From positions 115,490 to 179,489 of the IMG/VR virus record IMGVR_UViG_3300036987_000083: a stretch of 64,000 bases of DNA; one strand, written 5' to 3'. Under the pieces are notes generated by a model. That model had not been told where the DNA came from. It made no database searches and saw only the letters and a list, made by a program, of their open reading frames with translations. Origin of the DNA: a virus. How positions within the stretch are numbered: the stretch's first letter is position 1; the number at the start of each line of letters is the position of its first letter. This document shows positions 1 to 64,000 of the stretch, piece after piece. The position numbers and the translations under genes were made by a program.

Positions 1-1
1 C

Positions 2-868
2 GACATCGCTGGGGCCAAGAGCGCATTAGACCAGATTCTCTCCTTGGTAAAGCCGTTCGTCACGGTAGAGTCTGCCGAAGCTCTTGTTAAAGCCAAGGAC
101 GCGGAAATTGCAAAACTGCAGAGTGTCATTGCAGAGCGCGATGCCCAGATTGCGGAACTAGAGCAGGATGGGGCCAAGTTGGCTGAAACTGCTCGGGAAG
201 TCGGCTACAAGTTCTTCCTGGAGCAGCAAGTGTCGAATGACGCAGATGCTGCCCTCATTAGGAAGCTTGTGGGGGACGTAAAGGGCTACGGCAAGGCCGA
301 AGACATTAAGACTAAGATTGAGGCTATTCGAGCCGAGCTAGATAGTAAGCGCCAAGAGCAGGCTGCGCTTGCCGCAGAAATCCGCGCTCAAGTGGAAAAG
401 GCTGCCGCCGTCGAACAACAGGCGACCCAGCGGGCCAAGGTCGAGGCACAGCGTGCGCAGGTTGAGGCGAAGAAAGCCCAGGCAGAAACTGAACTGCTCA
501 AGGAAGCCCTTGAGAAGGCAGTTGAAGGCCAAAAGGATATGGCGCTTCGACTCTATGTGGAAAAGCGACTTGCAAATCATCCAAAGGCCGGTAAAGTTCG
601 GTCATTGATTGAATCTTCACACCCCACGTCGAAAGCTGACGTGGATGGAATCCTCAACTCCTATAGCCACGAACCGGCACGGGACACTGACACGCTTGAG
701 CAGGTCAGGGCTCGGGTCCGGAAAGTAACTAGAGGGGGTACGGGATCTACAGCGCTCGACGAGGAGGCCCCAGCGGCTAGCGTTGTAGGGAAGCAAGGAG
801 TAGACTTCGCAGGATTAGGCGTTTCAATTGGTGATTTACAGCGTCTTTCCGGCATCGACCGGAAGTAA
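2..868 (+). CDS. Prohead core/scaffold-like coiled-coil protein (5' partial)
   Basis: Frame is open from the window edge; Ala/Glu/Lys coiled-coil; directly upstream of the major capsid gene. Confidence 0.6.
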   Translation, partial: DIAGAKSALDQILSLVKPFVTVESAEALVKAKDAEIAKLQSVIAERDAQIAELEQDGAKLAETAREVGYKFFLEQQVSNDADAALIRKLVGDVKGYGKAEDIKTKIEAIRAELDSKRQEQAALAAEIRAQVEKAAAVEQQATQRAKVEAQRAQVEAKKAQAETELLKEALEKAVEGQKDMALRLYVEKRLANHPKAGKVRSLIESSHPTSKADVDGILNSYSHEPARDTDTLEQVRARVRKVTRGGTGSTALDEEAPAASVVGKQGVDFAGLGVSIGDLQRLSGIDRK

Positions 869-895
869 TACAACAACACCCCCTAGGAGCACAAA

Positions 896-2398
896 ATGAG
901 TGTCGAAGCACGTAAGATGGTAAATGAAGACTCGCGCGGCACGATTGAGGACAAGACCCTCGTCGGCGCGCTAGTGAGGAAGTGGGAGCCGATGCTGGAA
1001 GGCATCGCAAATCGTACCACCCAAGACAAGTATACCGTCGGTGTGACGGCAATGCTGATGGAGAATCAGTCTCAGTATCTCCAGAACCTGAATGAAGAGA
1101 CCAAGACGGTGAACGTGGGTAGCTTTACCAAGTTCATCTTCCCAGTCCTTCGTCGGGTGTTCCCGAACCTCATCGCAAACGAGATTGTTTCCGTTCAGCC
1201 GATGACTGCACCTGTTGGCGCTGTGTTCTTCCTCGATTATGTGTACGGGACGAACAAGGGCGGCACGAACGCAGGTAACGTGTTCCCTCGTGATTTCGAC
1301 AGGGACTACTCGGGCGAGTTTATCAACGGCGAGCAACTTGCCACTGGTGACGGCGCGGCATTCAGCGGTGGTGGTGCGTTCCTGAACGTAACGACGGGCT
1401 TTAACCCGGTTCGCCCCCTGGACACGAGCCGTGGTTTCTCGCTCATTGTCCGCGAGGTTAACAAGACCACGGGCGCTACTGTGCAGCAGGCTGTAGATAA
1501 CGGCACAGGCGGGTTCACGGGTGCAGCATCAGGTACGGTTAACTACTCTTCGGGTGCCATTGACGGCTTCAAGTTCAACGCAATCCCGGCGGTAGGCAAC
1601 CCGATCAAGGCGTTCTACTTCTACGACGGCGAAATGTCGAACAAGGTGCCACAGATCCAGCTCGACGTGAAGAAGGCTGCCGTTGAGGCCACGCCGCGCC
1701 GCCTGAAGGCTCTCTGGTCGTCGGAAGCCGCTGAAGACCTCCGTGCGTTCCACGGCCTCGACGCAGAGACTGAGATTGTCTCTGCCGTGGCTCAGGAAAT
1801 CGCGCTGGAGATTGACCGCGAAATCATCCAGTCGCTGTTCGCAGCGTCCACTGGTACCACGGCCACCTTCGACCGTATCCCCCCGGCCGGTATCGCCGAG
1901 ATGGACCACCTTCGCTCGATGATTACCCAAATCTCGACTGTTTCAAATCTGATTCACAAGAAGACGCTTCGTGCGCCAGCGAACTTCATTGTGACCAGTC
2001 CCGAGGTCTCGGCACTGTTCGCGCAGCTCACCACGCATGGTGACTTCCGCGCGTCGTTCCAGAGCAGCGGCGAGATGTACGGCGGCAGCATGGATATGCC
2101 CCGCCAGAACGCGGGCGTTCCCCAGGGCCAGTTCGGTATCTACAAGGTCGGCACCCTGATGAATAAGTGGCAGGTTTACGAGGATCCCTTCTTCTCGCGT
2201 GACCAGATGCTCATTGGTCTCAAGGGCAGCAGCTACCTCGATGCCGGTTACGTGTGGGCTCCGTACATCCCGCTTCAGGTTACCCCGACGTTCCTGGATC
2301 CTGCGGACTTCTCGTTCCGCAAGGGTCTCCGTACCCGTTACGCAACGAAGCTGCTGCGTTCGGAGTACTACGGCCAGGTGCGGGTCACAAATCTTTGA
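896..2398 (+). CDS. Major capsid protein, T4 gp23-like
   Basis: Motifs VSVQPMTAPVGAVFFLDY, LRAFHGLDAETE..EIALEIDREII, WAPYIPLQ..DPADFSFRKGLRTRYA; SD AGGAG at 885. Confidence 0.95.
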   Translation: MSVEARKMVNEDSRGTIEDKTLVGALVRKWEPMLEGIANRTTQDKYTVGVTAMLMENQSQYLQNLNEETKTVNVGSFTKFIFPVLRRVFPNLIANEIVSVQPMTAPVGAVFFLDYVYGTNKGGTNAGNVFPRDFDRDYSGEFINGEQLATGDGAAFSGGGAFLNVTTGFNPVRPLDTSRGFSLIVREVNKTTGATVQQAVDNGTGGFTGAASGTVNYSSGAIDGFKFNAIPAVGNPIKAFYFYDGEMSNKVPQIQLDVKKAAVEATPRRLKALWSSEAAEDLRAFHGLDAETEIVSAVAQEIALEIDREIIQSLFAASTGTTATFDRIPPAGIAEMDHLRSMITQISTVSNLIHKKTLRAPANFIVTSPEVSALFAQLTTHGDFRASFQSSGEMYGGSMDMPRQNAGVPQGQFGIYKVGTLMNKWQVYEDPFFSRDQMLIGLKGSSYLDAGYVWAPYIPLQVTPTFLDPADFSFRKGLRTRYATKLLRSEYYGQVRVTNL

Positions 2399-2425
2399 CC
2401 GGACCCTAGTACTCAGCAACTAGCT

Positions 2426-3417
2426 ATGGTACGACTCGGCCCGTCAACCATTTCGGTTGGCGGGCCGAGGTCTTTTATGGGCACTCAACACGCGAAGAAG
2501 CGCAAGTACACGACTCCCGAAGAGCAGGTGGCTTTGGTGGCCGAATACCAAGATGGGGCGACCCAAACTGCGCTTGCCGAGAAGTACGGGATTACTCAAA
2601 ACGCGGTCAGCAAGCTGCTGCAGCGCCTGGGCGTGAAGGCTCGCACTCAGACCGAGGCACAACCACCGACATTCGATGTGGCGGAGGCAGCGCGGCTTTG
2701 GGCGGAAGAGAAGCGCACTACCTACGAGATTGCGACACTGCTCGGGGTGTCTCAGTCGGTAGTGGGGTCACACCTGCTGCGTGCGGGCATCTCCAAGAGC
2801 AAGGGACGGGGCCAGCGCTATCGCCATTTTGACCGAGAGTTCTTCACGAAGGTCACGCACGAGTCTGCGTATTTTGCGGGGTTCGTTGCGGCCGACGGAT
2901 GTGTCCATGGGGAGAACGACACCGTGTCCTTCGGGCTGCACCCGAACGACCGTGTCGTGCTGGAGAACTTGAGGGCGGCGGCAAAGCTGGAGCAGCCGAT
3001 TACCGAGCGGAACAACAACTTCGGCAAGCCCTATGTCTGGATGAGTGTGACTTCCCAGAGTGGGTTGAGTCCCTGGAGCGTATCTATAAAATTACGCCCA
3101 AGAAGTCCTTGACGCTCCAGCCGCCAACCGAGCTGGGCTGGGAGTACGTGTGGTCCTATGTTCGGGGCTACTTTGATGGTGACGGCCATGCGACGAAAGA
3201 TGGGAAGGGCGTGCAGATTACTTGCGGGTCATTGCCCTTTATTACTTGGGTTATTCTGGACCTGTTTCGTTCGCACCACAAGATATACGAGCACCCCAAG
3301 TACGAGCGCGCTGACGGTACATCGGCACCCACGTATGGCTGCTACGTATCGGAGAAAACCCGTCTGAAGTACCGAGAGAAGAAAGTCGCAGCCGCGCAGA
3401 AGGAACCGCTGGGCTAG
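2426..3417 (+). pseudogene. HTH + LAGLIDADG homing endonuclease split by a -1 frameshift near 3050
   Basis: Motif 1 AYFAGFVAADG in ORF 2426-3112; ITPKKSLTLQPP and motif 2 SYVRGYFDGDG in ORF 2899-3417. Confidence 0.8.
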
Positions 3418-3539
3418 CGTGTTGCCCCTGAGAAGTTCAGTCAGCGGAATTAGGACTACACAGCCGGGCTAAAAGTACAGTAGAGTCTGGCTGATAGAAT
3501 TTGAATGTGCTAAAAGCATATAGTCCTACCAGGAGCCCC

Positions 3540-4199
3540 ATGCGCGCACTGCTTCGTGAGTTACAGGCCTCAATGCACCCAGAGAATTCTGAGACCCAGG
3601 AGGGGGTTTGGGGTGGGATTAAGAAAGCGGCGGGCAAGGTGGCCAGTGTGGCAGACACTGCCGTTAGCGCAGTTCCGGTGGTTGGAACTGCCTATGACGC
3701 AGGAGTCGGACTGTATAAGGCGGGTAGAACGCTTCAACACGGAACAACAGCGCTGAGGAAATGGGCAACTGGCGACAAGCAAGGAGCCGCAGCCTCAGCT
3801 CAAAAGGCCAAGGAGGCTGGCGTAGATACCTTGGGCCGCGCCGCAGGCGTTGGTGCTTCCGTGCTGGCTCCGGGCGTGGGAGGTGCCGCCGCTAGTCTGG
3901 CTACAAAGGTAGCTGCAAAGCCCCTCGTTAAGGCTGCTGTAAGCGGCGCCGTGAAGCCTGTTCTGAAGAGCGCGGCAAGAGCTGGAACTGCTGTTGCGCA
4001 GAATGCGATTAAAAAGAAGCCCAAAATCTCGCCCGCAGTGCCGCCCACGCCCCCTCTTGTGCCCGCCAAGCAGAGCGAGTCTGTGCTGTTCCAATCAGTC
4101 CGGGCGCTGGTGGAATTTAGAAGCTTGGTAGGTCTACCTATTACGCAGGAGCACCGAGCGCAACTAGAGGCAGAAGAGTCACTTGACGCAGGAAGTTAA
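3540..4199 (+). CDS. Hypothetical Ala/Gly/Lys-rich protein, probably virion-associated
   Basis: ORF with AGGAG SD before ATG 3540. Confidence 0.6.
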   Translation: MRALLRELQASMHPENSETQEGVWGGIKKAAGKVASVADTAVSAVPVVGTAYDAGVGLYKAGRTLQHGTTALRKWATGDKQGAAASAQKAKEAGVDTLGRAAGVGASVLAPGVGGAAASLATKVAAKPLVKAAVSGAVKPVLKSAARAGTAVAQNAIKKKPKISPAVPPTPPLVPAKQSESVLFQSVRALVEFRSLVGLPITQEHRAQLEAEESLDAGS

Positions 4200-4233
4200 C
4201 TAGCGACCATATGGTCGCGCTGAGAGGACGAGG

Positions 4234-4794
4234 ATGAGCAAAGCATCGGACATTTTGAGGGAGTTGGAGGACATTGGTGCGGTGGGCGACAAAGTACAGG
4301 AAGTGGTGGTTCGCCGTTTAGTCCCCGTCCCGACCCTCCCTGTTGCTGAAGAAAGCATGCCTTCGGCTGCGGTCGCTTCGCTGTCACCGAGCGGGTTGCT
4401 TGCCGGATTTGGCGATCAGCTCTCCTCCTTGGAGCAGGCACTGCAAGGCATGCTGAATTGGTGTGCAGGCGCTCGTGAGCTGGCGCAGGAGTATGAGCAG
4501 GTAGAGACCGGCGTGGAGGAGTGCGCGGAACCAGAAGAATCAGAAGAATCAGAAGAATCAGCAGAGTCGGCAACCGAGACTGACTCCGAGGAAGGCGAGG
4601 AGGAGGAGGAGGAGGAGGAGGAGGCAGACGCTTCGGTTGAAGTAGAAGCTGCAGAGGCGGGGGCTACGATAGCAACTCCCGCGAAGCCTAAGTACACCAA
4701 GGAGGAGCTTAAGCGGCTCTTTTTGGATCCAACGTTCGAATCTAAAGAAGTTCAGGCAACGCCACCTTCTGTGGCAGAGGTTTCCCATGAGTAA
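4234..4794 (+). CDS. Hypothetical acidic protein with poly-Glu tract
   Basis: ORF with GAGG SD; part of an overlapping gene chain. Confidence 0.6.
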   Translation: MSKASDILRELEDIGAVGDKVQEVVVRRLVPVPTLPVAEESMPSAAVASLSPSGLLAGFGDQLSSLEQALQGMLNWCAGARELAQEYEQVETGVEECAEPEESEESEESAESATETDSEEGEEEEEEEEEADASVEVEAAEAGATIATPAKPKYTKEELKRLFLDPTFESKEVQATPPSVAEVSHE

Positions 4795-5272
4795 CTACAA
4801 GCTGAAGCCGGGGCTGACGTCCGTATTTCTTCCTGGTGCTGGAAAAGTGACCACAAAAACAGTGCTAACAGGGGAGCAGTACCAACGATTTGTTCCCCAG
4901 TTCCTAGTGGAGGCGCCTGAGACCAGCCCCGTAACGGGGGGAGCTGTTTCACCCCCTCCTGTTGCGGTCCCCACGCTTACGCCCGCTGTCGCACCAGTTC
5001 CCGTCGCAGAGGCGACCCCCGAGCGCACGCCAGAGCTTGTTGTTGTTACCGCGCCGGAAGCTGATGCGGCTCCTGAACCGGTGTCAGAGCCTGTGGTTGC
5101 GCCTTCTCCAATTACGGAGACTCTCCCCGAGCCAGTAGTGCCAGAAGTACTTCAAGAAGTAGTCCCTGCCCCTGCGGCTGTTCTAGATTCGCCAGAGGTC
5201 TCGGCAACCGCTATTGTAGGGGGGACTCCTTCAGCACCAGTTCGTCCCGCAGAGAGGAAAAAGAGGAGGTAA
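4787..5272 (+). CDS. Hypothetical Pro/Val/Ala/Glu-rich protein
   Basis: ORF overlaps the previous stop; low-complexity tail. Confidence 0.6.
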   Translation: MSNYKLKPGLTSVFLPGAGKVTTKTVLTGEQYQRFVPQFLVEAPETSPVTGGAVSPPPVAVPTLTPAVAPVPVAEATPERTPELVVVTAPEADAAPEPVSEPVVAPSPITETLPEPVVPEVLQEVVPAPAAVLDSPEVSATAIVGGTPSAPVRPAERKKRR

Positions 5273-5275
5273 CCA

Positions 5276-6004
5276 GTGACGGTCAATACCTTGATGGACG
5301 AGGCGGCGCTCCTCAATTGGATGCTGCGTCGTTTGGGTGCCCCTCTACTCAAGGTGGAGTTGACGCAGTGTCACTTTGAGGACAACATTTCAGATGCCAA
5401 GCACTGGTTCTCCTCGAAAAAAGGGGTGAAGAAGCAGATGATTATGCGAACCGTGCCCGGCCAAGTGGAGTACCCCTTGGCCGATGATGTGGACACGGTC
5501 CTTGACGTGGCATTCTCTGTCCCACCCATGGACATCTCCACGGTCTTCTACCCTTTCGCCATGCAGGGAGAGTCCATCCCTTACAACGCGTTTATGGCGC
5601 CAGGCTCTGGTGGACTGTATTCCTCGTACACGCAAACCCTGATGTACGTTGAAAGCGCTAAAAGAGTTTTGGGTGCCGAGCCCGACTGGCGACAGGAAGG
5701 TCGAAAGCTCTATTTGTTCCCTGTGCCTAAAAACGACAACGGCGTCTGGGTAGATTACAAGGCCAACGTTTTCACCATTGAGCAGCTTAATGAGCGCGAC
5801 CACGATTTGGTGAAGCGGTATGCCTTGGCAAAGGCCAAGGCAGACCTAGCGGAAATTCGCGGTAAGTACGATTCTTACCCAGGGGCCCAAGGCAGCACCA
5901 CGCTGAACTCTGCCATTTTGAGGGAATCCGCACTCGCAGAAATAGAAAAGCTCGAAGAGGAGATCATCCTGAGCGGGTATCCACTTGGATTCACCACGGG
6001 ATGA
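5276..6004 (+). CDS. Neck/head-completion protein, T4 gp13-like
   Basis: N-terminal WMLRRLGAPLLKVELT and C-terminal LAEIRGKY..GST TLN pattern; position between head and tail genes. Confidence 0.75.
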   Translation: MTVNTLMDEAALLNWMLRRLGAPLLKVELTQCHFEDNISDAKHWFSSKKGVKKQMIMRTVPGQVEYPLADDVDTVLDVAFSVPPMDISTVFYPFAMQGESIPYNAFMAPGSGGLYSSYTQTLMYVESAKRVLGAEPDWRQEGRKLYLFPVPKNDNGVWVDYKANVFTIEQLNERDHDLVKRYALAKAKADLAEIRGKYDSYPGAQGSTTLNSAILRESALAEIEKLEEEIILSGYPLGFTTG

Positions 6005-6007
6005 CCC

Positions 6008-6598
6008 ATGGCAGACAATTGCAAGAACCCTAAACCGTACGCCTTTGCAGGGAATGGCTGCATTGTGTCCCCCATGAAGGATGGGGAGGATTTTAGAATT
6101 AGCGACTCCGAGAGGGGACTTCTCGAAGGGTACGCAAACGAGCAAACCAAAATTGGCGGGGTGCCGGTAGACTACTGGTGCATTAACGCTGTGGATACGG
6201 TGAGGGATCCTTTATACGCGGAGCCGATAGAGCGCATGTTTATTGGCCCCTTCCGTCTCTTTGCTGTATTCCAAGCGCCACAGCATACCGTTAGTTCCAC
6301 GGAAGAGGGGCTCTTGGACGAGTTTACCTCCACTTGTTCCATCCCACGGAAGGCGTTTGAAGACGCTGGGGCGCCTCTTCCGGGGCCTGGGGACGTGCTA
6401 AACGTGTGGAACCTCCCTATTTACACGGCCATATCCACCGTGGAGGCGCTGCCACTGCCGGGATCCGGCTACTACTTTGACATCTTGCAGGCCAACCCCG
6501 ATGGCTACATTGCAGACAGCCCTACTTTTGTCAGGTGGGTTCTACCCCTCAAGCGCCGTACCACCTTTACGCCGGAACGCCGGTTAGTACGTCCGTAA
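6008..6598 (+). CDS. Neck/head-closure protein, T4 gp14-like
   Basis: Follows the gp13-like gene; DPLYAEPIER motif. Confidence 0.55.
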   Translation: MADNCKNPKPYAFAGNGCIVSPMKDGEDFRISDSERGLLEGYANEQTKIGGVPVDYWCINAVDTVRDPLYAEPIERMFIGPFRLFAVFQAPQHTVSSTEEGLLDEFTSTCSIPRKAFEDAGAPLPGPGDVLNVWNLPIYTAISTVEALPLPGSGYYFDILQANPDGYIADSPTFVRWVLPLKRRTTFTPERRLVRP

Positions 6599-6607
6599 GG
6601 GGGTCAC

Positions 6608-7069
6608 ATGGGAGTAGATCCGACTAAGGTGGCACTGGCGATGGCTGGGGGCTTGAGTGCCGTGTGCGCTTCCTGTCAAAAGTACTGGGAGGCCCGGGAC
6701 CGTGGCATTCCAGGCGATGCCTGCACTTCCAAGATGAAGTGCGGCTCCCCCATGGCCGGAGACGCTTTTACGGATTATGACGGGCCGCTCAAGGGTGCGC
6801 TTCATCAGTGGTGTTTTGTCTGCGCAAAGCGCTCTGATTTCGGCATTAAAGTTACGGGGCGACTAGTCACCATAGGTGTTTGCAGGGGACACGTACGCTA
6901 CATAGAAGACTTACGCGTAGTAGGGGGGCCGGTGCTGCGCATAGAGGTGCAGGATGCTAACAACGCCGCTCCTGGCGTAATTCCAACGAAGCGCTCATTA
7001 GCAGAGGCTATTAACGAGGTTGAGCGCTACTACGCCAAAAAAGAAGGGAGAGACCCCGATGCCGCGTAA
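6608..7069 (+). CDS. Hypothetical Cys-rich protein
   Basis: CxxC motifs; ORF in gene chain. Confidence 0.55.
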   Translation: MGVDPTKVALAMAGGLSAVCASCQKYWEARDRGIPGDACTSKMKCGSPMAGDAFTDYDGPLKGALHQWCFVCAKRSDFGIKVTGRLVTIGVCRGHVRYIEDLRVVGGPVLRIEVQDANNAAPGVIPTKRSLAEAINEVERYYAKKEGRDPDAA

Positions 7070-7913
7070 TCGAGGGTTATCTCTGCGAATTACACCCGAT
7101 AAAGAGAACAAAGATGTTTTGCGGATGCTGGAGTTGAACTGGAAAAAGCGCTTCGAGAACTTGAAGGCCCAGATAGTTTACCGCGCAGCTTCTAGCTTTT
7201 TGGATACTATCCGCAAGAAAGTACCTTCGACTACAGACACAAAGCAGTACCTCGATGCTTTAGAGCTTGTTCGCATCAAGGGGCTGCCTGATGCGGCAGT
7301 CGGCTACGCTATCCGGTCCAAGCCCAAAAAGGCACGCGGCAGCAAGCTCGGCACGGACAGCACCATCATCTACGTGCAGGCTCGCAGGAGTCCAAAAAGA
7401 CTGAACCCCGAAGTGGCTACACTCGTACGGCACAGCCCTTGGACTTTAGAGTCTTTGCCATTCATGCCCAAAAAGAGTGATGCCTTACTTGTCTACCGGA
7501 AGGTAAGTGCACGCACAGTGGAAAAAGTGACGAAGGCCCGTAAAAAAGACAGCCGAAAGTGGGTGCGAGAACTTAGTCGCAAAAACATTAAGCCCAAGAA
7601 CTCCAAACGAAAGTGGAATTCCGGAAACTCAGGTCTCAAGTCCATCTCAGATATTGCATACACTGCGTTGAACATGGAGTTCGGTACTGGCGGGGTCAGC
7701 GCGCAGCCGCACTGGCGCATCGCTGCTTCAGTATTGAAACGCAAAGAGATTGGAAATATGATTAAAGGTCAAGACTTTGCCAGGTCTGTAACAAAGCCTG
7801 AATCCAAAACGTGGGTGACTTGGCCAAAGAAGACGCAGAAAAGCATTTCGGCTACAGTAGCTAAAACTTTTGTACCGTTTCAGAAAAAGCTTGGAATCAA
7901 GTTTAACTCCTAA
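7059..7913 (+). CDS. Hypothetical basic protein, possible head-tail component
   Basis: ATG overlaps the previous gene; located in the structural module. Confidence 0.5.
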   Translation: MPRNRGLSLRITPDKENKDVLRMLELNWKKRFENLKAQIVYRAASSFLDTIRKKVPSTTDTKQYLDALELVRIKGLPDAAVGYAIRSKPKKARGSKLGTDSTIIYVQARRSPKRLNPEVATLVRHSPWTLESLPFMPKKSDALLVYRKVSARTVEKVTKARKKDSRKWVRELSRKNIKPKNSKRKWNSGNSGLKSISDIAYTALNMEFGTGGVSAQPHWRIAASVLKRKEIGNMIKGQDFARSVTKPESKTWVTWPKKTQKSISATVAKTFVPFQKKLGIKFNS

Positions 7914-7932
7914 ACCCACCAAAGGTACCTGA

Positions 7933-8343
7933 ATGAACGCACAGATTAACGGAGTACTAGAGCAGATTCGCGAGAAGCTGCTGGAGTCTGCTTGGGGTGG
8001 TGCGGTGGTGACACCAGTTCCTCCTGGGGTGACTCCGGATCTACCTATGGCAAATACCGCGAAGGCGGCAGATATCCCGGATTCAGAGACAGATGACGCG
8101 CTCGACATGTACCTCTCCGGCATGGTGGATAGCCTGCTGAATCAGTACGACGCTACCGACGAGGAGGCGGCCGACATTGTTTTTGCGGCAATCGACCGGG
8201 CCGTTCAGGATGGCAAGATTCCGGAAATGCCGAGCGACAATGCGGATCCGCAGGAGATTCCGTTGTGGGTAGGCAAGGCCACCATCGCCAACCTCTCTCG
8301 CTACGTAAACGAGTTTGCGCGTGAAAATTCGGAAGAAGCGTAA
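7933..8343 (+). CDS. Hypothetical acidic protein
   Basis: ORF in gene chain. Confidence 0.55.
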   Translation: MNAQINGVLEQIREKLLESAWGGAVVTPVPPGVTPDLPMANTAKAADIPDSETDDALDMYLSGMVDSLLNQYDATDEEAADIVFAAIDRAVQDGKIPEMPSDNADPQEIPLWVGKATIANLSRYVNEFARENSEEA

Positions 8344-8359
8344 CTAAGAGGCGGACCAA

Positions 8360-9079
8360 ATGGCTGATAACGTCGGTACTGCTGCCCTTCGCGCACGAGT
8401 GGAAGGTAGCGCGCAGACAGGCATCGTGACCGTCAGGGACTTCGACCAAGGTGTCGTCGAAACGCTGGGTGCAGTTATAATCCACGACGCCTACTTCATT
8501 ACCGAATTAGCAGGCCTAGACCCACCTCCAGGGGAGCCTGGTGTGCGAGTGGTTTTCTCCCACCCGGAGGAGGTGCTGCAAACTCACCGCATGCCCGTAA
8601 TTGAGGTGCGACGAGACGATATTAGTCCTGCGGTTCAACGCTGGCACCCGGGGATGGAAACTTACCGCGCGCCTGCGGCTGGGGCTCTTAGCACTACGTC
8701 CCCTTTTTCGGGGGATGCCCGCAGGGGTTGGACCCGCACGGAGGTTGCGCAGCAAGCTGCACCGTTTGACATCCTGTACACTATCAACATTCAGGCGAGG
8801 CAGCGCCAACACATGGCGGCTGCAAACAAGATTCTGGCCTACGTGTTGGGCATCTACCAGCCGTATTCCTCCGTACTGATTTACGACAGCATAGGTGACC
8901 GTAGGTCCTACGAGGCTTTTCTTGAGGCCGTCGCACCACTTGATAACGTACCGGGGGTAGGGGATCGGACAATAGGGTTTGCTTTGTCTCTTCGGGTGGA
9001 GGCGGAATTAGATATCAATCCACCCACGAAACACGGTACAGTTTCAAGTGCAGCCCGCATTTCGCTGTTTCGGAGATAA
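8360..9079 (+). CDS. Probable tail terminator/completion protein
   Basis: Upstream of sheath; MPVIEVRRDDI..FDILYTINIQAR pattern. Confidence 0.5.
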   Translation: MADNVGTAALRARVEGSAQTGIVTVRDFDQGVVETLGAVIIHDAYFITELAGLDPPPGEPGVRVVFSHPEEVLQTHRMPVIEVRRDDISPAVQRWHPGMETYRAPAAGALSTTSPFSGDARRGWTRTEVAQQAAPFDILYTINIQARQRQHMAAANKILAYVLGIYQPYSSVLIYDSIGDRRSYEAFLEAVAPLDNVPGVGDRTIGFALSLRVEAELDINPPTKHGTVSSAARISLFRR

Positions 9080-9086
9080 GAACGCC

Positions 9087-9491
9087 ATGGGTGACTACTA
9101 CAACACGACACGTACCTCACTCAGTGTACTTTTGGGCCGGGGAGGTTCTGTGGTTATTGGACCGAAGACTTGGTGCTACGTTTCCCCCGAGGACGAGGGT
9201 ACCACAAGCCTGACGGCGTCCCTGCGTAAGGGGCACCTCGTTCGGGCTACAGCACCGAGAACGACCGCTTCGGTCCCGTCCGTGGTGCCGGTTGGTCCGC
9301 CTGTGCCTGCGGTTGCGGAGGTCCTCCCCTTGGAGGTGGTGGTGACGGCAACCCCGGTTCCAGAAAGTGCGCCTCCGACGGTCTCGACACTGGAGCCTGA
9401 GCTTGGGTCCGAGCCTGAGCCCGAGAGGCCAATTCCGACAGTAGTAGGGTATAAGCAGTCGGGTCGAAATAAGCACAGGAACTCCATCTAG
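9087..9491 (+). CDS. Hypothetical protein with Pro-rich tail
   Basis: ORF in gene chain. Confidence 0.5.
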   Translation: MGDYYNTTRTSLSVLLGRGGSVVIGPKTWCYVSPEDEGTTSLTASLRKGHLVRATAPRTTASVPSVVPVGPPVPAVAEVLPLEVVVTATPVPESAPPTVSTLEPELGSEPEPERPIPTVVGYKQSGRNKHRNSI

Positions 9492-9604
9492 GAGTCTGCT
9501 ACCGTGCGTGTCCGAAAGATTGAAACGCTCCAAAAAAAGTGTATGGAGCCGCAAAGTATTCTAAAACACGAACCAGCGCTCACGCGCATTACTAGGAGCT
9601 GAAA

Positions 9605-12469
9605 ATGGCAGAGATCTTGAGCGCTGGCGTCTACATCGAGGAAGTAGCGTCGAGCCAGAATGTCATTCCGGGGGTGTCTACGTCGAACCTTGGGGTCATT
9701 GGTTTTACCCCTAAGGGTCCTACGGACGTCGCCACGTTGGTAACAAGCTTCACCCAGTTTACGCGGATTTTCGGGGCAGATAACAAGCACTCGTTGGCCG
9801 TAAAGAGCATCCAGGCGTTTTACGCCAACGGCGGTCGTCGTGCATTCTTCGTGCGTGTCGTGCCCAGTGACTCTGTCAAGGCGGACGGTCGCATTCAGAG
9901 TACGACTTACAACACCGTCCTCGAAACGGGCGACGGTGTTGCAACGGTTTACTCCAAGACCGCGAGTAACTCGGTCCTCAAGGACAACGGGGGTGCTACT
10001 CCGATTGTCCCAGGCTCGTTTACGGCCAAGTTCCGTGGTGTTGGTGCCGCGTTGAGCGACGATCCTGCACGGGCACGTGATGGCACTACCGCGCTGGTTG
10101 GTGACGGTGTTGTTACTGAATTTGAAGGACGCATTGACCCCTATAAACACCAGGTCGTGGGCACTGGCGCCTCTGGGGTGTACTTCCGTGCACTCCTTCC
10201 GGGCGCGTCTTCTGTTCGAATTGCTTATGTGTCCGGTGGATCCTTGGGCATCGTGGTTTCCGGTAACGACATCACGATTACCTACGAGGCAGGCGTCACT
10301 ACTGCGACTGCCCTTGCGGCTGCCGTAAACGTACACGCCCAAGCGTCTCTGCTGGTGAATGCCACGGCGCTCGCTGGTGGTGCGGGCGTAGTGGTGGCTG
10401 TGCAGGCGCTCACACTCCTCGCTGGAATTCCGGCAATCGATACCGAGCTAGATGTCGTAACTTCGGGTACGGGCGGTGTAGACGTTGTTATCACTTGGGG
10501 TTCTGCTGGCGGGAAATCCCTCACGTTCCCAGCAGCATCCGCTGGGCCCGTAGTAACTGGCACATCTGCTGACGGCACAGGTTCTTTCGACCGCCGCACG
10601 GGTATTTTTTCCGTTACCAGCACTGTTGCAGTCTCTGCGGATCCTGTAATGGTGACGGGTACTGCCGCGTCGGACACGTACACAATTGCCAGCGGCACTA
10701 CCGTAGATACTCAGGGTCGGATGTTGCTAACGGGGGCAGCACTCTCGGGCACCGGCATTACGACTAACCATGTGAACGTGGCTGACGGTAGCTATTCTGT
10801 CGAACTCTCTGGTGGAACGCTTTTCCACCGGAACGGGAAGATGGTTGCTAGCTACAAAATTAACGCTTGGAATATCCTCCCAATTTCTAATGGTGTCTGG
10901 GGTAATGACCTCCGAGTGGATATCTCCGGGAATCAGAACTACTTCACCGCCTCTACCGGCCAGTATTCCAAGTTCAACGTCAATGTTTTGACGCGGGACA
11001 ACACCACGCAGCTCTACTCGGTGGCGGAGACCTACGAAGAGTTGGTTTTCGATGACCCTACCTCTGCGGTCTATTTCCCGGACGTACTGAATGAGCTGTC
11101 GGATCTCATCGCGGTCGTAGAGCCTGGCGCAGATGAGGCGCCTGGAGAGCTGGGTGCTGTGAGCCACTCCTACGTTATTGGAGGCGGAGATGGCTCAACG
11201 GCAGGCAAGGCTTTTTCGCTGGTGCTTCCGAACACCACGGTCGCTCGGCGCAGTGTCGTAATCACGTATACCTCAGACACTGACGACTTGGTTAAGACCA
11301 TTACCGACGACGGCAGTGGCTCGATGGTTGGTGACGTGGATGGCGCAGGCACCAACACAATCTCATACACCAGTGGCGCAGTCTCCTTCTCCACCGTGCA
11401 TCCGGTGAAGGCGGGTACCCTGGTTGCCGCAACCTATGCGACTGCCGCCGCAGAGACTACGCACACCGAGAAACTCGGTGACGACGCTAAGGACTACAGC
11501 TACACCTTGACGGTGGGCGGGCTACAGTCCTTTTACACGGCGGGTAGCGATGGGACGTTCACGGGGTCCACCTACACCAGGAGCCAGTTTACGGACCCGG
11601 CGCTCATTCCGGACAATAAGGGCTTGTACGCCCTGAACCGGGTTGATGAGTTGATGCAGGTAATCGTCCCGGACTTCACAAGCGCTGGGGATATCGCAGT
11701 AATCGGAGACCTGCTGGATTATGCAGCGGATCGGGCTAGCTCTCCCTCCGGTGGTGACCGCTTCATCATCCTCACTACCCCCAAGGGCTCCAGCCCCCAA
11801 GAGGCCGTGGATTGGTTCCGATACACGCTAGGCCGGTACAGCAAGTATGCGGCACTCTACTGGCCTTGGGTTACCGTGGCGGATTCGCTGTCTAACGGGC
11901 GAAACCTCACCATCCCGCCCTTGGGCCACGTCGCGGGTGTGTACGCGCGAACGGATGCTACCAAGAACGTAGGGAAGTCCCCCGGTGGAACTGTAGACGG
12001 CGCGCTGCGAGGGCTGACGGGTTTGGAGTATGTTTCTACGCTAGGCGAACGCGACTTCGTGTACCCGCACAAGATTAACCCCCTCATTGACTCCGCGCAG
12101 ACGGGGCTGGCAATCTGGGGCGTACGTACCATCGCGATTGAAAGCGAGTGGCGTTACATTAACGCTCGTCGTTTATTCATGTTCGTGGAGAAGTCCGTCT
12201 TCAATGCTACGCACTGGATTGTATTCGAGAACAACGGTCCAATGCTTTGGGCGAAAGTTAAAGCTCAGTTGACCGGTTTCCTTACTAACTTGTTCAACGA
12301 GGGCTACTTCGCCGGGAACTCGCCTTCGCAGGCCTTTTTCGTCATCTGCGACGAGACTAATAATCCACAGTCCAGCATTGACGCAGGACAGGTCATTATT
12401 GACGTGGGTCTCGCGCCTAACAAACCTGCGGAATTCGTGCGCTTCAGGTTTTCACAAGTTTCTCTCTAA
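9605..12469 (+). CDS. Contractile tail sheath protein
   Basis: N-terminal SAGVYIEEV..GVSTSNLGVIGFTPKGP; C-terminal IWGVRT..WRYINARRLFMFVEKS..IVFENN..APNKPAEFVRFRFSQ. Confidence 0.95.
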   Translation: MAEILSAGVYIEEVASSQNVIPGVSTSNLGVIGFTPKGPTDVATLVTSFTQFTRIFGADNKHSLAVKSIQAFYANGGRRAFFVRVVPSDSVKADGRIQSTTYNTVLETGDGVATVYSKTASNSVLKDNGGATPIVPGSFTAKFRGVGAALSDDPARARDGTTALVGDGVVTEFEGRIDPYKHQVVGTGASGVYFRALLPGASSVRIAYVSGGSLGIVVSGNDITITYEAGVTTATALAAAVNVHAQASLLVNATALAGGAGVVVAVQALTLLAGIPAIDTELDVVTSGTGGVDVVITWGSAGGKSLTFPAASAGPVVTGTSADGTGSFDRRTGIFSVTSTVAVSADPVMVTGTAASDTYTIASGTTVDTQGRMLLTGAALSGTGITTNHVNVADGSYSVELSGGTLFHRNGKMVASYKINAWNILPISNGVWGNDLRVDISGNQNYFTASTGQYSKFNVNVLTRDNTTQLYSVAETYEELVFDDPTSAVYFPDVLNELSDLIAVVEPGADEAPGELGAVSHSYVIGGGDGSTAGKAFSLVLPNTTVARRSVVITYTSDTDDLVKTITDDGSGSMVGDVDGAGTNTISYTSGAVSFSTVHPVKAGTLVAATYATAAAETTHTEKLGDDAKDYSYTLTVGGLQSFYTAGSDGTFTGSTYTRSQFTDPALIPDNKGLYALNRVDELMQVIVPDFTSAGDIAVIGDLLDYAADRASSPSGGDRFIILTTPKGSSPQEAVDWFRYTLGRYSKYAALYWPWVTVADSLSNGRNLTIPPLGHVAGVYARTDATKNVGKSPGGTVDGALRGLTGLEYVSTLGERDFVYPHKINPLIDSAQTGLAIWGVRTIAIESEWRYINARRLFMFVEKSVFNATHWIVFENNGPMLWAKVKAQLTGFLTNLFNEGYFAGNSPSQAFFVICDETNNPQSSIDAGQVIIDVGLAPNKPAEFVRFRFSQVSL

Positions 12470-12542
12470 ATTTTAGAGACCTTTCGATTGAAGTAGACTT
12501 GTAGTACACTTCGTTTTCCAACAGATTTAAGGAGCAAATCCC

Positions 12543-13163
12543 ATGGCTGACGTAACGATTACCAACCTGACTGCCGCCCCTCTACACATCGGGGATCTCT
12601 ACGCCACTATTCCCGCGAATACGTCCATCACGATTCAGCGCTACGCTTCGGACTTGTCGCGCATGAAGGCGCTTCAGGCTGCAGTTACTGCGGGAGAGGC
12701 GGCAGTCTCAGTCTCCCTGAGCGCGGCTGAGCTTGCTTCAGGCCTTGCTGTAGCCGAGGGCTCGGTGCAGGCAGCCGACGTGCAGGCTGTCGCTGCTAGC
12801 GACCTGGCTTCGGCCTCGTTCGAAATCCGCAAGAGCTTCACTGCGGCTGCGGCCGGTGCGCAAGACGATGTCACCATTTACGCGGCCGGGGCGTTGCCCT
12901 ACAAGATGCGTATTCTCGATGCTTACGTACTGGTTTCGACTGTGGGTACGGGCGCTGCAACGCTGACAGTTCGGGATGAAGCGGCGGGTGCAGGTACTGC
13001 TGCTGCGGTTTTCAGCAGCGCAGCCACTGGTCGCATTTCTCCGTCGTCAGCCTTTACGGCCACCACGTTGCTGACTCCTGGCGCGGCTAAGGGTCTCTTC
13101 GTTCGCCGCGCAGACCGTGATGCGGCTGGTGAAGTCGTCATCATTGCCCGTCGCGAGAGCTAA
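12543..13163 (+). CDS. Hypothetical Ala-rich structural/decoration protein
   Basis: Between sheath and tube; SD AAGGAG. Confidence 0.55.
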   Translation: MADVTITNLTAAPLHIGDLYATIPANTSITIQRYASDLSRMKALQAAVTAGEAAVSVSLSAAELASGLAVAEGSVQAADVQAVAASDLASASFEIRKSFTAAAAGAQDDVTIYAAGALPYKMRILDAYVLVSTVGTGAATLTVRDEAAGAGTAAAVFSSAATGRISPSSAFTATTLLTPGAAKGLFVRRADRDAAGEVVIIARRES

Positions 13164-13210
13164 GCCGTCCTCGCGGTTAATACCTCAACCTAACCCTTTA
13201 GGGGACGCAC

Positions 13211-13801
13211 ATGGCACGACCACAAGCGACAGACTTCCTGCACAACATGCGGTTCCATGTGACGGCACTCACGGAAGGCACGGGGGGCACTGACCCCCTT
13301 CAGCAAGGCAACACTCGCAGTGTTGGCACCAACACAGGCTTACCTCCGCCCCAAGCGGGGTTTATGTCCTGCTCCACGCCTGACGTGTCGGTGGGGACGG
13401 CGATGTACAAAGAGGGGACCATGCTCTACGAGCGCAAGTACCCCGGGGAGACCTCCATGGGCGGAGACCTGAGTCTTGAGCGAGGTGTCGCTCGGGGCGA
13501 TTCCGCCTTTTGGACTTGGATTCGTACGGTTATTGAAGGTACTGGCGAATACCGCGCAGACCTGAAGATTAACCACTACCACCGGTCCCAGGCGCTCTCT
13601 GGGGCTCTTCCTGCCGACCAAAACAAGCTCCACCTGGACGTGGCTAGTCCAGCACGAATCTACCATGTCTACGAGTGCTTCCCCACTTCGCACAATGTTA
13701 CTGGAGGCCAGTTGGCTGCTACTGACGGCGAAATCAGTGTCATGTCGCTCACTATTGCCTACGAGCACTTCTTCGTGGAAGATAAGCCTGCGACTCCGTA
13801 A
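13211..13801 (+). CDS. Tail tube protein, gp19-like
   Basis: DFLHNMRFHV..GF..CSTP..YKEG..RKYPG..LERGV..FWTW motifs; follows sheath. Confidence 0.85.
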   Translation: MARPQATDFLHNMRFHVTALTEGTGGTDPLQQGNTRSVGTNTGLPPPQAGFMSCSTPDVSVGTAMYKEGTMLYERKYPGETSMGGDLSLERGVARGDSAFWTWIRTVIEGTGEYRADLKINHYHRSQALSGALPADQNKLHLDVASPARIYHVYECFPTSHNVTGGQLAATDGEISVMSLTIAYEHFFVEDKPATP

Positions 13802-13823
13802 CCCACGGGACTGCTTGGCTACT

Positions 13824-13862
13824 GGAGGCGGCTGCCGGTCCCCCGACAGCCGCCTTTCTTTG
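13824..13862 (+). terminator. Intrinsic terminator ending the structural operon
   Basis: GGAGGCGGCTG/CAGCCGCCTTT stem followed by TTTCTTTT. Confidence 0.75.
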
Positions 13863-13947
13863 TTCGAGCTGGGATTCTGTCGGGCAAGCGACCACATGGG
13901 CGCAACCCACCGGGGTTGCTGCTGAAACGGTTTTCGCTTGATGGTGC

Positions 13948-13976
13948 TTGACAAGCAAAGCACCATCGTGTACTGT
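13948..13976 (+). promoter_or_regulatory. Sigma70-type promoter
   Basis: TTGACA-17-TACTGT. Confidence 0.5.
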
Positions 13977-14040
13977 GCTCGTTACAGTCAAGCAGCGGGG
14001 CAGCAGGACTCCCGCCGAAAAATAGTTTGTCAGGAAGCGC

Positions 14041-14069
14041 TTGACAGGCCGTAAGAGTCTCTGTAGCGT
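14041..14069 (+). promoter_or_regulatory. Sigma70-type promoter
   Basis: TTGACA-17-TAGCGT. Confidence 0.55.
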
Positions 14070-14075
14070 TGCACA

Positions 14076-14349
14076 ACTGGTCGAAGTTCTCCCTTGGGGT
14101 TCCGCCGTGTCACTCTCAACCCATCAGCACCTAACGATGAAACAAGGATGGCTTCAGGCCACAACCTTGTCCTATCGCGGTGGGTGGTCGTTTGAGAGTT
14201 TCAAGGCGCAGGCACAGGGTCGCGGTACCAATTGCCCCAAGTCCAGCGCCGTGGTTGCCATCGACCCGTCGCCACCAGACCCCTTCTAGCGAGCGCCCAA
14301 AGCGCATACGTCGGAAGGGGTCGGAATCGGAAAGATTCCGACCCTTTTT
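14076..14349 (+). ncRNA. Stand-alone structured RNA (long irregular hairpin, 6S-like candidate)
   Basis: Nested complements CTTGGGG/CCCCAAG, GTGTC/GGCAC, ACTCTCAA/TTGAGAGT, ACAAGG/CCTTGT between a promoter and a terminator. Confidence 0.45.
14318..14349 (+). terminator. Intrinsic terminator
   Basis: GGGTCGGAATC/GATTCCGACCC perfect stem followed by TTTTT. Confidence 0.75.
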
Positions 14350-14403
14350 CGTTTCAGCTTGAAAGGAAGTTAGCGGTAGGAAGAGCACTAGTAGCGAGAG
14401 TGT

Positions 14404-14474
14404 ACGGCGGTCGTCCAATGGTAGGACATCAGTCTCCAAAACTGAGTATGGGGGTTCGAATCCCTCCCGCCGTG
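14404..14474 (+). tRNA. tRNA-Trp(CCA)
   Basis: Cloverleaf; TCAGT-CTCCAAA-ACTGA. Confidence 0.9.
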
Positions 14475-14491
14475 CAGACAAAATAGAATAC

Positions 14492-14563
14492 GCGGGTGTA
14501 GTTCATCGGTAGAACGTCACGTTGCCAACGTGAAAGTAGAGGGTTCAACTCCCTCCACCCGCT
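14492..14563 (+). tRNA. tRNA-Gly(GCC)
   Basis: Cloverleaf; TCACG-TTGCCAA-CGTGA. Confidence 0.9.
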
Positions 14564-14646
14564 TGAAGTCGCAGTACACATAGCCATGGGGATGTTGAGG
14601 GTAAGGTCACTTGTACAGTACGATCTGCTGATGTACTTTCAGAAAC

Positions 14647-15045
14647 ATGAGGAAATGCAGTCGGTGTGAGAAGACACGGAGAGCGAATTCTTTTGGCAGG
14701 CATCACTGGTGCCTGCCCTGTTGCAGAGAAGTCCAGGCAGAGCGGGTCAAGAGGAATCCAGAAGCGGAACGTCAGAGAGTGAAAGAGGCTCAGAAAAAAG
14801 CCAAAGAAAGAAACCGAAACTTTGTCGATAAGGTCAAAGACAAGCCGTGCGTAGATTGTCTAAAAAAATTCAGTTCTTGGATCATGCAGTTCGACCACCG
14901 AGGCGAAAGTAAGAAAGAAGCAGATGTATCGGTTCTTGTTCACAAAGGTTCATCTCTCAAGAGAGTTAAGCGAGAAGTTCTAAAATGCGATGTTGTTTGC
15001 GCGAACTGTCACGCAGACAGAACACACAGAAGACGACTTGAGTGA
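14647..15045 (+). CDS. HNH endonuclease; stop lies inside tRNA-Tyr
   Basis: CVDC..FDHR..KCDVVCANCHADRT. Confidence 0.85.
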   Translation: MRKCSRCEKTRRANSFGRHHWCLPCCREVQAERVKRNPEAERQRVKEAQKKAKERNRNFVDKVKDKPCVDCLKKFSSWIMQFDHRGESKKEADVSVLVHKGSSLKRVKREVLKCDVVCANCHADRTHRRRLE

Positions 15046-15125
15046 GACGTGGCCATTGGCGGCCCACCAGACTGTAAATCTGGCCTCCTTCGGGATACCG
15101 GTGGGTTCGATTCCCACCTCACTCA
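15040..15125 (+). tRNA. tRNA-Tyr(GTA)
   Basis: GAGTGAG/CTCACTC acceptor; CCAGA-CTGTAAA-TCTGG; long variable arm. Confidence 0.85.
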
Positions 15126-15231
15126 CAGAGTTTCAGCAGGACGGACCATCTGGGTCTCTCCGGGTACCTGATAACAGAATAGCAGTGGTGTAGGGGTGGG
15201 GCTCTGGTTGTTGAAGAGTCCTGCCCCGAAT

Positions 15232-15304
15232 GCCCCCTTAGCTCATCTGGTAGAGCACCGCTTTCGTAAAGCGGGGGTGACCCGTTCAAGTCGGGTAGGG
15301 GGCT
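15232..15304 (+). tRNA. tRNA-Thr(CGT)
   Basis: Cloverleaf; CCGCT-TTCGTAA-AGCGG. Confidence 0.9.
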
Positions 15305-15353
15305 CTTTAAGTTGTCAGTAACATAAGCTTCAAGTCGTAAGCAGAGAAGCAAC

Positions 15354-15426
15354 GGGTATGTAGCTCAATTGGTAGAGCAACCGCCTCTTAAGCGGTAGGT
15401 TGGGGGTTCAATTCCCCCCGTACCCA
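15354..15426 (+). tRNA. tRNA-Lys(CTT)
   Basis: Cloverleaf; ACCGC-CTCTTAA-GCGGT. Confidence 0.9.
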
Positions 15427-15505
15427 CTTAGTAGTCCAACCCGTAGAGCAACATATGGAGGCAGGCATGAGTACAAGCAAACGTAGCTGTGACACGCAAT
15501 GTTCT

Positions 15506-15577
15506 GCGTTCATAGCTCAGCGGTAGAGCACCCGCCTTTTAAGCGGAGGGTCCTGGGTTCGATCCCCAGTGGACGCA
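15506..15577 (+). tRNA. tRNA-Lys(TTT)
   Basis: Cloverleaf; CCGC-CTTTTAA-GCGG. Confidence 0.9.
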
Positions 15578-15589
15578 CAATCCAGTTTC

Positions 15590-15667
15590 AACGAGGCGCT
15601 GCTTCGGGTTACTTCTCTTGAAAAGAATTCCGGGAAACCGGGAACCTGGGGTGCAACATCTTCGTTG
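15590..15667 (+). ncRNA. Small RNA family X, copy 1
   Basis: AACGAGG/CTTCGTT terminal stem; shared CG..TACTTC..AAGAAT..AT core. Confidence 0.55.
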
Positions 15668-15688
15668 GTTCTTTTAGTAATGTTTTGC

Positions 15689-15770
15689 GGCGAGGCGTAA
15701 TCTGGGGTTCCTTCTTTAATGGAAAAGAGTCGCTGGGAAACCGGCAAACCTTGGGTAAGTATCCTCGCTG
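15689..15770 (+). ncRNA. Small RNA family X, copy 2
   Basis: GGCGAGG/CCTCGCT terminal stem; CTGGGGT/ACCTTGG; same core. Confidence 0.55.
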
Positions 15771-15774
15771 TTTT

Positions 15775-15846
15775 GCGGCCATAGTTCAGTGGTAGAACGC
15801 TAGCCTTCCAAGCTGGATGTCGAGGGTTCGAATCCCTCTGGCCGCT
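15775..15846 (+). tRNA. tRNA-Gly(TCC)
   Basis: Cloverleaf; CTAGC-CTTCCAA-GCTGG. Confidence 0.9.
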
Positions 15847-15875
15847 CTGCAGTAAACGACCACATGGTCGCGTCT

Positions 15876-15961
15876 GGAAAGTAAATCAGACATGGGTCTG
15901 AGCCTGGGTGCTAACCAGTGCGCACCTTCCGGGGTGTGGGGATCGAGACCTCTGCTTTCCG
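15876..15961 (+). tRNA. 8/4 allo-type tRNA-Ser(GCT)
   Basis: 8-bp acceptor GGAAAGTA/TGCTTTCC; 6-bp D stem TCAGAC/GTCTGA; long V arm; 4-bp T stem; loop GTGCTAA. Confidence 0.7.
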
Positions 15962-15967
15962 CTTAAC

Positions 15968-16042
15968 GGTCACGTAGCTCAGTTGGATTAGAGCACTCGC
16001 CTACGAAGCGAGCGGTCGGGGGTTCAAGTCCCTCCGTGATCA
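15968..16042 (+). tRNA. tRNA-Arg(ACG)
   Basis: Cloverleaf; CTCGC-CTACGAA-GCGAG. Confidence 0.9.
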
Positions 16043-16056
16043 CTGAAGCGCTGTTC

Positions 16057-16128
16057 GCGGGCATAGCTCAGAGGCAGAGCGCCAAGTTCCCATCTTGGAT
16101 GCCGAGGGTTCAATTCCCTCTGCCCGCT
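16057..16128 (+). tRNA. tRNA-Gly(CCC)
   Basis: Cloverleaf; CCAAG-TTCCCAT-CTTGG. Confidence 0.9.
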
Positions 16129-16154
16129 CTGTAAAGGCAAAGGCAGCTCAATGC

Positions 16155-16186
16155 CTGAGAAACTGAGAAACTGAGAAACTGAGAGA
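16155..16186 (+). repeat. Tandem 8-mer repeat (CTGAGAAA)x3 + CTGAGAGA
   Basis: Read directly from sequence. Confidence 0.9.
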
Positions 16187-16320
16187 CGAGGCGTAAGTGA
16201 GAGCTACTCCATGGATCTGTGGGTCGGGGGTTCGAATCTCCCTACAAGGATGTACTTGCATAGCTCAGCCTGGTAGAGCAACAGAATAAAAGATGCTTTC
16301 ACTCAAGTACCATCCTCGTC
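16185..16320 (+). ncRNA. Circularly permuted tRNA mimic (YrlA/Y RNA-like) inside a family X frame
   Basis: Order T-arm, closed acceptor hairpin TACAAG/CTTGCA, D-arm; TCTGT/ACAGA stem; outer stems AGTGAGAGC/GCTTTCACT and GACGAGG/CCTCGTC. Confidence 0.75.
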
Positions 16321-16328
16321 TGTTGTAT

Positions 16329-16400
16329 TGGAGAGTGGCGCAATGGTAGCGCAGCGGTTTCTGAAGCCGTTGGTTGAAGGTTCAAGTCCTTCCTCTCCAG
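16329..16400 (+). tRNA. tRNA-Gln(CTG)
   Basis: Cloverleaf; loop TTCTGAA. Confidence 0.9.
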
Positions 16401-16401
16401 C

Positions 16402-16671
16402 ATGAAAACAAAGCGAAGCAAGAAGAGTTCGGTTGGTGTCATGAAGCCTAGAGGTTTGAAAAGCCCGAAGGTCTCCTTCGAAGCCTCCTTGGAGATTCTA
16501 CTCAGTCGTCCCGAGAAGTATGTTGCACAGAAGCACGAATACCTGCGAAGAGCCTGCAGGCGCATCATGAACATTGACATCGACGGCCAGAAGTACCTGA
16601 TGGTGTGCGCCCTGCATCCGGGCCACAAGGCTGCGTGGCACGAGGATGTTGACGGGGGAGTGTACTGGTGA
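16402..16671 (+). CDS. Hypothetical protein
   Basis: Short ORF; stop overlaps the next start. Confidence 0.45.
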   Translation: MKTKRSKKSSVGVMKPRGLKSPKVSFEASLEILLSRPEKYVAQKHEYLRRACRRIMNIDIDGQKYLMVCALHPGHKAAWHEDVDGGVYW

Positions 16672-17012
16672 TTTTTACGTTCGGTAGCAATTTAGCGGGA
16701 CGTCACGGCAAGGGCGCTGCGCTCTTTGCTTGGAAAAACCACGGCGCGGTGTATGGCCAGGGAGTAGGTCCGCAAGGTAACGCGTACGCTATTCCTACCA
16801 AGGATGCATCTATCAGGACGCTTCCTCTTGTAAAAATCAAACCCTACGTAGAAGACTTCATCACTTACGCGAGAGCGAATCCGACGCTCAAGTTTCAAGT
16901 TACAAGAATCGGGTGTGGCTTGGCGGGTTACAAAGATTCGGATATCGCCCCGATGTTCAAGGGTGTGCCTCCGAATTGCGAAATGCCGACGGAATGGGTC
17001 GGACTGTACTAG
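16668..17012 (+). CDS. Conserved phage protein (A1S_2505-like, macrodomain-related fold suspected)
   Basis: FTFGSNLAGRHGKGAA..GVGPQGNAYAIPTKD..FQVTRIGCGLAG. Confidence 0.65.
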   Translation: MIFTFGSNLAGRHGKGAALFAWKNHGAVYGQGVGPQGNAYAIPTKDASIRTLPLVKIKPYVEDFITYARANPTLKFQVTRIGCGLAGYKDSDIAPMFKGVPPNCEMPTEWVGLY

Positions 17013-17042
17013 GCTTTGATTCTGTGTCATAGTTCAAAACCC

Positions 17043-17390
17043 ATGGCCTACAAGAAGAAGCAAGAGCAACGAGATAGTTGGAATCGTTGGTATGCTCGTA
17101 ATCAAACGAAAGTAAGAAAGGCCGTTCGTAAGCGAAAACTAGAGACGAAGCAGTGGCTTGATGCCTATAAGGCTACTCTCCGATGTGAGCACTGTGATGA
17201 AAATCACCCATCCTGTCTTCAGTTTCACCATCTCGACCCCACCAAGAAGGATTTGGAAGTCTCTCTCGGCCCCCAGTGGGGATGGAACATCAAACGTATT
17301 CTAAGAGAAATCGCAAAGTGCGCGATCCTTTGTGCCAATTGTCATATTAAGGAGCATTTCAAACTGAAGGGGTGTGGCCGAATGGCTTAG
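17043..17390 (+). CDS. HNH endonuclease; stop lies in the tRNA-Gln D-arm
   Basis: CEHC..CLQFHHLDP..KCAILCANCHIKEH. Confidence 0.85.
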   Translation: MAYKKKQEQRDSWNRWYARNQTKVRKAVRKRKLETKQWLDAYKATLRCEHCDENHPSCLQFHHLDPTKKDLEVSLGPQWGWNIKRILREIAKCAILCANCHIKEHFKLKGCGRMA

Positions 17391-17439
17391 GCGACGGGCT
17401 TTGAATCCGTTCATCAAGGTTCGATTCCTTGCGCCCCTG
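17368..17439 (+). tRNA. tRNA-Gln(TTG)
   Basis: ACGGG-CTTTGAA-TCCGT; AGGGGTG/CGCCCCT. Confidence 0.85.
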
Positions 17440-17466
17440 TTCAAGGTTCGAGTCCTTGCACCCCAG
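17440..17466 (+). pseudogene. Duplicated T-arm and 3' acceptor strand of a tRNA-Gln
   Basis: TTCAAGGTTCGAGTCCTTGCACCCCAG, a near-copy of the preceding 3' end. Confidence 0.7.
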
Positions 17467-17470
17467 TATT

Positions 17471-17543
17471 GCCCGCTTAGCTCAGATGGCAGAGCAACGC
17501 ATTTGTAATGCGAAGGTCGTGGGTTCAATTCCCTCAGCGGGCT
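17471..17543 (+). tRNA. tRNA-Thr(TGT)
   Basis: Cloverleaf; loop TTTGTAA. Confidence 0.9.
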
Positions 17544-17560
17544 CTGAAACGAGCCACAAC

Positions 17561-17632
17561 GGGCCTATAGCTCAACGGTAGAGCTGGCGGCTCATAACCG
17601 CTTGGTTCCAGGTTCAAATCCTGGTGGGCCCA
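17561..17632 (+). tRNA. tRNA(CAT), probably Ile2 (lysidine type)
   Basis: GGGCCTATAGCTCA..GCGG-CTCATAA-CCGC, resembling Ile2 tRNAs. Confidence 0.75.
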
Positions 17633-17649
17633 CAAATTTCAAGTCGTAT

Positions 17650-17723
17650 TCTCTGGTAGCTCAGTTGGTAGCAGCGGGTGACTGTTAATCACTAGGTCGC
17701 AGGTTCGAGTCCTGCCCAGAGAG
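17650..17723 (+). tRNA. tRNA-Asn(GTT)
   Basis: Cloverleaf; GGTGA-CTGTTAA-TCACT. Confidence 0.9.
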
Positions 17724-17849
17724 CTTTACGTCATGGCATGTTCACGACGCTTTGACAAGGAATGACGGAATTACAATTTCGCTTTTCAGCAAGGTAGGTC
17801 CAGTTTTTACTGCTCACGACAGTGTCAATGGGCTGGGCAGGTGAAGAAT

Positions 17850-17923
17850 GCACTCTGAGCTGATCTGGTGATAGCAATGGGCCGTTAACCCATCCGTGCT
17901 CGGTTCGATTCCGAGAGAGTGCG
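17850..17923 (+). tRNA. Atypical tRNA-Asn(GTT) with C33
   Basis: GCACTCT/AGAGTGC; ATGGG-CCGTTAA-CCCAT; CTCGG-TTCGATT-CCGAG. Confidence 0.65.
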
Positions 17924-18011
17924 CAAGCAGCAACAGCAGGGTTCGACTCCCTGAGAATCCTCTGCTACAGTTAAGCGGTAGACAGTGTGAGTTGTTTGGG
18001 CGTCGGCCCCC

Positions 18012-18440
18012 TTGCGGGAAAAAGCTTGGCTCTCGTCATGCGATGCTAGTACAGTAAATTCCGCAGGAATTGCTTTGGGAGTGGCCTTGTCTACCAAAAG
18101 AAAGAACCCGGAATCGGCTTCTCCGCGTGCTAACAGGGCTAGCAGGCTTGAGGCTCGGGTGCTACAACTCGAACTCGACATGCACAGCATGCGGACAAAA
18201 ATGGACGACCTCGGCGACGACTTGCTCGCGCTTCGTACTACGGTCAAGCAAGTAGACGAGCGTACCCTTCGAGGGGAAGCCGTGATGTTGTCCATGCAGT
18301 TGTCCCAACGTCGAGTGGAGCGGGTGCTAGACGCCGTAGCCGAGAAGCTACAAGTGTCAACAGCTACAGTTGACCGACGCGAAGTAGAACCCCCTGATCC
18401 ACCTGACGAGGACGCGGATCTTGATGCGAGGCACAAATGA
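18012..18440 (+). CDS. Hypothetical coiled-coil protein
   Basis: Heptad pattern; overlaps the next start (ATGA). Confidence 0.5.
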   Translation: MREKAWLSSCDASTVNSAGIALGVALSTKRKNPESASPRANRASRLEARVLQLELDMHSMRTKMDDLGDDLLALRTTVKQVDERTLRGEAVMLSMQLSQRRVERVLDAVAEKLQVSTATVDRREVEPPDPPDEDADLDARHK

Positions 18441-19045
18441 GTGACATCCTTCTTCCGGCTCTTGTGCTGGCTGCCCCTGCGGCGCCTGCAACTACCGTAG
18501 CCTCTGTGGCCCCGGTAGCCCCTGCAGCCCCTGTGACTACTGCGGACCCTTTGACGCCGCTTTACGCGCTAGTAGGCAGCTTGGTGCTCCTGCAGCTCAT
18601 CAAGTCCGGATTCGCATTCGTGAGGTGGCTGGGGGCGAGAACTGTCGCGAACGAGGACAAGGATAAAGCGGAAGTCCGGCGGCAGATTGAGGAGCAAAAG
18701 TTGGAGATGCGCAAGCAGAAAGAAGAACACGAAGCTCGGTTTGAAGAAATCGACAGGACCGTTTCAGCTATTGACCGCGCGATGGGCACGGTTCAGCTAG
18801 AGATGAAGCAAGTGCTCTCAACGGTAGAGTCAACCCGAGGGATGGTTGTTGAAATCAAGGGCTCGATGGACAACCGGTTCGAAAAGCAATCAGATTTCTA
18901 CCGAGGCCAGATTAAAGAGCTGTTGGTCGGTGTGGACAAGCGCCTGGAGGACTTGGAATATGCGCTACGGCAAGATATGTCCAGGGCCATCCACGACTCG
19001 GCGATGATGAGCAAGACCGCCAGCGCGAAGCGCCAAAAGTCATAA
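18437..19045 (+). CDS. Membrane-anchored coiled-coil protein
   Basis: Hydrophobic LYALVGSLVLLQLI segment followed by coiled coil. Confidence 0.6.
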   Translation: MSDILLPALVLAAPAAPATTVASVAPVAPAAPVTTADPLTPLYALVGSLVLLQLIKSGFAFVRWLGARTVANEDKDKAEVRRQIEEQKLEMRKQKEEHEARFEEIDRTVSAIDRAMGTVQLEMKQVLSTVESTRGMVVEIKGSMDNRFEKQSDFYRGQIKELLVGVDKRLEDLEYALRQDMSRAIHDSAMMSKTASAKRQKS

Positions 19046-19396
19046 CCAAGCCAAAGCCATCCGGATGTCTGCGATGCTTGGCGGCTTAGCAATGACCATC
19101 TGAATCACCCGACTTCTGAGTGCGTCTTTAATCGTGTACTCTTGGGGTGCTGCGGTGATGAGGACGCGGCGCACTTCGGGCCGATTTTGTTGCCAGACCG
19201 TCAACACGTCGATGCCGTCAAGCTTGGGCATCATCAAGTCCGTCAGGACTGCGACGATGTCGGCATCCTGTTGGTACTTGGTTGCCGCCGCCATGGAGTC
19301 CAGCTCCAAAATAGACTCAAATCCGCAGAAGTCTACGACTTCGCTGATTAGGCGGGCGACCGAAGCGTCATCATCGATGCAAAGCACTCGTTTCAT
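19040..19396 (-). CDS. Single-domain response regulator (CheY-like receiver)
   Basis: VLCIDDD..VLTDLMMPKLDG..LITA..IAKPP motifs. Confidence 0.9.
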   Translation of the reverse strand: MKRVLCIDDDASVARLISEVVDFCGFESILELDSMAAATKYQQDADIVAVLTDLMMPKLDGIDVLTVWQQNRPEVRRVLITAAPQEYTIKDALRSRVIQMVIAKPPSIADIRMALAWL

Positions 19397-19422
19397 ACCC
19401 GTAGTTTGCCTCAAGAAGCTCT

Positions 19423-19494
19423 GACGAGATAGCCAAGCGGAAAGGCAAGGGGCTGCAAACCCCTCATGCGTGGGTTCAATCCCCACTCTCGTCT
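19423..19494 (+). tRNA. tRNA-Cys(GCA)
   Basis: AGGGG-CTGCAAA-CCCCT. Confidence 0.9.
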
Positions 19495-19549
19495 TCACTC
19501 TTTCAGGAGGTCGTTATGCGAATAGATACCTAACAAGGAGCTATTCACC

Positions 19550-19744
19550 ATGAGCAGGACCAACAAGACGCGTGGATACGGCCGCAAGGGCAAGCACCTC
19601 CAGTGGGCGAAGCAGGAGGGTAACCAACGCGTCAGACACCAGGTGCATGAACGTCTGAAAGACATTCCCTTCACCGACGCCTTCGACGAGAAGGCGCTGC
19701 CCGAGAAGAACATCGAGATTTTCGATCGATGGTACTACGATTGA
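19550..19744 (+). CDS. Small basic hypothetical protein
   Basis: AAGGAG SD; 64 aa. Confidence 0.5.
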   Translation: MSRTNKTRGYGRKGKHLQWAKQEGNQRVRHQVHERLKDIPFTDAFDEKALPEKNIEIFDRWYYD

Positions 19745-19774
19745 AGTACCTGCTGGAGGCGACTCCAGCAGCAA

Positions 19775-19847
19775 GGCCCCGTCAGTCTAAAGGCTAGGAC
19801 GCCGCCCTCTCACGGCGGAAATGCGAGTTCGATTCTCGCCGGGGTCA
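19775..19847 (+). tRNA. tRNA-Glu(CTC)
   Basis: CCGCC-CTCTCAC-GGCGG. Confidence 0.9.
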
Positions 19848-20000
19848 CATGAAACCGTATTCACAGGCTTACGACGCGACCAAGATGAGGAAAGAGTGTT
19901 GGCGTGGGGCTCCGTATGCGTCTAGGAATCGCTCATACAAAAAGGCGATGCGCAGGAAAGCAAAAATTCAGATTCAAAAAGAAGTCGTAGCGTAACACCC

Positions 20001-20072
20001 GGCCCTATCGTCTAGCGGCAAGGACACTGGCTTTTCAATCCGGGAACGAGAGTTCAATTCTCTCTAGGGTCA
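20001..20072 (+). tRNA. tRNA-Glu(TTC)
   Basis: Cloverleaf; loop TTTTCAA. Confidence 0.85.
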
Positions 20073-20074
20073 CT

Positions 20075-20200
20075 CTGGGTATAGCTTAAGAGCATGGGTC
20101 TTTTCCTCCCGTAACTTCGAAGCTACGTTGGAAAAGCGAAGTGGCTTGGTAGAGCACGCCCCTTAAGGCGAGGATCCTGGTGCGAGTCCGGGTGCCTGGA
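20075..20200 (+). ncRNA. tRNA-like RNA with a ~55-nt structured D-loop insertion and 6-nt anticodon loop
   Basis: CTGGGTA/TGCCTGG; GCTT..GAGC D stem; insert CTTTTCC/GGAAAAG; CGCC-CCTTAA-GGCG. Confidence 0.55.
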
Positions 20201-20220
20201 CTTGTAGGTGTAGTTGGGAA

Positions 20221-20273
20221 CGGGAAGTAGCGCAGTCTGGTAGCGCATAGCATCTTGGATATGCTAGAGGTCG
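20221..20273 (+). pseudogene. 5' two-thirds of a tRNA-Pro(TGG), truncated before the T-arm
   Basis: CGGGAAGTAGCGCAGTCTGGTAGCGC..TAGCAT-CTTGGAT-ATGCTA-GAGGTCG, then HNH ATG. Confidence 0.75.
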
Positions 20274-20276
20274 ACG

Positions 20277-20645
20277 ATGTCCTCGACCATGCAGCAGTAT
20301 CGCGACCGCATTTCTAGGCTGACTGTGCTTTTAGGGAGTAAATGTGTAGGCTGTGGGGCTACACAAGATCTTCAGTTTGATCACATAGACCCCACCACTA
20401 AGTTGTTTACGGTTACAAAGGGCTGGGCCTTCTCATGGGAGAAGGTACTGACGGAGGCTAGGAAGTGTCAGCTCCTTTGCAAAAAGTGTCATGAAGCTAA
20501 GTCGCTAGCGGCCGGAGATATCCCGCCTAGAGCACTACACGGCACAGAGGGACGATATCGACACCACAAGTGCCGGTGTGCTCTATGCAAAGAAGCACAT
20601 CGAGATAGGATGCGAGAGTATAGATTGTGTAAAAACGGGGTATAG
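20277..20645 (+). CDS. HNH endonuclease; stop lies inside tRNA-Pro
   Basis: CVGC..LQFDHIDP..KCQLLCKKCH; HGTEGRY..CRCALC tail. Confidence 0.85.
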   Translation: MSSTMQQYRDRISRLTVLLGSKCVGCGATQDLQFDHIDPTTKLFTVTKGWAFSWEKVLTEARKCQLLCKKCHEAKSLAAGDIPPRALHGTEGRYRHHKCRCALCKEAHRDRMREYRLCKNGV

Positions 20646-20709
20646 CGAAGCTTGGTATCGCGTCTGCTTTGGGAGCAGAAGATCGCTGGTTCAAATCCAG
20701 CTACCCCGA
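20636..20709 (+). tRNA. tRNA-Pro(TGG)
   Basis: TCTGC-TTTGGGA-GCAGA. Confidence 0.9.
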
Positions 20710-20785
20710 CAAAGTTGCCTGAAGTAACTAACACAAGACTCTGGTCTGTTTCGGTCAGAGGTTGGCCTTCTGTGCAACTCAATAA

Positions 20786-20859
20786 CGAGCTGTAGCACAG
20801 CCTGGTAGTGCGTACCCTTGGGGTGGGTAAGGTCGCTGGTTCGAATCCAGTCAGCTCGA
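20786..20859 (+). tRNA. tRNA-Pro(GGG)
   Basis: TACCC-TTGGGGT-GGGTA. Confidence 0.9.
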
Positions 20860-20886
20860 CATCGAATGAATGAATGAATGAAGCAC

Positions 20887-20960
20887 CGAGGAGTAGCTCA
20901 GCCTGGTAGAGCACTTGGTTCGGGACCAAGGGGTCGCAGGTTCGATTCCTGTCTCCTCGA
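20887..20960 (+). tRNA. tRNA-Pro(CGG)
   Basis: CTTGG-TTCGGGA-CCAAG. Confidence 0.9.
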
Positions 20961-20973
20961 CTTGGAGGAAAGC

Positions 20974-21213
20974 ATGAAAACAAACCATCAACGTCAGTTC
21001 AAAGCAGTCGGGGGTTTCGCGTTGCGAGTTCGATACGACTCGCAAACCAAGAAGCTGCCGATTGGGCTTGGAAGTGTAGGGGCTTCTTACGGTGGCGACG
21101 CTGTGAATGGGCATCGAGGCGAAGCGAAGGTGAAGCGGGGTGCGAAGAAGTACCTCCGAAACCAAGTGAGAAAGACCGCCTTCGTACACATTCGGGACTC
21201 TAGCGAAGCTTGA
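20974..21213 (+). CDS. Small basic hypothetical protein
   Basis: GGAGG SD before ATG. Confidence 0.5.
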   Translation: MKTNHQRQFKAVGGFALRVRYDSQTKKLPIGLGSVGASYGGDAVNGHRGEAKVKRGAKKYLRNQVRKTAFVHIRDSSEA

Positions 21214-21282
21214 TAGTGGCGCACTACCTGAAGAAATGGATGTCAGGTTGGTGGAGAAAATGACGTAGATTCAGCAGCACAC

Positions 21283-21354
21283 GCGCCTGTAGCTCAGTGG
21301 TAGAGCAATCGCTTGATAAGCGATAGGCCGATGGTTCGAGCCCATCTAGGCGCA
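21283..21354 (+). tRNA. tRNA-Ile(GAT)
   Basis: ATCGC-TTGATAA-GCGAT. Confidence 0.9.
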
Positions 21355-21360
21355 CTGTTT

Positions 21361-21506
21361 CACCCGGCCGAGTAATTCTTACACGCAATCGTCATATGTT
21401 GGTTCGAATCCAACCCTCCCCACCTCACGGGGAGGTAGCCAAACTGGTTAGGCAACGGCCTATTAAGCCGTCTCGCAAGAGACTCTATGGATTTCTCACT
21501 CGGGTG
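21361..21506 (+). ncRNA. Second circularly permuted tRNA mimic
   Basis: GTTGG-TTCGAAT-CCAAC, then CCTCCCC-ACCTCAC-GGGGAGG hairpin, then D-arm GCC..GGC; outer stem CACCC..GAGT/ACTCGGGTG. Confidence 0.7.
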
Positions 21507-21519
21507 AAGCAAACTGTAT

Positions 21520-21591
21520 GGCGGTCGTAGCTCAGTGGTAGAGCGTTTGGCTGTGACCCAGAAGGCGCGGGTTCGATTCCCGCCGACCGCC
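21520..21591 (+). tRNA. tRNA-His(GTG) with encoded G-1
   Basis: TTTGG-CTGTGAC-CCAGA; G-1:C73. Confidence 0.9.
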
Positions 21592-21651
21592 CAGTAAGTA
21601 ACTGGTGGTGTTGCAAACGTAGGGGGCTGGTATCCCTGCGTAGTTTTTCTT

Positions 21652-21725
21652 GGGGTATTAGAGGAGAGGCCGTCCTCGTTAGCCTGTCACGCTGAAGATC
21701 ACGGGTTCGAATCCCGTATACCCCG
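21652..21725 (+). tRNA. tRNA-Asp(GTC), unusual D-arm
   Basis: TTAGC-CTGTCAC-GCTGA; D stem GAGGA/TCCTC. Confidence 0.85.
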
Positions 21726-21737
21726 CTGTAACGCAAC

Positions 21738-21810
21738 GCGGATCTAGCAATGATGGTTCATGCACTCGCCTGAAGAGCGAAGTATCTCGGTTCGATTCCG
21801 AGGGTCCGCA
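21738..21810 (+). tRNA. tRNA-Phe(GAA)
   Basis: TCGC-CTGAAGA-GCGA. Confidence 0.85.
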
Positions 21811-21811
21811 C

Positions 21812-22228
21812 ATGATTAAACGCGAAGATTGCAAAGAACGAGTCCTGTACCGCATTCACTCTAGGAACTTGGAGTTCGGCGTATTTGATTCCAAGGATGG
21901 TGGCTTCATCGGCTTGCGTGAGAAGTTCGGGGAGACGTTTATTTTCAAGGAGTATCACTACGACAACGGCGCTCCCTACGGGACGGTTCGACCCGAAGAA
22001 GCGTTGCCTGAGCGACTGCCAGATGCGATTCTGTTGGCGGCAAGTCGTCCAGGTTCTGTTTGTGGTTGTTGTGATCAGTTTGTCGATTTCGACGAAAAGC
22101 TTCCACCTAAGGAGCGCTGGTTTCACTTGGTGGAGTCAAGCTGCAAAGAGGTAAGGCCGCACTCAAGAGGTAACCCGGATTTCGGAAAGTGGTTACACGA
22201 GATGGAAGATAAGTACCGCAGTAAGTAG
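21812..22228 (+). CDS. Hypothetical protein
   Basis: 138-aa ORF between tRNAs. Confidence 0.6.
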   Translation: MIKREDCKERVLYRIHSRNLEFGVFDSKDGGFIGLREKFGETFIFKEYHYDNGAPYGTVRPEEALPERLPDAILLAASRPGSVCGCCDQFVDFDEKLPPKERWFHLVESSCKEVRPHSRGNPDFGKWLHEMEDKYRSK

Positions 22229-22233
22229 CAACT

Positions 22234-22306
22234 GGGGCTGTAGCTCACTTGGGAGAGCGCTTCCATGGCATGGAAGAGGTAGTCGGTTCGATCCCGTCCA
22301 GCTCCA
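22234..22306 (+). tRNA. tRNA-Ala(GGC)
   Basis: CTTCC-ATGGCAT-GGAAG; G3:U70. Confidence 0.9.
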
Positions 22307-22377
22307 CAAAGCCGAACCAGAGACGGAGTTCTCGTCTCTGAGAGGCGCCTTTTATGCGCCTCGTGTTCGGCTGTAAT

Positions 22378-22449
22378 GCGCGATTAGCTCAGAGGTAGAG
22401 TATCGGCGTGACAAGCCGGGGGTCGGGGGTTCAATTCCCTCATCGCGCA
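22378..22449 (+). tRNA. tRNA-Val(GAC)
   Basis: TCGGC-GTGACAA-GCCGG. Confidence 0.85.
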
Positions 22450-22523
22450 CAGGGTGTGGGGTCAGGCGAACACTAAGCCTCCCTAAGTGGGCCGGGTTCG
22501 ACCCGGAACACCCGAAATAGTTT

Positions 22524-22556
22524 GGGGCTGTAGCTCAGTTGGGAGAGCGCTTCGTT
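22524..22556 (+). pseudogene. 5' half of a tRNA-Ala, broken just before the anticodon
   Basis: GGGGCTGTAGCTCAGTTGGGAGAGCGCTTCGTT, then unrelated hairpin and HNH. Confidence 0.8.
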
Positions 22557-22589
22557 GACCTCAGCTAGGTCTCGTAGTAGCTTAAATGT

Positions 22590-23036
22590 ATGGGCCTTCC
22601 AAAAAAGCCACGTAATCCCTGTCCAGTGTGCCAGCACACTGTTCAAAACATTCGGAGTCGCTACTGTTCGAATACATGTCAGATGGAACAGCAATACTTA
22701 AGCTACATTGAGCGCTGGAAGGCAGGGCAAGAAAGCGGTAACGTCGGTACCCAAGTTTCTAGTTACGTGAAGAAATACTTGCGCGCGAAGTATGAAAACA
22801 AGTGCTCTCGCTGTAATTGGTCGAAGAAGAATCCGGTGACGGGGACTGTCCCGGTGACCGTGGAACACATCGACGGGAACTGGAGAAACTCAAAAGAACA
22901 GAATCTCGACTTGATCTGTCCGTGTTGCCATTCCTTGACGCCCACCTATGGCAATCTAAACAAAGGACGGGGGCGTCCTATGCAGTTAGTAAGGGGCTTG
23001 TCGTCCAGCGGGAAGACACGGCGTTCGCAACGCTGA
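22590..23036 (+). CDS. HNH endonuclease; stop lies in the anticodon stem of tRNA-Ala(CGC)
   Basis: CSRC..VTVEHIDGNWRNSKEQNLDLICPCCHSLTPTYG. Confidence 0.9.
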   Translation: MGLPKKPRNPCPVCQHTVQNIRSRYCSNTCQMEQQYLSYIERWKAGQESGNVGTQVSSYVKKYLRAKYENKCSRCNWSKKNPVTGTVPVTVEHIDGNWRNSKEQNLDLICPCCHSLTPTYGNLNKGRGRPMQLVRGLSSSGKTRRSQR

Positions 23037-23064
23037 AACGAGGGTTCGACTCCCTCCAAGTCCA
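22994..23064 (+). tRNA. tRNA-Ala(CGC)
   Basis: CGGCG-TTCGCAA-CGCTG; GGGCTTG/CAAGTCC with G3:U70. Confidence 0.85.
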
Positions 23065-23158
23065 CAGCGGGATGGTGTGCAGGTACTACCTGGAATTCGG
23101 GGGCGCGAACGTGGCGTCATCTGGGTACCAGGCGAAGGGCACACCCGCCCATGTTTAC

Positions 23159-23257
23159 GGGGGATACCCTGCGCGGATAAATCGCCTCATAACAAAAGCG
23201 CAATGCAGGGTTTGAGGTATAGCGGCGATTGACTGGGTTCAAGTCCCAGGTCCCCTT
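23159..23257 (+). ncRNA. tRNA-ended RNA with a probable internal pseudoknot
   Basis: GGGGGAT/GTCCCCT plus T-arm CTGGG-TTCAAGT-CCCAG; crossing pairs CCCTGC/GCAGGG and ATCGCC/GGCGAT. Confidence 0.55.
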
Positions 23258-23271
23258 GGTAGTAGTTGTCT

Positions 23272-23382
23272 GGGCCAGTGCATGGGCAAAACCGGGTTCG
23301 ATTCCCGGCATCTCCACTCTATGGGGATGAACTGGTGTTCCTCACGCGCGGGGGTGAACGGGTTCGACTCCCGTCTGGTCCA
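23272..23382 (+). ncRNA. Two-headed tRNA-like dumbbell RNA (two acceptor+T-arm heads, both G3:U70)
   Basis: Outer GGGCCAG/CTGGTCC with ACGGG T-arm; inner CCGGG T-arm with CATCTCC-ACTCTAT-GGGGATG hairpin. Confidence 0.65.
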
Positions 23383-23383
23383 C

Positions 23384-23588
23384 AGTCTAGAAGGCAAATG
23401 GAAAGCCACTGGTAAAACGGAACCAGCGCCGAAAGGCACTGAAGCACGGGCTACCTCGAAAGAGGGTGAACGTAGTCACCTGCATGGTTGCGGATGCACC
23501 GAACGGGTCCCAAAAGGGTTCGCCAGGGAAGCGAGTTTCCAAGGGTGATGTAGCTTTTTCATAGAGGGTTCGATTCCCTCCTAGGCTA
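23384..23588 (+). ncRNA. 205-nt tRNA-like RNA with a giant multibranch variable domain
   Basis: AGTCTAG/CTAGGCT; D-like GGC/GCC; CTGGT/ACCAG; T-arm GAGGG-TTCGATT-CCCTC; insert closed by GGGCTAC/GTAGCTT. Confidence 0.6.
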
Positions 23589-23628
23589 TAAGTCAGTAAC
23601 GACCACGTGGTCGCGTCGTAGCGGTAAT

Positions 23629-23701
23629 GGGGCACTAGCTCAGTTGGGAGAGCGTCGCGTTTGCAATGCGAAGGTCATCGGTTCGATCCCGATGTGCTCC
23701 A
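23629..23701 (+). tRNA. tRNA-Ala(TGC)
   Basis: TCGCG-TTTGCAA-TGCGA. Confidence 0.9.
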
Positions 23702-23704
23702 CTT

Positions 23705-23880
23705 AGGTAAGGTAGTCGGCTTAAGAGCAGCCAGCTTTAATGAGTGGGACCCCCTTCAGGACGCGAGCGCGGCGAAATGAAGGAAACGGAAGTAACCTCA
23801 GCAACCGTTACGCCCCGGGTCATACCCGGGAACCGAACACCCGCTTTGGTTTCCCTTTGGCGTAGCAGCACGCCTTGCCT
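23705..23880 (+). ncRNA. RNA mimicking 23S rRNA H43-H44 (L11/GTPase-associated centre) with a ~110-nt insertion
   Basis: GTCGGCTTAAGAGCAGCCAGCTTTAATGAGTG..GCGTAGCAGCAC, closed by AGGTAAGG/CCTTGCCT. Confidence 0.7.
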
Positions 23881-23946
23881 AAACTAAAGTTCTGGTACGA
23901 CAGTTCCGATTAACCCTGACGCTGCCGAACGTTGGGACAAGCTAAT

Positions 23947-24019
23947 GCTGCTATAGCTCAACTGGTGGAGCCCCTCCTTGGTAAGGAGGAGGATGAGAGT
24001 TCAAATCTCTCTGGCAGCT
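23947..24019 (+). tRNA. tRNA-Thr(GGT)
   Basis: CCTCC-TTGGTAA-GGAGG. Confidence 0.9.
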
Positions 24020-24028
24020 TGTTTGTTT

Positions 24029-24070
24029 TTGGTAAGTGAGAGGTCCTGGGTTCGAATCCCATCGGGAGCA
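24029..24070 (+). pseudogene. 3' half of a second tRNA-Thr(GGT), starting at the anticodon loop
   Basis: TTGGTAA-GTGAG-AGGTC-CTGGGTTCGAATCCCAT-CGGGAGCA. Confidence 0.75.
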
Positions 24071-24071
24071 T

Positions 24072-24278
24072 ATGAAAAAAGCAATCAAGGCCGGAGAGAC
24101 GCCTGTGCGGCACGCTGATTGGACGATAGTAGTTCACGAAAAGGACCAAACTACTTGCAAGCACGGCTCAGGCAATTGTGAAACGTGTGGCACTAGTAAT
24201 CACCGCGATAGGCGGCACACGACTACTGGCGGTAAAGGGTTGGTCGCTCAGCTTCGAGAGAAGAAGTCCCGTAGGTAA
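24072..24278 (+). CDS. Small Cys/His-containing hypothetical protein
   Basis: ATG after GGGAG; CKHG..CETC. Confidence 0.45.
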   Translation: MKKAIKAGETPVRHADWTIVVHEKDQTTCKHGSGNCETCGTSNHRDRRHTTTGGKGLVAQLREKKSRR

Positions 24279-24350
24279 TCCCTTTCGAATAGTGGCAGAG
24301 ACGGACGTCAAACCGACAGTGAGCAGAGTTACCTGTCACCTAGTGATTTT

Positions 24351-24425
24351 GTTCTCGTAGCTCAGTTGGATTAGAGCAGCGGCCTTCGAAGCCGATGGTC
24401 GGGGGTTCGAGTCCCTCCGAGAATG
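24351..24425 (+). tRNA. tRNA-Arg(TCG)
   Basis: CGGC-CTTCGAA-GCCG. Confidence 0.9.
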
Positions 24426-24430
24426 CTGTT

Positions 24431-24505
24431 GGTCCTGTAGCTCAGTTGGATTAGAGCGTTTGGTTCCGAACCAAAAGGTCGGGGGTTCGAGTCCCTCCAG
24501 GATCG
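24431..24505 (+). tRNA. tRNA-Arg(CCG)
   Basis: TTTGG-TTCCGAA-CCAAA. Confidence 0.9.
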
Positions 24506-24637
24506 CTTGCCTACACCCGAAGACTGACACGCACCAAGTGCAAGCTGCTGTATTTGCAGGATAAACTTGATTTCTTGGGCCATGCCGACCTGTGAAGTAC
24601 CCTTGCCCCTACGTCGAAGCACTCCCTGGGGGCACTC

Positions 24638-25135
24638 GTGGAAGCTCTTAAACTAGTATTGGATCTCCCACAGAAAAGGCAGAACACTCCGTTCACCTGT
24701 GGGCCAGTAGCCCTGTCTATGGTTTTGGCAGGATTTGGGGTAGTGAGCACCGAAAAGGGTCTCGCGAAACTCATGAAGGCCTCCCCCAAGCATGGAGTGC
24801 CTCCAGCTACCATCGCAAAAACGGCCAGGAAATTCGGTCTCAAGGCTAAAGCCGTTACGGGACTCACGATTGGTCAACTTGAAAAGCACATCAAGGCTGG
24901 ACGACCTGTAATCGCGGCCATCCAATCCTGGGCCAAGCGGCCCGTGAACTACGCAACGAGTTGGGAGGACGGGCACTACGTGGTGGTAGTCGGTATCGAC
25001 AGCCAGAACGTCCACTTGAGGGACCCTTCAACTCCATCTCTGCGGACTCTCTCCAGAGAGAGCTTCATGCGCAGGTGGCATGACTACAGCAAGGATGAAG
25101 TCTTTGTGCAGCTAGGAATCATTTTCAGTAGGTAA
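24638..25135 (+). CDS. C39-family cysteine peptidase
   Basis: RQNTPFTCGPVALSMVL..GHYVVVVGIDSQNVHLRDP (Cys-His-Asp). Confidence 0.85.
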   Translation: MEALKLVLDLPQKRQNTPFTCGPVALSMVLAGFGVVSTEKGLAKLMKASPKHGVPPATIAKTARKFGLKAKAVTGLTIGQLEKHIKAGRPVIAAIQSWAKRPVNYATSWEDGHYVVVVGIDSQNVHLRDPSTPSLRTLSRESFMRRWHDYSKDEVFVQLGIIFSR

Positions 25136-25136
25136 T

Positions 25137-25210
25137 GCTCTCGTCGTCTAGTTGGATAAGGCCTCCGTTTCCTAAACGGATGATCGCAAGTTCGAATCTT
25201 GCCGAGAGCG
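25137..25210 (+). tRNA. tRNA-Arg(CCT)
   Basis: TCCGT-TTCCTAA-ACGGA. Confidence 0.9.
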
Positions 25211-25272
25211 CTATGGGTGGGGGAGCCCATAACGACGTTGACAACAAGTTGTGCAACAGGTACTATCACTGT

Positions 25273-25346
<74 letters not shown>

Positions 25347-25399
25347 CTTCAAGCAGGACCGGTAGGTGGCGCGTCGGACTGCCCACCTAGTGTCTTTCT

Positions 25400-25472
25400 C
25401 GTGATGTCGCCAAGTGGGAAGGCAGCGGTTTCATAATCCGCAACTGAGGTGGTTCGATTCCACCCATCACGA
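25400..25472 (+). tRNA. tRNA-Met(CAT)
   Basis: CGTGATG/CATCACG; loop TTCATAA. Confidence 0.8.
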
Positions 25473-25479
25473 CTGAGTG

Positions 25480-25652
25480 CTGTGAGCGCATCACTCGCCT
25501 CAAAAAGGCGCTCCGACATCACAGTGGTACGAGAGTCTGAGTCTGTAGCGAGTCCAAAGGGCTCCGAGCGCAGTGATGCCTCGGCAAGTGGCGACACTTG
25601 GTGACACGGCCAGCCACGCGAAAGGACGCTCGTCGTCGTTAAACGCTGTACC
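25480..25652 (+). ncRNA. Structured intergenic RNA with a possible pseudoknot
   Basis: CTGTGA/TCACAG; loop GCATCACT complementary to downstream AGTGATGC; CAAGTG/CACTTG. Confidence 0.4.
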
Positions 25653-25659
25653 TTTTTCT

Positions 25660-25730
25660 GCCCGCGTAGCTCGAAGGTCGAGCGTCCCTTTCACATGGGG
25701 AAGGCGACGGTTCGATTCCGTCCGTGGGTA
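25660..25730 (+). tRNA. tRNA-Val(CAC)
   Basis: TCCCT-TTCACAT-GGGGA. Confidence 0.85.
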
Positions 25731-25745
25731 CTGAGGAGCTTCTCT

Positions 25746-26000
25746 ATGGATAAGAATGCGCTGGCCATGTACCGACGATTTTGCAGAAATGCTGAGCGTC
25801 TATACCTCAAGGAGTACCCCCTAAAGCAGTATGATGCGGACCTGCGGGCTTGTTTCCACGAGCAGCTCGCTCACGCGGGCGTTGCTGGAGAGAAATTGAA
25901 CTCCGCCATCTGCTACGTGCCCGGAGGGCTCATCCTGAAGTTTGAAACAAAGGAGGTCGCTTTTGAAGACCTTTTCGACGCGAGGTGTGCAGCAGAATAA
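25746..26000 (+). CDS. Small hypothetical protein
   Basis: GAGGAG SD before ATG. Confidence 0.5.
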   Translation: MDKNALAMYRRFCRNAERLYLKEYPLKQYDADLRACFHEQLAHAGVAGEKLNSAICYVPGGLILKFETKEVAFEDLFDARCAAE

Positions 26001-26086
26001 GCTCGGGTGGCGGAACTGGTAGACGCGCTAGATTCAGGGTCTAGAGGGGGGCAACCCCCGTGAGAGTTCGATTCTCTCTCCGAGCA
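26001..26086 (+). tRNA. tRNA-Leu(CAG)
   Basis: CTAGA-TTCAGGG-TCTAG; long V arm. Confidence 0.9.
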
Positions 26087-26123
26087 CTTGACAACCGCAG
26101 TCCTGGTGGTGTAGAAGCGCCGA

Positions 26124-26390
26124 ATGGAAGGCCGGTACGAAGCCGCAAGCAGGACCTACGAGATGTTCTTGGGGTTCGCGAAGGAGCTTAAGGTTCCTAG
26201 CACTGTCGGCCAGCAGCATCCTCCCAATGGAGCGCATAGGGAATCGTATTTCGTTCCCAGCGACATCGTCATGTTCGACTACGCTTACCTTCTTAGGGCA
26301 CCAGACGCTGGCTGCTCCAATGAAGATGTTCATCAGTTCGATTCAACAGGTAGATGTACGGTTTGTGGATCACACCGCAGACCCGCTTAA
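26124..26390 (+). CDS. Small hypothetical protein
   Basis: ORF after TTGACA box at 26088. Confidence 0.45.
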   Translation: MEGRYEAASRTYEMFLGFAKELKVPSTVGQQHPPNGAHRESYFVPSDIVMFDYAYLLRAPDAGCSNEDVHQFDSTGRCTVCGSHRRPA

Positions 26391-26396
26391 TGTAAT

Positions 26397-26480
26397 GCTC
26401 CGGTGGCGGAATTGGTAGACGCACCAGCTTGAGGGGCTGGCGACCGAAAGGTCATAGGGGTTCGATTCCCCTCTGGAGCA
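26397..26480 (+). tRNA. tRNA-Leu(GAG)
   Basis: CCAGC-TTGAGGG-GCTGG. Confidence 0.9.
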
Positions 26481-26492
26481 CAGAAAGGAATT

Positions 26493-26897
26493 ATGAAGCA
26501 GGAAACTTACCGGTCACCTTGGTTTGATCTTGAAGGGTGCTTGGCCTGTACGGTCAAATATTCGGACGGTTCAAAGGGTACTGTTCTTCAACACCGGGAA
26601 GTTATGGAGCAAGTTCTCGGTCGTAAGTTGAAGCCGCAGGAACTGGTGCATCACAAGAATAGCAACAAGCGGGACAACTCGCCTACCAATTTGAAGATCA
26701 CTTCCAGACCTGCGCACGCCGCCGAGCACGCCAAGACTAGGGTTCCCGAGCTTCTAGAAGTAACCTGTTTGGAGTGTGGAAAGACTTCGCTGAAGCTAGC
26801 TAGGCAAGTAAGGCACAACCAAATTGGTCAACAAAAGCCTGGTCCTTTTTGTGGTCGAAGTTGTGCTGGTAGATTTAACGGACGTAAACGTATTTGA
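26493..26897 (+). CDS. HNH endonuclease (HNH_3 type); stop abuts tRNA-Leu
   Basis: LQHREVME..LGRKLKPQELVHHKNSNKRDNSPTNL. Confidence 0.9.
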   Translation: MKQETYRSPWFDLEGCLACTVKYSDGSKGTVLQHREVMEQVLGRKLKPQELVHHKNSNKRDNSPTNLKITSRPAHAAEHAKTRVPELLEVTCLECGKTSLKLARQVRHNQIGQQKPGPFCGRSCAGRFNGRKRI

Positions 26898-26981
26898 GGG
26901 CTAGTGGCGAAACTGGTAGTCGCGCCAGATTTAGGGTCTGGTGGGGGAAACCCCGTGAGAGTTCGAGTCTCTCCTTGCCCA
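26898..26981 (+). tRNA. tRNA-Leu(TAG)
   Basis: CCAGA-TTTAGGG-TCTGG. Confidence 0.9.
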
Positions 26982-26989
26982 TGTATTGC

Positions 26990-27073
26990 TGCCCGGTGGC
27001 GGAATTGGTAGACGTGGTGGACTTAAAATCCATTGCCCTTCGGGGCGTACGAGTTCGAGTCTCGTTCGGGTAA
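26990..27073 (+). tRNA. tRNA-Leu(TAA)
   Basis: GTGGA-CTTAAAA-TCCAT. Confidence 0.9.
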
Positions 27074-27087
27074 CACGAAATTGCTTT

Positions 27088-27171
27088 GCCCCTGTGGCGG
27101 AATTGGTAAACGCATCAGACTCAAAATCTGACGCCTTAACGGGCTTGAGGGTTCGATTCCCTCTGGGGGCA
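27088..27171 (+). tRNA. tRNA-Leu(CAA)
   Basis: TCAGA-CTCAAAA-TCTGA. Confidence 0.9.
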
Positions 27172-27216
27172 CAGGTGGGCTATCCTTAGTCGGGAAGCTC
27201 ACTTTCGGAGAGTTCA

Positions 27217-27501
27217 ATGTTTCAACAATTGATTCAGCAGTTGAAGGAAGCGAAGCATAAGTTCAGCGCCGCCGATGCTCGACGCATCGGCAACAAGCTC
27301 GGGGTTAACTGGAAGAGGGTCAACCTCGAACAGTTTCGTATGGGCTTGGAGGTGGAGTCCGAGCACGACCAGGGCGACAACATCGACGTGGTCGGCCCTC
27401 AGACGGATCTTGGAAAAATTGCCCTAGCGCACTTGAAGGAGCTTCCAGACTACTACACGCGCCTGAGGCGCATGGAGAAGGACGCGAACGCAGAAGAGTA
27501 G
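27217..27501 (+). CDS. DUF5661-like protein
   Basis: EQFRMGLEVESEH..LGKIALAHLKELPDYYTRLRRME. Confidence 0.75.
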   Translation: MFQQLIQQLKEAKHKFSAADARRIGNKLGVNWKRVNLEQFRMGLEVESEHDQGDNIDVVGPQTDLGKIALAHLKELPDYYTRLRRMEKDANAEE

Positions 27502-27568
27502 AGATTCGAGCGCAGTCAGCTCCATGGTTGTTCACCCGTCGTACAAAACATACAAGGAGGCCGGTAAC

Positions 27569-28114
27569 ATGGAAACTCTAGTTCTGAGCGCGTCGTATGA
27601 GCCAGTTAGCCGGGTCTCCTGGCAGCGAGCGATTACTCTTATTTGGGAAAACAAGGTTGAGGTCATTGAGGAGTACGAGAACCGGTTTGTGCACTCGGTT
27701 ACTCTCGAATTCAAGATGCCTTCAGTCATTCGGTTCCTGAAGGCCATTCGTGGGCGGAAGCGCGCTATCAAGTTCAGCCGCGAGAACGTGTTTGCTCGTG
27801 ACAACGGTCGTTGCCAGTACTGCGCAGTGAAACTGGCGCGTGCGGAATCCACTTACGACCACGTAATCCCTCGGGCAATGGGAGGGCATACGCGGTGGGA
27901 GAACGTTGTAATCGCGTGCTACGCCTGCAACCAGAAGAAAGGCTGCAAGACACCTGAGCAGGCAAAGATGAAGCTGCTCACGCAGCCCATCAAGCCGAAG
28001 AAGCTTCCTGATACACTTCGGCTCACCTTCCAAGTGACAAAGGATACTCCGGATTCGTGGAAGCAGTGGATTGCCTCCGTGAACTACTGGAACACCGAGT
28101 TGGATCAGGACTAA
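27569..28114 (+). CDS. HNH endonuclease (McrA/HNH_5-like)
   Basis: VLSASYEP..FSRENVFARDNGRCQYC..TYDHVIPR..GG..WENVVIACYACNQKKG. Confidence 0.9.
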   Translation: METLVLSASYEPVSRVSWQRAITLIWENKVEVIEEYENRFVHSVTLEFKMPSVIRFLKAIRGRKRAIKFSRENVFARDNGRCQYCAVKLARAESTYDHVIPRAMGGHTRWENVVIACYACNQKKGCKTPEQAKMKLLTQPIKPKKLPDTLRLTFQVTKDTPDSWKQWIASVNYWNTELDQD

Positions 28115-28162
28115 AGAGGTGGACAGGGACTCAAGAGGTTTGAGTCCTCACAGAGGTGAGGC

Positions 28163-28414
28163 ATGAGCGTAAGAGCGAAGATGCGTTGCACGAGAAGGTC
28201 TGAAAGCACTTCGGTTTGCACGAGCAATGGGTCAGTCGAGTCTGTAGAGGTACATCTCCAGCCAGTATACGGAACTGGAGAGGACGACTCGAACAAGGAA
28301 TGGTCTAAGTGGACGCCGAGTGGTGAGGTGCGGATGGTCATCACCAACCCGGAAGCCTATAACCAGTTTGAAGTCGGCAAGACGTACTTTGTCGATTTCA
28401 TTGCTGTAGACTAG
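28163..28414 (+). CDS. Conserved small phage hypothetical protein
   Basis: VRAKMRC..ENKEWSKWTPSGEVRMVITNP..FEVGKTYFVDF pattern; GAGG SD. Confidence 0.7.
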   Translation: MSVRAKMRCTRRSESTSVCTSNGSVESVEVHLQPVYGTGEDDSNKEWSKWTPSGEVRMVITNPEAYNQFEVGKTYFVDFIAVD

Positions 28415-28456
28415 GACCACCTGCCGCCGGGCCCCCAGGGCGCATCTGGGGGTTTT

Positions 28457-28490
28457 GGAAGATTGGGTGAGTGGCTCATACCAGCGGTCT
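28457..28490 (+). pseudogene. 5' half of a canonical tRNA-Ser(GGA)
   Basis: GGAAGAT..GCGGTCT; pairs with the 3' half at 29048-29100. Confidence 0.8.
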
Positions 28491-28493
28491 TTT

Positions 28494-28578
28494 GGAGAGG
28501 TAACTGGTCAGGGACCGGGCTCGACTTGAAATCGAAGCGTGCCTTCATGGGCATGGGGATCAAGACCTCACTTCTCCG
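28494..28578 (+). tRNA. 8/4 allo-type tRNA-Ser(TGA), nested in the split tRNA
   Basis: GGAGAGGT/ACTTCTCC; CTGGTC/GACCGG; TCGA-CTTGAAA-TCGA; GGGG/CCTC T stem. Confidence 0.75.
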
Positions 28579-28579
28579 C

Positions 28580-29038
28580 ATGAACAACTCACAGGTGCAA
28601 AAAGGTGACGTAGCGGTACTGATTGCAACAGCCAAATTCATGGAGGCTGGGCTTATCGTTCTAAAGCCCGTGAGTGAATCTCTACCGTATGACTTAGTAA
28701 TTGCCACCGACAAGCACTTCTACAGAGTTCAAGTGAAGAGGGCTCAGAAGCGCCGCGCGAGCCCAGGAAGATACAGTATCCCGTTCAGGAAAGTGACCGT
28801 CAATAGGAACAAAACAAAGGTCTACACCTATACTGAGGAGCACACAGACTTCCTTGTAGGTGTGATAGTAGAGACGTCCGAACTGTACGTTTACCCTCTT
28901 GCTGAGATCAAGAACATCAGCTCAATGGTGGTCGTCGACCCGGGCGGATTGTCAAAGAAACGCAATGGTCCTCAAAAAGTAGATTCTGAGAGGTACCGAA
29001 ACGTACTTAACTTCGAAGGTAGAAAAATAAAATTGTAG
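28580..29038 (+). CDS. PD-(D/E)XK homing-type endonuclease (I-Ssp6803I/PDDEXK_5-like)
   Basis: KGDVA..G..VLKP....YDLV......RVQVK. Confidence 0.85.
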   Translation: MNNSQVQKGDVAVLIATAKFMEAGLIVLKPVSESLPYDLVIATDKHFYRVQVKRAQKRRASPGRYSIPFRKVTVNRNKTKVYTYTEEHTDFLVGVIVETSELYVYPLAEIKNISSMVVVDPGGLSKKRNGPQKVDSERYRNVLNFEGRKIKL

Positions 29039-29047
29039 TTCTGGATT

Positions 29048-29100
29048 GGAAAACCGCCAGTCCCGAGAGGGGCTCGAAGGTTCGAATCCTTCATCTTCCG
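29048..29100 (+). pseudogene. 3' half of the canonical tRNA-Ser(GGA)
   Basis: GGAAA-ACCGC, V arm, GAAGG-TTCGAAT-CCTTC, ATCTTCC-G. Confidence 0.8.
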
Positions 29101-29105
29101 CTGTT

Positions 29106-29191
29106 GGAAAGTGTGCTGGTCACGGGACCAGGCCTCGCTCGAAACGAGTGCGTGCCTGCAAGGGCACGGGGTTCGATTCCTCCACTTTCCA
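29106..29191 (+). tRNA. 8/4 allo-type tRNA-Ser(CGA)
   Basis: GGAAAGTG/CACTTTCC; CTGGTC-ACGG-GACCAG; CTCG-CTCGAAA-CGAG; GGGG-TTCGATT-CCTC. Confidence 0.8.
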
Positions 29192-29220
29192 TATGAGTTC
29201 GATTGTAGTACCTTCCGCAT

Positions 29221-29580
29221 ATGGGTTATCTCGATCCCGAAGCGCAGCGTAAGTACCAGCGGGAATGGAGAGCGCTACGGCGGGCTGAGTGGTTTAACGG
29301 AAAGAAATGCGTTGAGTGCGGTTCGACCCAAAATCTAGAGTTGGACCACATTGACCCTTCTAAAAAGGTGACCCACAACGTGTGGTCGTGGTCGAAAAAG
29401 CGTCGCGATGCCGAGCTGGGGAAGTGTCAAGCACTCTGCGATGTCTGCCATCAGAAAAAGACCATCGAGACCCGCGAAGTGCGAACGGATCACGGGCGAG
29501 GTCAGATGTACCAAAACTACGGGTGTCGCTGCGTGAAGTGCCGGGCGTGGAAGAGTGCTTCAGATAAACTGTATCGCTAG
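29221..29580 (+). CDS. HNH endonuclease
   Basis: CVECGSTQNLELDHIDP..KCQALCDVCHQKK; HGRG..Y..GCRCVKC. Confidence 0.9.
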   Translation: MGYLDPEAQRKYQREWRALRRAEWFNGKKCVECGSTQNLELDHIDPSKKVTHNVWSWSKKRRDAELGKCQALCDVCHQKKTIETREVRTDHGRGQMYQNYGCRCVKCRAWKSASDKLYR

Positions 29581-29664
29581 GTCTTTCCGCTCCGATGTCA
29601 GGGTTTCGAAGATAGTAACGACCACATGGTCGGACGCAGCACGCAGCACTTCTAAGGACGCCGT

Positions 29665-30285
29665 ATGAAACCGTACCCTTCGATTCCCCGGGCGACCGGT
29701 CGAAGCTTTCACGAAATTCCCAACGCGTACATCTTCGACAAGCTCGATGGTCGTAACATCCGAGTAGAGTGGTCGAGGAGGAACGGCTGGGGCAAGTGGG
29801 GTACACGGCACCGTCTGTTCGATGCCACGGATGCTGAGTTTGCTCCGGCAATTCCGCTCTTTGAGCAGGTCTACGCGGAGCCCATGACAAAGATTGCCAG
29901 AGACAACCGCTGGGAGAGCGTGACGGCATTTCTAGAGTTGTGGCAACCGAACAGTCTCGGGGGTGTTTGGGTTCCAGGAGAGCCGTACACGCTTACGCTG
30001 TTCGACGTGGCACCCTTCAAGCAGTGCCAGATGGCCCCGAAAGAGTTCATAGCGACCTTCAAGGGTGTCCCTACAGCGGCATTCTTGGGGCAGGCCAATT
30101 GGACCCGAGGCTACGTAGAGCGAGTGCGCTCAGGTCAAGTTGAAGGGGTAACTTTTGAGGGTGTCGTGGCGAAGGCAGGCGAGAAGCACAAGCTGGTGCT
30201 GTCGAAAGCGAAGCAGCAACGGTGGGTAGACGCGCTGAAGGCCAGGTATGGCGAGCAGGAAGGCAAGAGGCTTGCCGAGTCGTAG
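29665..30285 (+). CDS. ATP-dependent RNA-ligase-like nucleotidyltransferase
   Basis: Motif I DKLDG; FLELW; LFDV; FEGVVAK. Confidence 0.7.
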   Translation: MKPYPSIPRATGRSFHEIPNAYIFDKLDGRNIRVEWSRRNGWGKWGTRHRLFDATDAEFAPAIPLFEQVYAEPMTKIARDNRWESVTAFLELWQPNSLGGVWVPGEPYTLTLFDVAPFKQCQMAPKEFIATFKGVPTAAFLGQANWTRGYVERVRSGQVEGVTFEGVVAKAGEKHKLVLSKAKQQRWVDALKARYGEQEGKRLAES

Positions 30286-30292
30286 GAATTTT

Positions 30293-30377
30293 GGAGAGTT
30301 AACTAGCTAGGAGCTAGACCCGGTTGGAAACCGGTGGGTACCTGCAAAGGTATGAGATTCGAGTTCTCAGCTTTCCG
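30293..30377 (+). tRNA. 8/4 allo-type tRNA-Ser(GGA)
   Basis: GGAGAGTT/AGCTTTCC; CTAGCT/AGCTAG; CCGG-TTGGAAA-CCGG; GAGA-TTCGAGT-TCTC. Confidence 0.8.
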
Positions 30378-30379
30378 CT

Positions 30380-30445
30380 CGTGAGGCGCATGAACTGGGT
30401 TACTTCCTGCTAAGAAAAATACCTAGTTCGACTTTATCCTCACGT
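30380..30445 (+). ncRNA. Small RNA family X, copy 3 (minimal)
   Basis: CGTGAGG/CCTCACG; GAACTGGGT/ACCTAGTTC; TACTTC..GAAAAAT. Confidence 0.6.
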
Positions 30446-30452
30446 TTTATTT

Positions 30453-30527
30453 GGCCCCGTAGCTCAGTTGGACCAGAGCGCTCCCCTTCTAAGGGAGAAG
30501 TCGCAGGTTCGAGTCCTGCCGGGGTCG
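30453..30527 (+). tRNA. tRNA-Arg(TCT)
   Basis: CTCCC-CTTCTAA-GGGAG. Confidence 0.9.
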
Positions 30528-30558
30528 TAGCCCAACACCACTGCTATTCCTCAGGCAC

Positions 30559-30587
30559 TTGACAATCGCAACACTACCGACTAGTAT
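30559..30587 (+). promoter_or_regulatory. Sigma70-type promoter
   Basis: TTGACA-17-TAGTAT. Confidence 0.7.
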
Positions 30588-30608
30588 GCCTCTCAGTTCT
30601 CGGGAGGT

Positions 30609-31955
30609 GTGCCACGTTGCTTAGCTACTCCACGGCCTTGGAAGTACGGACCTCTTGTCAGGGCTTTGGGCACCTCTTCGTCGGCGGACGCTATGGGTAT
30701 TGATCCACACGAAAGCTTGCGTCAGCGCGTTGCCGCTCGGAAGAGCAAGGAAGAGATCCGCGCCAAGGCGTTGGAAGAGCTGCAGGCGAAGGAGGCCAAG
30801 CTCTGTAAGGCGCTGCGCGAGACCACCATGGATAGGCCGATCAAGGCTGAGTTCCACGAGCTGGTGAAGATTTGCCCGAAGATGGGGCAGCACCTCAGCC
30901 ACGGTCCTGCTCTGTATGTCGGTGGGGTTGTCGAACGGTCCCCCTACGTCGAAGCCGTTTCGGAACTCCTGAAACTGGAACCGATTCGGGAATTGAAAGA
31001 GTGGAAGCCCCAGGGAAAGAGCGCGGAAGCGCTCTTTCGTTCTTTGGGGAGCCATCTTCTCGCGAAATACCCGCTTCCCCCTTTCCTGTGGAATGGCTTC
31101 ATGGGTCCGCAGCGGGTGTGGTTCATCCCCATGGTTAGGCATCTCGCGCTCGGAGGCTCGCTCGCGCAGTACATCAAGACGAGCAATTTCCCCGTTAAGC
31201 TGACTCGCAAGCTGTGCCACGACTTTCTCAAAACACCCGCCAATACTGGAGTCATCCCTGCACTTCGGGGTGCGCAGATTCGCGGTCTCGGAGGGAGTAA
31301 TCGGCTGTTGACTGCGGTGTTGTCTACGCCGTTGGGCTCAACCCTTTGTGTGGATCAGGCCATGGAGGATTTCTACCAAGCAATGTTCCTCTGGTTTGTG
31401 AATCAGCCCATGCTCGACCCGCAGCAGGTCGCCCCGATGGTGGATTACATCCGCCACTGCCGTGACACGGATACTGGCTACACGCTCAAAGGCCGCACCG
31501 CGCTCTCCTTGATGCGTGGAATGGAAGAGTGGCACACGGAAACCGCTCGAAGGAGCGAAATTGGTCACAAAGGCGCTTCGCACTTTAAGCCTTCGGGATT
31601 TTCTGGCGCGGAGTATGACTTCTCGCGTGACAGCCCTACTGGGAAAATCATCGAGATTTGGCGCATTGCTGAAATCCTCACGGCCAAGGCACTGGCCGAT
31701 GAAGGCAAACGGCAGGGCCACTGTGTTTTCTCCTATTCCCGTCGGATTGAGACTGGCTCTTGTTCCATCTGGACCCTCAGCAAAGAAGATAACAAGTCTC
31801 TCGCAGAACATGGCGGGGTTTGGAACATGCTGACTTTGGAAGTCCGTAATGACATTCGGCAGGTAGTACAGGCCAGAGGCCGGTTCAACCGTTGCGCTAC
31901 CACCCACGAGAAGAACATCCTGTCTCGCTGGATGGCTATGGGCGCCTACGTATGA
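30609..31955 (+). CDS. PcfJ-domain protein (start uncertain, possibly 30693)
   Basis: C-terminal LADEGKRQGHCVFSY..SIWTL..LTLEV..VVQARGRFNR. Confidence 0.8.
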   Translation: MPRCLATPRPWKYGPLVRALGTSSSADAMGIDPHESLRQRVAARKSKEEIRAKALEELQAKEAKLCKALRETTMDRPIKAEFHELVKICPKMGQHLSHGPALYVGGVVERSPYVEAVSELLKLEPIRELKEWKPQGKSAEALFRSLGSHLLAKYPLPPFLWNGFMGPQRVWFIPMVRHLALGGSLAQYIKTSNFPVKLTRKLCHDFLKTPANTGVIPALRGAQIRGLGGSNRLLTAVLSTPLGSTLCVDQAMEDFYQAMFLWFVNQPMLDPQQVAPMVDYIRHCRDTDTGYTLKGRTALSLMRGMEEWHTETARRSEIGHKGASHFKPSGFSGAEYDFSRDSPTGKIIEIWRIAEILTAKALADEGKRQGHCVFSYSRRIETGSCSIWTLSKEDNKSLAEHGGVWNMLTLEVRNDIRQVVQARGRFNRCATTHEKNILSRWMAMGAYV

Positions 31956-32132
31956 AGGTCTTCATTCTCTTCGATGAAGAGTTCCCGGCATCCCCGATTG
32001 TCTGTATCTACTCGACGCTAGAGAAAGCCCAGAAGGCTGCAGCGGTGGCCAAGAGACTTTGGACGAGGAGGGTGAAGTGACCGAGCCTACGTATCGTGCT
32101 ATTCCGCCTAAAAACATGAAAGAAGAACCAGA

Positions 32133-32741
32133 GTGAGCGTCAAAATCTATAATGCGCGACGGCTGAAACGCGGAGAAAAGCTTTGGCCTTTTGCGGTCTC
32201 CGTGCAGGAGCGCGCAGTAAAAAACATCAAAAAAGAGTTGACCTCTTGGTATCTTCGAATGTTGCGGGATGCAGAGGACCCTGGGCAGCGTAAGCACTTC
32301 CTCAAGTTACTTGAACTACCCTCCAACTACACTCGGCCACTCGATGCTTTTGCTTTTTCAAATTGGATTAACCGGGAAGTCCGGGCGCAGGCTGGACGAG
32401 GTATTTCGTCCGCCTTTGACATGGATGTTAGCGTCGTCTTTCACGAGTATAGGGGTCGCATCTACTTCCGCCATTTCGCGACCGGCATGATGGGGCACAC
32501 CCTCAATTTCTTGCACCGTGACCCCCGTTCAGAAGACTTCCACTACCAGGATCAGGTCGACAAGAGTTCGGATTGCTCTAACGCTGCGTGGAAGCGTCGA
32601 GCGAAGATTTGGGGCTCCTTAATGGATCCCTGGGGGCGCTTAACCACAGGGCTTGTGCTGGAGATACTGTGTAGTTCGACGTTCTTCACTTTGGATTATG
32701 AAGTCCGGGAAGCTCTACCCCAGAAGAGGCGCACTCCGTGA
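32133..32741 (+). CDS. Hypothetical protein
   Basis: 202-aa ORF overlapping the next start. Confidence 0.6.
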   Translation: MSVKIYNARRLKRGEKLWPFAVSVQERAVKNIKKELTSWYLRMLRDAEDPGQRKHFLKLLELPSNYTRPLDAFAFSNWINREVRAQAGRGISSAFDMDVSVVFHEYRGRIYFRHFATGMMGHTLNFLHRDPRSEDFHYQDQVDKSSDCSNAAWKRRAKIWGSLMDPWGRLTTGLVLEILCSSTFFTLDYEVREALPQKRRTP

Positions 32742-33904
32742 AAATTTTGGTGACGGCAGGTACTGTCTACGGCCCCCTTGACGCGAATAAGTTGGTCGGG
32801 AACCGTATTAGGGGCATTTGGGCGACAAGATTTGCTTGCTGGCTCTTTGCGCGCGGCCACTCGATTCACCTCTTGCTCCCTGACACGTTCGATAAGGACC
32901 GTCTGCAGAAGGAGCTGCGCGAGATGCCCTTTCCTTCGACGCCTCAGCTTGTGGCGAACTTCAAGTCACCACCCACCTTCGACATTCATTACCACGACGG
33001 GTACAACACTTACGCGGCCCTGTGTTACGAGCTGGCTCCGTCGGTGGACGCGGCTATTTTGGCGGCTGCCGTCGTGAACTGGATTCCTGAGACGCCCTTC
33101 AAGGGGAAGATGCCGACCGAAGGCTTTGAGGAGGGGGCTATTCTGAACATCCCTTTCATCCTCGCCCCACGCGTCATTGACAGGATGAAGAAGCTTAACC
33201 CCGGACTGACGCTTATTGGCTGCAAGATGACTGCAGACGCAGACAAGCTCACGACGATTCGAGCGGCCTATCAAACTCTGCTTAAGGCTCGCTGCAATGT
33301 TGTAGTGGGCAACGACCTCTCCCGGCTTAAGCTCAAGCTGTTAGTGTATCCAGACGGAAATGCAGAGGGCATGGAGGACTTCTCGCGCTTTTATCACGAG
33401 CTTGAGGCAGTACTGCTGGATAAACATTACCGTACTGAGGTGACTGAGGTCTCGGCTGCGGATGTTGCTGCCACCCGAGACGCCTGCCAACGTTTCGATG
33501 CGCTCGTTGAAAAGTATCGCACACGTTTCGTAAAGCGCATCGATGGGGGCGACCGTGTCTTCGGGGCAGTCGCAGTACGCATTGATGCGGATCACTTGCT
33601 TGTCAGCCCCCGGGAGAAGGGCGCTATGTTCTCTTCTCGGGAGGCGGTTGTGGTGACCCATGCCGACGCGCAGAAACGTCAGGTTTTCACGATGCAAGGG
33701 CAAAAGGCCACCCTTAATGCTCCGTTGCTTTTGCGCGTCATGCGCCAGTATCGCGCTTCCGCTGTTGTGCACTTGCACGAGCAGAACGCCTTGTGGCCAG
33801 AGTTGCCCTATGCGCCTCCTGGTACGCAGCGCGACAATGATCGGACGTTTGAGACCCCAGCCTTCAACATTGCGGGTCACGGCTGCATCTTTACGGAAGC
33901 CTAA
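32738..33904 (+). CDS. CoaB/DFP-like ligase domain fused to a class II aldolase-like domain
   Basis: KILVTAGTVYGPLDANKLVGNRIRG..DAAILAAAV..LIGCK..NVVVGND; C-terminal SAVVHLHE. Confidence 0.7.
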   Translation: MKILVTAGTVYGPLDANKLVGNRIRGIWATRFACWLFARGHSIHLLLPDTFDKDRLQKELREMPFPSTPQLVANFKSPPTFDIHYHDGYNTYAALCYELAPSVDAAILAAAVVNWIPETPFKGKMPTEGFEEGAILNIPFILAPRVIDRMKKLNPGLTLIGCKMTADADKLTTIRAAYQTLLKARCNVVVGNDLSRLKLKLLVYPDGNAEGMEDFSRFYHELEAVLLDKHYRTEVTEVSAADVAATRDACQRFDALVEKYRTRFVKRIDGGDRVFGAVAVRIDADHLLVSPREKGAMFSSREAVVVTHADAQKRQVFTMQGQKATLNAPLLLRVMRQYRASAVVHLHEQNALWPELPYAPPGTQRDNDRTFETPAFNIAGHGCIFTEA

Positions 33905-35008
33905 ATGTGGCATTGGCCCCTGGGGGAAATTTGCTCGCCCCTCCCGGCACTCGGGGAGCCCGGGGCGTTTGGGACCAAACGCTTGCATGACACCCATACG
34001 GGCGTAGACCTCTACTGTGACCTCGGCACGGAGGTGTTTGCGGTCGAGGGAGGTAAGGTTGTCTCTGTCGAACGGTTTACTGGGGATGCTGCTGGCAGTC
34101 CTTGGTGGCTAGAGACTTGGGCTGTGCTGGTGGAGGGTGCCTCGGGTGTGGTGGTTTATGGGGAGCTTGAAAAACCTTCTGTCGCTGAAGGCGACCACGT
34201 GGTCGCTGGCGCGCGAGTCGGTAAGGTGGCCCGCGTACTCATTAAGGATAAGGGTCGTCCGATGAGCATGCTGCATTTGGAGTTATACGCCGCAGGTACT
34301 ACAAGAACGAAGTGGTGGAGATACGAACGACCCGCAGACTTGGTTGATCCCACCCCTTATTTGCTGGAGGCAGAAATGGGAACAGAGCGGCGTAGCTGTA
34401 CCACCAGTAACTACGACAGTCTGTACGCTCGTTGGCTGGAGAAGCCTGGAGCGCTGCTGGACTGGGGCGGGTATAACCCTGCCAAGCATAACCTGTTGGA
34501 TCTTTGTGGAGGTACTGGAGCAGTTTCGCTCGCAGCCCGCACGCGTGGGGGTACTGCAACACTTTTGGACTTACGTCCTCGTTGCCCGGATGAAGAGGTG
34601 ATTCCCATCCAAGGTCGTGCTGAGAACCTAAACCTGCTCGCTAGTGGGCGTACTTGGAACTTCGTGGTGTGTAGACAATCTCTTGGGTATTTGAACCTGC
34701 CAAGGGTCGCGCAAACGCTCTACGGGGCCACTACGCCCGGGGCACTTTTCGTCTGCAACAACTTCCAAAAACCTAAGTGGTCACTTCGACCCTACCTGTA
34801 CCGGGGCAAGTGGTACGTGGAGGCGTCAGGGTACTTGGGCAAGAAGGTGTTCCACCTGCAGGCTACGGGAGATGACTACGACATTACTACCTTCCGCTGG
34901 CACACCCCCGAAGAGGTCCAGGAAGCGTTCTCTACCGCAGGCTGGATGCTGGTACGACAGGAGCTGGGGGAAAAGTCCGCAAAATTCTGCTTCCAGCGGA
35001 AACCCTAG
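33905..35008 (+). CDS. M23 peptidase fused to a SAM-dependent methyltransferase
   Basis: HTGVDL..VFAVEGGKV..MLHLEL..DPTPYL, then LLDLCGGTGAV. Confidence 0.75.
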   Translation: MWHWPLGEICSPLPALGEPGAFGTKRLHDTHTGVDLYCDLGTEVFAVEGGKVVSVERFTGDAAGSPWWLETWAVLVEGASGVVVYGELEKPSVAEGDHVVAGARVGKVARVLIKDKGRPMSMLHLELYAAGTTRTKWWRYERPADLVDPTPYLLEAEMGTERRSCTTSNYDSLYARWLEKPGALLDWGGYNPAKHNLLDLCGGTGAVSLAARTRGGTATLLDLRPRCPDEEVIPIQGRAENLNLLASGRTWNFVVCRQSLGYLNLPRVAQTLYGATTPGALFVCNNFQKPKWSLRPYLYRGKWYVEASGYLGKKVFHLQATGDDYDITTFRWHTPEEVQEAFSTAGWMLVRQELGEKSAKFCFQRKP

Positions 35009-35012
35009 CGAC

Positions 35013-35041
35013 TTGACACCCGGGCTGTCGTAGTATAGTAT
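35013..35041 (+). promoter_or_regulatory. Sigma70-type promoter
   Basis: TTGACA-17-TAGTAT. Confidence 0.7.
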
Positions 35042-35069
35042 GAGCTTCGTAGCCTGGAAGCTCTTGTAA

Positions 35070-35144
35070 GGCCTCTTAGCTCAATAGGCAGAGCGTGAAC
35101 AGTAATGACGTTCAAGGTAATCGGTTCGAATCCGATAGAGGTCG
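35070..35144 (+). tRNA. Isolated tRNA with a 9-nt anticodon loop (identity undetermined)
   Basis: GGCCTCT/AGAGGTC; canonical D and T arms; TGAAC-AGTAATGAC-GTTCA. Confidence 0.65.
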
Positions 35145-35158
35145 TCAGAGGTGACATC

Positions 35159-35803
35159 ATGGGAGCAAAGTCGGGAGGGAAGGAACTGCCGCGCGCAGAG
35201 CGGGGTCGAGCGGCCAACTACGGAGTGGCTCTTCCGCCCAGCGAGATGCTGCGGCTTATGCGCCATGGCGGCGCTGCTCCCACTGTAGAGGAGGTAGAAG
35301 CCCAAGGCCAGCGGGAGCTGATTGCGGCTAACGGTGCCTCGCTTCCCATCAAGGGGAGTGACAACCCTGTATTTGTCCGAATGGGCTTTGTTTTTGGCCT
35401 TCCGTTGGACAAGTTCTTCCGGGAAGCTAAAATGCCGATGGGGTGGAAGATACAGCCCAGTAATGAGCACGTGATGCGCAGCGATATCTTGGACTCCAAG
35501 GGTCGACGACGCGTGAGGGTCCACTACAGGGCGCTGCTTACCGCTCGAATGGCTCGCATGGAGCCTACGGTCCGGTATACTGCCGAAATAGAGTACCAAG
35601 GCGAGTTCGGTAGGCCGGGGGAGTCCAACCGGGGGTTTGTTTTTGATCACTCAACCCGAACCGAGGTGTTCTCTACTAAGACCCTGCGGCGAGAAGGGCT
35701 CGACCGTAAGTTTCTGCGCATCGAGGACTTGCGAGCGGAGACGAGCGCATGGCTCGCTACGCACTTTCCAGAGCACCAGAATCCAGAAGCTTACTGGGAT
35801 TAG
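35159..35803 (+). CDS. Hypothetical protein
   Basis: GAGG SD before ATG, after the tRNA. Confidence 0.6.
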   Translation: MGAKSGGKELPRAERGRAANYGVALPPSEMLRLMRHGGAAPTVEEVEAQGQRELIAANGASLPIKGSDNPVFVRMGFVFGLPLDKFFREAKMPMGWKIQPSNEHVMRSDILDSKGRRRVRVHYRALLTARMARMEPTVRYTAEIEYQGEFGRPGESNRGFVFDHSTRTEVFSTKTLRREGLDRKFLRIEDLRAETSAWLATHFPEHQNPEAYWD

Positions 35804-35861
35804 CTCCAGCTAGCTCGGACGGGGCTGGCAGTTTCGCCATCCGTGGGGTACACTTCGTGGA

Positions 35862-36506
35862 ATGGCACGGTTAGCATTTACAGACTACCTCCAATCCTTC
35901 CCATTTTGGATGATGGATGTCGGGATAGTTGGCGGGTTGCCAGTTTTTAATCCTGTGCTGGGGTTTGCGTCCATAACCTCACCAGAGATAACCATCGAGC
36001 AGTACCCAATTCGGCAGGCAAACTGGTATTTTGACAGAAATGTCGTGCACCGGGCCAGCATAAGCCCGTATACGGTACGTCGTGGGGTAACTTTCTACGA
36101 TTCGGATTTCTGGAAATGGTCCATGGCTGCGCTCTCTGGGGGTACGGCCTACACGACGTTCGGCTCTTCCTATCGTCGAAGCTTCGTACTCATCCATTTC
36201 TTTGCGAGAAATCCACTTGAGGGCCTGGGAGTCCCGAAGGGTCCTTTGGTCGGGGCAAAGCTTAACTTTGGTCCATTTGAATTCGCGCTTCGTGTTCCAG
36301 CGAGGGCCTACTTGCTGAAGGGCTGCATCCCCGCCAGGTGGAAGAGCGGCAACGACTTCGACGCTATGGACGGTTCGGTGTCTATTGCCGAACTGGACTT
36401 TACCTGCGAAGGTGTGGAGGAAGTCAGCTTGGGAGGGGCGGCTTCGGCAGCCGTCGGGCTATTAACGGGTGCTGCGCAACCTGTAATATCTTCCGCAATA
36501 GGGTAG
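35862..36506 (+). CDS. Second tail-tube-like (gp19 family) protein, possible tube initiator
   Basis: TDYLQSFPFW..GFASITSPEITIE..TVRRGVTFYDSDFWKW..SIAELDFTCE. Confidence 0.75.
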   Translation: MARLAFTDYLQSFPFWMMDVGIVGGLPVFNPVLGFASITSPEITIEQYPIRQANWYFDRNVVHRASISPYTVRRGVTFYDSDFWKWSMAALSGGTAYTTFGSSYRRSFVLIHFFARNPLEGLGVPKGPLVGAKLNFGPFEFALRVPARAYLLKGCIPARWKSGNDFDAMDGSVSIAELDFTCEGVEEVSLGGAASAAVGLLTGAAQPVISSAIG

Positions 36507-36517
36507 GAGTAGGGAGA

Positions 36518-36757
36518 ATGCGAAAAAAACAACGTGAATGGGAAACCCTAGATGTCGCATCCTTGTTAGGAATTGAGCTTCCTGAGGAGGCCGGACAAGC
36601 GGGTGTTACGACTACCGCTAATGTAGGGGCCTATCCTGTGCCTATCGGCCCGGTTCTTCGGCGACAGATGCTCACCAGGGGCGTTAATGGGGGGCAACTG
36701 CAAGACATCCCCTCTGCATACCGCGAGCTACTGGGGCTCAAAAAAAAGAAAAGGTAA
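36518..36757 (+). CDS. Small hypothetical protein
   Basis: GGGAG SD before ATG. Confidence 0.45.
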   Translation: MRKKQREWETLDVASLLGIELPEEAGQAGVTTTANVGAYPVPIGPVLRRQMLTRGVNGGQLQDIPSAYRELLGLKKKKR

Positions 36758-36786
36758 CAAGGGTATTGACCGGTACTTAAGCTCTG

Positions 36787-37374
36787 ATGTATGCAGTAGG
36801 CATGACAGACTTGAACGGGGAAATAGAGACGCTTCCTCAGGGCACTCTGGAAGACAAACGCTCGTGGGAGCAAAGAGTTCGAGAAGCCGCCAAGGACCGT
36901 TGCTCCAATTGTGGCGGGAATGACCGTACTCGGGTTGGCATGATTGTGCCTTCGGGGGCCGGGGGACAGACTGTGACCTCCAATGGGGTGTTGCTTTGTC
37001 GCCCCTGTGAGCTGGCCTCGGAGTCACTAGGCACCGGAAAACGCCGTGAGCAAAGTCGGCGTCTTCTTAACTTCTGGGTCAGCCGGTCGTTTTACGACAG
37101 GATTCAGCACAGCATCGAGGGCCAGAATGGCTTTCACAGCGTAAGTGCCTTGGTGCGGTACTTGATGTCGAAATACATCGTAGACGAAGCACGATTTGAC
37201 GACTTGGAGCGGCATCAGGACTCGGGTGCCGACGTCAAAATAAACGTTTGGGTGGATGTGGATGCCTACACCACTTTCAGGCAGCTCGTGGATGCCCGAG
37301 GCCTGACTGTTACTGACGCAGTGAAGAGTCTAATTCTCGTCTATCAAGAGACTATGGCGGAGCTTACCTCATAG
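36787..37374 (+). CDS. HNH-like Zn module plus ribbon-helix-helix-like repeats; putative DNA-binding regulator
   Basis: CSNCGG..LLCRPC; SALVRYLMSKY; VTDAVKSLI. Confidence 0.5.
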   Translation: MYAVGMTDLNGEIETLPQGTLEDKRSWEQRVREAAKDRCSNCGGNDRTRVGMIVPSGAGGQTVTSNGVLLCRPCELASESLGTGKRREQSRRLLNFWVSRSFYDRIQHSIEGQNGFHSVSALVRYLMSKYIVDEARFDDLERHQDSGADVKINVWVDVDAYTTFRQLVDARGLTVTDAVKSLILVYQETMAELTS

Positions 37375-37402
37375 TCTTGAAGCTTTTCCAAAGGAGTGCA
37401 CA

Positions 37403-38182
37403 ATGACGGTTGAAATGGCGAGCATCGGTGCGTTAGAGACCCCGAAGTCTACGCTGGGTGTTTTCGAGTTACCATGCGGGTATGTGGATGCGACTGGAGC
37501 GCTTCACACGGAAGTTGCCCTGCGCGAGCTGACGGGTGCCGAAGAGGACTTGCTGGCAAGCAAGCAGCTCAATGCCTTTAAGAAGTACAATGAGCTTTTG
37601 GTTCGTTGTACTCAACGCATTGGCACTATTACTGACCGAGGACAGATCGCTGCTGCTGTTAAGGGTCTACCTGTCGGAGACCGCTTGTTTCTGCTTTTTG
37701 CTATTCGTCGTGTTTCCATTGGGGACGAGTATCTTTTCGAGGAGACGTGCCCAAACACCGCGTGTAAGCATAAAGGCAATTTCTCCGTAGCGCTATCTGA
37801 GCTGAAGGTGAAGAAGATGCCAGAGCCGCATAAGCGCATTTATGACGCGGTGTTGCCCTCCGGGGCCACAGCGCGTTTTCGCGTCAGCACTGGCTTAGAT
37901 GAAGAGAAAGCTATGGCTTCTGAAGCAAAAACAGAAGAGTCCCAGCTCTCTAAGGGCATTCTCATGCGCTTGGAGTTGCTAAACGGTGCGCCACCTGAGT
38001 TGCAGGCTGTGAGGGAGATGCGGTGGCGGGATCGCGTCGCGCTACGGGCGCAGTGGGATGCGGTAGAGGGTGGAGTTGACACCGAAACTGACATGAGTTG
38101 TCCGAACTGCGGCCATGAGTACAAGAAAGACATCGAAGTGACTCCAAGTTTTTTCTTCCCTTCGGCGACATCGAAAATCTAG
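37403..38182 (+). CDS. Tail assembly chaperone / baseplate hub assembly protein (gp26-like)
   Basis: FELPCGY..LRELTGAEEDLL..LPVGDRLFLLFAIRRVS..CPNC; ends at a T TTT TTC slippery site. Confidence 0.7.
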   Translation: MTVEMASIGALETPKSTLGVFELPCGYVDATGALHTEVALRELTGAEEDLLASKQLNAFKKYNELLVRCTQRIGTITDRGQIAAAVKGLPVGDRLFLLFAIRRVSIGDEYLFEETCPNTACKHKGNFSVALSELKVKKMPEPHKRIYDAVLPSGATARFRVSTGLDEEKAMASEAKTEESQLSKGILMRLELLNGAPPELQAVREMRWRDRVALRAQWDAVEGGVDTETDMSCPNCGHEYKKDIEVTPSFFFPSATSKI

Positions 38183-38328
38183 AGAGCGATCTCTTTTACC
38201 TTATGGAGGCCTGGCATTTAGACTGGGCCGCTGTTATGGCGATGCCGTCGTCAGTCAGATACCGAATCATGCTTAAGAAAATAGAGCTGGAGAAAAAGAA
38301 GCAAGATTACGCTAATCGTCCAAGGTAG
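38149..38328 (+). CDS. -1 frameshift extension of the tail assembly chaperone (gpGT-like)
   Basis: -1 frame open after T TTT TTC: FLPFGDIENLESDLFYLMEAWHLDWAAVMAMPSSVRYRIMLKK.. Confidence 0.7.
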   Translation, partial: FFLPFGDIENLESDLFYLMEAWHLDWAAVMAMPSSVRYRIMLKKIELEKKKQDYANRPR

Positions 38329-38454
38329 CGACCACGTGGTCGTCCACTTTAGTTGACGCAATTGCGGGAGCAGTTGTAGGCTCTAGGGGCAGTACGCAGA
38401 ACCTGTCCACCAAACGGTCTAAGTCCGATAAAACGCTAACCCCAGGAGTACACC

Positions 38455-38802
38455 ATGCTGATGACTGTAACTAACATCACCGACACCGCAGGCGGCATTC
38501 TCTTTCCCGGAGTCACCATCAATACGCCCGATACGGGTCTTGCCGGTGTTTCGGCCGACGCTGTCGGCGGTAACAAGCTGTATCCCCTTCCCTACCCCTT
38601 CTCGCACGTTGGCCCCATCGCGGCAGGCGCCTCGAAGGTAATGCCTATTCACGTGAAGGACTTCGAGCACAAGAGCGTTCCTTGGCTCCCGCTGTCACCC
38701 TCGACGGAGTGGCAGATGCTTGTACAGCAGGGCATTGTAAGTGTTGCGTTCTCTGAGCAGACTCTCGGTCTGAACGTCGCAGAGTCGCTTATCCCTGCGT
38801 AA
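38455..38802 (+). CDS. Hypothetical protein
   Basis: AGGAG SD; followed by a terminator. Confidence 0.6.
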   Translation: MLMTVTNITDTAGGILFPGVTINTPDTGLAGVSADAVGGNKLYPLPYPFSHVGPIAAGASKVMPIHVKDFEHKSVPWLPLSPSTEWQMLVQQGIVSVAFSEQTLGLNVAESLIPA

Positions 38803-38832
38803 TTTGATGTGAGCGAGCGCATTTAGTAGCTA

Positions 38833-38872
38833 CAGCGGGACCTGGGCCGCTTTCAGGTCCCGCTGTTTCTTT
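38833..38872 (+). terminator. Intrinsic terminator
   Basis: CAGCGGGACCTG/CAGGTCCCGCTG followed by TTTCTTT. Confidence 0.75.
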
Positions 38873-38929
38873 ACAGCAACAAAGCCAGCTTGATGGCTGT
38901 GAAATCGAGACAGACAGACAGGAGTTCCT

Positions 38930-39298
38930 TTGGCCCGATTCGTTCTTCAACCGTGTCACCTGCGGGAAGGTAAACTGGCCCCGAACAAGGGCATGCACCC
39001 GGTCGTGTTTAGTTGGCCGGAGTTGTTAGCGGCTGTGGCTCCGTCTGGGGATTACCGAGCCAAGATGGCGTTGCGGTCCCTACGGCCTGGGGCTTACGTC
39101 GGCACGGTGAGGGACCGGCAGAACCCCAAGCTTCTTCGGAATTTTGTGGTCTTAAATCAGGATATGACCTCGCAGTTCGCTTGGCTTCTTCGAGGCAACC
39201 ACGAATTTGGTGAACGTTTGGTCGACGCGTATCGCGTGGATGAGGTAAAGTGGGAAGCCGTAGTGCAGGAATTTGATACCCTAGCGCCTTCGCTCTAG
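38930..39298 (+). CDS. Hypothetical protein
   Basis: ORF with AGGAG upstream. Confidence 0.45.
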   Translation: MARFVLQPCHLREGKLAPNKGMHPVVFSWPELLAAVAPSGDYRAKMALRSLRPGAYVGTVRDRQNPKLLRNFVVLNQDMTSQFAWLLRGNHEFGERLVDAYRVDEVKWEAVVQEFDTLAPSL

Positions 39299-39317
39299 GA
39301 GTAACTTGGAGCATTGA

Positions 39318-39935
39318 ATGTCCGACATGAACTCTCTGAATGGTTCCTCCGTGCGTGATGCGACCGGTCGCACCGGGCGCGTTGTTTCAGTTACAGAGGC
39401 TGCGGTTAACGTGGCTTGGATGCAGAAGGGACTTGTCGCAGAGGAGGCTGTGCTGGAGAGGGCCACGCTCGCGGGTGATCTCCAAGTGCTCACCCTAAAA
39501 GAGGGTTGGCAGCCCCTTGCGGTTTTAGCGGGCGTAACCATCCCCAAGGAGTCCTCGCAACTTGCACAACTCGCGGAGGAGTTGCAGAGCCTGTTTGCGA
39601 CCAGTAAGCCGAAGCTCAAGCTCCCACTTGGTGAGGCTTCGGAGAAAAAGTTAAAGAAGAAGGCAACACTGTTTGGGAAGAAGCGTCACTCGCCCTTCAA
39701 GCGCTTCGGGCGTCTCGGTCCCGGTCCCGGTACCGGTCACGGCACCCGAGAAGTGGGCAAGAAGACCCGATGGGATTGTACTAAGACGAGCGCGTACAAT
39801 CAGACCTGCACCTTGCTCAAGCGTGACGCCAAAAAGAGGCTACGTAGGACGAAGAAGACGAAGAAGATTAGAATCAACCCTTCCTACAAGAGCGGGTATA
39901 ACAAGGCCTACAAGGCTTGGCGTAAGAAGGGTTAA
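39318..39935 (+). CDS. Hypothetical protein with very basic C-terminus, probably virion-associated
   Basis: GGAG SD; K/R-rich after LGEAS. Confidence 0.6.
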   Translation: MSDMNSLNGSSVRDATGRTGRVVSVTEAAVNVAWMQKGLVAEEAVLERATLAGDLQVLTLKEGWQPLAVLAGVTIPKESSQLAQLAEELQSLFATSKPKLKLPLGEASEKKLKKKATLFGKKRHSPFKRFGRLGPGPGTGHGTREVGKKTRWDCTKTSAYNQTCTLLKRDAKKRLRRTKKTKKIRINPSYKSGYNKAYKAWRKKG

Positions 39936-39984
39936 AGACGGTAGTGGCGTGCTTGCTGCGTATTACTGGTTTTAAGGGTGATTC

Positions 39985-40758
39985 ATGCCACTGCTGTCCT
40001 CTCTTACTTCTGCGTTGGGTGTTAGCACGCTGAACGAGCGGACTAGCCCTATTGCTATTCAAGAGCTGGACGAGAACGACGATTATGTAAAAAATGGGAT
40101 GCTGCGATTTCAGTACTTCCCTGAGTCTATTTCTGACTCTAAGAGCGTAAACTGGTCTCCGAAAGAAATTCCAGGCGGCTCACTTCCACTCTATCAGTGG
40201 GTCAGCTCAGGGGAGCGAGCCTTGGCTTTCCAAGCGGTTTTCACTACCGATGTGGACTTTAGCTTGGAAGGTGCGACGACGCAGGCCAGCGTAGCCGTCA
40301 CTGCTGCGCGGTCTGGAGCCACCACCGTCGATCACGAGCAGTCCAGAAATGTAGACATCAGAACAGCGGTGATGTGGCTTAGGCGCTTTATGATGCCTCG
40401 GTACGCAGGAAAAGTAGAAACTGGGGGAGCGCTTACCCGCGCCCCGAGAAAGCTGCAGCTATTCATGCCTGGAACCGGCATTGGGTGGGCAGGTGGCGCG
40501 GGAAACACTATCCACAGCCAGCAACATTACATCACTGCAATCATGACTGCGTGTGAAGTGACTTGGGTTCAGTACTTCCCTTCAGGATTCCCTAGGATTG
40601 CTACAGTACAGCTTGGTTTCGCCCAAGTTGCTCAATTCAGGCACGTAGTAGAGTTTCCTGCGCCAGACGACTTGTTTGACCGTAAAATAATGGAGGGTAG
40701 TCCTTCGGACCTAACCTCGTTCCCATACAAACTGCGGGCGGTAGGGAATTACAAGTGA
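39985..40758 (+). CDS. Contractile-system tube/baseplate protein
   Basis: FQYFPESISDSKSVNW..IPGGSLPLYQWVSSGERALAF; ACEVTW..FPSGFPRIATVQL. Confidence 0.7.
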   Translation: MPLLSSLTSALGVSTLNERTSPIAIQELDENDDYVKNGMLRFQYFPESISDSKSVNWSPKEIPGGSLPLYQWVSSGERALAFQAVFTTDVDFSLEGATTQASVAVTAARSGATTVDHEQSRNVDIRTAVMWLRRFMMPRYAGKVETGGALTRAPRKLQLFMPGTGIGWAGGAGNTIHSQQHYITAIMTACEVTWVQYFPSGFPRIATVQLGFAQVAQFRHVVEFPAPDDLFDRKIMEGSPSDLTSFPYKLRAVGNYK

Positions 40759-41258
40759 CTAAGACTCTTTCATCCCTATTGCGTTTGGGCCACCTCTCGG
40801 AGAAGAACCACTTAGGGTTCAACTGGCGCAGCTCGGTTGTGCCGTCTGTTAGGGCGCCCGAGCTAGGAGAAAGAACTGCAGTCTTCAAGGCGCTTCGGTC
40901 CATTCTGGGAGAGACAGGGGGGTGGGAGGGCTACCGGGTGTCCCTTGATGTGTCAAAAACGCCCAGTCCCGCTTTTGGTTTTCGTACCAAATCTGCGGAG
41001 GAGGTCTGGGTCTACGCAAGGAAGATAGCGGAGGCCCACCCAAAGGAGGCCTCATCCACCATCATCTCTAAGGCCATAGAACAGTCTGGGATACCCGTCA
41101 GCGAGCTGACCCCGGAGGACATGAAGCTGCTGGAGATGGCAGTTAATTGGTACCTGGCAGGCAAGATAACTGGTACAGAGTCCCCTAAGACACCGCCGTA
41201 TGGCGGAAACAACACGTCAGGTACGCAGGACAATTTCCCGGATTCGGGGTCACTATGA
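40755..41258 (+). CDS. Hypothetical protein
   Basis: Overlapping gene chain. Confidence 0.55.
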   Translation: MTKTLSSLLRLGHLSEKNHLGFNWRSSVVPSVRAPELGERTAVFKALRSILGETGGWEGYRVSLDVSKTPSPAFGFRTKSAEEVWVYARKIAEAHPKEASSTIISKAIEQSGIPVSELTPEDMKLLEMAVNWYLAGKITGTESPKTPPYGGNNTSGTQDNFPDSGSL

Positions 41259-41848
41259 AGCCTTTACCGAAAAATAAGCGGCTCCTTCTCCAAAAAAAGA
41301 AGCTTCTCCTGCAGAAAACGATGCGGGGAGAACTTGAGAAACTTCGTGAGATGGTTTCAAACCTTCTAGGCCAAGAGACGGCAATGGCGCCTCCCCAAGG
41401 GTCAAAGGCGTCACTGCTGGGCGGGAGGCGTCGGGCATGGCGGCGAAAGCTGTAGTTATTCCGGAGACGCCTGCCGAACCTGAGGCAGGTTCGGACATCT
41501 TCTTGATTGCGATGCCGTTGGCAACCTACCGGGCGTTGTCGGACACGGCGGCAATTAGAAACATGACATTTGCCCAAGCTATGCAGCAGGCACTGAATCA
41601 GTGGATTGAAGCTGTTCCGACTTTGCCGAGTTCAGTACCAACGGCTCCAATCCAAAAGTGAGGCAGTGGGCCGTACCCCGCTGCGGGACGTTTGACACCT
41701 TTAGCTGCTCCTCTGGCGGTGCTACTGTCGAGGAACAGCTCTGGTCGACATGCTGGCATTTCGTGACTGTTTGGAAGTAGATGGCGCATTACGCAGACTC
41801 GGTGCATTATGCTGGGTAGAAGCACGGTACTTTTGAGAGGAAACTGAC

Positions 41849-42277
41849 ATGCCCTTCCCTGCGTCTTGGCCTCCGCGAGTAGCTTCCGGCGTTAGGTCCC
41901 TTCGGTTTTACGTTACAGACACCGCCACTGCAGACTTTGCGGACAAGGCCTATATGTTTGCGGAGCAAGCTTCTGCAAACGTTTACACAGCTTTGCCTAC
42001 GATAGCTCCGGGCAGCAAAACCACGGTGAACGTGCCTGGAGTCGCTGGTACGGGCTTGGCGACTCCGACGACCGCAGGGGTTTCAGGACCCTTGGCTCAA
42101 ATCTGGTCTGGTAACATTCGTATTACGGTGACTGGGGTCAACCTCGAAATAAGCTTTGATGGGACTAACATTCACGGGCTCGTTAAGGCCGGGGATAGCG
42201 TCATCTACCGTCAACGACACGAGTCTGGGATTGCAGTACGGGGCAATGGCGCGGTCTATACTATCGAAGCCTGGTGA
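41849..42277 (+). CDS. Hypothetical structural-type protein
   Basis: GAGG SD; beta-rich composition. Confidence 0.6.
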   Translation: MPFPASWPPRVASGVRSLRFYVTDTATADFADKAYMFAEQASANVYTALPTIAPGSKTTVNVPGVAGTGLATPTTAGVSGPLAQIWSGNIRITVTGVNLEISFDGTNIHGLVKAGDSVIYRQRHESGIAVRGNGAVYTIEAW

Positions 42278-42281
42278 CTAC

Positions 42282-42596
42282 ATGAAGAACTGGTGGACAC
42301 ACACAAAGGCTTGGCTACTGCTTGCGGTTGCTGTTGGCGTCTCCGTGTTGCTCTTGGTGCTGCGTGCCTTGATGCTGAAAAAGGGCGAATCCGTAACTCC
42401 GGGTTTCGGGGGGCTTCCTCCTGCGCCTGTAGCATTACAGACGGCAGCAGAGGCGGCATACGATGCCTCGGTAGAGGTGAAAGCTACTACGAAAGCAACA
42501 ACGGCGGCTGCGAAACTTCAGCTTGAAGAGATTTCAAAAATGGAAGATCGCAAGGCGCGGAGGGCGGCGCTAGCCCTTTTCGTGAAGAACTCCTAG
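42282..42596 (+). CDS. Small membrane protein
   Basis: N-terminal hydrophobic helix followed by coiled coil. Confidence 0.55.
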   Translation: MKNWWTHTKAWLLLAVAVGVSVLLLVLRALMLKKGESVTPGFGGLPPAPVALQTAAEAAYDASVEVKATTKATTAAAKLQLEEISKMEDRKARRAALALFVKNS

Positions 42597-42828
42597 AGGT
42601 TTGCATGAATTTACGAGAGCTAATTAAAGAGGCCCGCAAGTACCTTCCCCCCGAGGAGGAGGAGGGTCCGGACCTTTGGAATCCTTCAGAGGGCTCTAAG
42701 CCCAAGCCCGCAATCAGGGCTCCAGTTACCGCTCCTTGTGGGCCGGGTACCGTCAGGCAACGTAAGCCAGACGGGACTACGATTTGTGTGTCACTTCGTG
42801 GTGTTAAAAAGTCCTAGGGGTCCGCACC

Positions 42829-45135
42829 GTGGAATCGCGTCATCGCAAAGTGCTGAGGTCGCTCCGCAAGGTGGTGGAGGCATCGGATCGTCCAGAACTT
42901 CGAGCAGAGCCACCAGATGCTGCGAGTTACCGAGCGGGCAATGCTCCGAACACCTCTCGACGGTGTCCAGAGGGCTTCGCTTTTGACGGAAAGCACTGCG
43001 TACCCGTTAGGAAGAAGAAAAACTCTGCTCCTACTAAGCCGGGTAGCTCCAAGAGCAGCGCGTTGCCGAGAGATCCTCCTGAGTCCCGTCGCCAAGACGA
43101 CCCCGATGACTTCCCGAATACCCGGGAGCACGAAAAGTCCGCCCAGCAAAAAGATATTCCGCTCGTTCCGGATCCAAAGAGCGAAGTCATGCAGCGGTTG
43201 CACAACGCAGTAACGCTTTCGAATGGGTTGCGCTCCTTTGAGTATGCGGAAGCGGAGTACAAGGAATACGCACACAGCGGCTTCATCCAGTCAAAGTTTC
43301 CAGACGCCTTTAAGGACAAGCAGGACTTCATCGCGGAGTTTTTGAACGGAGATCATGTTGCAGTAAGTGACTGGGCATCGATAAAGAACACATCCGCCTC
43401 CGAACAGCCAGAAGGCGATTACCCCAGCCTGTTCAAAAAGTTTTGGGAGTTCCAAGGGACTAAGTGGGCAGAGAAGGGCGTTGATGACAAGACTAATGAA
43501 GAGCGCTTCAAAACCTATTTGGATGGGCTCATTGAGAAAGCCGATGCAGAGGACGAAGAAACTACCCCTCCGGTGATTGTGGGAGTGCACCGGGACCCGA
43601 CGCTCGGTACGGAAACTTCCTGGTTGTTGGCGGGGAACTCCCGTGCGCTGCTTTACGCTTTCATCGGTAAAGCGGCGCCTACTCGGATGGTTCCGCTAAA
43701 AGGTCGGATGCTGCCAGATCCTACCGAGGAAGAGCTTCAAACTGTTTTGTGGCCTGCGGAGTCCTCTTCGGAGGACGATGATGAGCTAGAGCAGAATGTT
43801 CGCGCTGCCGTGCAACAGGTAATCGCCGGGCGCGGAGGACAGCCCCCGGGCGGAAGCCCCCCTCCCCCGGAGGCCGCCGTGCCTCCAGCTCCGGCCGCCG
43901 CACCTCCGGCGGCTGCCCCGCCAGAGGCCGCAGCTCCTCCGCAAGAGGCGGTACTACGGGTGCTGAAGACAATCTTCGAGTCAGAGTACAAACACCCCTC
44001 TGGGCACACGAAAAGGTTGTTCTCCAAAGCGTTTAAGACTCTCGGGTACCCTGTAGGCACTGTGCGCAACTGGGCTCGCGGGAAGGTAATAAAGACCCGG
44101 GATGGCTGGGAAGAGGTACCGGCAGGGACTAAAGCCCCCAAAATTGCCACGCCCTTGGTGCCTGCCGCACAGCATGACCAGCCCCGCCCTAAGCTTGCGC
44201 TTAAGAGGGCTGCAGCAGCGCCCCCTGTTGCGAACCTCCCTGCGAGAGATTCTGACGAAGCTCACTGGATTGAGGCTATTCCGGACTTCCCTGCAGAAAC
44301 GACGCAGAAGCACTATGGTCCGAACCGCGCGCCAAAGGCTTACCGACAAAAGCTGCACAACAGCATCATCTCCAAGTACTTCGACAAAGTGCCTGCACCT
44401 AGCGCGGAGACGCTAAGGACCAAGAAGCCTGTAGCCATCATGCTGATGGGGGGTCCTGCTTCCGGAAAAAGCACGATTGGTGGGGCCTACCCGGACACTC
44501 AATTCATCCACCTGGATGCAGACGCCCTTAAGGAGCACCTCCCAGAGTATAAAGTTGCTACGAAATGGCGAGCTAAAAACGCCGCGAAGATGACTCACGA
44601 GGAGTCTATCCACCTGATGCAACAGCTACGGGAAAAGACTATCTCCGCTCGTAAGAATCTCGTGATGGATGGGACGGGACGACACGTCACTTCTTACCTG
44701 AATATGATTACGAAGCTGAAGACTGCAGGGTACCACGTGAAAGTGGTACTGGCCGACATTGACCAGGACCTGGCCCGCAAGCGCGCCAAAATTCGGGCGC
44801 AGTCAGGGGGACGCTGGGTGCCACCCCATGTTTTTGACGCCGCCTACGCTGCAGTGCCTAAAAACTTCGCAGAGATTGCAAGTGCTGCCCACGAATTTGA
44901 GCTTTGGGACACTCGCCCTGAAGGCGAGCCGCAACTGAAGTGGGAAAAGACAGGTGGAGAAGAGCACATTCACGACCCTGTGTTTGTGGAGCGATTCCAG
45001 AAACAGTATGTTCGTGAGCCCAATCGAGGTGCGGTCTACCCACCTCATAAGCGGAGACCTGTTTCTTTTGTCCCGTCGAAGCAGACAAAGGCAGAGGCTG
45101 TTGCCGCGCTTAAGAACATCTTCGTGCTGGGCTAG
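42829..45135 (+). CDS. Large multidomain protein with a C-terminal zeta-toxin-like P-loop kinase
   Basis: MGGPASGKST..LDADALKEHLPEY..HEES..NLVMDGTG..GGRWVP; internal YPVGTVRNW motif. Confidence 0.8.
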   Translation: MESRHRKVLRSLRKVVEASDRPELRAEPPDAASYRAGNAPNTSRRCPEGFAFDGKHCVPVRKKKNSAPTKPGSSKSSALPRDPPESRRQDDPDDFPNTREHEKSAQQKDIPLVPDPKSEVMQRLHNAVTLSNGLRSFEYAEAEYKEYAHSGFIQSKFPDAFKDKQDFIAEFLNGDHVAVSDWASIKNTSASEQPEGDYPSLFKKFWEFQGTKWAEKGVDDKTNEERFKTYLDGLIEKADAEDEETTPPVIVGVHRDPTLGTETSWLLAGNSRALLYAFIGKAAPTRMVPLKGRMLPDPTEEELQTVLWPAESSSEDDDELEQNVRAAVQQVIAGRGGQPPGGSPPPPEAAVPPAPAAAPPAAAPPEAAAPPQEAVLRVLKTIFESEYKHPSGHTKRLFSKAFKTLGYPVGTVRNWARGKVIKTRDGWEEVPAGTKAPKIATPLVPAAQHDQPRPKLALKRAAAAPPVANLPARDSDEAHWIEAIPDFPAETTQKHYGPNRAPKAYRQKLHNSIISKYFDKVPAPSAETLRTKKPVAIMLMGGPASGKSTIGGAYPDTQFIHLDADALKEHLPEYKVATKWRAKNAAKMTHEESIHLMQQLREKTISARKNLVMDGTGRHVTSYLNMITKLKTAGYHVKVVLADIDQDLARKRAKIRAQSGGRWVPPHVFDAAYAAVPKNFAEIASAAHEFELWDTRPEGEPQLKWEKTGGEEHIHDPVFVERFQKQYVREPNRGAVYPPHKRRPVSFVPSKQTKAEAVAALKNIFVLG

Positions 45136-45144
45136 GAGCCAGTC

Positions 45145-45423
45145 ATGTCGCCAATTGTCGACACTACAAAATTTCGAGATGCTATCAGGGTGGCATTTTC
45201 GACTGCGGCCAAGAAAGACCGCGTGCCCAAGGTTGCCGAGGGCGACGGAGTGGAGGCGGTTCCTGCGGACGACCGAGAGCTGATGGGGGAGGGTGTCAGT
45301 AAACCTGGCACCGTAAAGCACTGGGCGGGCTGGGTTTATCAAAAGCGGGATAACGGCCAATGGGAGAAGCTCTGCCCCTCGCCGAAACGCGGGCTTAAGC
45401 CGAAAAACAAGGAATCGCCGTGA
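45145..45423 (+). CDS. Small protein sharing the PGT.R.W..W motif with the preceding protein
   Basis: PGTVKHWAGWVYQKRDNGQWEK. Confidence 0.55.
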   Translation: MSPIVDTTKFRDAIRVAFSTAAKKDRVPKVAEGDGVEAVPADDRELMGEGVSKPGTVKHWAGWVYQKRDNGQWEKLCPSPKRGLKPKNKESP

Positions 45424-45944
45424 CTACCGTTAAGCGCCTACAGCACTTCGCGGGAGCTGTGCGTTGGCGGACGGGTCTTTTGACCTCTGATGGCGCTCAG
45501 CCGCCCGCCCAAGACACCTTGGAGTGGGCTAATGGCAATGAGCGACCGAATGAGCCGGTTCCGGAGGGCTGGAAACAGGCGTTGGCGGAACTTCCACCTA
45601 CGCCGGAGGACGGCCACGAGTACCAAGCCGAGCTAGGTCAAGACGCTGCGTACCTGCTGCTCGGACAAGCTCTAAAGGTTGTGAAGCTCCCCACGAGTAC
45701 AGGCGAGCCCCGGCAAGCGGACCCGAAGGAGTTTGTGTACCGGGGCCAGCATACTGACGGAGAAGGCAAGACTTCTTGGGCACATTTCAAACATCGCGAT
45801 ACCCGTAATACCGTGCATCTGGATGTTCAGAAGCTGCTGCTGGTTATTCCGAGTAGCGAAAAGCCTTTTTGCCGTGGAATGTTCGACAAAGTCGAACATT
45901 CCGAGATATACCAGCAGCTACGTTCCCTCGCAGGCATTGATTGA
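45420..45944 (+). CDS. Hypothetical protein
   Basis: Overlapping gene chain. Confidence 0.55.
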   Translation: MTTVKRLQHFAGAVRWRTGLLTSDGAQPPAQDTLEWANGNERPNEPVPEGWKQALAELPPTPEDGHEYQAELGQDAAYLLLGQALKVVKLPTSTGEPRQADPKEFVYRGQHTDGEGKTSWAHFKHRDTRNTVHLDVQKLLLVIPSSEKPFCRGMFDKVEHSEIYQQLRSLAGID

Positions 45945-45953
45945 TTGATAGCC

Positions 45954-46772
45954 ATGAAAAACCACATTGAGCGCTACCGTGAGCTGGCAGGTATTGTCGA
46001 GTCTCGTCCGGCCTATATGACCGCGCTTGGCGAAGACGACGAGACTCCCGAGCAGATGGAAGAGCGCATCAACAACCTCACGGAGTCTGAGCTTCAGGCA
46101 GAGATTGAAGGGCTGATTGCGGGGAAGGCTGAACTGGTGGCCAGGCTCAAGGCGAGCGGTACTTTTGAGCACTACCTTGAAAAGTTCCAGAAGAAGTCTC
46201 CGGATGTAAAAACCGCCATGAAGACTGCGCTTACGCGAAGTAAGCACGCAAAGTCACACACTATCCATAAGAAGCTTGCGGGCCTTAAGGTGCCCCGCAC
46301 ACCGCAGGCGGCTTGGGTAACCAAACACCAATCGGGCGGGGCTGAGGGCGCGCTACAACGCGGAGATACCCACGAGAAGGAAGTAAGTGACGCGGGTCGG
46401 GAAGACCGTAAGCGCCGGAGTCATGCACAGTCCGCCTTTCATCACTTCGATACTTCCCAGATGCATAAGGCGCAGGGTAACACACGCAAGGCGGAGAGGC
46501 ATCGCAGGGCTGCAGAGGCGCACCACGCGCGTGCTCGGGACCCTGAAGACGCCAAGAGCGGCTACATGTATCACCCTCAGAAGGGGGACTACACCAACTA
46601 CACCCCCGTGTATGACAAGAAGAGCGCCAAGGCTGCAAAGAACAAAGTGTCTGCGGCCGCGCTGAAGAAAAAGAAAGAAAGCGATAAAGCCTCAAGGACA
46701 CCCGGGGGAGAATCTGCTACTACGACACGGACGCCTTGGAAAACCCCGGGCACCGGTACGGACAACGACTAG
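45954..46772 (+). CDS. Hypothetical protein, acidic N-terminus and basic C-terminus
   Basis: ORF composition. Confidence 0.6.
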   Translation: MKNHIERYRELAGIVESRPAYMTALGEDDETPEQMEERINNLTESELQAEIEGLIAGKAELVARLKASGTFEHYLEKFQKKSPDVKTAMKTALTRSKHAKSHTIHKKLAGLKVPRTPQAAWVTKHQSGGAEGALQRGDTHEKEVSDAGREDRKRRSHAQSAFHHFDTSQMHKAQGNTRKAERHRRAAEAHHARARDPEDAKSGYMYHPQKGDYTNYTPVYDKKSAKAAKNKVSAAALKKKKESDKASRTPGGESATTTRTPWKTPGTGTDND

Positions 46773-46797
46773 TTCCTATTCTAGGACGGAGACTCGG

Positions 46798-47133
46798 TTG
46801 AATACTTTGGACGTAGTAGAGGCGACGTGGGCCGAGGTTGAGTGCCGAATTAGGCCGCTTCGCAGGATGGTGTTCCTGCGGACATTGCCGCTGGAGACCA
46901 TGATTGGGAGCATCCATCTCCCTGCGAAGATGGTGTCTTTTCACGGCGAACTGCCACACATGAAGACTATTTACGCCATCGTCTGCTCCGTGGGGCCGGA
47001 CGCCACCGCGAAAGTAGGCGACAAGGTATGCTTTACCCGGCTACAGTTCGCTTGGTATAAGAAGCTCGAAGACAAATGCATGCTCGGTTGGATTGACGAG
47101 AACGACATTACCGGAACTATTGAAGAGGATTGA
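46798..47133 (+). CDS. GroES/gp31-like co-chaperonin
   Basis: IRPLRRMVFLR..GSIHLP..IVCSVGP..KVGDKVCF..ENDITG. Confidence 0.7.
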   Translation: MNTLDVVEATWAEVECRIRPLRRMVFLRTLPLETMIGSIHLPAKMVSFHGELPHMKTIYAIVCSVGPDATAKVGDKVCFTRLQFAWYKKLEDKCMLGWIDENDITGTIEED

Positions 47134-47135
47134 AC

Positions 47136-47882
47136 ATGAAAAGCATTGAAGAGCGCATGGCTGTACTCCTGAATCCTGAAATGGAAGAGGCAGTCTTGAC
47201 GGAGCAGGTGCTCTTCGAGGCTGTTCGTGCTGCCGATGAAATTCTTGAGGCCAACGGTCTGGAATTGTCGGCAGGAGACTTAAACAGCTACATCGAAGGG
47301 CTTCGAGACGTTTTGGAGCACTACGAGCTGTCGGAAGAGGATCATGCAGAGCTTCAAGAGCTTTTCACTAAGATGGTTCGTTTTGCCGGAAATGTTGCCG
47401 GAGGCATTGGCAAGGCCGTTGGAACTGTCAAAAAGGCCAAGGCCGCAGTTGGAAGCGCAATTCAGCACGTGAAGAAGAGCTATGCCAAGGGTCATGTGGA
47501 TGGCGAAACCCATGACCCCAAGGGGGGTGTAGCGACAGATTGGGCGGAGCCTGAAAAGCAGCCTGAAACTGAGGGCCCCAAGAAGCCCAATTTGTGGCAG
47601 CGCGCTGTAGGGAAGTACCAAGCGTGGCGAGCCAAGCCTAAGCCCCCGAGCGACATTGAGAAGTACAAGGAGGCGGAGCGCGCAAAGCGGGCCACCCCGG
47701 GGGGGCAACATGCTGCCAAGGGGGCTGCAGCTCTCGCTGCAAAGCAGGATGCTGCAAAGCAGGACGCTGCAAAAGCCGCCGCTGAGAAGACAGCGCCTGC
47801 GGCCTCAGAGCCACAGACTCCTGCGGCTCCAGAGAAGAAGAAGAAGCGCGCAGTAGTAGATGCACCCCCTTCTGGAAGCTAG
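47136..47882 (+). CDS. Hypothetical protein with acidic N-terminal module, probably an internal virion protein
   Basis: Acidic helix module followed by K/A-rich region. Confidence 0.6.
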   Translation: MKSIEERMAVLLNPEMEEAVLTEQVLFEAVRAADEILEANGLELSAGDLNSYIEGLRDVLEHYELSEEDHAELQELFTKMVRFAGNVAGGIGKAVGTVKKAKAAVGSAIQHVKKSYAKGHVDGETHDPKGGVATDWAEPEKQPETEGPKKPNLWQRAVGKYQAWRAKPKPPSDIEKYKEAERAKRATPGGQHAAKGAAALAAKQDAAKQDAAKAAAEKTAPAASEPQTPAAPEKKKKRAVVDAPPSGS

Positions 47883-48106
47883 TGTAAATGTTGCACCGAC
47901 TACTCAACAACAGCAAAGCGCGAGGGCCTCGTCCATACCGAAATAGGTACGATGACCCCAATGATGACCACGACGATCAATCGCGTCGGCCACGTGTGAA
48001 GCTGGGCCGCTCTCACTTACTTAACGTGTTTCGGCAAAGCGTCGCGAACCATCACGGGGCCCCTGAGGCCAACCACACCACTTCTGAAGCAAACCTTGGA
48101 GCTACT

Positions 48107-49405
48107 ATGAACTTGAGTGAAAACGCTGTTGAGGCGGTTGCAGAACTGATGGGCGATGCTACTGCAATCTTGGATGCTGCAGGCTTCTCCATTGATGAGT
48201 CTGTTACGGGCCCTCAGGACTTCGTTGACGTTGTTGCCGACTTGCTCGATGAGAACGACCTTGATGAAGACACGGAGGAGACGCTGTGTCTCGGAATTGC
48301 ACTCATCGAGTCTTTCCTCAGTGGGTTCGAAATCGAGTTGAGTGCGAGTGAGCTTGCGGAGGGAGAGCTACCTGAAGCAAGCATGCTATCTCGGCTGAAC
48401 AAGGCCGCACGTAGGGCCATCGAAAAGGAGTCACCATTAGGCTCTTGGAAAGGCGCCCCTGGGGACAAGCTGGCTGCCAAATGGGCTCAGCACCAGGATG
48501 CCAAGGCCAAGGCCAAGGAAGACGCAATCAAGGCGGCGTCGCCCCGGACTTTCCGGAAAGACAAACAGCGAATGAAGCGTGCGGCACGGCCGGTAATTGC
48601 ACAGCAGCCTGCTGACGCCCTGCAAGACAAAGAGCACAAGGCCATCCTAAAGAAGTACATGGATAAGATGGCCACGATGCGGAGTGCCTCTGCAAAGCTT
48701 CAGGCGCTTCGAACCAAGAAGACGACCGATGCCAAGCGCACTCGCGTCCCTCAAAGCGCCAGTGAAGGCGTGGAGTGTCCGGACGCGGAAGTCCGGGCTG
48801 TACTCGCTGTGGTGGAGTCCGCCGGGTACGAAGTACCGGATGACCTTCCGGTCCCTGAGTTTTTAGAGGCTGTCGAAAACTTGGCGACCCAAGACGCCGT
48901 TGTCGCTGAGGGTCTTGGAACCGCGCTGGCTGGTGCTGGCATGAGAATGCTGAGGTCAAAGACGGCGAGATGGGCAGCAAATAAGCTTGCTCGTGCAGGC
49001 ACAAAGGCTCTTGTCAGGAAGATGGACGATGTGGCGCGCCCTGCTGCGGAAAGCGCTGAAGATGCGGACGCCCTTTTGGCCACGATGATTGAAGTAGTGA
49101 CCGACAACGGCTACGTCTTTGAGGGCTCAGAGGAAAGTTTTGATCCCGAGAAGTTCCTCGACATCGTGGTCGAGATTGCAGATACAGACGAAACTTTTGC
49201 GGAAGACACTAGCACGTGGCTAAAGAAGTCTGCTGAGGCCATTAAGGGCATGGCAGAAGCCGGACAGTACGGCAAGCTGCCCCCAAGAGGCTCCGCTGGT
49301 CTTCGAAAGTTCGTAAAGAAGCAGACGGCCAAGAAGGCACGTCGAGATGCCAAGAGAGCCCCTGAAGACGCGCCAACCAAGCGCACCTCAGGTTGGGCCG
49401 ACTGA
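48107..49405 (+). CDS. Protein with three repeated acidic modules alternating with basic segments
   Basis: GGAG SD; repeats AILDAAGF / AVVESAGY / EVVTDNGY..F(L/V)D(V/I)V. Confidence 0.65.
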   Translation: MNLSENAVEAVAELMGDATAILDAAGFSIDESVTGPQDFVDVVADLLDENDLDEDTEETLCLGIALIESFLSGFEIELSASELAEGELPEASMLSRLNKAARRAIEKESPLGSWKGAPGDKLAAKWAQHQDAKAKAKEDAIKAASPRTFRKDKQRMKRAARPVIAQQPADALQDKEHKAILKKYMDKMATMRSASAKLQALRTKKTTDAKRTRVPQSASEGVECPDAEVRAVLAVVESAGYEVPDDLPVPEFLEAVENLATQDAVVAEGLGTALAGAGMRMLRSKTARWAANKLARAGTKALVRKMDDVARPAAESAEDADALLATMIEVVTDNGYVFEGSEESFDPEKFLDIVVEIADTDETFAEDTSTWLKKSAEAIKGMAEAGQYGKLPPRGSAGLRKFVKKQTAKKARRDAKRAPEDAPTKRTSGWAD

Positions 49406-49433
49406 GTTCTTGACAACCCGACTCGTATGCAAT

Positions 49434-49472
49434 AATCCCCGGGTCCTTCGATGGGCTCGGGGATTTGCTTTT
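49434..49472 (+). terminator. Possible intrinsic terminator
   Basis: AATCCCCGGGTCC/GGGCTCGGGGATT followed by TGCTTTT. Confidence 0.55.
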
Positions 49473-49486
49473 GACGGGAGCGTACG

Positions 49487-50128
49487 GTGTACAAGAACAT
49501 TAAACCCCGTAGGGAGAGCGATAACTACCAGACTCCATTCAGGCTAGCGCGAGCTATCTGTTCAAGGCTTCAAACCTTAATTCCTGCCCCCAAGTATATT
49601 ATAGAACCCTCTGCGGGCGCCGGGCGGTTTGTGATGGCCTCCAAGGAGTACTGGCCTGAAGCAGATATTACCGCAGTAGAGGCGCGAGAGGAGTGCGAGC
49701 CCATCCTTAAGGACTGCGGCACCTCCCGGGTGCTCATGGGCTCGTGGGAAGACGCAAATCTAACGGATTTTCCGGTTCCGGATCTCATACTCGGTAACCC
49801 GCCTTACGAATTCGCTCAAGAACACCTCGAACTGGCGCTCAAGCGTGTCCGCCAGCCACCTCCACCACCTCAAGCGCCCACCTACATTCCTTCGGCCCCT
49901 GGAGGCTACGTGGCCTTTCTGCTGCGAATGGCTTTCTTAAACTCACAAGCCCGGGTATCCAGCCTTTGGGACAAACACCCAGGGTTTCGATACCTACTCC
50001 CCCTTGCAGAGCGCCCCAGCTTTACTGAAGACGGTAAGTCGGAGCATTCAGAGTACGGCTGTTACCTGTTCCAAGCAGGCTGGAAGGGCAACGCTGAGAT
50101 TCTACCGCATCTGTGGTGGAAAACTTAG
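49487..50128 (+). CDS. Amino-DNA methyltransferase (N6A/N4C)
   Basis: IIEPSAGAGRF motif I; LGNPPY motif IV. Confidence 0.85.
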   Translation: MYKNIKPRRESDNYQTPFRLARAICSRLQTLIPAPKYIIEPSAGAGRFVMASKEYWPEADITAVEAREECEPILKDCGTSRVLMGSWEDANLTDFPVPDLILGNPPYEFAQEHLELALKRVRQPPPPPQAPTYIPSAPGGYVAFLLRMAFLNSQARVSSLWDKHPGFRYLLPLAERPSFTEDGKSEHSEYGCYLFQAGWKGNAEILPHLWWKT

Positions 50129-50181
50129 CGCAGAGTGGCCGTTCCCGTTAACCAAGGGTAGCGACCATGTGGTCGCACGGG

Positions 50182-50210
50182 TTGACAATCGGCTGACAAC
50201 ATGGTAGCGT
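50182..50210 (+). promoter_or_regulatory. Sigma70-type promoter next to the palindromic operator-like site
   Basis: TTGACA-17-TAGCGT; CGACCATGTGGTCG at 50162-50175. Confidence 0.6.
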
Positions 50211-50234
50211 CCAGTCCTTGGCAGGAATACCACC

Positions 50235-51038
50235 ATGGACACCATCTACAAGTACCCACGCACAAAGCACATCTACGGCTCCAGGCTTCAAGACGGAGAC
50301 GAAGACCTTGAGGCTGTTCGATTAGACACGCTCAAGGGTAAGTATCTTGTTGTCGAAGAGAAGGTGGATGGCGCCAACAGCGGTATTTCCTTTGATTCGG
50401 ACACTTTAGAGCTTCGGCTTCAGAGTCGGGGACACTACCTCGGCTTGGAACCGAGCTACCGCGAGCGGCACTTCAACCTCTTCAAAAAGTGGGCAGTCCT
50501 TCATGAGGGCTGGCTGATGGACAAGCTTCAGGACAAGTACATTGCCTACGGCGAATGGATGTGGGCCAAGCACACGGAGTACTACGACCAACTTCCTCAC
50601 TACTGGATGGAGTTCGACGTGCTGGAAAAGTCGACTGGCAAGTTCTTCTCCACTGCCCGTCGTAAGGAATTCTGGAAGGGATGCCCGGTTGTTTCTGTTC
50701 CGGTGGTGCATGCTGGTCCTCTGGATAACCTCAAGCAACTCTCGTCCTTGATTCGACCGTCTCTTTACAAGAGTTCCAATTGGAAGGGCGCCTTGGCCGA
50801 AACGGCTAAAAGGAAGCAGTTGGACCTGGAGCGCATCATCAAAGAAACCGACCAGAGTGACTTAGCCGAAGGTGTCTACATCAAGTACGAAAGCGATGAC
50901 GAGACACTGGAGCGGTTCAAGTTCGTCCGTCATGAATTCGTACAGGCAATCAAGGACGCCGAAGGCCATTGGCTATCCAGGCCCATCGTCGAGAACCGCC
51001 TGGCAACAGGGGTCGACATTTTTGCGAGCCAGCTATGA
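50235..51038 (+). CDS. RNA ligase, Rnl2-like
   Basis: KYPRTKH..VEEKVDGAN..YGEW..EFDV..EGVYIK. Confidence 0.85.
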   Translation: MDTIYKYPRTKHIYGSRLQDGDEDLEAVRLDTLKGKYLVVEEKVDGANSGISFDSDTLELRLQSRGHYLGLEPSYRERHFNLFKKWAVLHEGWLMDKLQDKYIAYGEWMWAKHTEYYDQLPHYWMEFDVLEKSTGKFFSTARRKEFWKGCPVVSVPVVHAGPLDNLKQLSSLIRPSLYKSSNWKGALAETAKRKQLDLERIIKETDQSDLAEGVYIKYESDDETLERFKFVRHEFVQAIKDAEGHWLSRPIVENRLATGVDIFASQL

Positions 51039-51071
51039 CCCCGCTCGAAACTGGCATAGAGGTGACGTAGT

Positions 51072-51779
51072 GTGCCATGCTTGCGGAATATGGACATCAA
51101 AATATCCTACGACCGCCAGTTGGTAATTCGAGATTTCATAACCATCAATGGGGTGCGCCTGCGAGTTCGGTACAACCACGGTTACCCCTACGTCTCTTGG
51201 CCAGGGAGAAACGGACAAGTAGCTGTACATCGCATAGTCATGGAGCTTGCTTTGGGAAGGCGGCTGGAAGAAGGGGAGCATGTTCATCATAAAGATGAGA
51301 ATAAACTGAACAATGACCCCTCTAACTTGGAGGTTGTAGACGAGCATACACATATCTCTAGGCATATGATCAAGCGGAACACTCGCTACGATCCCGAGAA
51401 TTTTGTTTGCTCTGATTGTCGACGCTCCAAGGTAGCGCACAAGGCGCACGGTCTGTGTCTCAATTGTTGGTCAAAACGTCGGCGGCGTAAGTTAGTTAAA
51501 TACCCTTGTAAGATTTGTGGGCTGGAACGCACGGATAAACGAGGGACCGGGCGAGATGGGATGTGTGTCGAGTGTACCATTCGGCACTGGACAGCTTGTA
51601 TTTCCTGTAAGCGTACAAGAACTCAGATTTTGGAAAAACGAAAAACCAAAATCAATCTTCAAGGTCTATGCAGGGCCTGCGTAGCGAGGTTCGAGCGCAA
51701 AGCCGAAAGGGAACGCTGCACCTCTTGGAGTCATGCCGCCGCCTCTAGGGGAACAAAAGCGGTTGACAACGCACAGTAA
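51072..51779 (+). CDS. HNH endonuclease with Cys-rich tail
   Basis: VHRIVME..LGRRLEEGEHVHHKDENKLNNDPSNL. Confidence 0.85.
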   Translation: MPCLRNMDIKISYDRQLVIRDFITINGVRLRVRYNHGYPYVSWPGRNGQVAVHRIVMELALGRRLEEGEHVHHKDENKLNNDPSNLEVVDEHTHISRHMIKRNTRYDPENFVCSDCRRSKVAHKAHGLCLNCWSKRRRRKLVKYPCKICGLERTDKRGTGRDGMCVECTIRHWTACISCKRTRTQILEKRKTKINLQGLCRACVARFERKAERERCTSWSHAAASRGTKAVDNAQ

Positions 51780-51796
51780 ACGTAGTACTAGGGGGC

Positions 51797-52894
51797 ATGG
51801 ATACCAAGTACTCATGGGAGCCGCTCATTTGGCCTGAACTGGATAAGTCCCCCCAAGACTATATTTACCACGCCGAGGGCTCGGTCGGAGTCCACACCCG
51901 AATGGTCACGAACGAAATGCTTGGGCACGAGGGCTACTCCTCGCTGCCCGAGGTATCCCGGGATTTGCTCCACAGGACAGCGCTGCTCCACGACATCGGC
52001 AAGCCTTCCTGTACCCAGTTCGAGGGGGACCGAATTCGTAATCGGGGGCACGCTCGCGCTGGTGCAGTCCTGTCGCGAGGGCTGCTGTATGGTGAGGGGT
52101 ATGACCCGGTGCTTCGTGAGCACCTTTGCGCGCTGGTTCGCTCCCATACAACTCCCATGCACGCAATGAGGGCCAGTGACGAAGAGGTCCGGGCCACGGT
52201 GTTGAAGGCCAGTCTTATGCTGCGCTGCGACTACCTGACCATGCTAGCCGAGGCCGACAATCGGGGTCGCACTACCCCGGAATCCAAGGAACCCTTCATC
52301 TCCAACATCGGGTACTTCGCGGAATTTGCGAAGGAGTATAACTGTTTCGAGGGGCCTTACCCGTTCAAGAACGACCACAGCAAGTTCCTCTACTTCCAAA
52401 GCGGTGGTTCCCGCGACCCGGCCTACTTGGCGTATGATGACACCCAATTCGAGATGGTGATGATGGCTGGGTTCCCGGGGACGGGTAAGGACACTTGGAT
52501 TAAGAATTACTATTCCCACCTTCCCATGGTTTCCTTGGATGAGATTCGGAAGAAGCTCAAGGTCCCATCAGGGGTGAATCAGAGCCCGGTCATCATCAAA
52601 GCAAAGGAGCGCTTCAAGGAGTTGCTCCGCAAGAAGCAGTCGTTTGTGTTCAACGCCACGAGCTTGAACGCGGATCTTCGATTGCCTTGGATTAATCTTG
52701 CGGCGCAGTACAACGCGCGCATCCGCATTGTTTACTTGGAAGTGCCACTGCCGGAGCTGCTTAGGCGCAACAAGGCTCGGGAGGAGTCCGACCGCCTTCC
52801 TGAGGCAGCCATCTACAAGATGATGGCCAAGTGGAACATGCCCCACCCCTCAGAAGCGCACGTCGTCGAATACCACTACGGAGGCCAGTCATGA
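51797..52894 (+). CDS. HD-domain + P-loop kinase protein (polynucleotide kinase/RNA end-healing-like)
   Basis: YHAEGSVGVHT..LLHDIGKP; MMAGFPGTGKDTW..SLDEIR..NATSL. Confidence 0.85.
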   Translation: MDTKYSWEPLIWPELDKSPQDYIYHAEGSVGVHTRMVTNEMLGHEGYSSLPEVSRDLLHRTALLHDIGKPSCTQFEGDRIRNRGHARAGAVLSRGLLYGEGYDPVLREHLCALVRSHTTPMHAMRASDEEVRATVLKASLMLRCDYLTMLAEADNRGRTTPESKEPFISNIGYFAEFAKEYNCFEGPYPFKNDHSKFLYFQSGGSRDPAYLAYDDTQFEMVMMAGFPGTGKDTWIKNYYSHLPMVSLDEIRKKLKVPSGVNQSPVIIKAKERFKELLRKKQSFVFNATSLNADLRLPWINLAAQYNARIRIVYLEVPLPELLRRNKAREESDRLPEAAIYKMMAKWNMPHPSEAHVVEYHYGGQS

Positions 52895-53238
52895 GTAAGC
52901 AAGACAAGAAAAAGATTCGGGCAGCCTTCCGAAACGCAGTGTTCTCTCGCGATCGCTTCACCTGTAAGGGCTGCGGCGAAAAAGGAACCGAGGAGACCCT
53001 CGACGCCCATCACATCACTTCGAGAGATCTGATGGAATCGGGAGGGTACGTCGCCGAAAATGGAATCACACTGTGCAAGAAGGTTGGAGGCTGCCATGAG
53101 AAGGCTGAAGCCTTCGACGCCAACAGTAACATCGTACCCGGCTTCGAGCCTACGACGCTCTATTCCCTTATCGGAAGCACCTATGCCCAAGCAATCCAAG
53201 CGAGCGAAAAACTCAAGAAAGAAGAGCGCAATGCCTAA
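52891..53238 (+). CDS. HNH endonuclease
   Basis: FSRDRFTCKGCG..LDAHHI..NGITLC..CHEKAE. Confidence 0.8.
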   Translation: MSKQDKKKIRAAFRNAVFSRDRFTCKGCGEKGTEETLDAHHITSRDLMESGGYVAENGITLCKKVGGCHEKAEAFDANSNIVPGFEPTTLYSLIGSTYAQAIQASEKLKKEERNA

Positions 53239-53262
53239 GGGACATGTAGGGGCCGTGGACCT

Positions 53263-53715
53263 ATGAGTGCCATCGATAACTTTCGAGACTCCCATTATTT
53301 TTTGTCGAACTTCTACGAATCCCCCATGAAAGTAGACGGCAAAAGCTTCCGGACCAACGAGCACTTCTTCCAGGCAAGCAAGGCGACCCGTACAGAGGAT
53401 TTTGAGTACGTAAGAGCCTCCGCGACAGCGGCGCAGTCGAAGAAGCGTGGTCGCGAAATCGAGATGCGTGGCGACTGGGACAACGTGAAAAACGCTGTGA
53501 TGATGCAGGGACTCCGAGCCAAGTTTTCGGACCCCGTGCTTCGTCAGCAGCTCCTTGATACGGGTGATGCTGCTTTGATTGAGGGCAACAACTGGCATGA
53601 TGTTTGGTGGGGACGGTGCGACTGTTCCAAACATGGAGGCGATGGCCAGAACTGGCTGGGGCGACTACTGATGCAGCTACGTGAAGAACTCCGAAGAGAA
53701 GGTGCGGAACCGTAG
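53263..53715 (+). CDS. NADAR (YbiA-like) protein
   Basis: FLSNFY..TNEHFFQASK..KFSDP.LRQQLLDTGDAALIEGNNWHDVWWG..NWLGRLLMQLR. Confidence 0.9.
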   Translation: MSAIDNFRDSHYFLSNFYESPMKVDGKSFRTNEHFFQASKATRTEDFEYVRASATAAQSKKRGREIEMRGDWDNVKNAVMMQGLRAKFSDPVLRQQLLDTGDAALIEGNNWHDVWWGRCDCSKHGGDGQNWLGRLLMQLREELRREGAEP

Positions 53716-53897
53716 CGGTAAAACCTTGGCATGGCCGTGCTCTAGGGTCATCAGGCTGATCCGCTACAGGAATTTGATGTGGCTTAGGGGCTCCGCCGAG
53801 CCAGCTTCCTCGCGCAGAATCCCCTGTCACTTCAAGGGGAACCACGATTTCCGAGGAGGATTTTTGCGCTTCTAGAAAACTTGGGCGATTATTGGTT

Positions 53898-55016
53898 ATG
53901 CCCAACTTAAAAAAAGTGTGTTTGCGCTGCGGCAAAGCTTTACCCGCTACCCCAGATTACTTTCAACGGGACAACAGGAGTCCCGACGGTTTCAGGCATC
54001 CGTGTAAGGCTTGCCGAGGCACTACGCCGCACCCAGAGGCCAACCCCTACGGCAAGCTAGTAGAGCTGACTCGCCTCAAGCCTCTGCCCTTCATGGAACT
54101 TTGTAACCGACTCGACTTGTCCCCCGGCAAGACGAAAGCGCTAATCCACCAAGCCAAGGATGCAGGCATACTCATAAAAGTGAGTGATCATCACGTAGGT
54201 CTGCAGGTTCCAGGCGCTGACGAACGAGTCCAGCCAACAGGAATCATGCCCGTGGTGGGGAAGCGCCAAAAAATTGGAGTCATTAGCGATACCCACCTTG
54301 GTAGCAAGTACTGCCTGCGCGCTGAGTTGAAAGACTTCATCGAGTACGCGTATTCCCAAGGCGTTCGAGAGATTCTCCACCCAGGTGACATGCTCGACGG
54401 TAACTATGTCTCGCACGGCATGTTCGAACTGAGTCACGTCGGTCTGCAGCCGCAGATACAGGACCTGGTGGAAACGCTGCCGAAGAAGCCCGGCCTCTCC
54501 TACCATGCCATTACCGGCAACCACGATCTGACCTTCATGGAACAGAACGGTGTGGACGTCGGTCGCTCCATCACCAATGAGTTCAAGCGCGCTGGTCGCA
54601 ACGACTTCCACTTTTACGGCAACCGTGGCGCCTTCATCAAAATTCGCGGAGCCGTAGTACACCTATGGCACCCGATGGGCGGCGGCTCGTACGCCAAGAG
54701 CTACAAGCTGCAGAAGCAAATCGAGAAGTACGCCAGTGGCGAGAAGCCGCACATCGTACTGGCAGGACACTGGCACATCTACTGCCACGTGTATGAGCGG
54801 GGCGTGCACGCACTCGCCTGCCCCACGTTCCAAGGCGGCGGCTCCGCATTCGGCAAGGCGCTCGGTGGCGCGCCTACAATTGGTGGAATGATTCTCTCTT
54901 GGGAGCAAACAGCCCACGGGACCATGCGGAACTTCATTCACGAGTACCGAGCCTACTTCGAGAAGGAAACACCTCAGCAGCTCTTCACGGAAGAAGCATA
55001 CCGCGACAACCGCTGA
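53898..55016 (+). CDS. Metallophosphoesterase with N-terminal Zn-finger/HTH
   Basis: VISDTHLGS..HPGDMLDG..ITGNHD..LAGHWH. Confidence 0.85.
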   Translation: MPNLKKVCLRCGKALPATPDYFQRDNRSPDGFRHPCKACRGTTPHPEANPYGKLVELTRLKPLPFMELCNRLDLSPGKTKALIHQAKDAGILIKVSDHHVGLQVPGADERVQPTGIMPVVGKRQKIGVISDTHLGSKYCLRAELKDFIEYAYSQGVREILHPGDMLDGNYVSHGMFELSHVGLQPQIQDLVETLPKKPGLSYHAITGNHDLTFMEQNGVDVGRSITNEFKRAGRNDFHFYGNRGAFIKIRGAVVHLWHPMGGGSYAKSYKLQKQIEKYASGEKPHIVLAGHWHIYCHVYERGVHALACPTFQGGGSAFGKALGGAPTIGGMILSWEQTAHGTMRNFIHEYRAYFEKETPQQLFTEEAYRDNR

Positions 55017-55067
55017 AGGTTGACTACCGCACTGTAACATGCTAGACCCCCACTGGGGAGTCACCCA

Positions 55068-55481
55068 GTGGCTGAATCCGACACGCGCGAAATAGTCCTA
55101 AACGGTAGAAAATTCGTGGAGCACAGGCTGGCCTGCCCGGAGTGCCAAGCGCGGATGGCGCTCCGGGCATCCAAGTACGGGCTCTTCTACGGCTGCGTTG
55201 CCTTCCCCGCGTGCCGTGCCTCACATGGCGCTCATCCCACTGGGGCACCACTCGGTATTCCGGCTACAAAAGAAGTAAAGGAAGCGAGGATTCGCGCCCA
55301 CGACACGTTTGACCTCCTCTGGAAACAGGGGAGCATGTCGCGACACGAGGCTTACCGGTGGATGCGGACTGCGCTCGTGATGCCCAAGGAAGAGGCTCAC
55401 ATCGCTAACTTCGACATCGCGACTTGCAACAAGCTCATTCAAGCGGTTACGTTCTACCTGAAAGCCACAGTCTCGCAGTAA
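55068..55481 (+). CDS. Zn-finger protein (DUF3268-like)
   Basis: CPEC..FYGC..FPACRASHGAHP..PLG.PA..RIRAHDTFDLLW..HIANFD. Confidence 0.7.
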   Translation: MAESDTREIVLNGRKFVEHRLACPECQARMALRASKYGLFYGCVAFPACRASHGAHPTGAPLGIPATKEVKEARIRAHDTFDLLWKQGSMSRHEAYRWMRTALVMPKEEAHIANFDIATCNKLIQAVTFYLKATVSQ

Positions 55482-55511
55482 CAAACTACCCTCACAACTG
55501 GAGGTCACACC

Positions 55512-56187
55512 ATGAGTGCTGTAATTATCGAGATTCGGAGTGGTGAAGGTGGCGAAGACGCCAAGCGGCTGGTGATGGATCAGTTCGCCATTTACGGCAA
55601 GATGGGGGCTCGGAGGGGGCTTTGACATTGAGGTTCTAGACGCGAAACCGGGCCTGCTTGTCTTCCGCGCAGCAGGCCCTGAAGCCGCTGAGGCCTTCCG
55701 GCATGAACCGGGCGGGCATCGCTGGCAGCGGGTGCCTGAGAACGACGACAGAGTGCACACCTCAACCGTGACAGTCGCGGTATTCACGGAGCCTGACGAA
55801 GCCAGTTTCTACTTGAATCCTGCCGATTTGGACATCAAGACGACGCGAGGAAGCGGTCCAGGCGGGCAGAATCGTAATAAAACGGAAAGCTGCGTCGTAG
55901 CGACCTACAAGCCCACGGGGTTGGTAGTGCGCATCGACACTGAGCGCTCCCAACACAGAAATAAAGCGCTCGCTTTGGGGGTTCTACGGGCCCGGCTGTC
56001 TGAAGCCCACCAGGACGCGCGGGTGGGCAGCGAAAATGCTGCTAGAAAGGCCCAGGTGGGCTCGGGGATGCGCGGATGCAAGCGGCGAACTATTGCCATT
56101 CAACGAGACCAAGTGGTGGATCACATCCTTGGGGCTCGGACCTCCTGTACGAAGTACCTGAAAGGCGTATTTGACGGAGTCTGGTAG
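55512..56187 (+). CDS. PrfH-like class I peptide release factor expressed through a +1 frameshift at CTT TGA (55620-55625)
   Basis: IEIRSGEGG before the shift; GGHRWQRVP..RVHTSTVTVAV and GPGGQNRNKTES after; internal SD GGAGG then GGG CTT TGA C. Confidence 0.85.
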
Positions 56188-56279
56188 TCGCGTGAAGCCC
56201 GAGTCCCCTTTTGCATGTCAGGTAGCTTGTTCTCGTACGACAAGTATGCGCGAGGAGGTATGAGGTGTAAGCTGGGGCT

Positions 56280-56660
56280 ATGAGTGACATCGACACGGAT
56301 GCCTCCGCGCCGGGCCCCGTGCCCAACGCGGTGCCACCGCCACACACTTACGTGTTCCTTCTACTCCCTTGGAAACGGGTGGAGCCAGTGTTTAACCGGC
56401 TCTTCACCTACTCCATCTTCGGAGCGCTTGAAGGAAACTTCGTAGCGCGCAGGGCGCCAGCTCACATGATTAAACTAGTGGATGGCTCCGTAGCCTACCG
56501 CATGGACGCAGCCCACCTGCCAAAGTTCCAATTTGACGCTATTGGCTACTTCGTGGATTTGTACTCGTTTGGCGTACATAGATTCGTGACTACCGATCCT
56601 ACGCTCTCGATGGCACCCAACCCTCGGCAGGATATGTGGCTACCCGTAGGTAATGCCTAG
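56280..56660 (+). CDS. Hypothetical protein
   Basis: ORF in chain. Confidence 0.5.
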   Translation: MSDIDTDASAPGPVPNAVPPPHTYVFLLLPWKRVEPVFNRLFTYSIFGALEGNFVARRAPAHMIKLVDGSVAYRMDAAHLPKFQFDAIGYFVDLYSFGVHRFVTTDPTLSMAPNPRQDMWLPVGNA

Positions 56661-57030
56661 AGGAATTATGAACCACAAGCGCGGAAGAGCCAAGAGCAGC
56701 AGAGCAGGGTGTCTTTTATGTCGGCCATGGAAGCACCAAGCTGCAAAAGGCGGTAGCCGCCCGGACATCGTAGGACCGAGAAACTTCCGGCTCACACAGG
56801 ACAAGCTGGAGGATCTTTCCCACGAAGACTCAATGAGCGCCATCGACAAGGAGATGGCCGCGTTGTACTGCGACAACGACTACTGTGATTGTAATAACTA
56901 TGGCGAAGTACACGAAGCGATGCTCTCCGAGTGGCTTACCGGAGAAACAACCTCCAAGCTCGCCGAGATGGGGGTGACCGTCACTTGGACGAGGGAGCAC
57001 CCGGTACTCTGTCACTTGACAATCGACTAG
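56653..57030 (+). CDS. Hypothetical protein
   Basis: ORF in chain. Confidence 0.5.
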   Translation: MPRGIMNHKRGRAKSSRAGCLLCRPWKHQAAKGGSRPDIVGPRNFRLTQDKLEDLSHEDSMSAIDKEMAALYCDNDYCDCNNYGEVHEAMLSEWLTGETTSKLAEMGVTVTWTREHPVLCHLTID

Positions 57031-57049
57031 TCGTAGTGTACATGGAGTC

Positions 57050-57793
57050 ATGCCACTTCAGCTTCAGGTAGTTAGCGATCTCCACCTCGACCACCACAGA
57101 GATGGTGGACTGGATTTCCTTACCCATCTGCCCGTTGCTGCAGAGGTCTTGGTGATTGCCGGAGACTTGGCGGAGCTTCGTTTTTTCGGTCAGACCAAGG
57201 AAAGGCTTGAATCCCTGTGTAAAGGGCGTCGCCGCGTGTTTTTTGTGACCGGCAACCACGAATACTATAACGGAACGCCCTCGGCGGTTGACGCCCTGAT
57301 TGCGGCAGTGGAAGCGGAACTTCCTGTGCTTCGCGTGCTGCGACCAGGGCGGGTTGAAGAGCTAGACGGCCATCGTGTTCTCGGAGCTACTCTTTGGTTC
57401 CGAGACGACCCATACAACGCCATGTATGCGAAGAACATGAATGACTTCCACCAAATCAAGCAATTCACTCCTTGGGTCTACGAGCAGAACGTCGCAGCAT
57501 TGAACTTTTTGGAATCAGACCTGAGCCCGGGTGACATCGTTGTCACGCACCACCTGCCAAGCAAGGAGAGCGTCCATCCCCGATACACCGGCTCACCTAT
57601 CAACCGATTTTTTCTCTGCGACATGGAGGGACTTATTCGTGAGCGTAAACCCGCGCTGTGGCTCCACGGCCACACGCACCAAGCCTGTGATTACAAGATA
57701 GATACGTGCCGTATAGTAGCGAATCCGCTAGGATACCCGAGGGAGTCGTCCAACCTCACGTTTAACGACAAGCTCGTTTTGTCGGTACCCTAG
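57050..57793 (+). CDS. Metallophosphoesterase
   Basis: VSDLHLD..IAGDL..VTGNHEYY..VTHHLP..WLHGHTH. Confidence 0.9.
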   Translation: MPLQLQVVSDLHLDHHRDGGLDFLTHLPVAAEVLVIAGDLAELRFFGQTKERLESLCKGRRRVFFVTGNHEYYNGTPSAVDALIAAVEAELPVLRVLRPGRVEELDGHRVLGATLWFRDDPYNAMYAKNMNDFHQIKQFTPWVYEQNVAALNFLESDLSPGDIVVTHHLPSKESVHPRYTGSPINRFFLCDMEGLIRERKPALWLHGHTHQACDYKIDTCRIVANPLGYPRESSNLTFNDKLVLSVP

Positions 57794-58052
57794 GAGCGCC
57801 GTTGCGTAAGAAACCCGCCGTAGTAACGCCCCCTCAGTACGATGACGGAGTCGTGCGCGTAGCACAGTGTCCGGTGTGTAAGCGCGAGAACAGGCTGCTG
57901 ACCAAGCACGAAGAGAATGCACCCACAGAGGTTTGGTCCTGCGCGGATGTCGAGGGTTGCGGTCAGGTTGTGGCCACGGCTGCGACTGTAGCGCGTACAA
58001 AGGCGAGAGCCGCAGCCAAGGCTGCTGTCCGTAAGGTGATTGACGAAGGGGA

Positions 58053-59330
58053 TTGACGATGGCGTTGTCCAGGTTGCAGGGTACTCAGACGGAAGTCTTG
58101 TTGTGGTCCCCTCTTGAAGAAGTCGAGCTTGACGCACAGAAGCAGCTCATCAACACCGCTTCGCTTGCTCAGGCAGTGAAGGTGCTGTCGATGCCCGACG
58201 TGCACACCGGCTACGGTGTTGCTGTTGGGTCGGTTGTCGCTTTGAAGGACGCGGTTTGTCCGAATATCGTCGGCGTAGATATCGGCTGCGGCATGATGGC
58301 TTACCGCACCAATCTCACTGCTGACATGATGCCTAAGGATTTGTCCTCTCTGCGTGCGCGCATTGAAGAGTTCATTCCTATGGGCACAGGACAGTGCCAC
58401 GAAGACCCCTCTGAGTTGATTAAGGCCCCTCAGTACGAGGAGTTGTGGGCTCGCGTAGCTGCTGCGGACCAAACCAAGTGCACCATGGAGAAGGCCAAGC
58501 AGCAAATGGGCACCTTGGGTTCTGGAAACCACTTCATCGAGGTGTGTCTCGACTCGGAAGAGCACGTGTGGCTGATGCTGCATTCTGGTAGCCGTAATTT
58601 TGGCCTCCAGGTGGCGGAAGTCTACCAGTGGAAGGCCTCGATGCTTCCCATCAACGCAAACCTTCCTGACCAATCTTTGGCGGTGCTACCTCGTAGCTCT
58701 CCGGAGTTCATGGCCTATTGGACCGACATGCAGACGGCGCAGCTCTACGCAAAGCTGAACCGCGATACCATGTTTGAGTTGCTCCTTCGGGCACTTAAGG
58801 CTGAAGGCCTTAAGGTCGAGACTACGGACATTGGCGTCAACTGCCACCACAATTACGCCATGGAAGAGGTTCATGAGGGGGAGACGCTTGTCGTAGCCCG
58901 TAAGGGCGCCATCAGCGCAAGGAAGGGCGAAATGGGCATCATCCCGGGCGCGATGGGACGCAAGAGCTTCATCGTAGAGGGTTTGGGCAACCCTGAGAGC
59001 CTGCTGAGCGCCAGCCACGGAGCTGGCCGAAAGATGAGCCGTACCAAGGCGAAGAATACCTTCTCGCTAGACGACCTTCGCGCTTCCACCAAGGGAGTCG
59101 AGTGCCACATCGGCAAGGATGTCCTTGATGAGATTGCGGAGGCCTACAAGGACATCGAAAAGGTGATGCTCTATCAGGCGGATCTTGTCCGTCCCCTGTA
59201 TGAGCTGCGCTCCATCCTAACCGCCAAGGGCCATGATCAGAAAATCAAGGTCGATCGAAAGGCGGAAGCAAAGGCGCGAGAGGCAGAGCGTCGCGAGGCT
59301 CGCACCTTCAAGCAAGGTTGCCGTCAGTAG
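58053..59330 (+). CDS. rtcB: RtcB RNA-splicing ligase
   Basis: MPDVHTGYG..VGVDIGCG..GTLGSGNHFIE..LHSGSR..HHNY..RKGA..SASHGAGR..DEIAEAYKDI. Confidence 0.95.
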   Translation: MTMALSRLQGTQTEVLLWSPLEEVELDAQKQLINTASLAQAVKVLSMPDVHTGYGVAVGSVVALKDAVCPNIVGVDIGCGMMAYRTNLTADMMPKDLSSLRARIEEFIPMGTGQCHEDPSELIKAPQYEELWARVAAADQTKCTMEKAKQQMGTLGSGNHFIEVCLDSEEHVWLMLHSGSRNFGLQVAEVYQWKASMLPINANLPDQSLAVLPRSSPEFMAYWTDMQTAQLYAKLNRDTMFELLLRALKAEGLKVETTDIGVNCHHNYAMEEVHEGETLVVARKGAISARKGEMGIIPGAMGRKSFIVEGLGNPESLLSASHGAGRKMSRTKAKNTFSLDDLRASTKGVECHIGKDVLDEIAEAYKDIEKVMLYQADLVRPLYELRSILTAKGHDQKIKVDRKAEAKAREAERREARTFKQGCRQ

Positions 59331-59464
59331 TTGACCATTGCGTATTCGACGTGGTACAGCCCTCCTCCTGTTGGGAGGAGGAGGCATCGCACACGTAAAA
59401 GCCTCCTGAAGGCCCTCGGGCCCCTTCTCGTCCTCAACTGGAAGCTCTGTCCTCAGGAGTAAAA

Positions 59465-59770
59465 ATGCACGCTACGAAACTATTAGAGCAGTTCCGGACA
59501 GGGGAAACGGGCACAGTTCTCGCCAGGGTGGAGAACTCTGCTGGGGCTGATGGCAAGTCAATTGAGTTCGAGATGGTTGGGGACGTCTACCGCATGGGCG
59601 TAGGCGATGGAGTCATCAGGCTACTGGAGTTATTGGAACTACGAAGGCAACGCAGCTCTTTCTGGTACAGGTTCCTTTACGGTGGGAGGTACGCGAATTG
59701 GGAGCTTGACATCTCAATCAAGCGGCTCCGCGCTGAGCTTAATGAAATCAGCGTTGGCTGGACGGAGTAG
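59465..59770 (+). CDS. Hypothetical protein
   Basis: AGGAG SD. Confidence 0.5.
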   Translation: MHATKLLEQFRTGETGTVLARVENSAGADGKSIEFEMVGDVYRMGVGDGVIRLLELLELRRQRSSFWYRFLYGGRYANWELDISIKRLRAELNEISVGWTE

Positions 59771-59773
59771 CGT

Positions 59774-60016
59774 ATGACTCAGGAGGAACTGAGGCGAAAA
59801 CTTGCTGCTTATTCAGACGCGGAAAGAAAAGCTAACGCACGAATGTTCTTGGGGGTGCCAGATCGCTGGTACGAACCCATGCATTTCCGATGCATAAACC
59901 ACCACATCAGCACCATGTATCTCAAGAGCGAAGCCGTCGGGGCCAACCTGTGTCTGGAATGCGGTGAGCCTGTCGAGCTGACTTTCCCTGAAGACAAGGA
60001 CGGACCCCTGCCATGA
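59774..60016 (+). CDS. Small hypothetical protein
   Basis: ORF in chain; C-terminal CLECG. Confidence 0.5.
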   Translation: MTQEELRRKLAAYSDAERKANARMFLGVPDRWYEPMHFRCINHHISTMYLKSEAVGANLCLECGEPVELTFPEDKDGPLP

Positions 60017-60588
60017 GCGACCACATTGCAGTATGGCGTTACCGAATCCCGGGTGAATCCGGGCAGGACTGTGGGGGTACGGTGCTTATGGACTCCACGG
60101 GGTATTTCAGCGCCGTATCTGACTACGGCAACTACGCGTACCAGTGGCATGCGCATGGCGCGGAGGACTTTCGGAAATTTGTGGCCGGATTAGAGGATAG
60201 TTGGGACTACCTGGCTGGAAAGTTAGGAGGCTACCGGCTGACTCATGTCCTAGATGTCGAGGCCACGGCTGCTCACCTCAAGAAAGAGTTATTGACGCAG
60301 CGCAACACCAAGGCGCTGAAGAAAGTGACTGCACGGGAGGAGTGGTCGCAGCTTGAAAGCTTGGAATCTGGTGATATTTCCTTGGAGGAGTGGCGTCGAA
60401 ACACCTTGGTGTTCCAGTACGACATCGACTGCGTCAGGTACCGCGTAGATTCCGACTTGGAGCGCTTCTGTAAGAGGCTGGTTCCAAGGCTCGCTAAGTT
60501 GATTCGCGCGGAGTTAGGCGCAGCGAGCCCTCAAACCCCAGAAACCCCAAGCAACCCCACTGGTCCCGGGACCCGTGTGTACACTTGA
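60013..60588 (+). CDS. Hypothetical protein
   Basis: SAVSDYGNYAYQW motif; overlapping start. Confidence 0.6.
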   Translation: MSDHIAVWRYRIPGESGQDCGGTVLMDSTGYFSAVSDYGNYAYQWHAHGAEDFRKFVAGLEDSWDYLAGKLGGYRLTHVLDVEATAAHLKKELLTQRNTKALKKVTAREEWSQLESLESGDISLEEWRRNTLVFQYDIDCVRYRVDSDLERFCKRLVPRLAKLIRAELGAASPQTPETPSNPTGPGTRVYT

Positions 60589-60614
60589 CAATCGCAGACC
60601 GAGTGTGGTAATGG

Positions 60615-60959
60615 TTGGGCATGGGAAAGAAAAAGAAGGAGCGCTCTGGCCAGAGCGCTATTGAGGAGCTGGATGCCGCGCTTGCCGAATACCTGGCCTC
60701 GGACCCCTGCGAGGACTACAAGCATCCTGCAAAAGTTTTGGCGCTCCGGTCGATTTTGCTGCGCTTGGGAGCTTCGAAGTGCTTGGCACTCGATAGGTTC
60801 CACTTGTTCCATTGTTTCGATACTGAATACGACCAGACTGCTGTCTGCGCCAAGGAGGGCTGCGGACATGAGTACGCTCGCCACTTCGACTGGGGTAGCG
60901 GTTACGCACCCGGATGTAAATACTGCGACTGCCGCACTTTTGTTCCCCTCAAGAAATAA
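60615..60959 (+). CDS. Small Cys/His-rich protein
   Basis: CAKEGCGHEYARHF..CKYCDC. Confidence 0.5.
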   Translation: MGMGKKKKERSGQSAIEELDAALAEYLASDPCEDYKHPAKVLALRSILLRLGASKCLALDRFHLFHCFDTEYDQTAVCAKEGCGHEYARHFDWGSGYAPGCKYCDCRTFVPLKK

Positions 60960-60987
60960 CGGGGTACAATGAGCAAGGAGGCCGCAT

Positions 60988-61413
60988 ATGACTCTCGAAG
61001 CTACGACTCCACAACCCTCGGCAGAAGAACGAGCTGAGGCCGCTGAGCGCCTGTGTGTTGTGCAGGCCGCAGCGCTTCACAAGCTTTGCGACTACATTGA
61101 ACGGGAGCTTATTCGTACGCGACGCGCAGCGCAGATGTTAGCAAGCGCACCTGACATCGTGGACAGGGAAACGGCTTTCGCTCGGGTGCACGAAGTCTCC
61201 ACTGTGGCATACGTCGTCACTCAAATTGCGACTCTAGTGGAGAACCCGGCGCATCTCGCAGGCTGGGTACCGCCCGCGCACGCCCAGAAAGTCCATCAGG
61301 CCTTTCTTAGTTGCTTCCAGCAACTGCAAGACCAGCAGGCCATGAGCGATGAACGTGGCTTCGAGGAGTATCGAGCGGCGCTTGCGCTCCTCGGCCACAG
61401 CCCGCGTACTTGA
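60988..61413 (+). CDS. Hypothetical helical protein
   Basis: AAGGAGG SD. Confidence 0.6.
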   Translation: MTLEATTPQPSAEERAEAAERLCVVQAAALHKLCDYIERELIRTRRAAQMLASAPDIVDRETAFARVHEVSTVAYVVTQIATLVENPAHLAGWVPPAHAQKVHQAFLSCFQQLQDQQAMSDERGFEEYRAALALLGHSPRT

Positions 61414-61482
61414 CTGGCTTGACAATCGCGTGGGCATAGTATAGTGTAGTCCCTCCAGACGTTGAACGAGAGGGAGCAACAC

Positions 61483-62292
61483 ATGGGACGCGAGATTCGT
61501 CGAGTGCCAATCGATTTCAATTGGCCGCTGAACAAGACGTGGGACGGTTTTCTTAACCCACTCCACAGGCCGTGTCCTGAGGACCAGAAGACTTGTTTTG
61601 GTGGTCGAACCGCTGCCGCCCAGTGGATGGATGTCATCACTCGGTTCATGGTGACGGTGGCCGATGACGCACAAGACGGAGGACGCTGTAAGGCGCGTGG
61701 CGGGGTTTGGCCACATCCTTATCTCGTGGAAATGCCTACGGCTCCTACATACGACGTTCCTTTGAAGACTTCCAGAGAGGGGCTTGGGCCCCTTCTCGCG
61801 GAACGTCTTCGCAACAAAGCCAGCCACGTGATTCCGCCCTCTAAAGACATGGTGGAGTTGATGAATGGCATCATGACCAATGCAGGCTACCCCGAGGACC
61901 GTCATTTTGGTTTCATGGGTACGGGTGCGGCCTGGTACATCCAGAAGGCCATCTTCGTGGCCGCTGGAGTTGACCCCGAGACGTGGGGGGTGTGCCCTGT
62001 CTGCAAGGGCGAAGCAATCGACCCGGCAGTCAAGGAGGCCTACGATAACTGGAAGGAGACTCCGGTTCCTGAGGGTCCTGGTTACCAGCTTTGGGAGACT
62101 ATCTCGGAGGGAAGTCCGATTTCCCCCGTGTTCCCTACAGAAGAAGGCTTCATTCAATACCTTGTTAGCGAGGGGTCTACTCGCAGCGCAGCCGAGAGCT
62201 TTGTGAAGTCGGGTTGGACCCCATCGGGGGTGATTGTGAACGGCAAGATGACTACGGGTATTGGGGTTGCAGAAGCCTTGGAGGGGACTTGA
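61483..62292 (+). CDS. Conserved phage hypothetical protein
   Basis: MGREIRRVPIDFNWP..GYQLWETISEGSPISPVF. Confidence 0.7.
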   Translation: MGREIRRVPIDFNWPLNKTWDGFLNPLHRPCPEDQKTCFGGRTAAAQWMDVITRFMVTVADDAQDGGRCKARGGVWPHPYLVEMPTAPTYDVPLKTSREGLGPLLAERLRNKASHVIPPSKDMVELMNGIMTNAGYPEDRHFGFMGTGAAWYIQKAIFVAAGVDPETWGVCPVCKGEAIDPAVKEAYDNWKETPVPEGPGYQLWETISEGSPISPVFPTEEGFIQYLVSEGSTRSAAESFVKSGWTPSGVIVNGKMTTGIGVAEALEGT

Positions 62293-62990
62293 GCGCCGAC
62301 CACGTGGTCGCACCCAAGCACAAGCATGTTTGGGCGCCAGTTAGCCGAAACAGCGTGCAGATTACAGCTCGCTGCGAGTGCGGAAAGCTTAAAAAGCGCA
62401 AGGCCACTAAGGAGGAGACTGCCGAGTTCAACGTAGCCACCAAGAGAATGTTTGCCCAGAACATGGCCATGCACGCCCTCTGGCACGACCTCGCCAAGAA
62501 ATTCACGAAGAACCATGAGTGGAAGTTGAGCGGCTGGGACTTGATTGAAGAGCTGGAGAAGTACCAAGTCGACAATCCGCAAGTGCGGCTAGTCCGAGTA
62601 GACGACTCTGCACACATGAACTCGACATTGGCACTCGTGCCGCATTCTTACGACACCCCTAAGCTAGGGTCTTACTACTGGGGTACAACTGTGCTTTACG
62701 TGCCCCAGTGCAATGAGCCTCCAGCAACTTTCTTCCTATATCCGGGACACCTTCGAAAGTTGATTGAGAATCTTCAAGCCATTGAGCAGGAGCAGGCCCA
62801 ACTCAACAGCCGGAAGCGCGAAAAGATTCTAAGGCCCGTCAAGATGGGGAAGAAACCCATTTGTGCCCCATGCAGCCAAGGGCGACACGCCTCGAAGGGC
62901 TTCCCGGAATACGGGGATTCCGATAGCTGTCCCGATGCCCGCTGTGGGTGTAGCTGCCGCAAGAAGCCTGTGCACCCACCAGCGACGTAA
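62289..62990 (+). CDS. Hypothetical protein (TTG start)
   Basis: SD GAGGGG; overlaps the previous stop. Confidence 0.55.
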   Translation: MSADHVVAPKHKHVWAPVSRNSVQITARCECGKLKKRKATKEETAEFNVATKRMFAQNMAMHALWHDLAKKFTKNHEWKLSGWDLIEELEKYQVDNPQVRLVRVDDSAHMNSTLALVPHSYDTPKLGSYYWGTTVLYVPQCNEPPATFFLYPGHLRKLIENLQAIEQEQAQLNSRKREKILRPVKMGKKPICAPCSQGRHASKGFPEYGDSDSCPDARCGCSCRKKPVHPPAT

Positions 62991-63002
62991 AGGGAGACCG
63001 GC

Positions 63003-63446
63003 ATGTGCGAGCAGTGCCAAGCAAAGACAACCATGTATTTAGGACCCAGTGGCGAGCCGGTGCTGCCGGGCTACGCATTGGTACGCGCCACCCAAGACGG
63101 GTGGATTATGCAGAAGGGGGACTGGGGGCTGGTTCACAGTAACGATCCAGACTACTGGTGGAAACTCACCCCGGTAGAGGACCCTGACTACGGGCTTACG
63201 CCGGAACAAATCGATGCCAGGGAGGACGGTCCCCAAGACGTCCTGTTTGACGCGGCAGTAGTGAATCTTCGGGAAGCGCTTGACGAGGGTAAGTGCCCGA
63301 GGTTCGACGTGGCTGTACGGCTGTACGAGGCCGCTACCAAAGCAGGGTACTCTGCGAAGGAGCACGGCTCCTTTGCCTACTGGCTTTGCCATCACTTGGC
63401 GGTCTTCCTGAAGACAGCCAAGGAGTACCCAGATACAGATGAGTAG
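63003..63446 (+). CDS. Hypothetical protein
   Basis: AGGGAG SD. Confidence 0.6.
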   Translation: MCEQCQAKTTMYLGPSGEPVLPGYALVRATQDGWIMQKGDWGLVHSNDPDYWWKLTPVEDPDYGLTPEQIDAREDGPQDVLFDAAVVNLREALDEGKCPRFDVAVRLYEAATKAGYSAKEHGSFAYWLCHHLAVFLKTAKEYPDTDE

Positions 63447-63452
63447 GGAACT

Positions 63453-64000
63453 CTATTGCGGGCCGTAAACCATGACGCTGTAGTCAATGGTTAACGCAGT
63501 TAGATCCTGAGCTAAAAATGGCGCGGATCCGCCTAGGGTGTGCGCATAGAGGGTTACAAACGTCGCTGTAGGGCTCCCGTAGGAGTCCACCCCGTAACTA
63601 AACGCTGGTGCCGTAATTCCTTCAAATTTTACGATACGAGTGGCCACGGGAACATTGGACTGCAAGGTTATACCAAACTGCCCACTCGCAAGAGTGAGCG
63701 CAGTGACAGTGTTTGAAACGTTAAACCCTGAAACTATTGAGCCTACGCCTGACTCAAAATGCACTCTTGCCCAAGCCTTTAGAATATTTGTCGGTGTAAC
63801 TGAGTTCGTAAACGCAGTGTCAGAGTTGGGGTTGCCTCCTATGAAAGCCGCATGCCCCGTACTCACCCGTAGGGCGTTCCCAGTGGTGCCGCCAAAAGCA
63901 ACGATACCGTGTCCCGATCCTTTCCCGGTCGCAACCAACCCATTGGTGTCGAAGCCATCAGATCCTGAGAAACTTCCACCAAAAATCCCGCCACCGCTTA
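63453..64000 (-). CDS. Tail fibre/structural protein C-terminus (5' partial)
   Basis: Gly-rich beta repeats, then NILKAWARVHF..SGFNVS motif; frame runs off the window. Confidence 0.6.
   Translation of the reverse strand, partial: SGGGIFGGSFSGSDGFDTNGLVATGKGSGHGIVAFGGTTGNALRVSTGHAAFIGGNPNSDTAFTNSVTPTNILKAWARVHFESGVGSIVSGFNVSNTVTALTLASGQFGITLQSNVPVATRIVKFEGITAPAFSYGVDSYGSPTATFVTLYAHTLGGSAPFLAQDLTALTIDYSVMVYGPQ

Follow-up and report, generated by a model that had tools for sequence, protein, structure and literature searches.

A tRNA island, structured RNAs and RNA-repair genes in the genome of an uncultivated T4-like phage

The window analyzed here is a 64,000-nucleotide stretch (positions 115,490 to 179,489) of IMG/VR record IMGVR_UViG_3300036987_000083. 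This 179-kb record of an uncultivated phage with a T4-like tail is about 88% complete, corresponding to a genome of ~180-200 kb. The window harbours a tRNA island (14404-35144) with 47 intact tRNAs for all 20 amino acids, in agreement with the ~46 counted in the first-pass annotation. ARAGORN and Rfam each detected 42 tRNAs, every one on the plus strand, and relaxed ARAGORN settings added five: a tRNA-Tyr(GTA) below the default thresholds (15040-15126, plus strand) and four serine tRNAs. The order of the tRNAs is conserved across the related loci L003, L004, L087, L089 and L095. The island is flanked by two paralogous tail-tube (gp19) genes (13211-13801 and 35862-36506). Because a relative with a 57% identical sheath protein carries sheath, tube, tube and baseplate genes contiguously and lacks the array, the island is a 21-kb insertion within the tail module.

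At least seven HNH endonuclease genes, with an eighth weak candidate (29221-29580), and one PD-(D/E)XK gene adjoin tRNAs and terminate inside or against one, which bears out the tRNA-coupled endonucleases noted earlier. On the plus strand, the HNH gene at 14647-15045 (PHROGs) runs 6 nt into tRNA-Tyr, and the genes at 17016-17390, 20277-20645 and 22590-23036 end in tRNA-Gln(TTG), tRNA-Pro(TGG) and tRNA-Ala(CGC), respectively. An HNH_3 gene (26493-26897) adjoins tRNA-Leu(TAG), and the HNH gene at 27524-28114, located 5' of serine tRNAs, is kept in L087 and L089. The PD-(D/E)XK gene (28463-29038, plus strand) matches Pfam PDDEXK_5 with 81 bits over residues 44-156; its true start probably lies near 28590. 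In the L087 array an HNH_3 gene precedes tRNA-Glu, a PDDEXK_5 gene precedes tRNA-Ala and an HNH gene precedes tRNA-Ser. At least eight homing-type endonuclease genes appear to have colonised the island, each directly 5' of a tRNA, and cassettes of endonuclease plus tRNA would be mobile between related phages. Broken tRNAs are also present: a 5' fragment of tRNA-Ala (22523-22553), which matches the beginning of tRNA-Ala(GGC) at 97% identity, lies just 5' of the HNH gene at 22590-23036, and a tRNA 3' half is found at 24033-24070.

All four serine tRNAs, with anticodons GCT (15876-15962), TGA (28494-28579), CGA (29106-29191) and GGA (30293-30378), combine an 8-bp acceptor stem with a 4-bp T stem, confirming the four non-canonical serine tRNAs of the first-pass annotation. 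The 8/4 tRNA-Ser(TGA) is nested within a split resident gene on the same strand. ARAGORN in intron mode joined the halves 28457-28491 and 29049-29101 (28457-29101 overall) to a tRNA-Ser(TGA) with a canonical 7-bp acceptor and 5-bp T stem. This 7/5 gene is interrupted by a cassette of 557 nt, placed after position 34, that contains the 8/4 tRNA-Ser(TGA) and the PD-(D/E)XK gene. No group I intron was matched in the split gene, and L087 has an intact 7/5 tRNA-Ser(TGA) at the corresponding site. It may be proposed that one endonuclease cassette inserted into the resident tRNA-Ser(UGA) of canonical type, within its anticodon loop, bringing an 8/4 replacement that would be immune to the endonuclease of the cassette. 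(8/4) tRNA-Ser species with the same stems, a long variable arm and serine anticodons are already known from tRNA clusters of alpha-proteobacterial phages (Mukai et al. 2017, PMC5389517). Compared to those clusters, all four serine isoacceptors are of the 8/4 type here while close relatives of this phage retain 7/5 forms, and one 8/4 gene came on an endonuclease cassette inside a 7/5 gene.

Several structured RNAs are located between the tRNAs. Directly 5' of tRNA-Gly(TCC) lie two tandem RNAs of ~90 nt, here called family X (15584-15672 and 15685-15773, plus strand; 15584-15773 together). Seven copies were found in four phages, in every case immediately 5' of tRNA-Gly(TCC) or of its neighbours, with compensatory changes in 11 of 24 pairs; no Rfam family was matched. 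A tRNA-like RNA of 205 nt with a structured insert of ~130 nt (23384-23590, plus strand) has a homologue in L087. Between the two, the acceptor stem is wholly compensatory (AGTCTAG/CTAGGCT against TGCCTCA/TGAGGCA), as are eight further pairs. A 186-nt RNA that is not tRNA-like (25474-25659, plus strand) is conserved in L089 (691-864), with 9 compensatory pairs out of 43.

The RNA at 23272-23383 (plus strand) has two heads and matches the Rfam tmRNA_permuted model with 40.8 bits (cut-off 47). The inner head is the tRNA-like domain of a tmRNA in circularly permuted form, the outer one an acceptor/T-arm minihelix. In each head the third pair is G:U, and this is invariant among the homologues. Comparison of three homologues revealed compensatory changes in 5 of 30 pairs, the core is common to the true permuted tmRNA of L091 and the tmRNA of the complete genome G001, and no tag reading frame was found in the RNA. 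Two-piece, circularly permuted tmRNAs occur in alpha-proteobacteria and some phages, and tag-less tmRNAs in jakobid mitochondria. The two-headed RNA shares with the former the permuted order of T arm, 3' acceptor strand, loop and 5' acceptor strand as well as the G3:U70 pair, and with the latter the absence of a tag frame. Unlike known permuted tmRNAs it is only about 110 nt long, has a loop of only 4-5 nt between the acceptor strands and carries the second, outer acceptor/T-arm head, again with a G:U third pair. It is a tag-less derivative of the tRNA-like domain of tmRNA.

Because of the compensatory changes in relatives, family X and the two-headed, 205-nt and 186-nt RNAs show structure that is evidently under selection. 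The mimic RNAs of the first-pass annotation are therefore upheld by comparison for these four conserved classes; two further, YrlA-like RNAs stand on weaker ground, and the remaining two candidates are not upheld. The element at 23084-23264 (plus strand) shows a T arm and acceptor, with a fold z-score of -1.3. The proposed mimic of the 23S GTPase centre at 23705-23880 (plus strand) is a structured non-coding stretch (z = -2.8) whose 24 of 31 ungapped identities to E. coli 23S rRNA are at chance level. For both, no homologue was found in the three relatives covering their positions, which for the latter include L087 and L089. The small RNAs differ between close relatives and their positions shift within the array. 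As several bear acceptor/T-arm ends, we infer that the RNAs between tRNAs are expressed by co-transcription and excised by RNase P and 3' tRNA-processing enzymes.

The YrlA-like modules consist of a T arm, a closed acceptor-like stem and a D arm. The first (16185-16320, plus strand; fold z = -2.1), closed by a long outer helix, aligns to the Rfam YrlA model over its full length with 39.4 bits (cut-off 69). It has no homologue in L004 or L087, and G001 has one analogue of the same architecture. The second (21359-21508, plus strand; fold z = -5.0), seen in a single sequence, has an 8-bp outer closing stem and a sub-threshold YrlA score of 22.6 bits. Neither has a homologue in the three relatives covering its position. 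The folds are convincing, but support for the two modules is weaker, with Rfam scores below the cut-offs; ordinary junctions between tRNAs match the YrlA model as well, and it has matches in 9 of 14 control genomes. YrlA-like RNAs of phages have been published (Chen et al. 2014, PMC4201824), and bacterial YrlA, Ro60 and RtcB genes share one operon (PMC4201824, PMC7790460). The likeness to this system lies in the permuted tRNA-like module on a long closing helix and in the presence of RtcB in the same genome. In contrast, a Ro-binding helix is not recognisable and no Ro60/TROVE gene was found in this phage, nor in the complete genomes G001 and G002. Together with the published (8/4) tRNA-Ser and the failed 23S mimic, the earlier phage YrlA-like RNAs make the view that mimicry here goes beyond described phages an overstatement.

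A group of plus-strand repair genes is located 20 kb from the island, beyond tail and baseplate genes that take up about 15 kb. An ATP-dependent RNA ligase (50235-51038; PF09414, 108 bits, KVDG motif) and a fusion of an HD phosphohydrolase with a P-loop polynucleotide-kinase-like domain (51797-52894) were assigned by domain only. They are followed by a NADAR domain protein (53263-53715), a calcineurin-like metallophosphoesterase (53892-55016), a second metallophosphoesterase (57050-57793) and the 3'-phosphate/5'-OH RNA ligase RtcB (58053-59330; Pfam, 358 bits). Domain searches thus recovered the RtcB, HD/kinase, NADAR and two phosphoesterases listed before. Of the two ATP-dependent ligases claimed, the PF09414 enzyme stands. 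The other, a 206-aa nucleotidyltransferase-only protein encoded within the array (29665-30285, plus strand) and conserved in L089, is ligase-like by a KLDG motif at residue 26 and by ESM Atlas grouping with PF09414-type ligases (feature score 0.97, TM 0.89), but had no match in Pfam, NCBIfam or PDB sequence searches. The genes may form a loose repair group with end-healing (HD-kinase, two phosphoesterases) and end-sealing (ATP-dependent RNA ligase, RtcB) functions plus NADAR; we infer their repair targets, as well as any connection of the RNAs with these enzymes. Phage RtcB genes tend to have tRNA arrays in their neighbourhood. Of 80 viral RtcB loci, 26 carry tRNAs at a distance of no more than 10 kb; in a crude comparison, tRNAs accompany 7 of 86 sheath-gene and other loci. 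In G001, RtcB is located within the homologous array, adjoining the tmRNA and the YrlA-like RNA.

Between the phosphoesterase genes lies a gene for a 224-aa RF1-type release factor homologue without domain 1 (55512-56187, plus strand). Its expression requires a prfB-type +1 frameshift at CTT TGA C (55620-55626), which GGAGG precedes by 3 nt. Alignment of the joined protein to RF1 residues 88-300 shows no gap at the junction and scores 145 bits, compared to 105 bits for the 151-aa ORF alone. The 'RRGL-stop' site recurs in L092 (CTT TGA) and in L093 and L094 (CTT TAG). The PxT loop is shortened to P-E-N. PrfH with RtcB rescues damaged ribosomes (Tian et al. 2022, PMC9304027), and the frameshift-gated factor may likewise free stalled ribosomes. 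As in the PrfH-RtcB2 pair (PMC9304027; Burroughs and Aravind 2019, PMC6514570), a factor lacking domain 1 is encoded less than 2 kb from RtcB among other RNA-repair genes. The PrfH-like factor of the first-pass annotation holds to that extent; by sequence it is of RF1 type, not PrfH (80 bits, cut-off 167), and RtcB is not of the PrfH-paired type (140 bits, NCBIfam cut-off 272). Three genes separate the two here, a frameshift is needed, and the pair is not conserved in related phages.

The tRNA region of phage T4 combines a tRNA cluster with two stable RNAs of unknown role and the homing endonuclease SegB, and T4 Pnkp and Rnl1 repair tRNA-Lys cut by PrrC. The region studied here resembles it in having stable non-tRNA RNAs with tRNA-like ends (here predicted) and free-standing homing endonuclease genes among the tRNAs, with separate end-healing and end-sealing enzymes encoded elsewhere in the genome. 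It differs from T4 in its tRNA number, which is about sixfold higher, in its eight or more endonuclease genes and in one tRNA that is split by a cassette bringing a substitute for it. For end-healing it has an HD-kinase fusion instead of a kinase-phosphatase, and RtcB and the release-factor homologue are extras. Huge phages carry translation gene sets (Al-Shayeb et al. 2020, PMC7162821), and phage tRNAs are seen as a means to evade tRNA-targeting defences and anticodon nucleases (van den Berg et al. 2023, PMC10264068). The likeness to the huge-phage sets lies in the large tRNA complement with tmRNA-type and release-factor-type genes and, as in the evasion view, in the proposed purpose of sustaining translation under host attack. 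In this phage, however, tmRNA is replaced by the tag-less two-headed derivative, and the release factor lacks domain 1 and depends on a frameshift.

The genes and RNAs described, their conservation and their arrangement are direct observations. The first-pass annotation had proposed an integrated system in which RNAs resembling tRNA, tmRNA or rRNA serve host anticodon nucleases or ribotoxins as decoys or as substrates to be sacrificed, or are matured or resealed by the ligases, in one layered counter-defence with the tRNAs and repair enzymes. Several RNAs indeed keep acceptor arms, T arms and G:U third pairs under selection, tmRNA, YrlA-like RNA and RtcB occur together inside the G001 array, RtcB is often near phage tRNAs, and the bacterial YrlA-Ro60-RtcB operon offers a precedent. 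Nevertheless, none of the odd RNAs retains an anticodon loop of the kind that known nucleases attack, the likeness to rRNA does not exceed chance, the RNAs are not the same from one close relative to the next and have shifted within the array, and Ro60 is missing. The repair genes also fail to recur together: G001 and G002, which have the nearest RtcB (61-65% identity), lack the release-factor-like gene, a PF09414 ligase and SmpB, and no member of the best 120 RtcB homologues lies on the 79.9-kb contig of L089. Judged from these genomes, the repair genes are not conserved as a set and the parts are not co-inherited. With tail and baseplate genes also lying between island and repair genes, a single integrated system seems quite improbable.

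It is rather unlikely, too, that the odd RNAs are functionless debris left by rounds of homing-endonuclease insertion and recombination that broke and reshuffled tRNA and tmRNA genes. Clear fragments do exist (the tRNA-Ala 5' end, the tRNA 3' half and the split tRNA-Ser), the YrlA model also matches tRNA-tRNA junctions and four candidates lack homologues in relatives, but the compensatory changes in the four supported classes argue against decay, and the long outer helices closing the YrlA-like modules would be needless for a junction remnant. Similarly doubtful is a housekeeping role of the conserved small RNAs within the array, where they might for instance punctuate processing, stabilise transcripts or regulate the expression of tRNAs or endonucleases, not acting on the host translation apparatus. 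The constant position of family X, the location of the elements between tRNAs on the same strand and the two stable RNAs of the T4 cluster are in line with it. Against it, positions of the elements differ between relatives, and each head of the two-headed RNA has retained a G:U pair of alanine identity, for which a processing signal has no need.

On balance a translation-maintenance region of parallel parts that replace, repair and rescue, rather than one machine, is somewhat favoured. The counter-defence reading survives in part, through homology of these parts to established systems, but not as one joint unit. The 47 tRNAs of the island would keep translation going once host tRNAs are depleted or cut. 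The combination of tRNA replacement, RNA end-healing and end-sealing, and a GGQ factor impaired in codon recognition near RtcB is supported, by homology, as fitting a defence against cleavage of tRNA or rRNA by host nucleases.

The window forms the final 64 kb of a 179,489-bp IMG/VR virus record (88% complete by CheckV), and every gene and RNA in it lies on the plus strand. Its T4-type tail genes encode the sheath (9605-12469), two gp19 tube paralogs and a baseplate protein. No close cultivated relative was found by megablast, sheath protein identity being only 30-37%, and scans of viral contigs with the C39 peptidase, the HD-kinase or the release factor ORF as single-protein query yielded no usable relatives. 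Contigs of related phages were reached via sheath homologues of 65-79% identity (L003/L007, L004 and L005/L087) and, for L089, via a DFP-like neighbour gene. All of these share the tRNA order of the window. In a 57% relative the sheath, tube, tube and baseplate genes are contiguous, and the array and its appended genes are therefore an insertion of ~21 kb between the two tube paralogs. The first-pass annotation, whose inventory of parts proved largely right in gene and RNA searches, had counted about 46 tRNAs. Within 14404-35144, 42 tRNAs are detected by ARAGORN and 42 by Rfam, with no Ser or Tyr tRNA at default thresholds; a Tyr tRNA (15040-15126) and four Ser tRNAs (GCT, TGA, CGA and GGA) are added by relaxed ARAGORN and sub-threshold tRNA-Sec matches. 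The L087 array contains 42 tRNAs, among which four Ser tRNAs of the canonical 7/5 form (acceptor-stem/T-stem base pairs).

A C39-type cysteine peptidase gene (24638-25135) lies mid-array, its end one base ahead of tRNA-Arg(CCT). A tRNA-Ile (35070-35144) whose anticodon, AAT, is unusual stands alone 4.5 kb past the array, and the start of ORF 35105-35803 falls within it. T arms with acceptor-like 3' strands also occur as orphans, outside any tRNA, at 24033-24070 and 17937-17964; they are likely tRNA remnants, and one of the two overlaps the start of ORF 24036-24278. After the array, 32738-35008 encodes a DFP-like protein (phosphopantothenate-cysteine-ligase fold) and an M23 peptidase-methyltransferase fusion, which are kept in many large phage contigs, some of them without a tRNA array (L088, L090). 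These two phages, having the DFP-like gene in common with the window, carry a CTA-anticodon tRNA (amber suppressor type) and two tRNAs whose anticodon was not assigned by ARAGORN (L090 7096-7172, minus strand; L088 12391-12580), a hint that stop codons may be reassigned in related phages.

The four serine tRNAs that had been noted as non-canonical are indeed present. By direct pair count all four intact Ser tRNAs have an 8-bp acceptor, a 4-bp T stem, a long variable arm and a serine anticodon; the discriminator base is G in three of them and A in the fourth. Both 8/4 and 7/5 Ser forms occur in L089, and the more distant complete phage G001 has an 8/4 Ser(TGA). The 8/4 tRNA-Ser is real, not new: alpha-proteobacterial phages were earlier reported to have it in their tRNA clusters (PMC5389517).

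Seven HNH endonuclease genes (one weak) and one PD-(D/E)XK gene are found in the array, most of them terminating inside or against the following tRNA; an additional HNH_3 gene (51072-51779) lies among the repair genes. Endonuclease genes in related phages likewise adjoin tRNAs, but other ones. In intron mode, ARAGORN identified a tRNA-Ser at 28457-29101 that is interrupted after position 34 by a 557-nt insert. The joined halves constitute a canonical 7/5 tRNA-Ser(TGA), and the insert contains a complete 8/4 tRNA-Ser(TGA) together with the PD-(D/E)XK gene. At the same site L087 has an intact 7/5 Ser gene. A group I intron was considered and rejected, with no Rfam match along 28457-29101 up to E = 1. 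Furthermore, a 5' fragment of tRNA-Ala lies directly upstream of another HNH gene. The split Ser gene and the tRNA-Ala fragment are read as traces of mobile endonuclease-plus-tRNA cassettes, in which the replacement tRNA gene on the cassette would escape cleavage by the endonuclease.

The two-headed RNA (23272-23383, 112 nt) has homologues in L087 and in a metagenome contig (L190), and 5 of its 30 pairs are compensatory. In all three copies, both acceptor-like stems have an invariant G:U as third pair. The inner half of the RNA is laid out like a circularly permuted tmRNA, its tRNA-like domain comprising a T arm and an acceptor with G3:U70. Against the Rfam tmRNA_permuted model (RF04321) the RNA scored 40.8 bits, below the gathering cut-off of 47 and over model positions 36-105 only. 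An exact core is common to this RNA and the true permuted tmRNA of another phage array (L091), which scored 62 bits, above the cut-off, and carries the tag ANNIVAFERVAVAA. Compared with the one-piece tmRNA of G001, the two-headed RNA is identical at 26 of 27 nt in the T arm and 3' strand. No tag reading frame with resume codon is present in the window, L087 or L190 copies (about 110 nt each); in both L087 and L190 the copy lies between two tRNAs. In none of the three copies is there room for a tag frame; the RNA is a two-headed tmRNA derivative that lacks a tag. A metagenome pattern scan for this RNA returned one true homologue (L190) and one unrelated tRNA-like match (L189).

The L091 tmRNA (10251-10391, minus strand) is a compact 141-nt permuted form in an unrelated phage array, with a tag ending VAVAA, on which ARAGORN is silent. 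The contig L095 of G001, an IMG/VR record of 194,266 bp, encodes a one-piece tmRNA (8807-9146, tag ANDNVERAQLMAA) and RtcB (10001-11272) inside its array, between tRNA-Phe and Ala tRNAs; the two-headed RNA of the window is located near this position in the array.

Further structured RNAs lie among the tRNAs. Family X comprises two tandem units of ~90 nt at 15584-15773 and five further copies in three relatives; RNAalifold gave 24 pairs, 11 with compensatory changes. In the L087 homologue of the 205-nt RNA (23384-23590) all seven acceptor pairs are changed with pairing kept, and a pattern scan of viral contigs for this RNA gave no match. For the 186-nt element (25474-25659), a homologue is present in L089 and 9 of 43 pairs are compensatory. 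Family X and the two-headed, 205-nt and 186-nt RNAs occupy slots that differ from array to array. Comparison of the copies shows several of the small RNAs to be real and conserved. A single large tmRNA gene spanning the two-headed and 205-nt RNAs was also considered; it was rejected on the tRNAs and ORF that lie between the two in L087, with no tag-like frame.

Two modules resemble YrlA RNA. The segment 16185-16320 gave a full-length alignment with the YrlA model (RF02553) at 16197-16305, with 39.4 bits and thus below the gathering cut-off of 69, and in its MFE fold a long closing helix carries a permuted tRNA module. A similar layout was found at 21359-21508 (fold z = -5.0), of which 21368-21479 scored 22.6 bits against YrlA, again below 69. 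Aligned to the full-length model and folded by MFE, these modules show a T arm, a closed acceptor-like stem and a D arm within a helix formed by the 5' and 3' ends. An RNA of YrlA-like architecture is located in G001, 1.8 kb from its RtcB. Below its cut-off the YrlA model is unspecific, matching ordinary tRNA-tRNA junctions and giving hits in 9 of 14 control genomes; the full-length matches in G002 (another complete phage) and G003 were discarded as plain tRNA-tRNA junctions. No homologues of either module were found in L004 or L087, and MAFFT/RNAalifold analysis of the three YrlA-like RNAs was uninformative because they are too diverged. Ro60/TROVE had no match in the 179-kb record (88% complete) or in G001-G004.

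A mimic of the 23S rRNA GTPase-associated centre (GAC) would match 23S 1051-1108 in sequence and in H43/H44 layout beyond chance, and would be conserved. The element 23705-23880, proposed to be such a mimic, has 24 ungapped identities over 31 positions with E. coli 23S 1054-1084 (segment taken from the RefSeq record), while simple counting gives ~0.6 such matches expected by chance against all rRNA. Its local alignment score to 23S is within the shuffle range and is surpassed by other phage-genome windows. Helix H43 is not formed in the MFE fold, and the element is missing from L087 and L089. The proposal therefore fails, and 23705-23880 may be a structured RNA (z = -2.8). The segment 23084-23264, with z = -1.3 and no homologue, is unsupported as an RNA element. 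The view that the mimicry is unprecedented was overstated, with the 8/4 Ser tRNAs already published (PMC5389517) and the GAC mimicry failing.

The repair genes, all on the plus strand, begin 15 kb past the array, behind the tail and baseplate genes. The HD plus P-loop kinase (51797-52894), NADAR (53263-53715), two metallophosphoesterases and RtcB (58053-59330) were confirmed by Pfam, PHROGs and NCBIfam. Two ATP-dependent RNA ligases had been proposed as well. The one at 50235-51038 was identified by PF09414 (108 bits, KVDG motif). The other, a 206-aa ligase-like protein encoded inside the array (29665-30285, plus strand), had no HMM match and is a candidate by its KLDG motif and strong ESM Atlas feature and structure likeness to PF09414 ligases; its single-sequence AlphaFold model, at a pLDDT of 41, is too poor for use. 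Among the tail genes, 42829-45135 encodes a 768-aa protein with a Zeta-toxin/polynucleotide-kinase-like P-loop domain (residues 529-686), relatives of which are minor head proteins according to PHROGs.

The release factor ORF (55732-56187) is only the 3' part of a gene that starts at 55512 and ends at 56187. Reading the whole gene requires a predicted +1 shift at GGAGG-GGG-CTT-TGA-C, where a Shine-Dalgarno-like element lies 3 nt ahead of the shift site. When the two parts are joined, the resulting 224-aa protein aligns with RF1 residues 88-300 with no gap at the junction, and domain 1 is missing. At the same codon position homologues have CTT TGA (L092) or CTT TAG (L093 and L094), and at least 10 of 79 short homologues show the +1 read-through signature. 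The site has the hallmarks of a predicted prfB-type +1 programmed frameshift, namely CUU-stop-N, a Shine-Dalgarno-like element and conservation in homologues. The PxT site reads P-E-N in a loop two residues shorter, and P-P-T or P-P-N in most family members. The first-pass annotation had named this factor PrfH-like. A domain 1-less RF homologue is indeed encoded; the identity with PrfH did not hold, at 79.7 bits against TIGR03072 (equivalog cut-off 166.65) and 176-186 bits against RF1 models. RtcB scored 140.1 bits against the PrfH-associated type (TIGR03073; cut-off 271.8), and lies 1.9 kb from the RF gene with three genes between. By these model scores the release factor is assigned to the RF1 type, not PrfH, and RtcB is not of the PrfH-paired type.

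Among the genes known from large phages are those for tRNAs, tmRNAs, release factors and RNA ligases; their probable purpose is to sustain translation while the host cleaves its own tRNAs or ribosomes. Among viral loci with RtcB relatives, tRNAs were found within 10 kb in 26 of 80, the RF-like gene in 1 of 80 and other repair genes in almost none; a crude comparison set of sheath-gene and other loci had tRNAs in 7 of 86. Complete phage G001 has the tRNA order of the window; within its array, RtcB (65% identity) neighbours the tmRNA and the YrlA-like RNA. The RF-like gene, PF09414 ligase, SmpB and TROVE are all absent from G001, and G002 is similar. The 79.9-kb contig of L089, a close relative, contributed none of the best 120 RtcB homologues. 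RtcB and tRNA arrays are therefore genuinely linked, and the wider repair and rescue set is a changing assortment.

To read this region as a layered capacity to replace, repair and rescue follows from established systems (PMC10264068, PMC9304027, PMC6514570). The RNAs may act as decoys or substrates, and may be integrated with the enzymes. A rather improbable reading is that RNase P and 3'-end enzymes cleave the two-headed RNA, yielding two paired pieces with two alanine-accepting ends. With the Ro60-less YrlA-like RNAs it would then form a phage toolkit of tRNA-derived RNAs acting, together with RtcB and the frameshift-gated RF-type factor, on host AlaRS/SmpB, on stalled ribosomes or on host nucleases that target RNA. 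If true, this would be a functional RNA counter-defence layer not described for any phage.

The region makes three contributions, which are concrete and testable. tRNA arrays appear to evolve via endonuclease-plus-tRNA cassettes, by which a resident tRNA gene can be destroyed and a structurally different replacement supplied. Several conserved structured RNAs within the arrays are under selection, and one of them clearly descends from tmRNA but has no tag. The repair and rescue genes form no fixed operon and are instead a shifting assortment. Should the small RNAs turn out to be functional, they would represent a new class of phage RNAs that act on the translation apparatus of the host; should they not, the region remains an example of how these arrays are put together.

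Follow-up and report, generated by a model that had tools for sequence, protein, structure and literature searches.

A complete set of (8/4) serine tRNA genes in the tRNA array of an uncultured phage

The window analyzed here, a stretch of 64,000 nucleotides, belongs to a contig of ~180 kb (179 kb scanned) from an uncultured phage, which is ~88% complete. It carries four intact serine tRNA genes, all on the plus strand, in which the acceptor/T stack of 12 bp is divided as 8 + 4 and not as 7 + 5. Ser(GCU), at 15876..15961, has G73, the anticodon loop GUGCUAA and the T-loop AUCGAGA, and Ser(UGA), at 28494..28578, has G73 and the T-loop AUCAAGA. Ser(CGA) (29106..29191) has A73 and the T-loop UUCGAUU and is 85% identical to its copy in the related complete genome G011, while Ser(GGA) (30293..30377; G73, T-loop UUCGAGU) is immediately followed by tRNA-Arg(UCU) at 30452. 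In the order given, the genes score 96.7, 95.4, 100.4 and 93.6 bits with model R1.

The minimum free energy folds of all four genes have an 8-bp acceptor stem, a 2-nt linker, a 6-bp D stem with a loop of 3-4 nt, a long V arm (6-bp stem with a tetraloop) and a 4-bp T stem, and thus agree, together with the covariation described below, with the positions and the 8/4 architecture proposed in the first-pass annotation. An additional point is that the anticodon stem too is extended and bulged, with 6 bp and one bulged nucleotide on the 3' side in each gene.

The genes might instead be ordinary 7/5 serine tRNAs with a mismatch at 49:65, the 8/4 form being an artefact of folding four sequences. U49-A65 could pair in Ser(UGA) and Ser(GGA), making the 7/5 register formally possible for two of the four, but the same positions would be U.U in Ser(GCU) and C.C in Ser(CGA), and a forced 7/5 fold was less stable than the 8/4 fold in every case, by 1.4-6.3 kcal/mol (6.3 for Ser(CGA)). 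The eighth acceptor pair covaries among the four genes (A-U, U-A, G-C and U-A for GCU, UGA, CGA and GGA, respectively). In a set of 16 distinct sequences from four phage lineages, 97.3% of cells were paired, with double changes at 23 of 30 pairs; pair 8:80 was formed in 15 sequences and the 7/5 alternative in three, with nucleotide '49' consistently engaged in closing the V stem (16/16). All six pairs of the D stem covaried in this set, and the outermost pair of the anticodon stem was weaker (11/16). RNAalifold returned the same structure from an unfitted MAFFT alignment of 25 sequences, with the eighth pair present in 25/25. A census of 147 distinct homologous sequences, with pairs counted out of 138, gave the eighth pair in 134, in all four Watson-Crick types, and the pair required by the 7/5 fold in 42 (unformed in 96); 8/4 was the sole possible fold of 95 sequences, vs three for 7/5. 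The D arm and the anticodon stem are, moreover, non-canonical under either register. A 7/5 reading of the four genes, which the first-pass annotation had named as the outcome that would count against it, is refuted by the covariation, and an artefact of folding is scarcely credible.

Conservation of the 8/4 fold goes together with a restriction to serine anticodons: the census contained GCT (35), TGA (25), CGA (24), GGA (24) and one GTT, with 29 of the 138 left unread by a quick parser, and when the 97 matches underlying alignment A4 were read again with a regular expression, a single anticodon remained unread. Two of the T-loops in the window had been described as aberrant. Their sequences (ATCGAGA and ATCAAGA) are as reported, but positions 54 and 60 covary across the homologues (T..T in 69, A..A in 46 of the census), and A54/A60 T-loops are a common, regular variant among 8/4 serine tRNAs. 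The discriminator is G in 129 of 138 census sequences, U in six and A in three; three of the four genes in the window follow the majority, and the rare A73 of Ser(CGA), in place of G73, may lower its serylation. The pairs G1-C72, G2-C71 and A3-U70 are conserved among the homologues, and G18 and G19 are retained in the D loop. Given the covariation-supported 6-bp D stem, the D loops in the window read AUGG, AGG, ACGG and AGG, with no pyrimidine after G18 G19; the legend to Figure 1 of Mukai et al. (2017, PMC5389517) classes 8/4 tRNA-Ser with Y20 also as allo-tRNA.

The caution in the first-pass annotation that standard scanners may miss such genes was borne out. ARAGORN found none of the four at default settings, and matched Ser(GCU) only at -ps80 and Ser(UGA) only at -ps90. 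The Rfam tRNA model RF00005 matched none of the four, either at the gathering threshold or at E<=10, and was likewise without a match to the 8/4 serine genes of the complete genome G005 and of Caulobacter phage CcrPW; the canonical serine tRNA of CcrPW scores 56.8 bits with the same model. Three 8/4 homologues stand without annotation in the RefSeq record of CcrPW. Routine annotation thus overlooks 8/4 tRNA-Ser, and phage tRNA complements, as well as verdicts that a phage 'lacks tRNA-Ser', will be systematically wrong for such genomes.

Identity as canonical 7/5 tRNA-Ser was rejected on these scanner results; the canonical bacterial molecule has a 7-bp acceptor stem, a 5-bp T stem and a D stem of 3-4 bp with a large loop, unlike the genes in the window. 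[quoted passage not shown] However, tRNA-Sec has a 13-bp branch (8/5 or 9/4) and a UCA anticodon and is excluded from EF-Tu, whereas the genes in the window have a 12-bp branch and serine sense anticodons and reach at most 37.2 bits with RF01852 (Ser(CGA)), below the gathering score of 47. Identity as tRNA-Sec was thus also rejected.

The closest known relatives are the (8/4) tRNA-Ser that Mukai et al. (Nucleic Acids Res. 2017, PMC5389517) reported from bacteriophages, proteobacteria and rumen Clostridia, the phage occurrences including tRNA clusters of alphaproteobacterial phages. The first-pass annotation had cited that work for allo-tRNAs only and had correctly noted the scaffold, but the phage type was already in the paper, and the genes are a fresh example of an RNA type published in 2017, not a new kind of RNA. 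The shared features are the 12-bp 8/4 branch, the long V arm, the Sec-like long D stem with its small loop, the longer anticodon stem, serine anticodons, location in phage tRNA clusters and a discriminator of G73 or U73, the last in three of the four genes (all G73); the A73 isoacceptor differs. One of the carriers found here, CcrPW, is itself such an alphaproteobacterial phage. The clusters of those phages combine 8/4 Ser with 8/4 His lacking G-1, whereas tRNA-His in the window is canonical (G-1, C73), and the host group of our phage therefore probably differs. The allo-tRNAs (8/4 and 9/3) of Acidobacteria and other bacteria, as portrayed in the same source, follow the same scaffold logic and have the same serine identity elements, but their anticodons correspond to Leu, Ile, Arg, Asp or stop codons, and they would either recode or be inactive; the cognate serine anticodons in the window imply no recoding. 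In E. coli, processing and serylation of a Silvibacterium (8/4) allo-tRNA with serine identity were shown, as was its use by EF-Tu and the ribosome (PMC5389517).

The phage encodes about 51 tRNA genes covering all 20 amino acids. ARAGORN alone leaves only Ser and Tyr uncovered, and the four 8/4 genes and a canonical tRNA-Tyr fill exactly these gaps; GCU reads AGY, and UGA, CGA and GGA read UCN, giving a complete serine-decoding set. Serine alone is rebuilt, the phage's remaining class II tRNAs (five Leu and one Tyr) being canonical. Apart from an interrupted canonical gene at 28457-29101, which the first-pass annotation had rightly singled out as the only 7/5 serine tRNA, no further tRNA-Ser was found in the 179-kb contig, although one could lie in the part of the genome absent from it. 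The proposal that the phage had replaced its whole serine set holds in that the intact set is entirely 8/4; 'replaced' is a description, and the event itself is not demonstrated. In related contigs with syntenic arrays, serine clusters composed entirely of 8/4 genes are usual, and the complete genomes G005 and G011 have 8/4 Ser only and no canonical Ser. The canonical gene is thus the exception in this phage lineage.

The 5' half of the interrupted gene (28457..28489, plus strand) has the acceptor strand GGAAGAU and an ordinary D arm and ends in the anticodon loop; the 3' half (29047..29101, plus strand) has the T arm GAAGG-UUCGAAU-CCUUC, the acceptor strand AUCUUCC and G73. With introns allowed, ARAGORN reads the gene as an 88-nt tRNA-Ser(GGA) with a 557-nt insert at 33/34, but the junction is ambiguous by one or two T residues, and a UGA reading is equally valid. 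The insert consists entirely of the 8/4 Ser(UGA) gene and an open reading frame (28580..29038, plus strand) for a PD-(D/E)XK endonuclease of the I-Ssp6803I family (PDDEXK_5, PF11645, 82.3 bits, E 4e-23; phrog_5018), and no Rfam match to a group I intron was found. An HNH endonuclease gene (27569..28114, plus strand; Pfam HNH_5, 55.8 bits) lies directly 5' of the 8/4 serine cluster, an arrangement conserved in at least seven other contigs: homologues with 35-70% identity occur 3-1100 bp upstream of 8/4 Ser in G005, G011/L133, L042, L043, L055, L062, L122 and L123. It is conceivable, though we consider it improbable, that homing endonucleases spread the 8/4 scaffold as a portable replacement module, and that the different body also frees serine decoding by the phage from host factors acting on canonical tRNA-Ser. 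The enzymes, for which the PD-(D/E)XK protein nested with Ser(UGA) and the HNH protein are candidates, would cut or displace canonical tRNA-Ser in the arrays and bring in an 8/4 copy that they leave uncut. If true, this would explain the conversion of whole serine sets, and of serine only, in many unrelated large phages.

The 8/4 serine tRNAs are widespread. A single strict pattern picks out about 50 viral contigs, and complete four-isoacceptor sets occur in at least 14 (the window, G001/G004, G002/G003, G005, G011 and nine more), making a published but little-followed tRNA architecture a common one in large phages, often as the entire serine-decoding set. Carriers share few proteins with our phage (25, 6 and 9 ORFs), and their contigs span a GC content of 45% to 73%. 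Nocardia, Roseibium and a Phycisphaerales MAG have canonical 7/5 serine genes alongside their 8/4 clusters; as these bacteria keep canonical tRNA-Ser, the 8/4 genes appear to be an accessory, mobile lineage. The nearest neighbour of some genes is in the same genome with another anticodon (e.g. CcrPW GGA/GCT, 91%).

The sequence data and the analogy with characterized molecules indicate that the four genes very probably encode functional serine tRNAs of the described (8/4) type, with a scaffold acquired by descent. The scaffold would be an old accessory tRNA-Ser lineage that travels in phage arrays and extra bacterial clusters and diversifies through duplication and anticodon switching. Recognition by SerRS depends on the long V arm, G73 and the first acceptor pairs, and the anticodon plays no part in it. 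No SerRS domain was found in G000-G002, G004 and G005, so charging must fall to the host enzyme, which would serylate the 8/4 tRNAs assuming that the host is compatible. CCA is encoded by none of the phage's tRNAs and would thus be received from the host as well. Established rules and the experiments of Mukai et al. (PMC5389517) suggest that the genes are transcribed in the tRNA array, that host RNase P and 3' end-processing enzymes mature the transcripts before CCA addition, and that EF-Tu accepts the products because the acceptor/T stack still has 12 bp.

The genes could alternatively give tRNA-like RNAs outside translation, as decayed genes, regulatory RNAs or recombination targets. Parts of the work of Mukai et al. 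(PMC5389517) point this way for allo-tRNAs, proposing non-translation roles for many allo-tRNA(UAU) species and describing groups that showed no activity in E. coli and had links to transposons and toxin-antitoxin loci; the 8/4 serine genes, for their part, sit amid homing endonuclease genes, and two of the four have non-standard T-loops. We nevertheless find such a role very improbable, given that every helix is intact with compensatory changes over more than 100 sequences, that the anticodons are only those of the standard four-isoacceptor serine set, and that the genes fill the sole gap in otherwise complete tRNA complements, two complete genomes included.

Descent accounts for the origin of the scaffold but does not explain its upkeep against canonical genes. 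Counter-defence would add a selective reason without excluding descent: owing to their 8/4 body, their bulged anticodon stem and a D arm like that of tRNA-Sec, the phage's serine tRNAs may be poor substrates for factors that target canonical tRNA-Ser. That such a factor is a host nuclease, a modifying toxin or another agent, and that serine decoding thereby survives infection-triggered tRNA attack, is plausible, yet the explanation as a whole seems unlikely to us. To our knowledge, no nuclease reads the acceptor/T/D body of tRNA-Ser. In favour of counter-defence, serine alone is rebuilt, the 8/4 genes are unlike the resident canonical tRNA-Ser in those cellular genomes that could be examined, and nuclease evasion is compatible with their accessory nature. 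The phage also has RNA repair genes, namely RtcB (58053-59330, 358 bits), a weak RNA-ligase-like ORF (29665-30285) and a PNK/zeta-like kinase domain, and host and phage tRNAs are both cleavage substrates of bacterial Schlafen nucleases (PMC13056530). A precedent comes from mycobacterial VapCs, which cut the GGA, UGA and CGA isoacceptors of tRNA-Ser within the anticodon; van den Berg et al. (eLife 2023, PMC10264068) discussed serine isoacceptors as VapC targets and proposed that phage tRNAs are resistant. Their phages and ours alike have large tRNA sets that differ from those of the host, but there the anticodon loop differs by point changes, whereas here the entire tRNA body differs and the link to a nuclease is only proposed. 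VapCs, moreover, target the anticodon stem-loop, and the anticodon loops of the four genes are of the ordinary serine type and have the same GA sites. The broad GC range of the carriers, which probably have many hosts, is more in keeping with inheritance and portability than with escape from one specific toxin. CcrPW on C. vibrioides CB15 is an isolated, tractable pair for testing why serine tRNAs alone take the 8/4 body and, against counter-defence, the phage combines three 8/4 serine genes with one canonical Ser(UGA).

ARAGORN identifies 42 tRNAs in the window, as does the Rfam tRNA model, which returns the same set. Over the complete length of the viral contig, an IMG/VR record of 179,489 bp with a GC content of 57.6% that CheckV rates ~88% complete, the ARAGORN count is 46. 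Neither tRNA-Ser nor tRNA-Tyr is found among the 46, and an encoded CCA is absent from every tRNA of the phage. The serine gap of this near-complete set is filled by a conserved (8/4) cloverleaf limited to serine anticodons, present as tRNA-Ser(GCU) (15876-15961), tRNA-Ser(UGA) (28494-28578), tRNA-Ser(CGA) (29106-29191) and tRNA-Ser(GGA) (30293-30377). The first-pass annotation had placed serine genes at these four sites and suggested that standard scanners may overlook them, and was right on both counts. A canonical 7/5, class II tRNA-Tyr(GUA) at 15040-15125 likewise escapes default ARAGORN and the Rfam tRNA model at gathering, and was recovered only through a 34-bit sub-threshold match to tRNA-Sec and relaxed ARAGORN (-ps). 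ARAGORN additionally calls tRNA-Ile genes whose anticodons, AAT and TAT, are uncommon in bacteria (window 35070-35144; 43838-43910 in the viral record G000), and also a His(ATG) in the complete viral genome G011.

Folded separately, the four serine genes adopt the same structure, with an 8-bp acceptor stem, a 2-nt linker and a D arm consisting of a 6-bp stem and a 3-4 nt loop with GG at its end. Nucleotide 26 is absent, and the anticodon stem, 6 bp long, has a single nucleotide bulging from its 3' side. The V stem comprises 6 bp and a tetraloop, the T stem 4 bp and a loop of 7 nt. A forced 7/5 fold incurs a penalty of 1.4-6.3 kcal/mol. As four paralogues are few, relatives were collected: a pattern of the invariant columns led to five other viral contigs, in each of which a covariance model derived from the window genes found four serine isoacceptors. 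Across the 16 distinct sequences, 97.3% of cells are paired and 23 of 30 pairs display compensatory changes. The eighth acceptor pair is kept in 15/16 (as GC, AU or UA) and the V-stem closing pair using 'position 49' in 16/16, while the 7/5-specific pair forms in 3/16. For 25 sequences drawn from nine genomes and aligned with MAFFT, unfitted, RNAalifold gave the identical structure with the eighth pair in all 25, and a census of 147 distinct sequences retained this pair in 134/138 (GC 64, AU 32, UA 19, CG 16), with 8/4 being the sole possible register in 95 sequences and 7/5 in 3. The covariation in relatives, together with the energetic cost of the 7/5 register, confirms the earlier 8/4 assignment well beyond chance. 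A tRNA-Sec identity was rejected, given the 12 bp, the sense anticodons and the sub-threshold score.

Taken together, our analysis makes it likely that the four genes are bona fide (8/4) tRNA-Ser that function as such and have come down as an accessory lineage. All family anticodons read, except one, are serine anticodons, and G73 is found in 129/138 sequences; three carry A73, the Ser(CGA) of the window among them. Because SerRS recognises its tRNAs by the V arm, G73 and the first acceptor pairs, irrespective of the anticodon, the host enzyme would be expected to charge all four, and since the acceptor/T stack is still 12 bp, EF-Tu and the ribosome should accept the products; both expectations build on established SerRS identity rules and the assays of Mukai et al. 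A phage-encoded SerRS forming an orthogonal pair was rejected, as neither PF00587 nor PF02403 had a match in the five viral records G000, G001, G002, G004 and G005. With the anticodon free to vary, one 8/4 gene could have yielded every isoacceptor by duplication and anticodon change. A GGA/GCT pair that is 91% identical in Caulobacter phage CcrPW favours such change within a genome. Mean identities are 0.71 within genomes, 0.69 between genomes for the same anticodon and 0.67 otherwise, and the signal for orthology versus in-genome duplication is weak and mixed.

The T-loop adds a further signature of the family, as positions 54 and 60 covary, with U54/U60 in 69 and A54/A60 in 46 of 138 sequences. 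The previously noted loops AUCGAGA and AUCAAGA, which belong to the genes at 15876-15961 and 28494-28578, were read correctly, but with A54/A60 this frequent they are not the aberrations that they had been taken for. The A54/A60 T-loop is otherwise known as a feature of eukaryotic initiator tRNAs.

The first-pass annotation also raised the possibility that the scaffold serves to evade a nuclease or toxin directed at tRNA-Ser. Several observations are compatible with this idea. The 8/4 genes are unlike cellular tRNA-Ser, serine alone has been rebuilt while Leu and Tyr have not, and both Ser-cleaving VapCs (PMC10264068) and tRNA-targeting defences (PMC13056530) have been published. The phage moreover encodes an RtcB (58053-59330; 358 bits) and other RNA-repair-like genes. 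An ORF with a KxDG motif (29665-30285), for which a search for related loci gave no relatives, lies between two 8/4 serine genes and weakly matches an RNA ligase in PHROG (E 7e-4), and a 768-aa protein (42829-45135) holds a Zeta-toxin/AAA_33 (polynucleotide-kinase-like) domain. However, the known Ser-cleaving enzymes target the anticodon loop, and that loop is of the ordinary kind in the 8/4 tRNAs; we regard evasion as an unlikely reason for the upkeep of the scaffold. Overall, the first-pass interpretation is supported in part.

When introns are permitted, ARAGORN interprets 28457-29101 as one canonical 7/5 tRNA-Ser gene that is broken at 33/34, in the anticodon loop, by a 557-nt insert, in agreement with the earlier mention of a split canonical serine gene. 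An ambiguity of one or two T at the junction means that the broken gene can be read as GGA (the ARAGORN call) or UGA. The insert consists of the 8/4 Ser(UGA) and a PD-(D/E)XK endonuclease ORF at 28580-29038 (PF11645, I-Ssp6803I family) and nothing else; a group I intron is unsupported, as Rfam gave no match and the tRNA and ORF leave a ribozyme no room. The syntenic locus of G011 has the same upstream hairpin followed directly by 8/4 Ser(CGA), with neither canonical gene nor cassette. A second endonuclease gene, of the HNH_5 type (27569-28114), lies on the same strand directly 5' of the 8/4 cluster. An HNH gene occupies this position in at least seven other contigs as well, many of them otherwise unrelated (35-70% identity), and homologues are located at 4070-4585 in G005, ~7170-7724 in L159 (a locus in G011), 1744-2247 in L042, 2739-3242 in L043, 4798-5298 in L055 and 4192-4704 in L062, all compared records; in G011 the first 8/4 tRNA immediately follows the HNH stop codon. 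The nested PD-(D/E)XK gene and the recurrent 5' HNH gene prompt a reading of the 8/4 genes as an endonuclease-borne replacement module, where the endonucleases cut or displace canonical tRNA-Ser genes and bring an 8/4 copy whose DNA they leave uncut. We consider this very improbable.

The distribution of the genes bears on the accessory lineage favoured here. A wider pattern is matched by ~50 viral contigs, and in species-representative genomes it occurs at 22 loci. Complete four-isoacceptor sets, counted even inside short stretches of carrier contigs, are common, being found in the window, in the compared records G001/G004, G002/G003, G005 and G011, and in nine more contigs; the complete genomes G005 and G011 contain no canonical tRNA-Ser. 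A Ser(GGA) called by ARAGORN at 57478-57570 of G002 lacks a tRNA fold and was set aside. The carriers are very divergent, those compared sharing 25, 6 and 9 ORFs with the window phage. The tRNA array at 14404-30528 (~16 kb) is syntenic with 86648-95307 of G011, preserving the order Trp, Gly, Tyr, Thr, Lys, Lys, Gly ... Leu x4-5, HNH, Ser cluster, Arg-UCU, despite only nine ORFs of at least 100 aa in common, and behaves like a conserved or transferable module. Megablast of window 27000-31000 found no match in isolated phages, nor did a distant blastn search with Ser(CGA) give a match. Nocardia, Roseibium and one Phycisphaerales MAG have their 8/4 genes in extra clusters or arrays and canonical 7/5 serine genes elsewhere, indicating that the scaffold is accessory in cells. 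Chromosomal clusters with four 8/4 serine isoacceptors (L044, at 4633-5081 of a 1.39-Mb contig of Roseibium sp. SCP15, L051, L061 and L063) also contain an 83-nt tRNA labelled Cys, Tyr or Phe by ARAGORN depending on the genome, which could represent another non-canonical, class II-like tRNA.

Phage (8/4) tRNA-Ser are already covered by Mukai et al. (2017, PMC5389517), where they are stated to coexist with 8/4 tRNA-His in tRNA clusters of alphaproteobacterial phages, and where an (8/4) allo-tRNA of serine identity was shown in E. coli to fold, to undergo processing and serylation, and to be delivered by EF-Tu. The window genes are a further example; the first-pass annotation cited this relevant paper and overlooked its phage genes. 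Among the papers searched, none of later date takes up phage 8/4 tRNA-Ser. The tRNA-His of the window phage has G-1 and C73, suggesting that the host is probably outside the alphaproteobacterial group of those examples. As a host marker, RtcB was uninformative, its best matches falling below 50% identity and coming from phages with many different hosts. Contigs with dense tRNA arrays carry MAG labels, mostly Myxococcota, that may stem from the binning of phage DNA.

CcrPW (NC_048046) and Caulobacter offer a tractable test system. This isolated phage carries three 8/4 tRNA-Ser (CGA, GGA and GCU at 11627-11712, 11720-11806 and 11976-12062), adjoined by a canonical Ser(UGA); CCA is encoded in the 8/4 genes and two of the three have the T-loop AUGGUGU. 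All three are absent from the RefSeq annotation, and the finding is of practical value for annotation. Two sub-threshold Rfam matches also lie inside the tRNA array of the window, one to the Y RNA-like YrlA (16197-16305; 39 bits vs 69) and one to permuted tmRNA/beta-tmRNA (23292-23367; 41 bits vs 47).

What the first reader, a model, noticed from the sequence alone, without database searches (positions are those of the whole stretch)
23384..23588. 205-nt tRNA with a giant multibranched variable domain
Seen: 7-bp acceptor AGTCTAG/CTAGGCT-A, D-like arm GGC-AAATGGAAA-GCC, stem CTGGT-AAAACGGA-ACCAG with an 8-nt non-canonical loop, and a canonical T-arm. Between them lie ~130 nt containing GCC-GAAA-GGC and a junction closed by GGGCTAC/GTAGCTT with hairpins CCTC-GAAA-GAGG, GGTGA/TCACC, TGCAT/ATGCA and GGAA/TTCC. 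Inference: a tRNA scaffold used to process and stabilise a separate RNA domain, or a compact intron-like insertion.
Basis: seen in the sequence. Interest (0 to 1): 0.75.

Follow-up and report, generated by a model that had tools for sequence, protein, structure and literature searches.

The report
Phage tRNA-shaped RNA, giant conserved arm
This 205-base phage gene makes a tRNA-shaped RNA that cannot read codons and carries a large, conserved extra arm. It belongs to a widespread bacterial and phage RNA family that sits beside RNA-repair genes (RtcB, Ro60, Band-7) and has never been tested experimentally.

Summary
The element at 23384-23588 (+) is real. It lies in a 42-tRNA array of a 179-kb uncultured phage. 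ARAGORN and Rfam miss it.

A motif search found 22 phage and 86 bacterial homologues (108 unique, 148-279 nt). All have a 7-bp acceptor stem, D arm, T arm and an anticodon-position hairpin. Compensatory changes are abundant.

The loop of that hairpin is not an anticodon loop. It holds a conserved A-rich motif that pairs with a U-tract in the conserved 3' motif of the giant arm. This pseudoknot is supported by covariation, so the RNA cannot decode.

Three of its inner hairpins are replaced by family-conserved long-range helices.

Where family members lie near RtcB (10 loci), Ro60 (10), Band-7 (5) or one conserved HNH protein (13), the gene is always on the same strand. This phage encodes RtcB and that HNH protein, but no Ro60 or Band-7.

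Best reading: a non-decoding tRNA mimic of the RNA-damage response, probably the computationally predicted "b7a-tRNA" class (2016, untested). It is processed like a tRNA and acts as a protein platform or nuclease decoy. The function is inferred.

This scan already met the family on other DNA.

The parts
23384..23390 (+). acceptor stem, 5' strand (pairs with 23581-23587)
   Evidence: 7 bp, covaries in 108 homologues
23393..23407 (+). D-like arm: 3-bp stem and a 9-nt loop with GG
   Evidence: D stem 96% paired, and all 4 aligned pairs show compensatory changes
23409..23426 (+). anticodon-position hairpin: 5-bp stem and the 8-nt loop 23414-23421 (AAAACGGA), which is not an anticodon loop
   Evidence: stem positions 2-5 are 94-99% paired, and the loop motif is conserved in all members
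23415..23418 (+). loop bases AAAC that pair with GUUU at 23535-23538 (pseudoknot; only 4 bp in this copy)
23428..23437 (+). small hairpin h1 (GCC-GAAA-GGC)
   Evidence: a hairpin at the same place in many larger members
23440..23444 (+). base helix of the giant arm (P_x), 5' strand; pairs with 23557-23561. In this copy it may be extended by 23448-23453 with 23551-23556
   Evidence: 5-9 bp in homologues, cognate mean 7.1 against 5.6 for mismatched partners
23446..23473 (+). conserved side module (GCUACC, hairpin 23454-23465, GGGUGA), shared with Myxococcota-type members
23475..23481 (+). helix P_a, 5' strand; pairs with 23543-23549 and encloses the conserved core
   Evidence: all 5 aligned pairs show compensatory changes
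23486..23503 (+). conserved 5' core motif (GGUUGCGGAUGCACCGAA)
   Evidence: near-invariant in the family
23504..23524 (+). variable apical hairpin of the arm
   Evidence: length and sequence vary between members
23525..23540 (+). conserved 3' core motif (GGGAAGCG-N-GUUU, then CC; N = A here)
   Evidence: invariant columns
23543..23549 (+). helix P_a, 3' strand
23557..23561 (+). helix P_x, 3' strand
23564..23580 (+). T arm: 5-bp stem and loop TTCGATT
23581..23588 (+). acceptor stem 3' strand and discriminator A; no encoded CCA
27524..28114 (+). HNH_5 protein (possible partner). It is 60% identical to the bacterial HNH protein that lies beside family members in 13 loci
58143..59231 (+). RtcB match (within ORF 58053-59330), RNA ligase (possible partner), same strand, 35 kb downstream

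Best explanation
The gene encodes a non-decoding, tRNA-shaped small RNA. It belongs to one widespread family of bacterial and phage RNAs.

Shown:
- A covarying acceptor stem, D arm, T arm and anticodon-position hairpin.
- A giant extra arm built from two covarying long-range helices around two near-invariant motifs.
- A pseudoknot between the A-rich loop of the anticodon-position hairpin and the U-tract of the 3' motif, which removes any anticodon function.
- Strict same-strand linkage of family members to RtcB, Ro60, Band-7 and one HNH protein family where these lie nearby.
- In phages, placement inside tRNA arrays.

Inferred:
- The RNA is transcribed with the tRNA array, cut out by RNase P and RNase Z, and given CCA.
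- It folds into an L shape whose elbow and acceptor end look like a tRNA to tRNA-binding enzymes.
- Its locked lower half and conserved arm serve as a platform that recruits or regulates RNA-repair and RNA-surveillance proteins (phage RtcB, or host Ro60, Band-7 or RtcB).
- This would help the phage keep its tRNA pool working when host ribonucleases attack tRNAs.
For: - Family and structure: 108 unique homologues; covariation, 0 of 500 shuffles reach the observed values; loop nucleotide X against motif nucleotide N: C:G 76, T:A 3, G:T 5, G:C 2, A:T 3; base helix.
- Not a known RNA family.
- Context. RtcB in 10 loci, Ro60 in 10, Band-7 in 5 and HNH in 13, all on the same strand. One locus reads Band-7, 40 nt, element, 75 nt, RtcB.
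- tRNA-array placement.
- This phage: RtcB and the HNH homologue.
- Genome-level Ro60: 10 of 25 phage records and 20 of 50 bacterial genomes, against 2 of 14 control genomes.
- Literature: the b7a-tRNA prediction beside RtcB and Band-7, sometimes Rsr, as described in bioRxiv 10.1101/312249.
Against: - No expression, processing or binding data exist for any member.
- Only 16 of 86 bacterial loci and 5 of 22 phage loci have RtcB, Ro60 or Band-7 within the few kb of fetched DNA around the element.
- Several complete phage genomes with the RNA encode none of them.
- In this phage RtcB is 35 kb away, and Ro60 and Band-7 are absent.
- The window copy is a weak member: 49.7 bits with the 5' end misaligned, A instead of U at position 8, and a pseudoknot of only 4 bp with a G/A mismatch.
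- Identity with the published b7a-tRNA could not be checked, because the paper is not held. Earlier scan notes describe other tRNA-mimic RNAs in Band-7/RtcB operons.
Confidence: 0.6

Rival explanations
1. Decoy: the RNA is a nuclease-resistant tRNA look-alike. It binds host anticodon nucleases or other tRNA-targeting toxins as a competitive inhibitor, and its pseudoknot protects the anticodon-position loop from cleavage.
For: - The loop is locked by the pseudoknot.
- It lies in a phage with 42 tRNAs and RtcB.
Against: - A decoy would be expected to imitate the nuclease's target loop. Here the loop is conserved, unlike any anticodon loop, and buried.
- The elaborate invariant core and the operon linkage to Ro60 and Band-7 suggest specific partners, not mimicry alone.
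Confidence: 0.2
2. Ro60 partner: the RNA is a Y-RNA analogue whose conserved arm is the Ro60 binding site. It works only with (host) Ro60.
For: - It lies directly upstream of Ro60 on the same strand in several phage and bacterial loci.
- Ro60 is enriched in genomes that carry the RNA.
- Many members have CGAA in the 5' core motif, which recalls the Y-RNA Ro60 site.
Against: - This phage has no TROVE gene.
- 30 of 50 bacterial carriers and 15 of 25 phage records have none.
- CGAA is absent from several Ro60-adjacent copies.
- The topology differs from YrlA, and a YrlA-like RNA coexists with the element in locus L038.
Confidence: 0.15
3. Cofactor or guide of the conserved HNH nuclease that lies beside it in 13 bacterial loci and is present in this tRNA array.
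For: - HNH is on the same strand, 225-2900 nt away, in 13 loci from several phyla.
- The window protein 27524-28114 is 60% identical to one of them.
- The HNH domain scores against IscB and Cas9 models.
Against: - Only 13 of 86 bacterial loci have it.
- In phages the homologue is 4-50 kb from the RNA, or absent.
- HNH genes are common in phage tRNA arrays for unrelated reasons.
- There is no variable guide-like segment.
Confidence: 0.05
4. A decoding tRNA with an intron or an oversized variable arm. Ser and Tyr tRNAs were not called in the array.
For: - A full tRNA frame is present.
- ARAGORN lists no Ser or Tyr tRNA in the window.
Against: - The loop is 8 nt here and 5-19 nt elsewhere, with the same conserved motif and no U33 or variable anticodon.
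- The loop pairs with the arm.
- The acceptor identity is not conserved.
- No intron family matches.
Confidence: 0.03
5. Part of a two-piece (permuted) tmRNA together with the neighbouring RNA at 23272-23382.
For: There is a sub-threshold hit to the Rfam permuted tmRNA model at 23292-23367.
Against: - The element closes on itself with its own acceptor stem in 108 homologues, most of which have no such neighbour.
- Position 3:70 is U:G here.
- No conserved tag reading frame is present.
- ARAGORN finds no tmRNA.
Confidence: 0.02

Closest known systems
[quoted passage not shown]
   Same: It is a tRNA-like non-coding RNA encoded beside RtcB and a Band-7 protein, occasionally beside Ro60, and has never been validated. 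Family members here show exactly that linkage, including Band-7, element, RtcB within 332 nt.
   Different: The published alignment could not be compared. It is described as strongly resembling an authentic tRNA, whereas this family has a 75-200-nt conserved arm and a pseudoknot. Most copies, including this one, are not next to Band-7. Phage copies sit in tRNA arrays. Other tRNA-mimic RNAs also occur in such operons, according to earlier unchecked scan notes.
YrlA-type bacterial and phage Y RNAs (Rfam RF02553; PMC4201824)
   Same: Both are tRNA mimics with conserved D and T arms. Both are encoded near Ro60 and RtcB on the same strand. Both are proposed to be RNase P and CCA-enzyme substrates and cofactors of RNA surveillance or repair.
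   Different: YrlA is permuted (T arm, closed acceptor hairpin, D arm), and its ends form the Ro60-binding stem. Here the ends form an open acceptor stem, the anticodon-position hairpin is closed, and the extra domain sits at the variable-arm position. RF02553 does not match the element.
tmRNA
   Same: Both have a tRNA-like acceptor and T-arm top half combined with a large pseudoknotted domain. Some members carry G3:U70 (16 of 108).
   Different: This family has no tag reading frame, a complete D arm and anticodon-position hairpin, no conserved alanine identity, and a much smaller size.
Class II tRNAs (Leu, Ser, Tyr) and tRNA-Sec
   Same: Both have a long extra arm emerging between the anticodon stem and the T arm. 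The D stem here is 3 bp.
   Different: The arm here is 5-10 times longer, conserved in sequence, and pairs with the anticodon-position loop. There is no anticodon.

Membership tests
decoding tRNA | 7-nt anticodon loop with U33 and an anticodon that varies with identity | tested here: not met
   The loop is 8 nt here and 5-19 nt in homologues. It always carries the same A-rich motif, which pairs with the arm.
decoding tRNA | cloverleaf frame: 7-bp acceptor stem, D arm, 5-bp T stem with a TTCRA loop | tested here: met
decoding tRNA | recognised by tRNA detectors (ARAGORN, Rfam RF00005) | tested here: not met
b7a-tRNA (Burroughs and Aravind 2016) | tRNA-like fold | tested here: met
b7a-tRNA (Burroughs and Aravind 2016) | encoded beside Band-7 and RtcB genes (sometimes Rsr/Ro60) | tested here: inconclusive
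   The family meets it: Band-7 in 5 loci, RtcB in 10 and Ro60 in 10, all on the same strand. For the window, RtcB is 35 kb away and there is no Band-7 or Ro60.
b7a-tRNA (Burroughs and Aravind 2016) | sequence or structure match to the published b7a-tRNA alignment | not testable with these tools
   The paper is not held.
YrlA / Y RNA | 5' and 3' ends form a Ro60-binding stem, and the tRNA-like module is permuted with a closed acceptor hairpin | tested here: not met
   The ends form an open acceptor stem. RF02553 gives no match on the elements.
YrlA / Y RNA | within about 4 kb of Ro60 on the same strand | tested here: not met
   There is no TROVE gene in this phage. The feature is met for only 8 of the family loci.
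tmRNA (one-piece or permuted) | G3:U70, a tag reading frame, and detection by ARAGORN or Rfam | tested here: not met
   U3:G70 here; no tmRNA call; no conserved frame.
group I intron in a tRNA gene | an intron core of about 200 nt or more, inserted in the anticodon loop | tested here: not met
   The insert is about 130 nt and sits at the variable-arm position. No Rfam intron match up to E = 10.

The most novel reading that the evidence does not exclude
The invariant core may itself be an active RNA and not a passive scaffold. The core consists of two purine-rich internal loops clamped to the anticodon-position loop by a pseudoknot. It could be a sensor or catalyst acting on damaged RNA ends in RtcB-type repair, or the RNA cofactor of the co-occurring HNH nuclease.
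Probability: 0.08. Interest if true: 0.85.

Novelty: new member of a known kind. Interest (0 to 1): 0.55.

Why it matters
RtcB, Ro60 and Band-7 RNA-repair systems are widespread, yet their RNA partners and substrates in bacteria are largely unknown.

This family is large. Two motif scans alone gave 108 unique copies, across at least eight bacterial phyla and in many large phages. It is elaborately conserved and absent from Rfam, so genome annotation misses it.

The work here supplies a clear consensus architecture: a tRNA frame, a locked loop and a conserved core. It also identifies cultivable carriers. Together these make the long-standing question of what tRNA mimics do in RNA repair directly testable.

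For phages, it adds a candidate counter-defence RNA to the tRNA arrays that offset host attacks on tRNA.

Tried and rejected
- An exact 25-mer of the T arm plus acceptor found only an unrelated tRNA-Glu.
- Relatives found through the neighbouring C39 peptidase had no tRNAs and no element.
- Tail-tube relatives: the closest contig ends after seven tRNAs. BLAST matches in three others were chance hits in coding DNA. Only G007 carried a homologue.
- An exact two-motif pattern was too strict.
- A two-sequence MAFFT alignment was unreliable in the middle.
- The first covariance model also picks up ordinary tRNAs and misplaces the 5' end of long members, so helices were parsed from anchors instead.
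- Longest-stem tests for helix P_a and for the short helix closing the side module did not separate cognate from mismatched partners. I rely for P_a and make no claim for the short helix.
- RtcB co-occurrence in phage records is weak: 3 of 25.
- A loop-E or K-turn reading of the core, and a Ro60-site reading of CGAA, were considered by eye and not pursued, because those bases are not conserved across subfamilies.
- The Burroughs and Aravind paper and two reviews could not be opened.

Full report
**Setting.** The window is the last 64 kb of a 179-kb IMG/VR phage record that is 88% complete. It carries a myovirus-type tail sheath and tube and an array of 42 tRNA genes, all on the + strand. The element at 23384-23588 lies in a 564-nt gap between two tRNA-Ala genes. 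Neither ARAGORN nor Rfam reports anything for it, even at E = 10. No convincing protein frame crosses it. No promoter-like or + strand terminator-like site flanks it. It is therefore most simply part of the array transcript; this is an inference.

**Observation.** Energy alone therefore proves little.

**Homologues.**
- A weak BLAST match led to a clear homologue in a distantly related phage, G007, whose tail tube protein is 40% identical. Every stem of the tRNA frame differs in sequence there but still pairs, and three internal motifs are identical.
- A pattern joining the conserved 3' motif to the T loop found 26 stretches in viral contigs and 108 in bacterial genomes.
- After removing chance hits in coding DNA, 22 phage and 86 bacterial elements remain. 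Of these, 108 are unique and they measure 148-279 nt.
- Carriers include Myxococcota, Cyanobacteria, Actinomycetes, Deinococcus, Planctomycetota, Armatimonadota, Bacteroidales and Firmicutes.

**Structure of the family.**
- Each acceptor position is 98-100% canonical with 5-6 pair types. The T stem is 100% paired. Positions 2-5 of the anticodon-position stem are 94-99% paired.
- On an 83-sequence MAFFT alignment, 91.5% of cells pair against 73.5% in shuffles. None of 500 shuffles reaches the observed value on any of the five measures, and sliding the partners drops pairing to 32-48%.
- The minimal forms show that the extra domain is one long arm. A covarying helix (P_a) encloses a 5' motif, a variable apical hairpin and a 3' motif.
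- Larger forms, including the window, add three things: a small hairpin, a second covarying base helix (P_x, 5-9 bp, cognate mean 7.1 against 5.6 for mismatched partners) and a conserved side module.

**The loop is not an anticodon.**
- It always holds a run of A followed by C and a nucleotide X.
- The 3' motif holds N-G followed by three or four U.
- X and N covary: C:G in 76 sequences, T:A in 3, G:T in 5, G:C in 2 and A:T in 3. When X is not G, 13 of 20 sequences still pair, although the matching N bases are rare overall.
- The five aligned pairs are 95.6% paired.
- The loop is therefore clamped to the arm by a pseudoknot and cannot decode.
- The window belongs to an 11-member class with a G/A mismatch at this pair, so its pseudoknot has only 4 bp.

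**The window's own fold.**
- Forcing the family helix P_a (23475-23481 with 23543-23549) costs only 2-4 kcal/mol relative to the minimum.
None of the 35 other members with the same module has its 3' partner.
I regard them as artefacts of single-sequence folding.

**Genomic company.**
- In phages the element sits inside tRNA arrays, co-oriented and 4-25 nt from neighbouring tRNAs.
- Across the loci, every nearby RtcB (10 loci, 15-5400 nt), Ro60 (10), Band-7 (5) and member of one HNH family (13) is on the same strand as the element.
- One Bacteroidales locus reads Band-7, 40 nt, element, 75 nt, RtcB.
- Ro60 genes occur in 10 of 25 phage records and 20 of 50 bacterial genomes that carry the RNA, against 2 of 14 control genomes. 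RtcB occurs in only 3 of 25 phage records.
- This phage encodes RtcB; the match runs 58143-59231 inside ORF 58053-59330. It has no Ro60 or Band-7.
- Its HNH_5 protein at 27524-28114 is 60% identical to the bacterial HNH that neighbours the RNA.
- The record holds a single copy of the element.

**Comparison with the known.**
- The Wolin laboratory's YrlA paper (PMC4201824) and structure preprint (10.1101/312249) describe tRNA-mimicking Y RNAs next to Ro60 and RtcB. They also cite a predicted "band 7-associated tRNA" next to Band-7 and RtcB, occasionally next to Rsr, that has never been validated.
- The family's linkage fits that description, so I file it there provisionally. The original paper could not be opened.
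- Earlier notes of this scan describe other tRNA mimics in such operons.
- It is not YrlA. The topology is unpermuted, and in one phage a YrlA-like RNA and this element coexist upstream of Ro60.
- It is not tmRNA, a class II tRNA or an intron-containing tRNA (see the membership table).

**Mechanism.**
- Shown: the fold, the locked loop, the conservation and the operon linkage.
- Inferred: tRNA-type maturation, an L-shaped mimic that presents a tRNA elbow and acceptor end, and a conserved arm that binds or regulates repair and surveillance proteins. In this phage that would support maintenance of the tRNA pool alongside RtcB.
- A nuclease-decoy role, as suggested for YrlA in PMC7790460, is the main rival.

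**Earlier scan notes.** This scan had already met the family on other DNA. Those notes gave me the Ro60 lead, which I tested here.

Noticed in passing
window 15858, 23601, 29620, 34193, 38330, 50163, 62298: The 12-nt palindrome GACCACGTGGTC (up to 1 mismatch) occurs 7 times, where 0.23 are expected. One copy lies 13 nt after the element. The same palindrome appears in related phages (L011, L015).
   Followed up: partly
window 27524-28114: An HNH_5 protein inside the tRNA array is 60% identical (E = 4e-91) to a deltaproteobacterial protein. That protein lies on the same strand beside family members in 13 bacterial loci. Full-length homologues occur in 7 of 25 phage records carrying the RNA.
   Followed up: partly
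window 58053-59330: The phage encodes a full-length RtcB RNA ligase (355.8 bits).
   Followed up: partly
window 23292-23367: A sub-threshold Rfam hit to permuted tmRNA (40.8 bits, gathering score 47) falls in the adjacent two-headed tRNA-like RNA. That RNA is a separate finding of this scan.
   Followed up: no
window 24638-25135: A C39-type papain-like peptidase gene is embedded in the tRNA array.
   Followed up: no
L038 424-493: A YrlA-like RNA (33.7 bits, sub-threshold), two tRNAs, a tRNA-like element and the giant-arm RNA all precede a phage Ro60 gene on one strand.
   Followed up: no
L035 9242-9396; L029 4836-4996, 5003-5143, 6636-6763; L027 28-175, 1125-1282, 4244-4364: Weak matches of 120-160 nt to the covariance model lie in other phage tRNA arrays. 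They may be further oversized tRNA-like RNAs of other kinds.
   Followed up: no
L048, L066, L074, L095, L120, L137, L144: In cyanobacteria the element follows an HNH gene and an alr0857-family gene on the same strand. RtcB lies further downstream in some of these loci.
   Followed up: partly
L141, compared with L079: One Deinococcus-type copy appears to carry about 70 extra nt inside its D-arm region, relative to a near-identical 208-nt copy.
   Followed up: no
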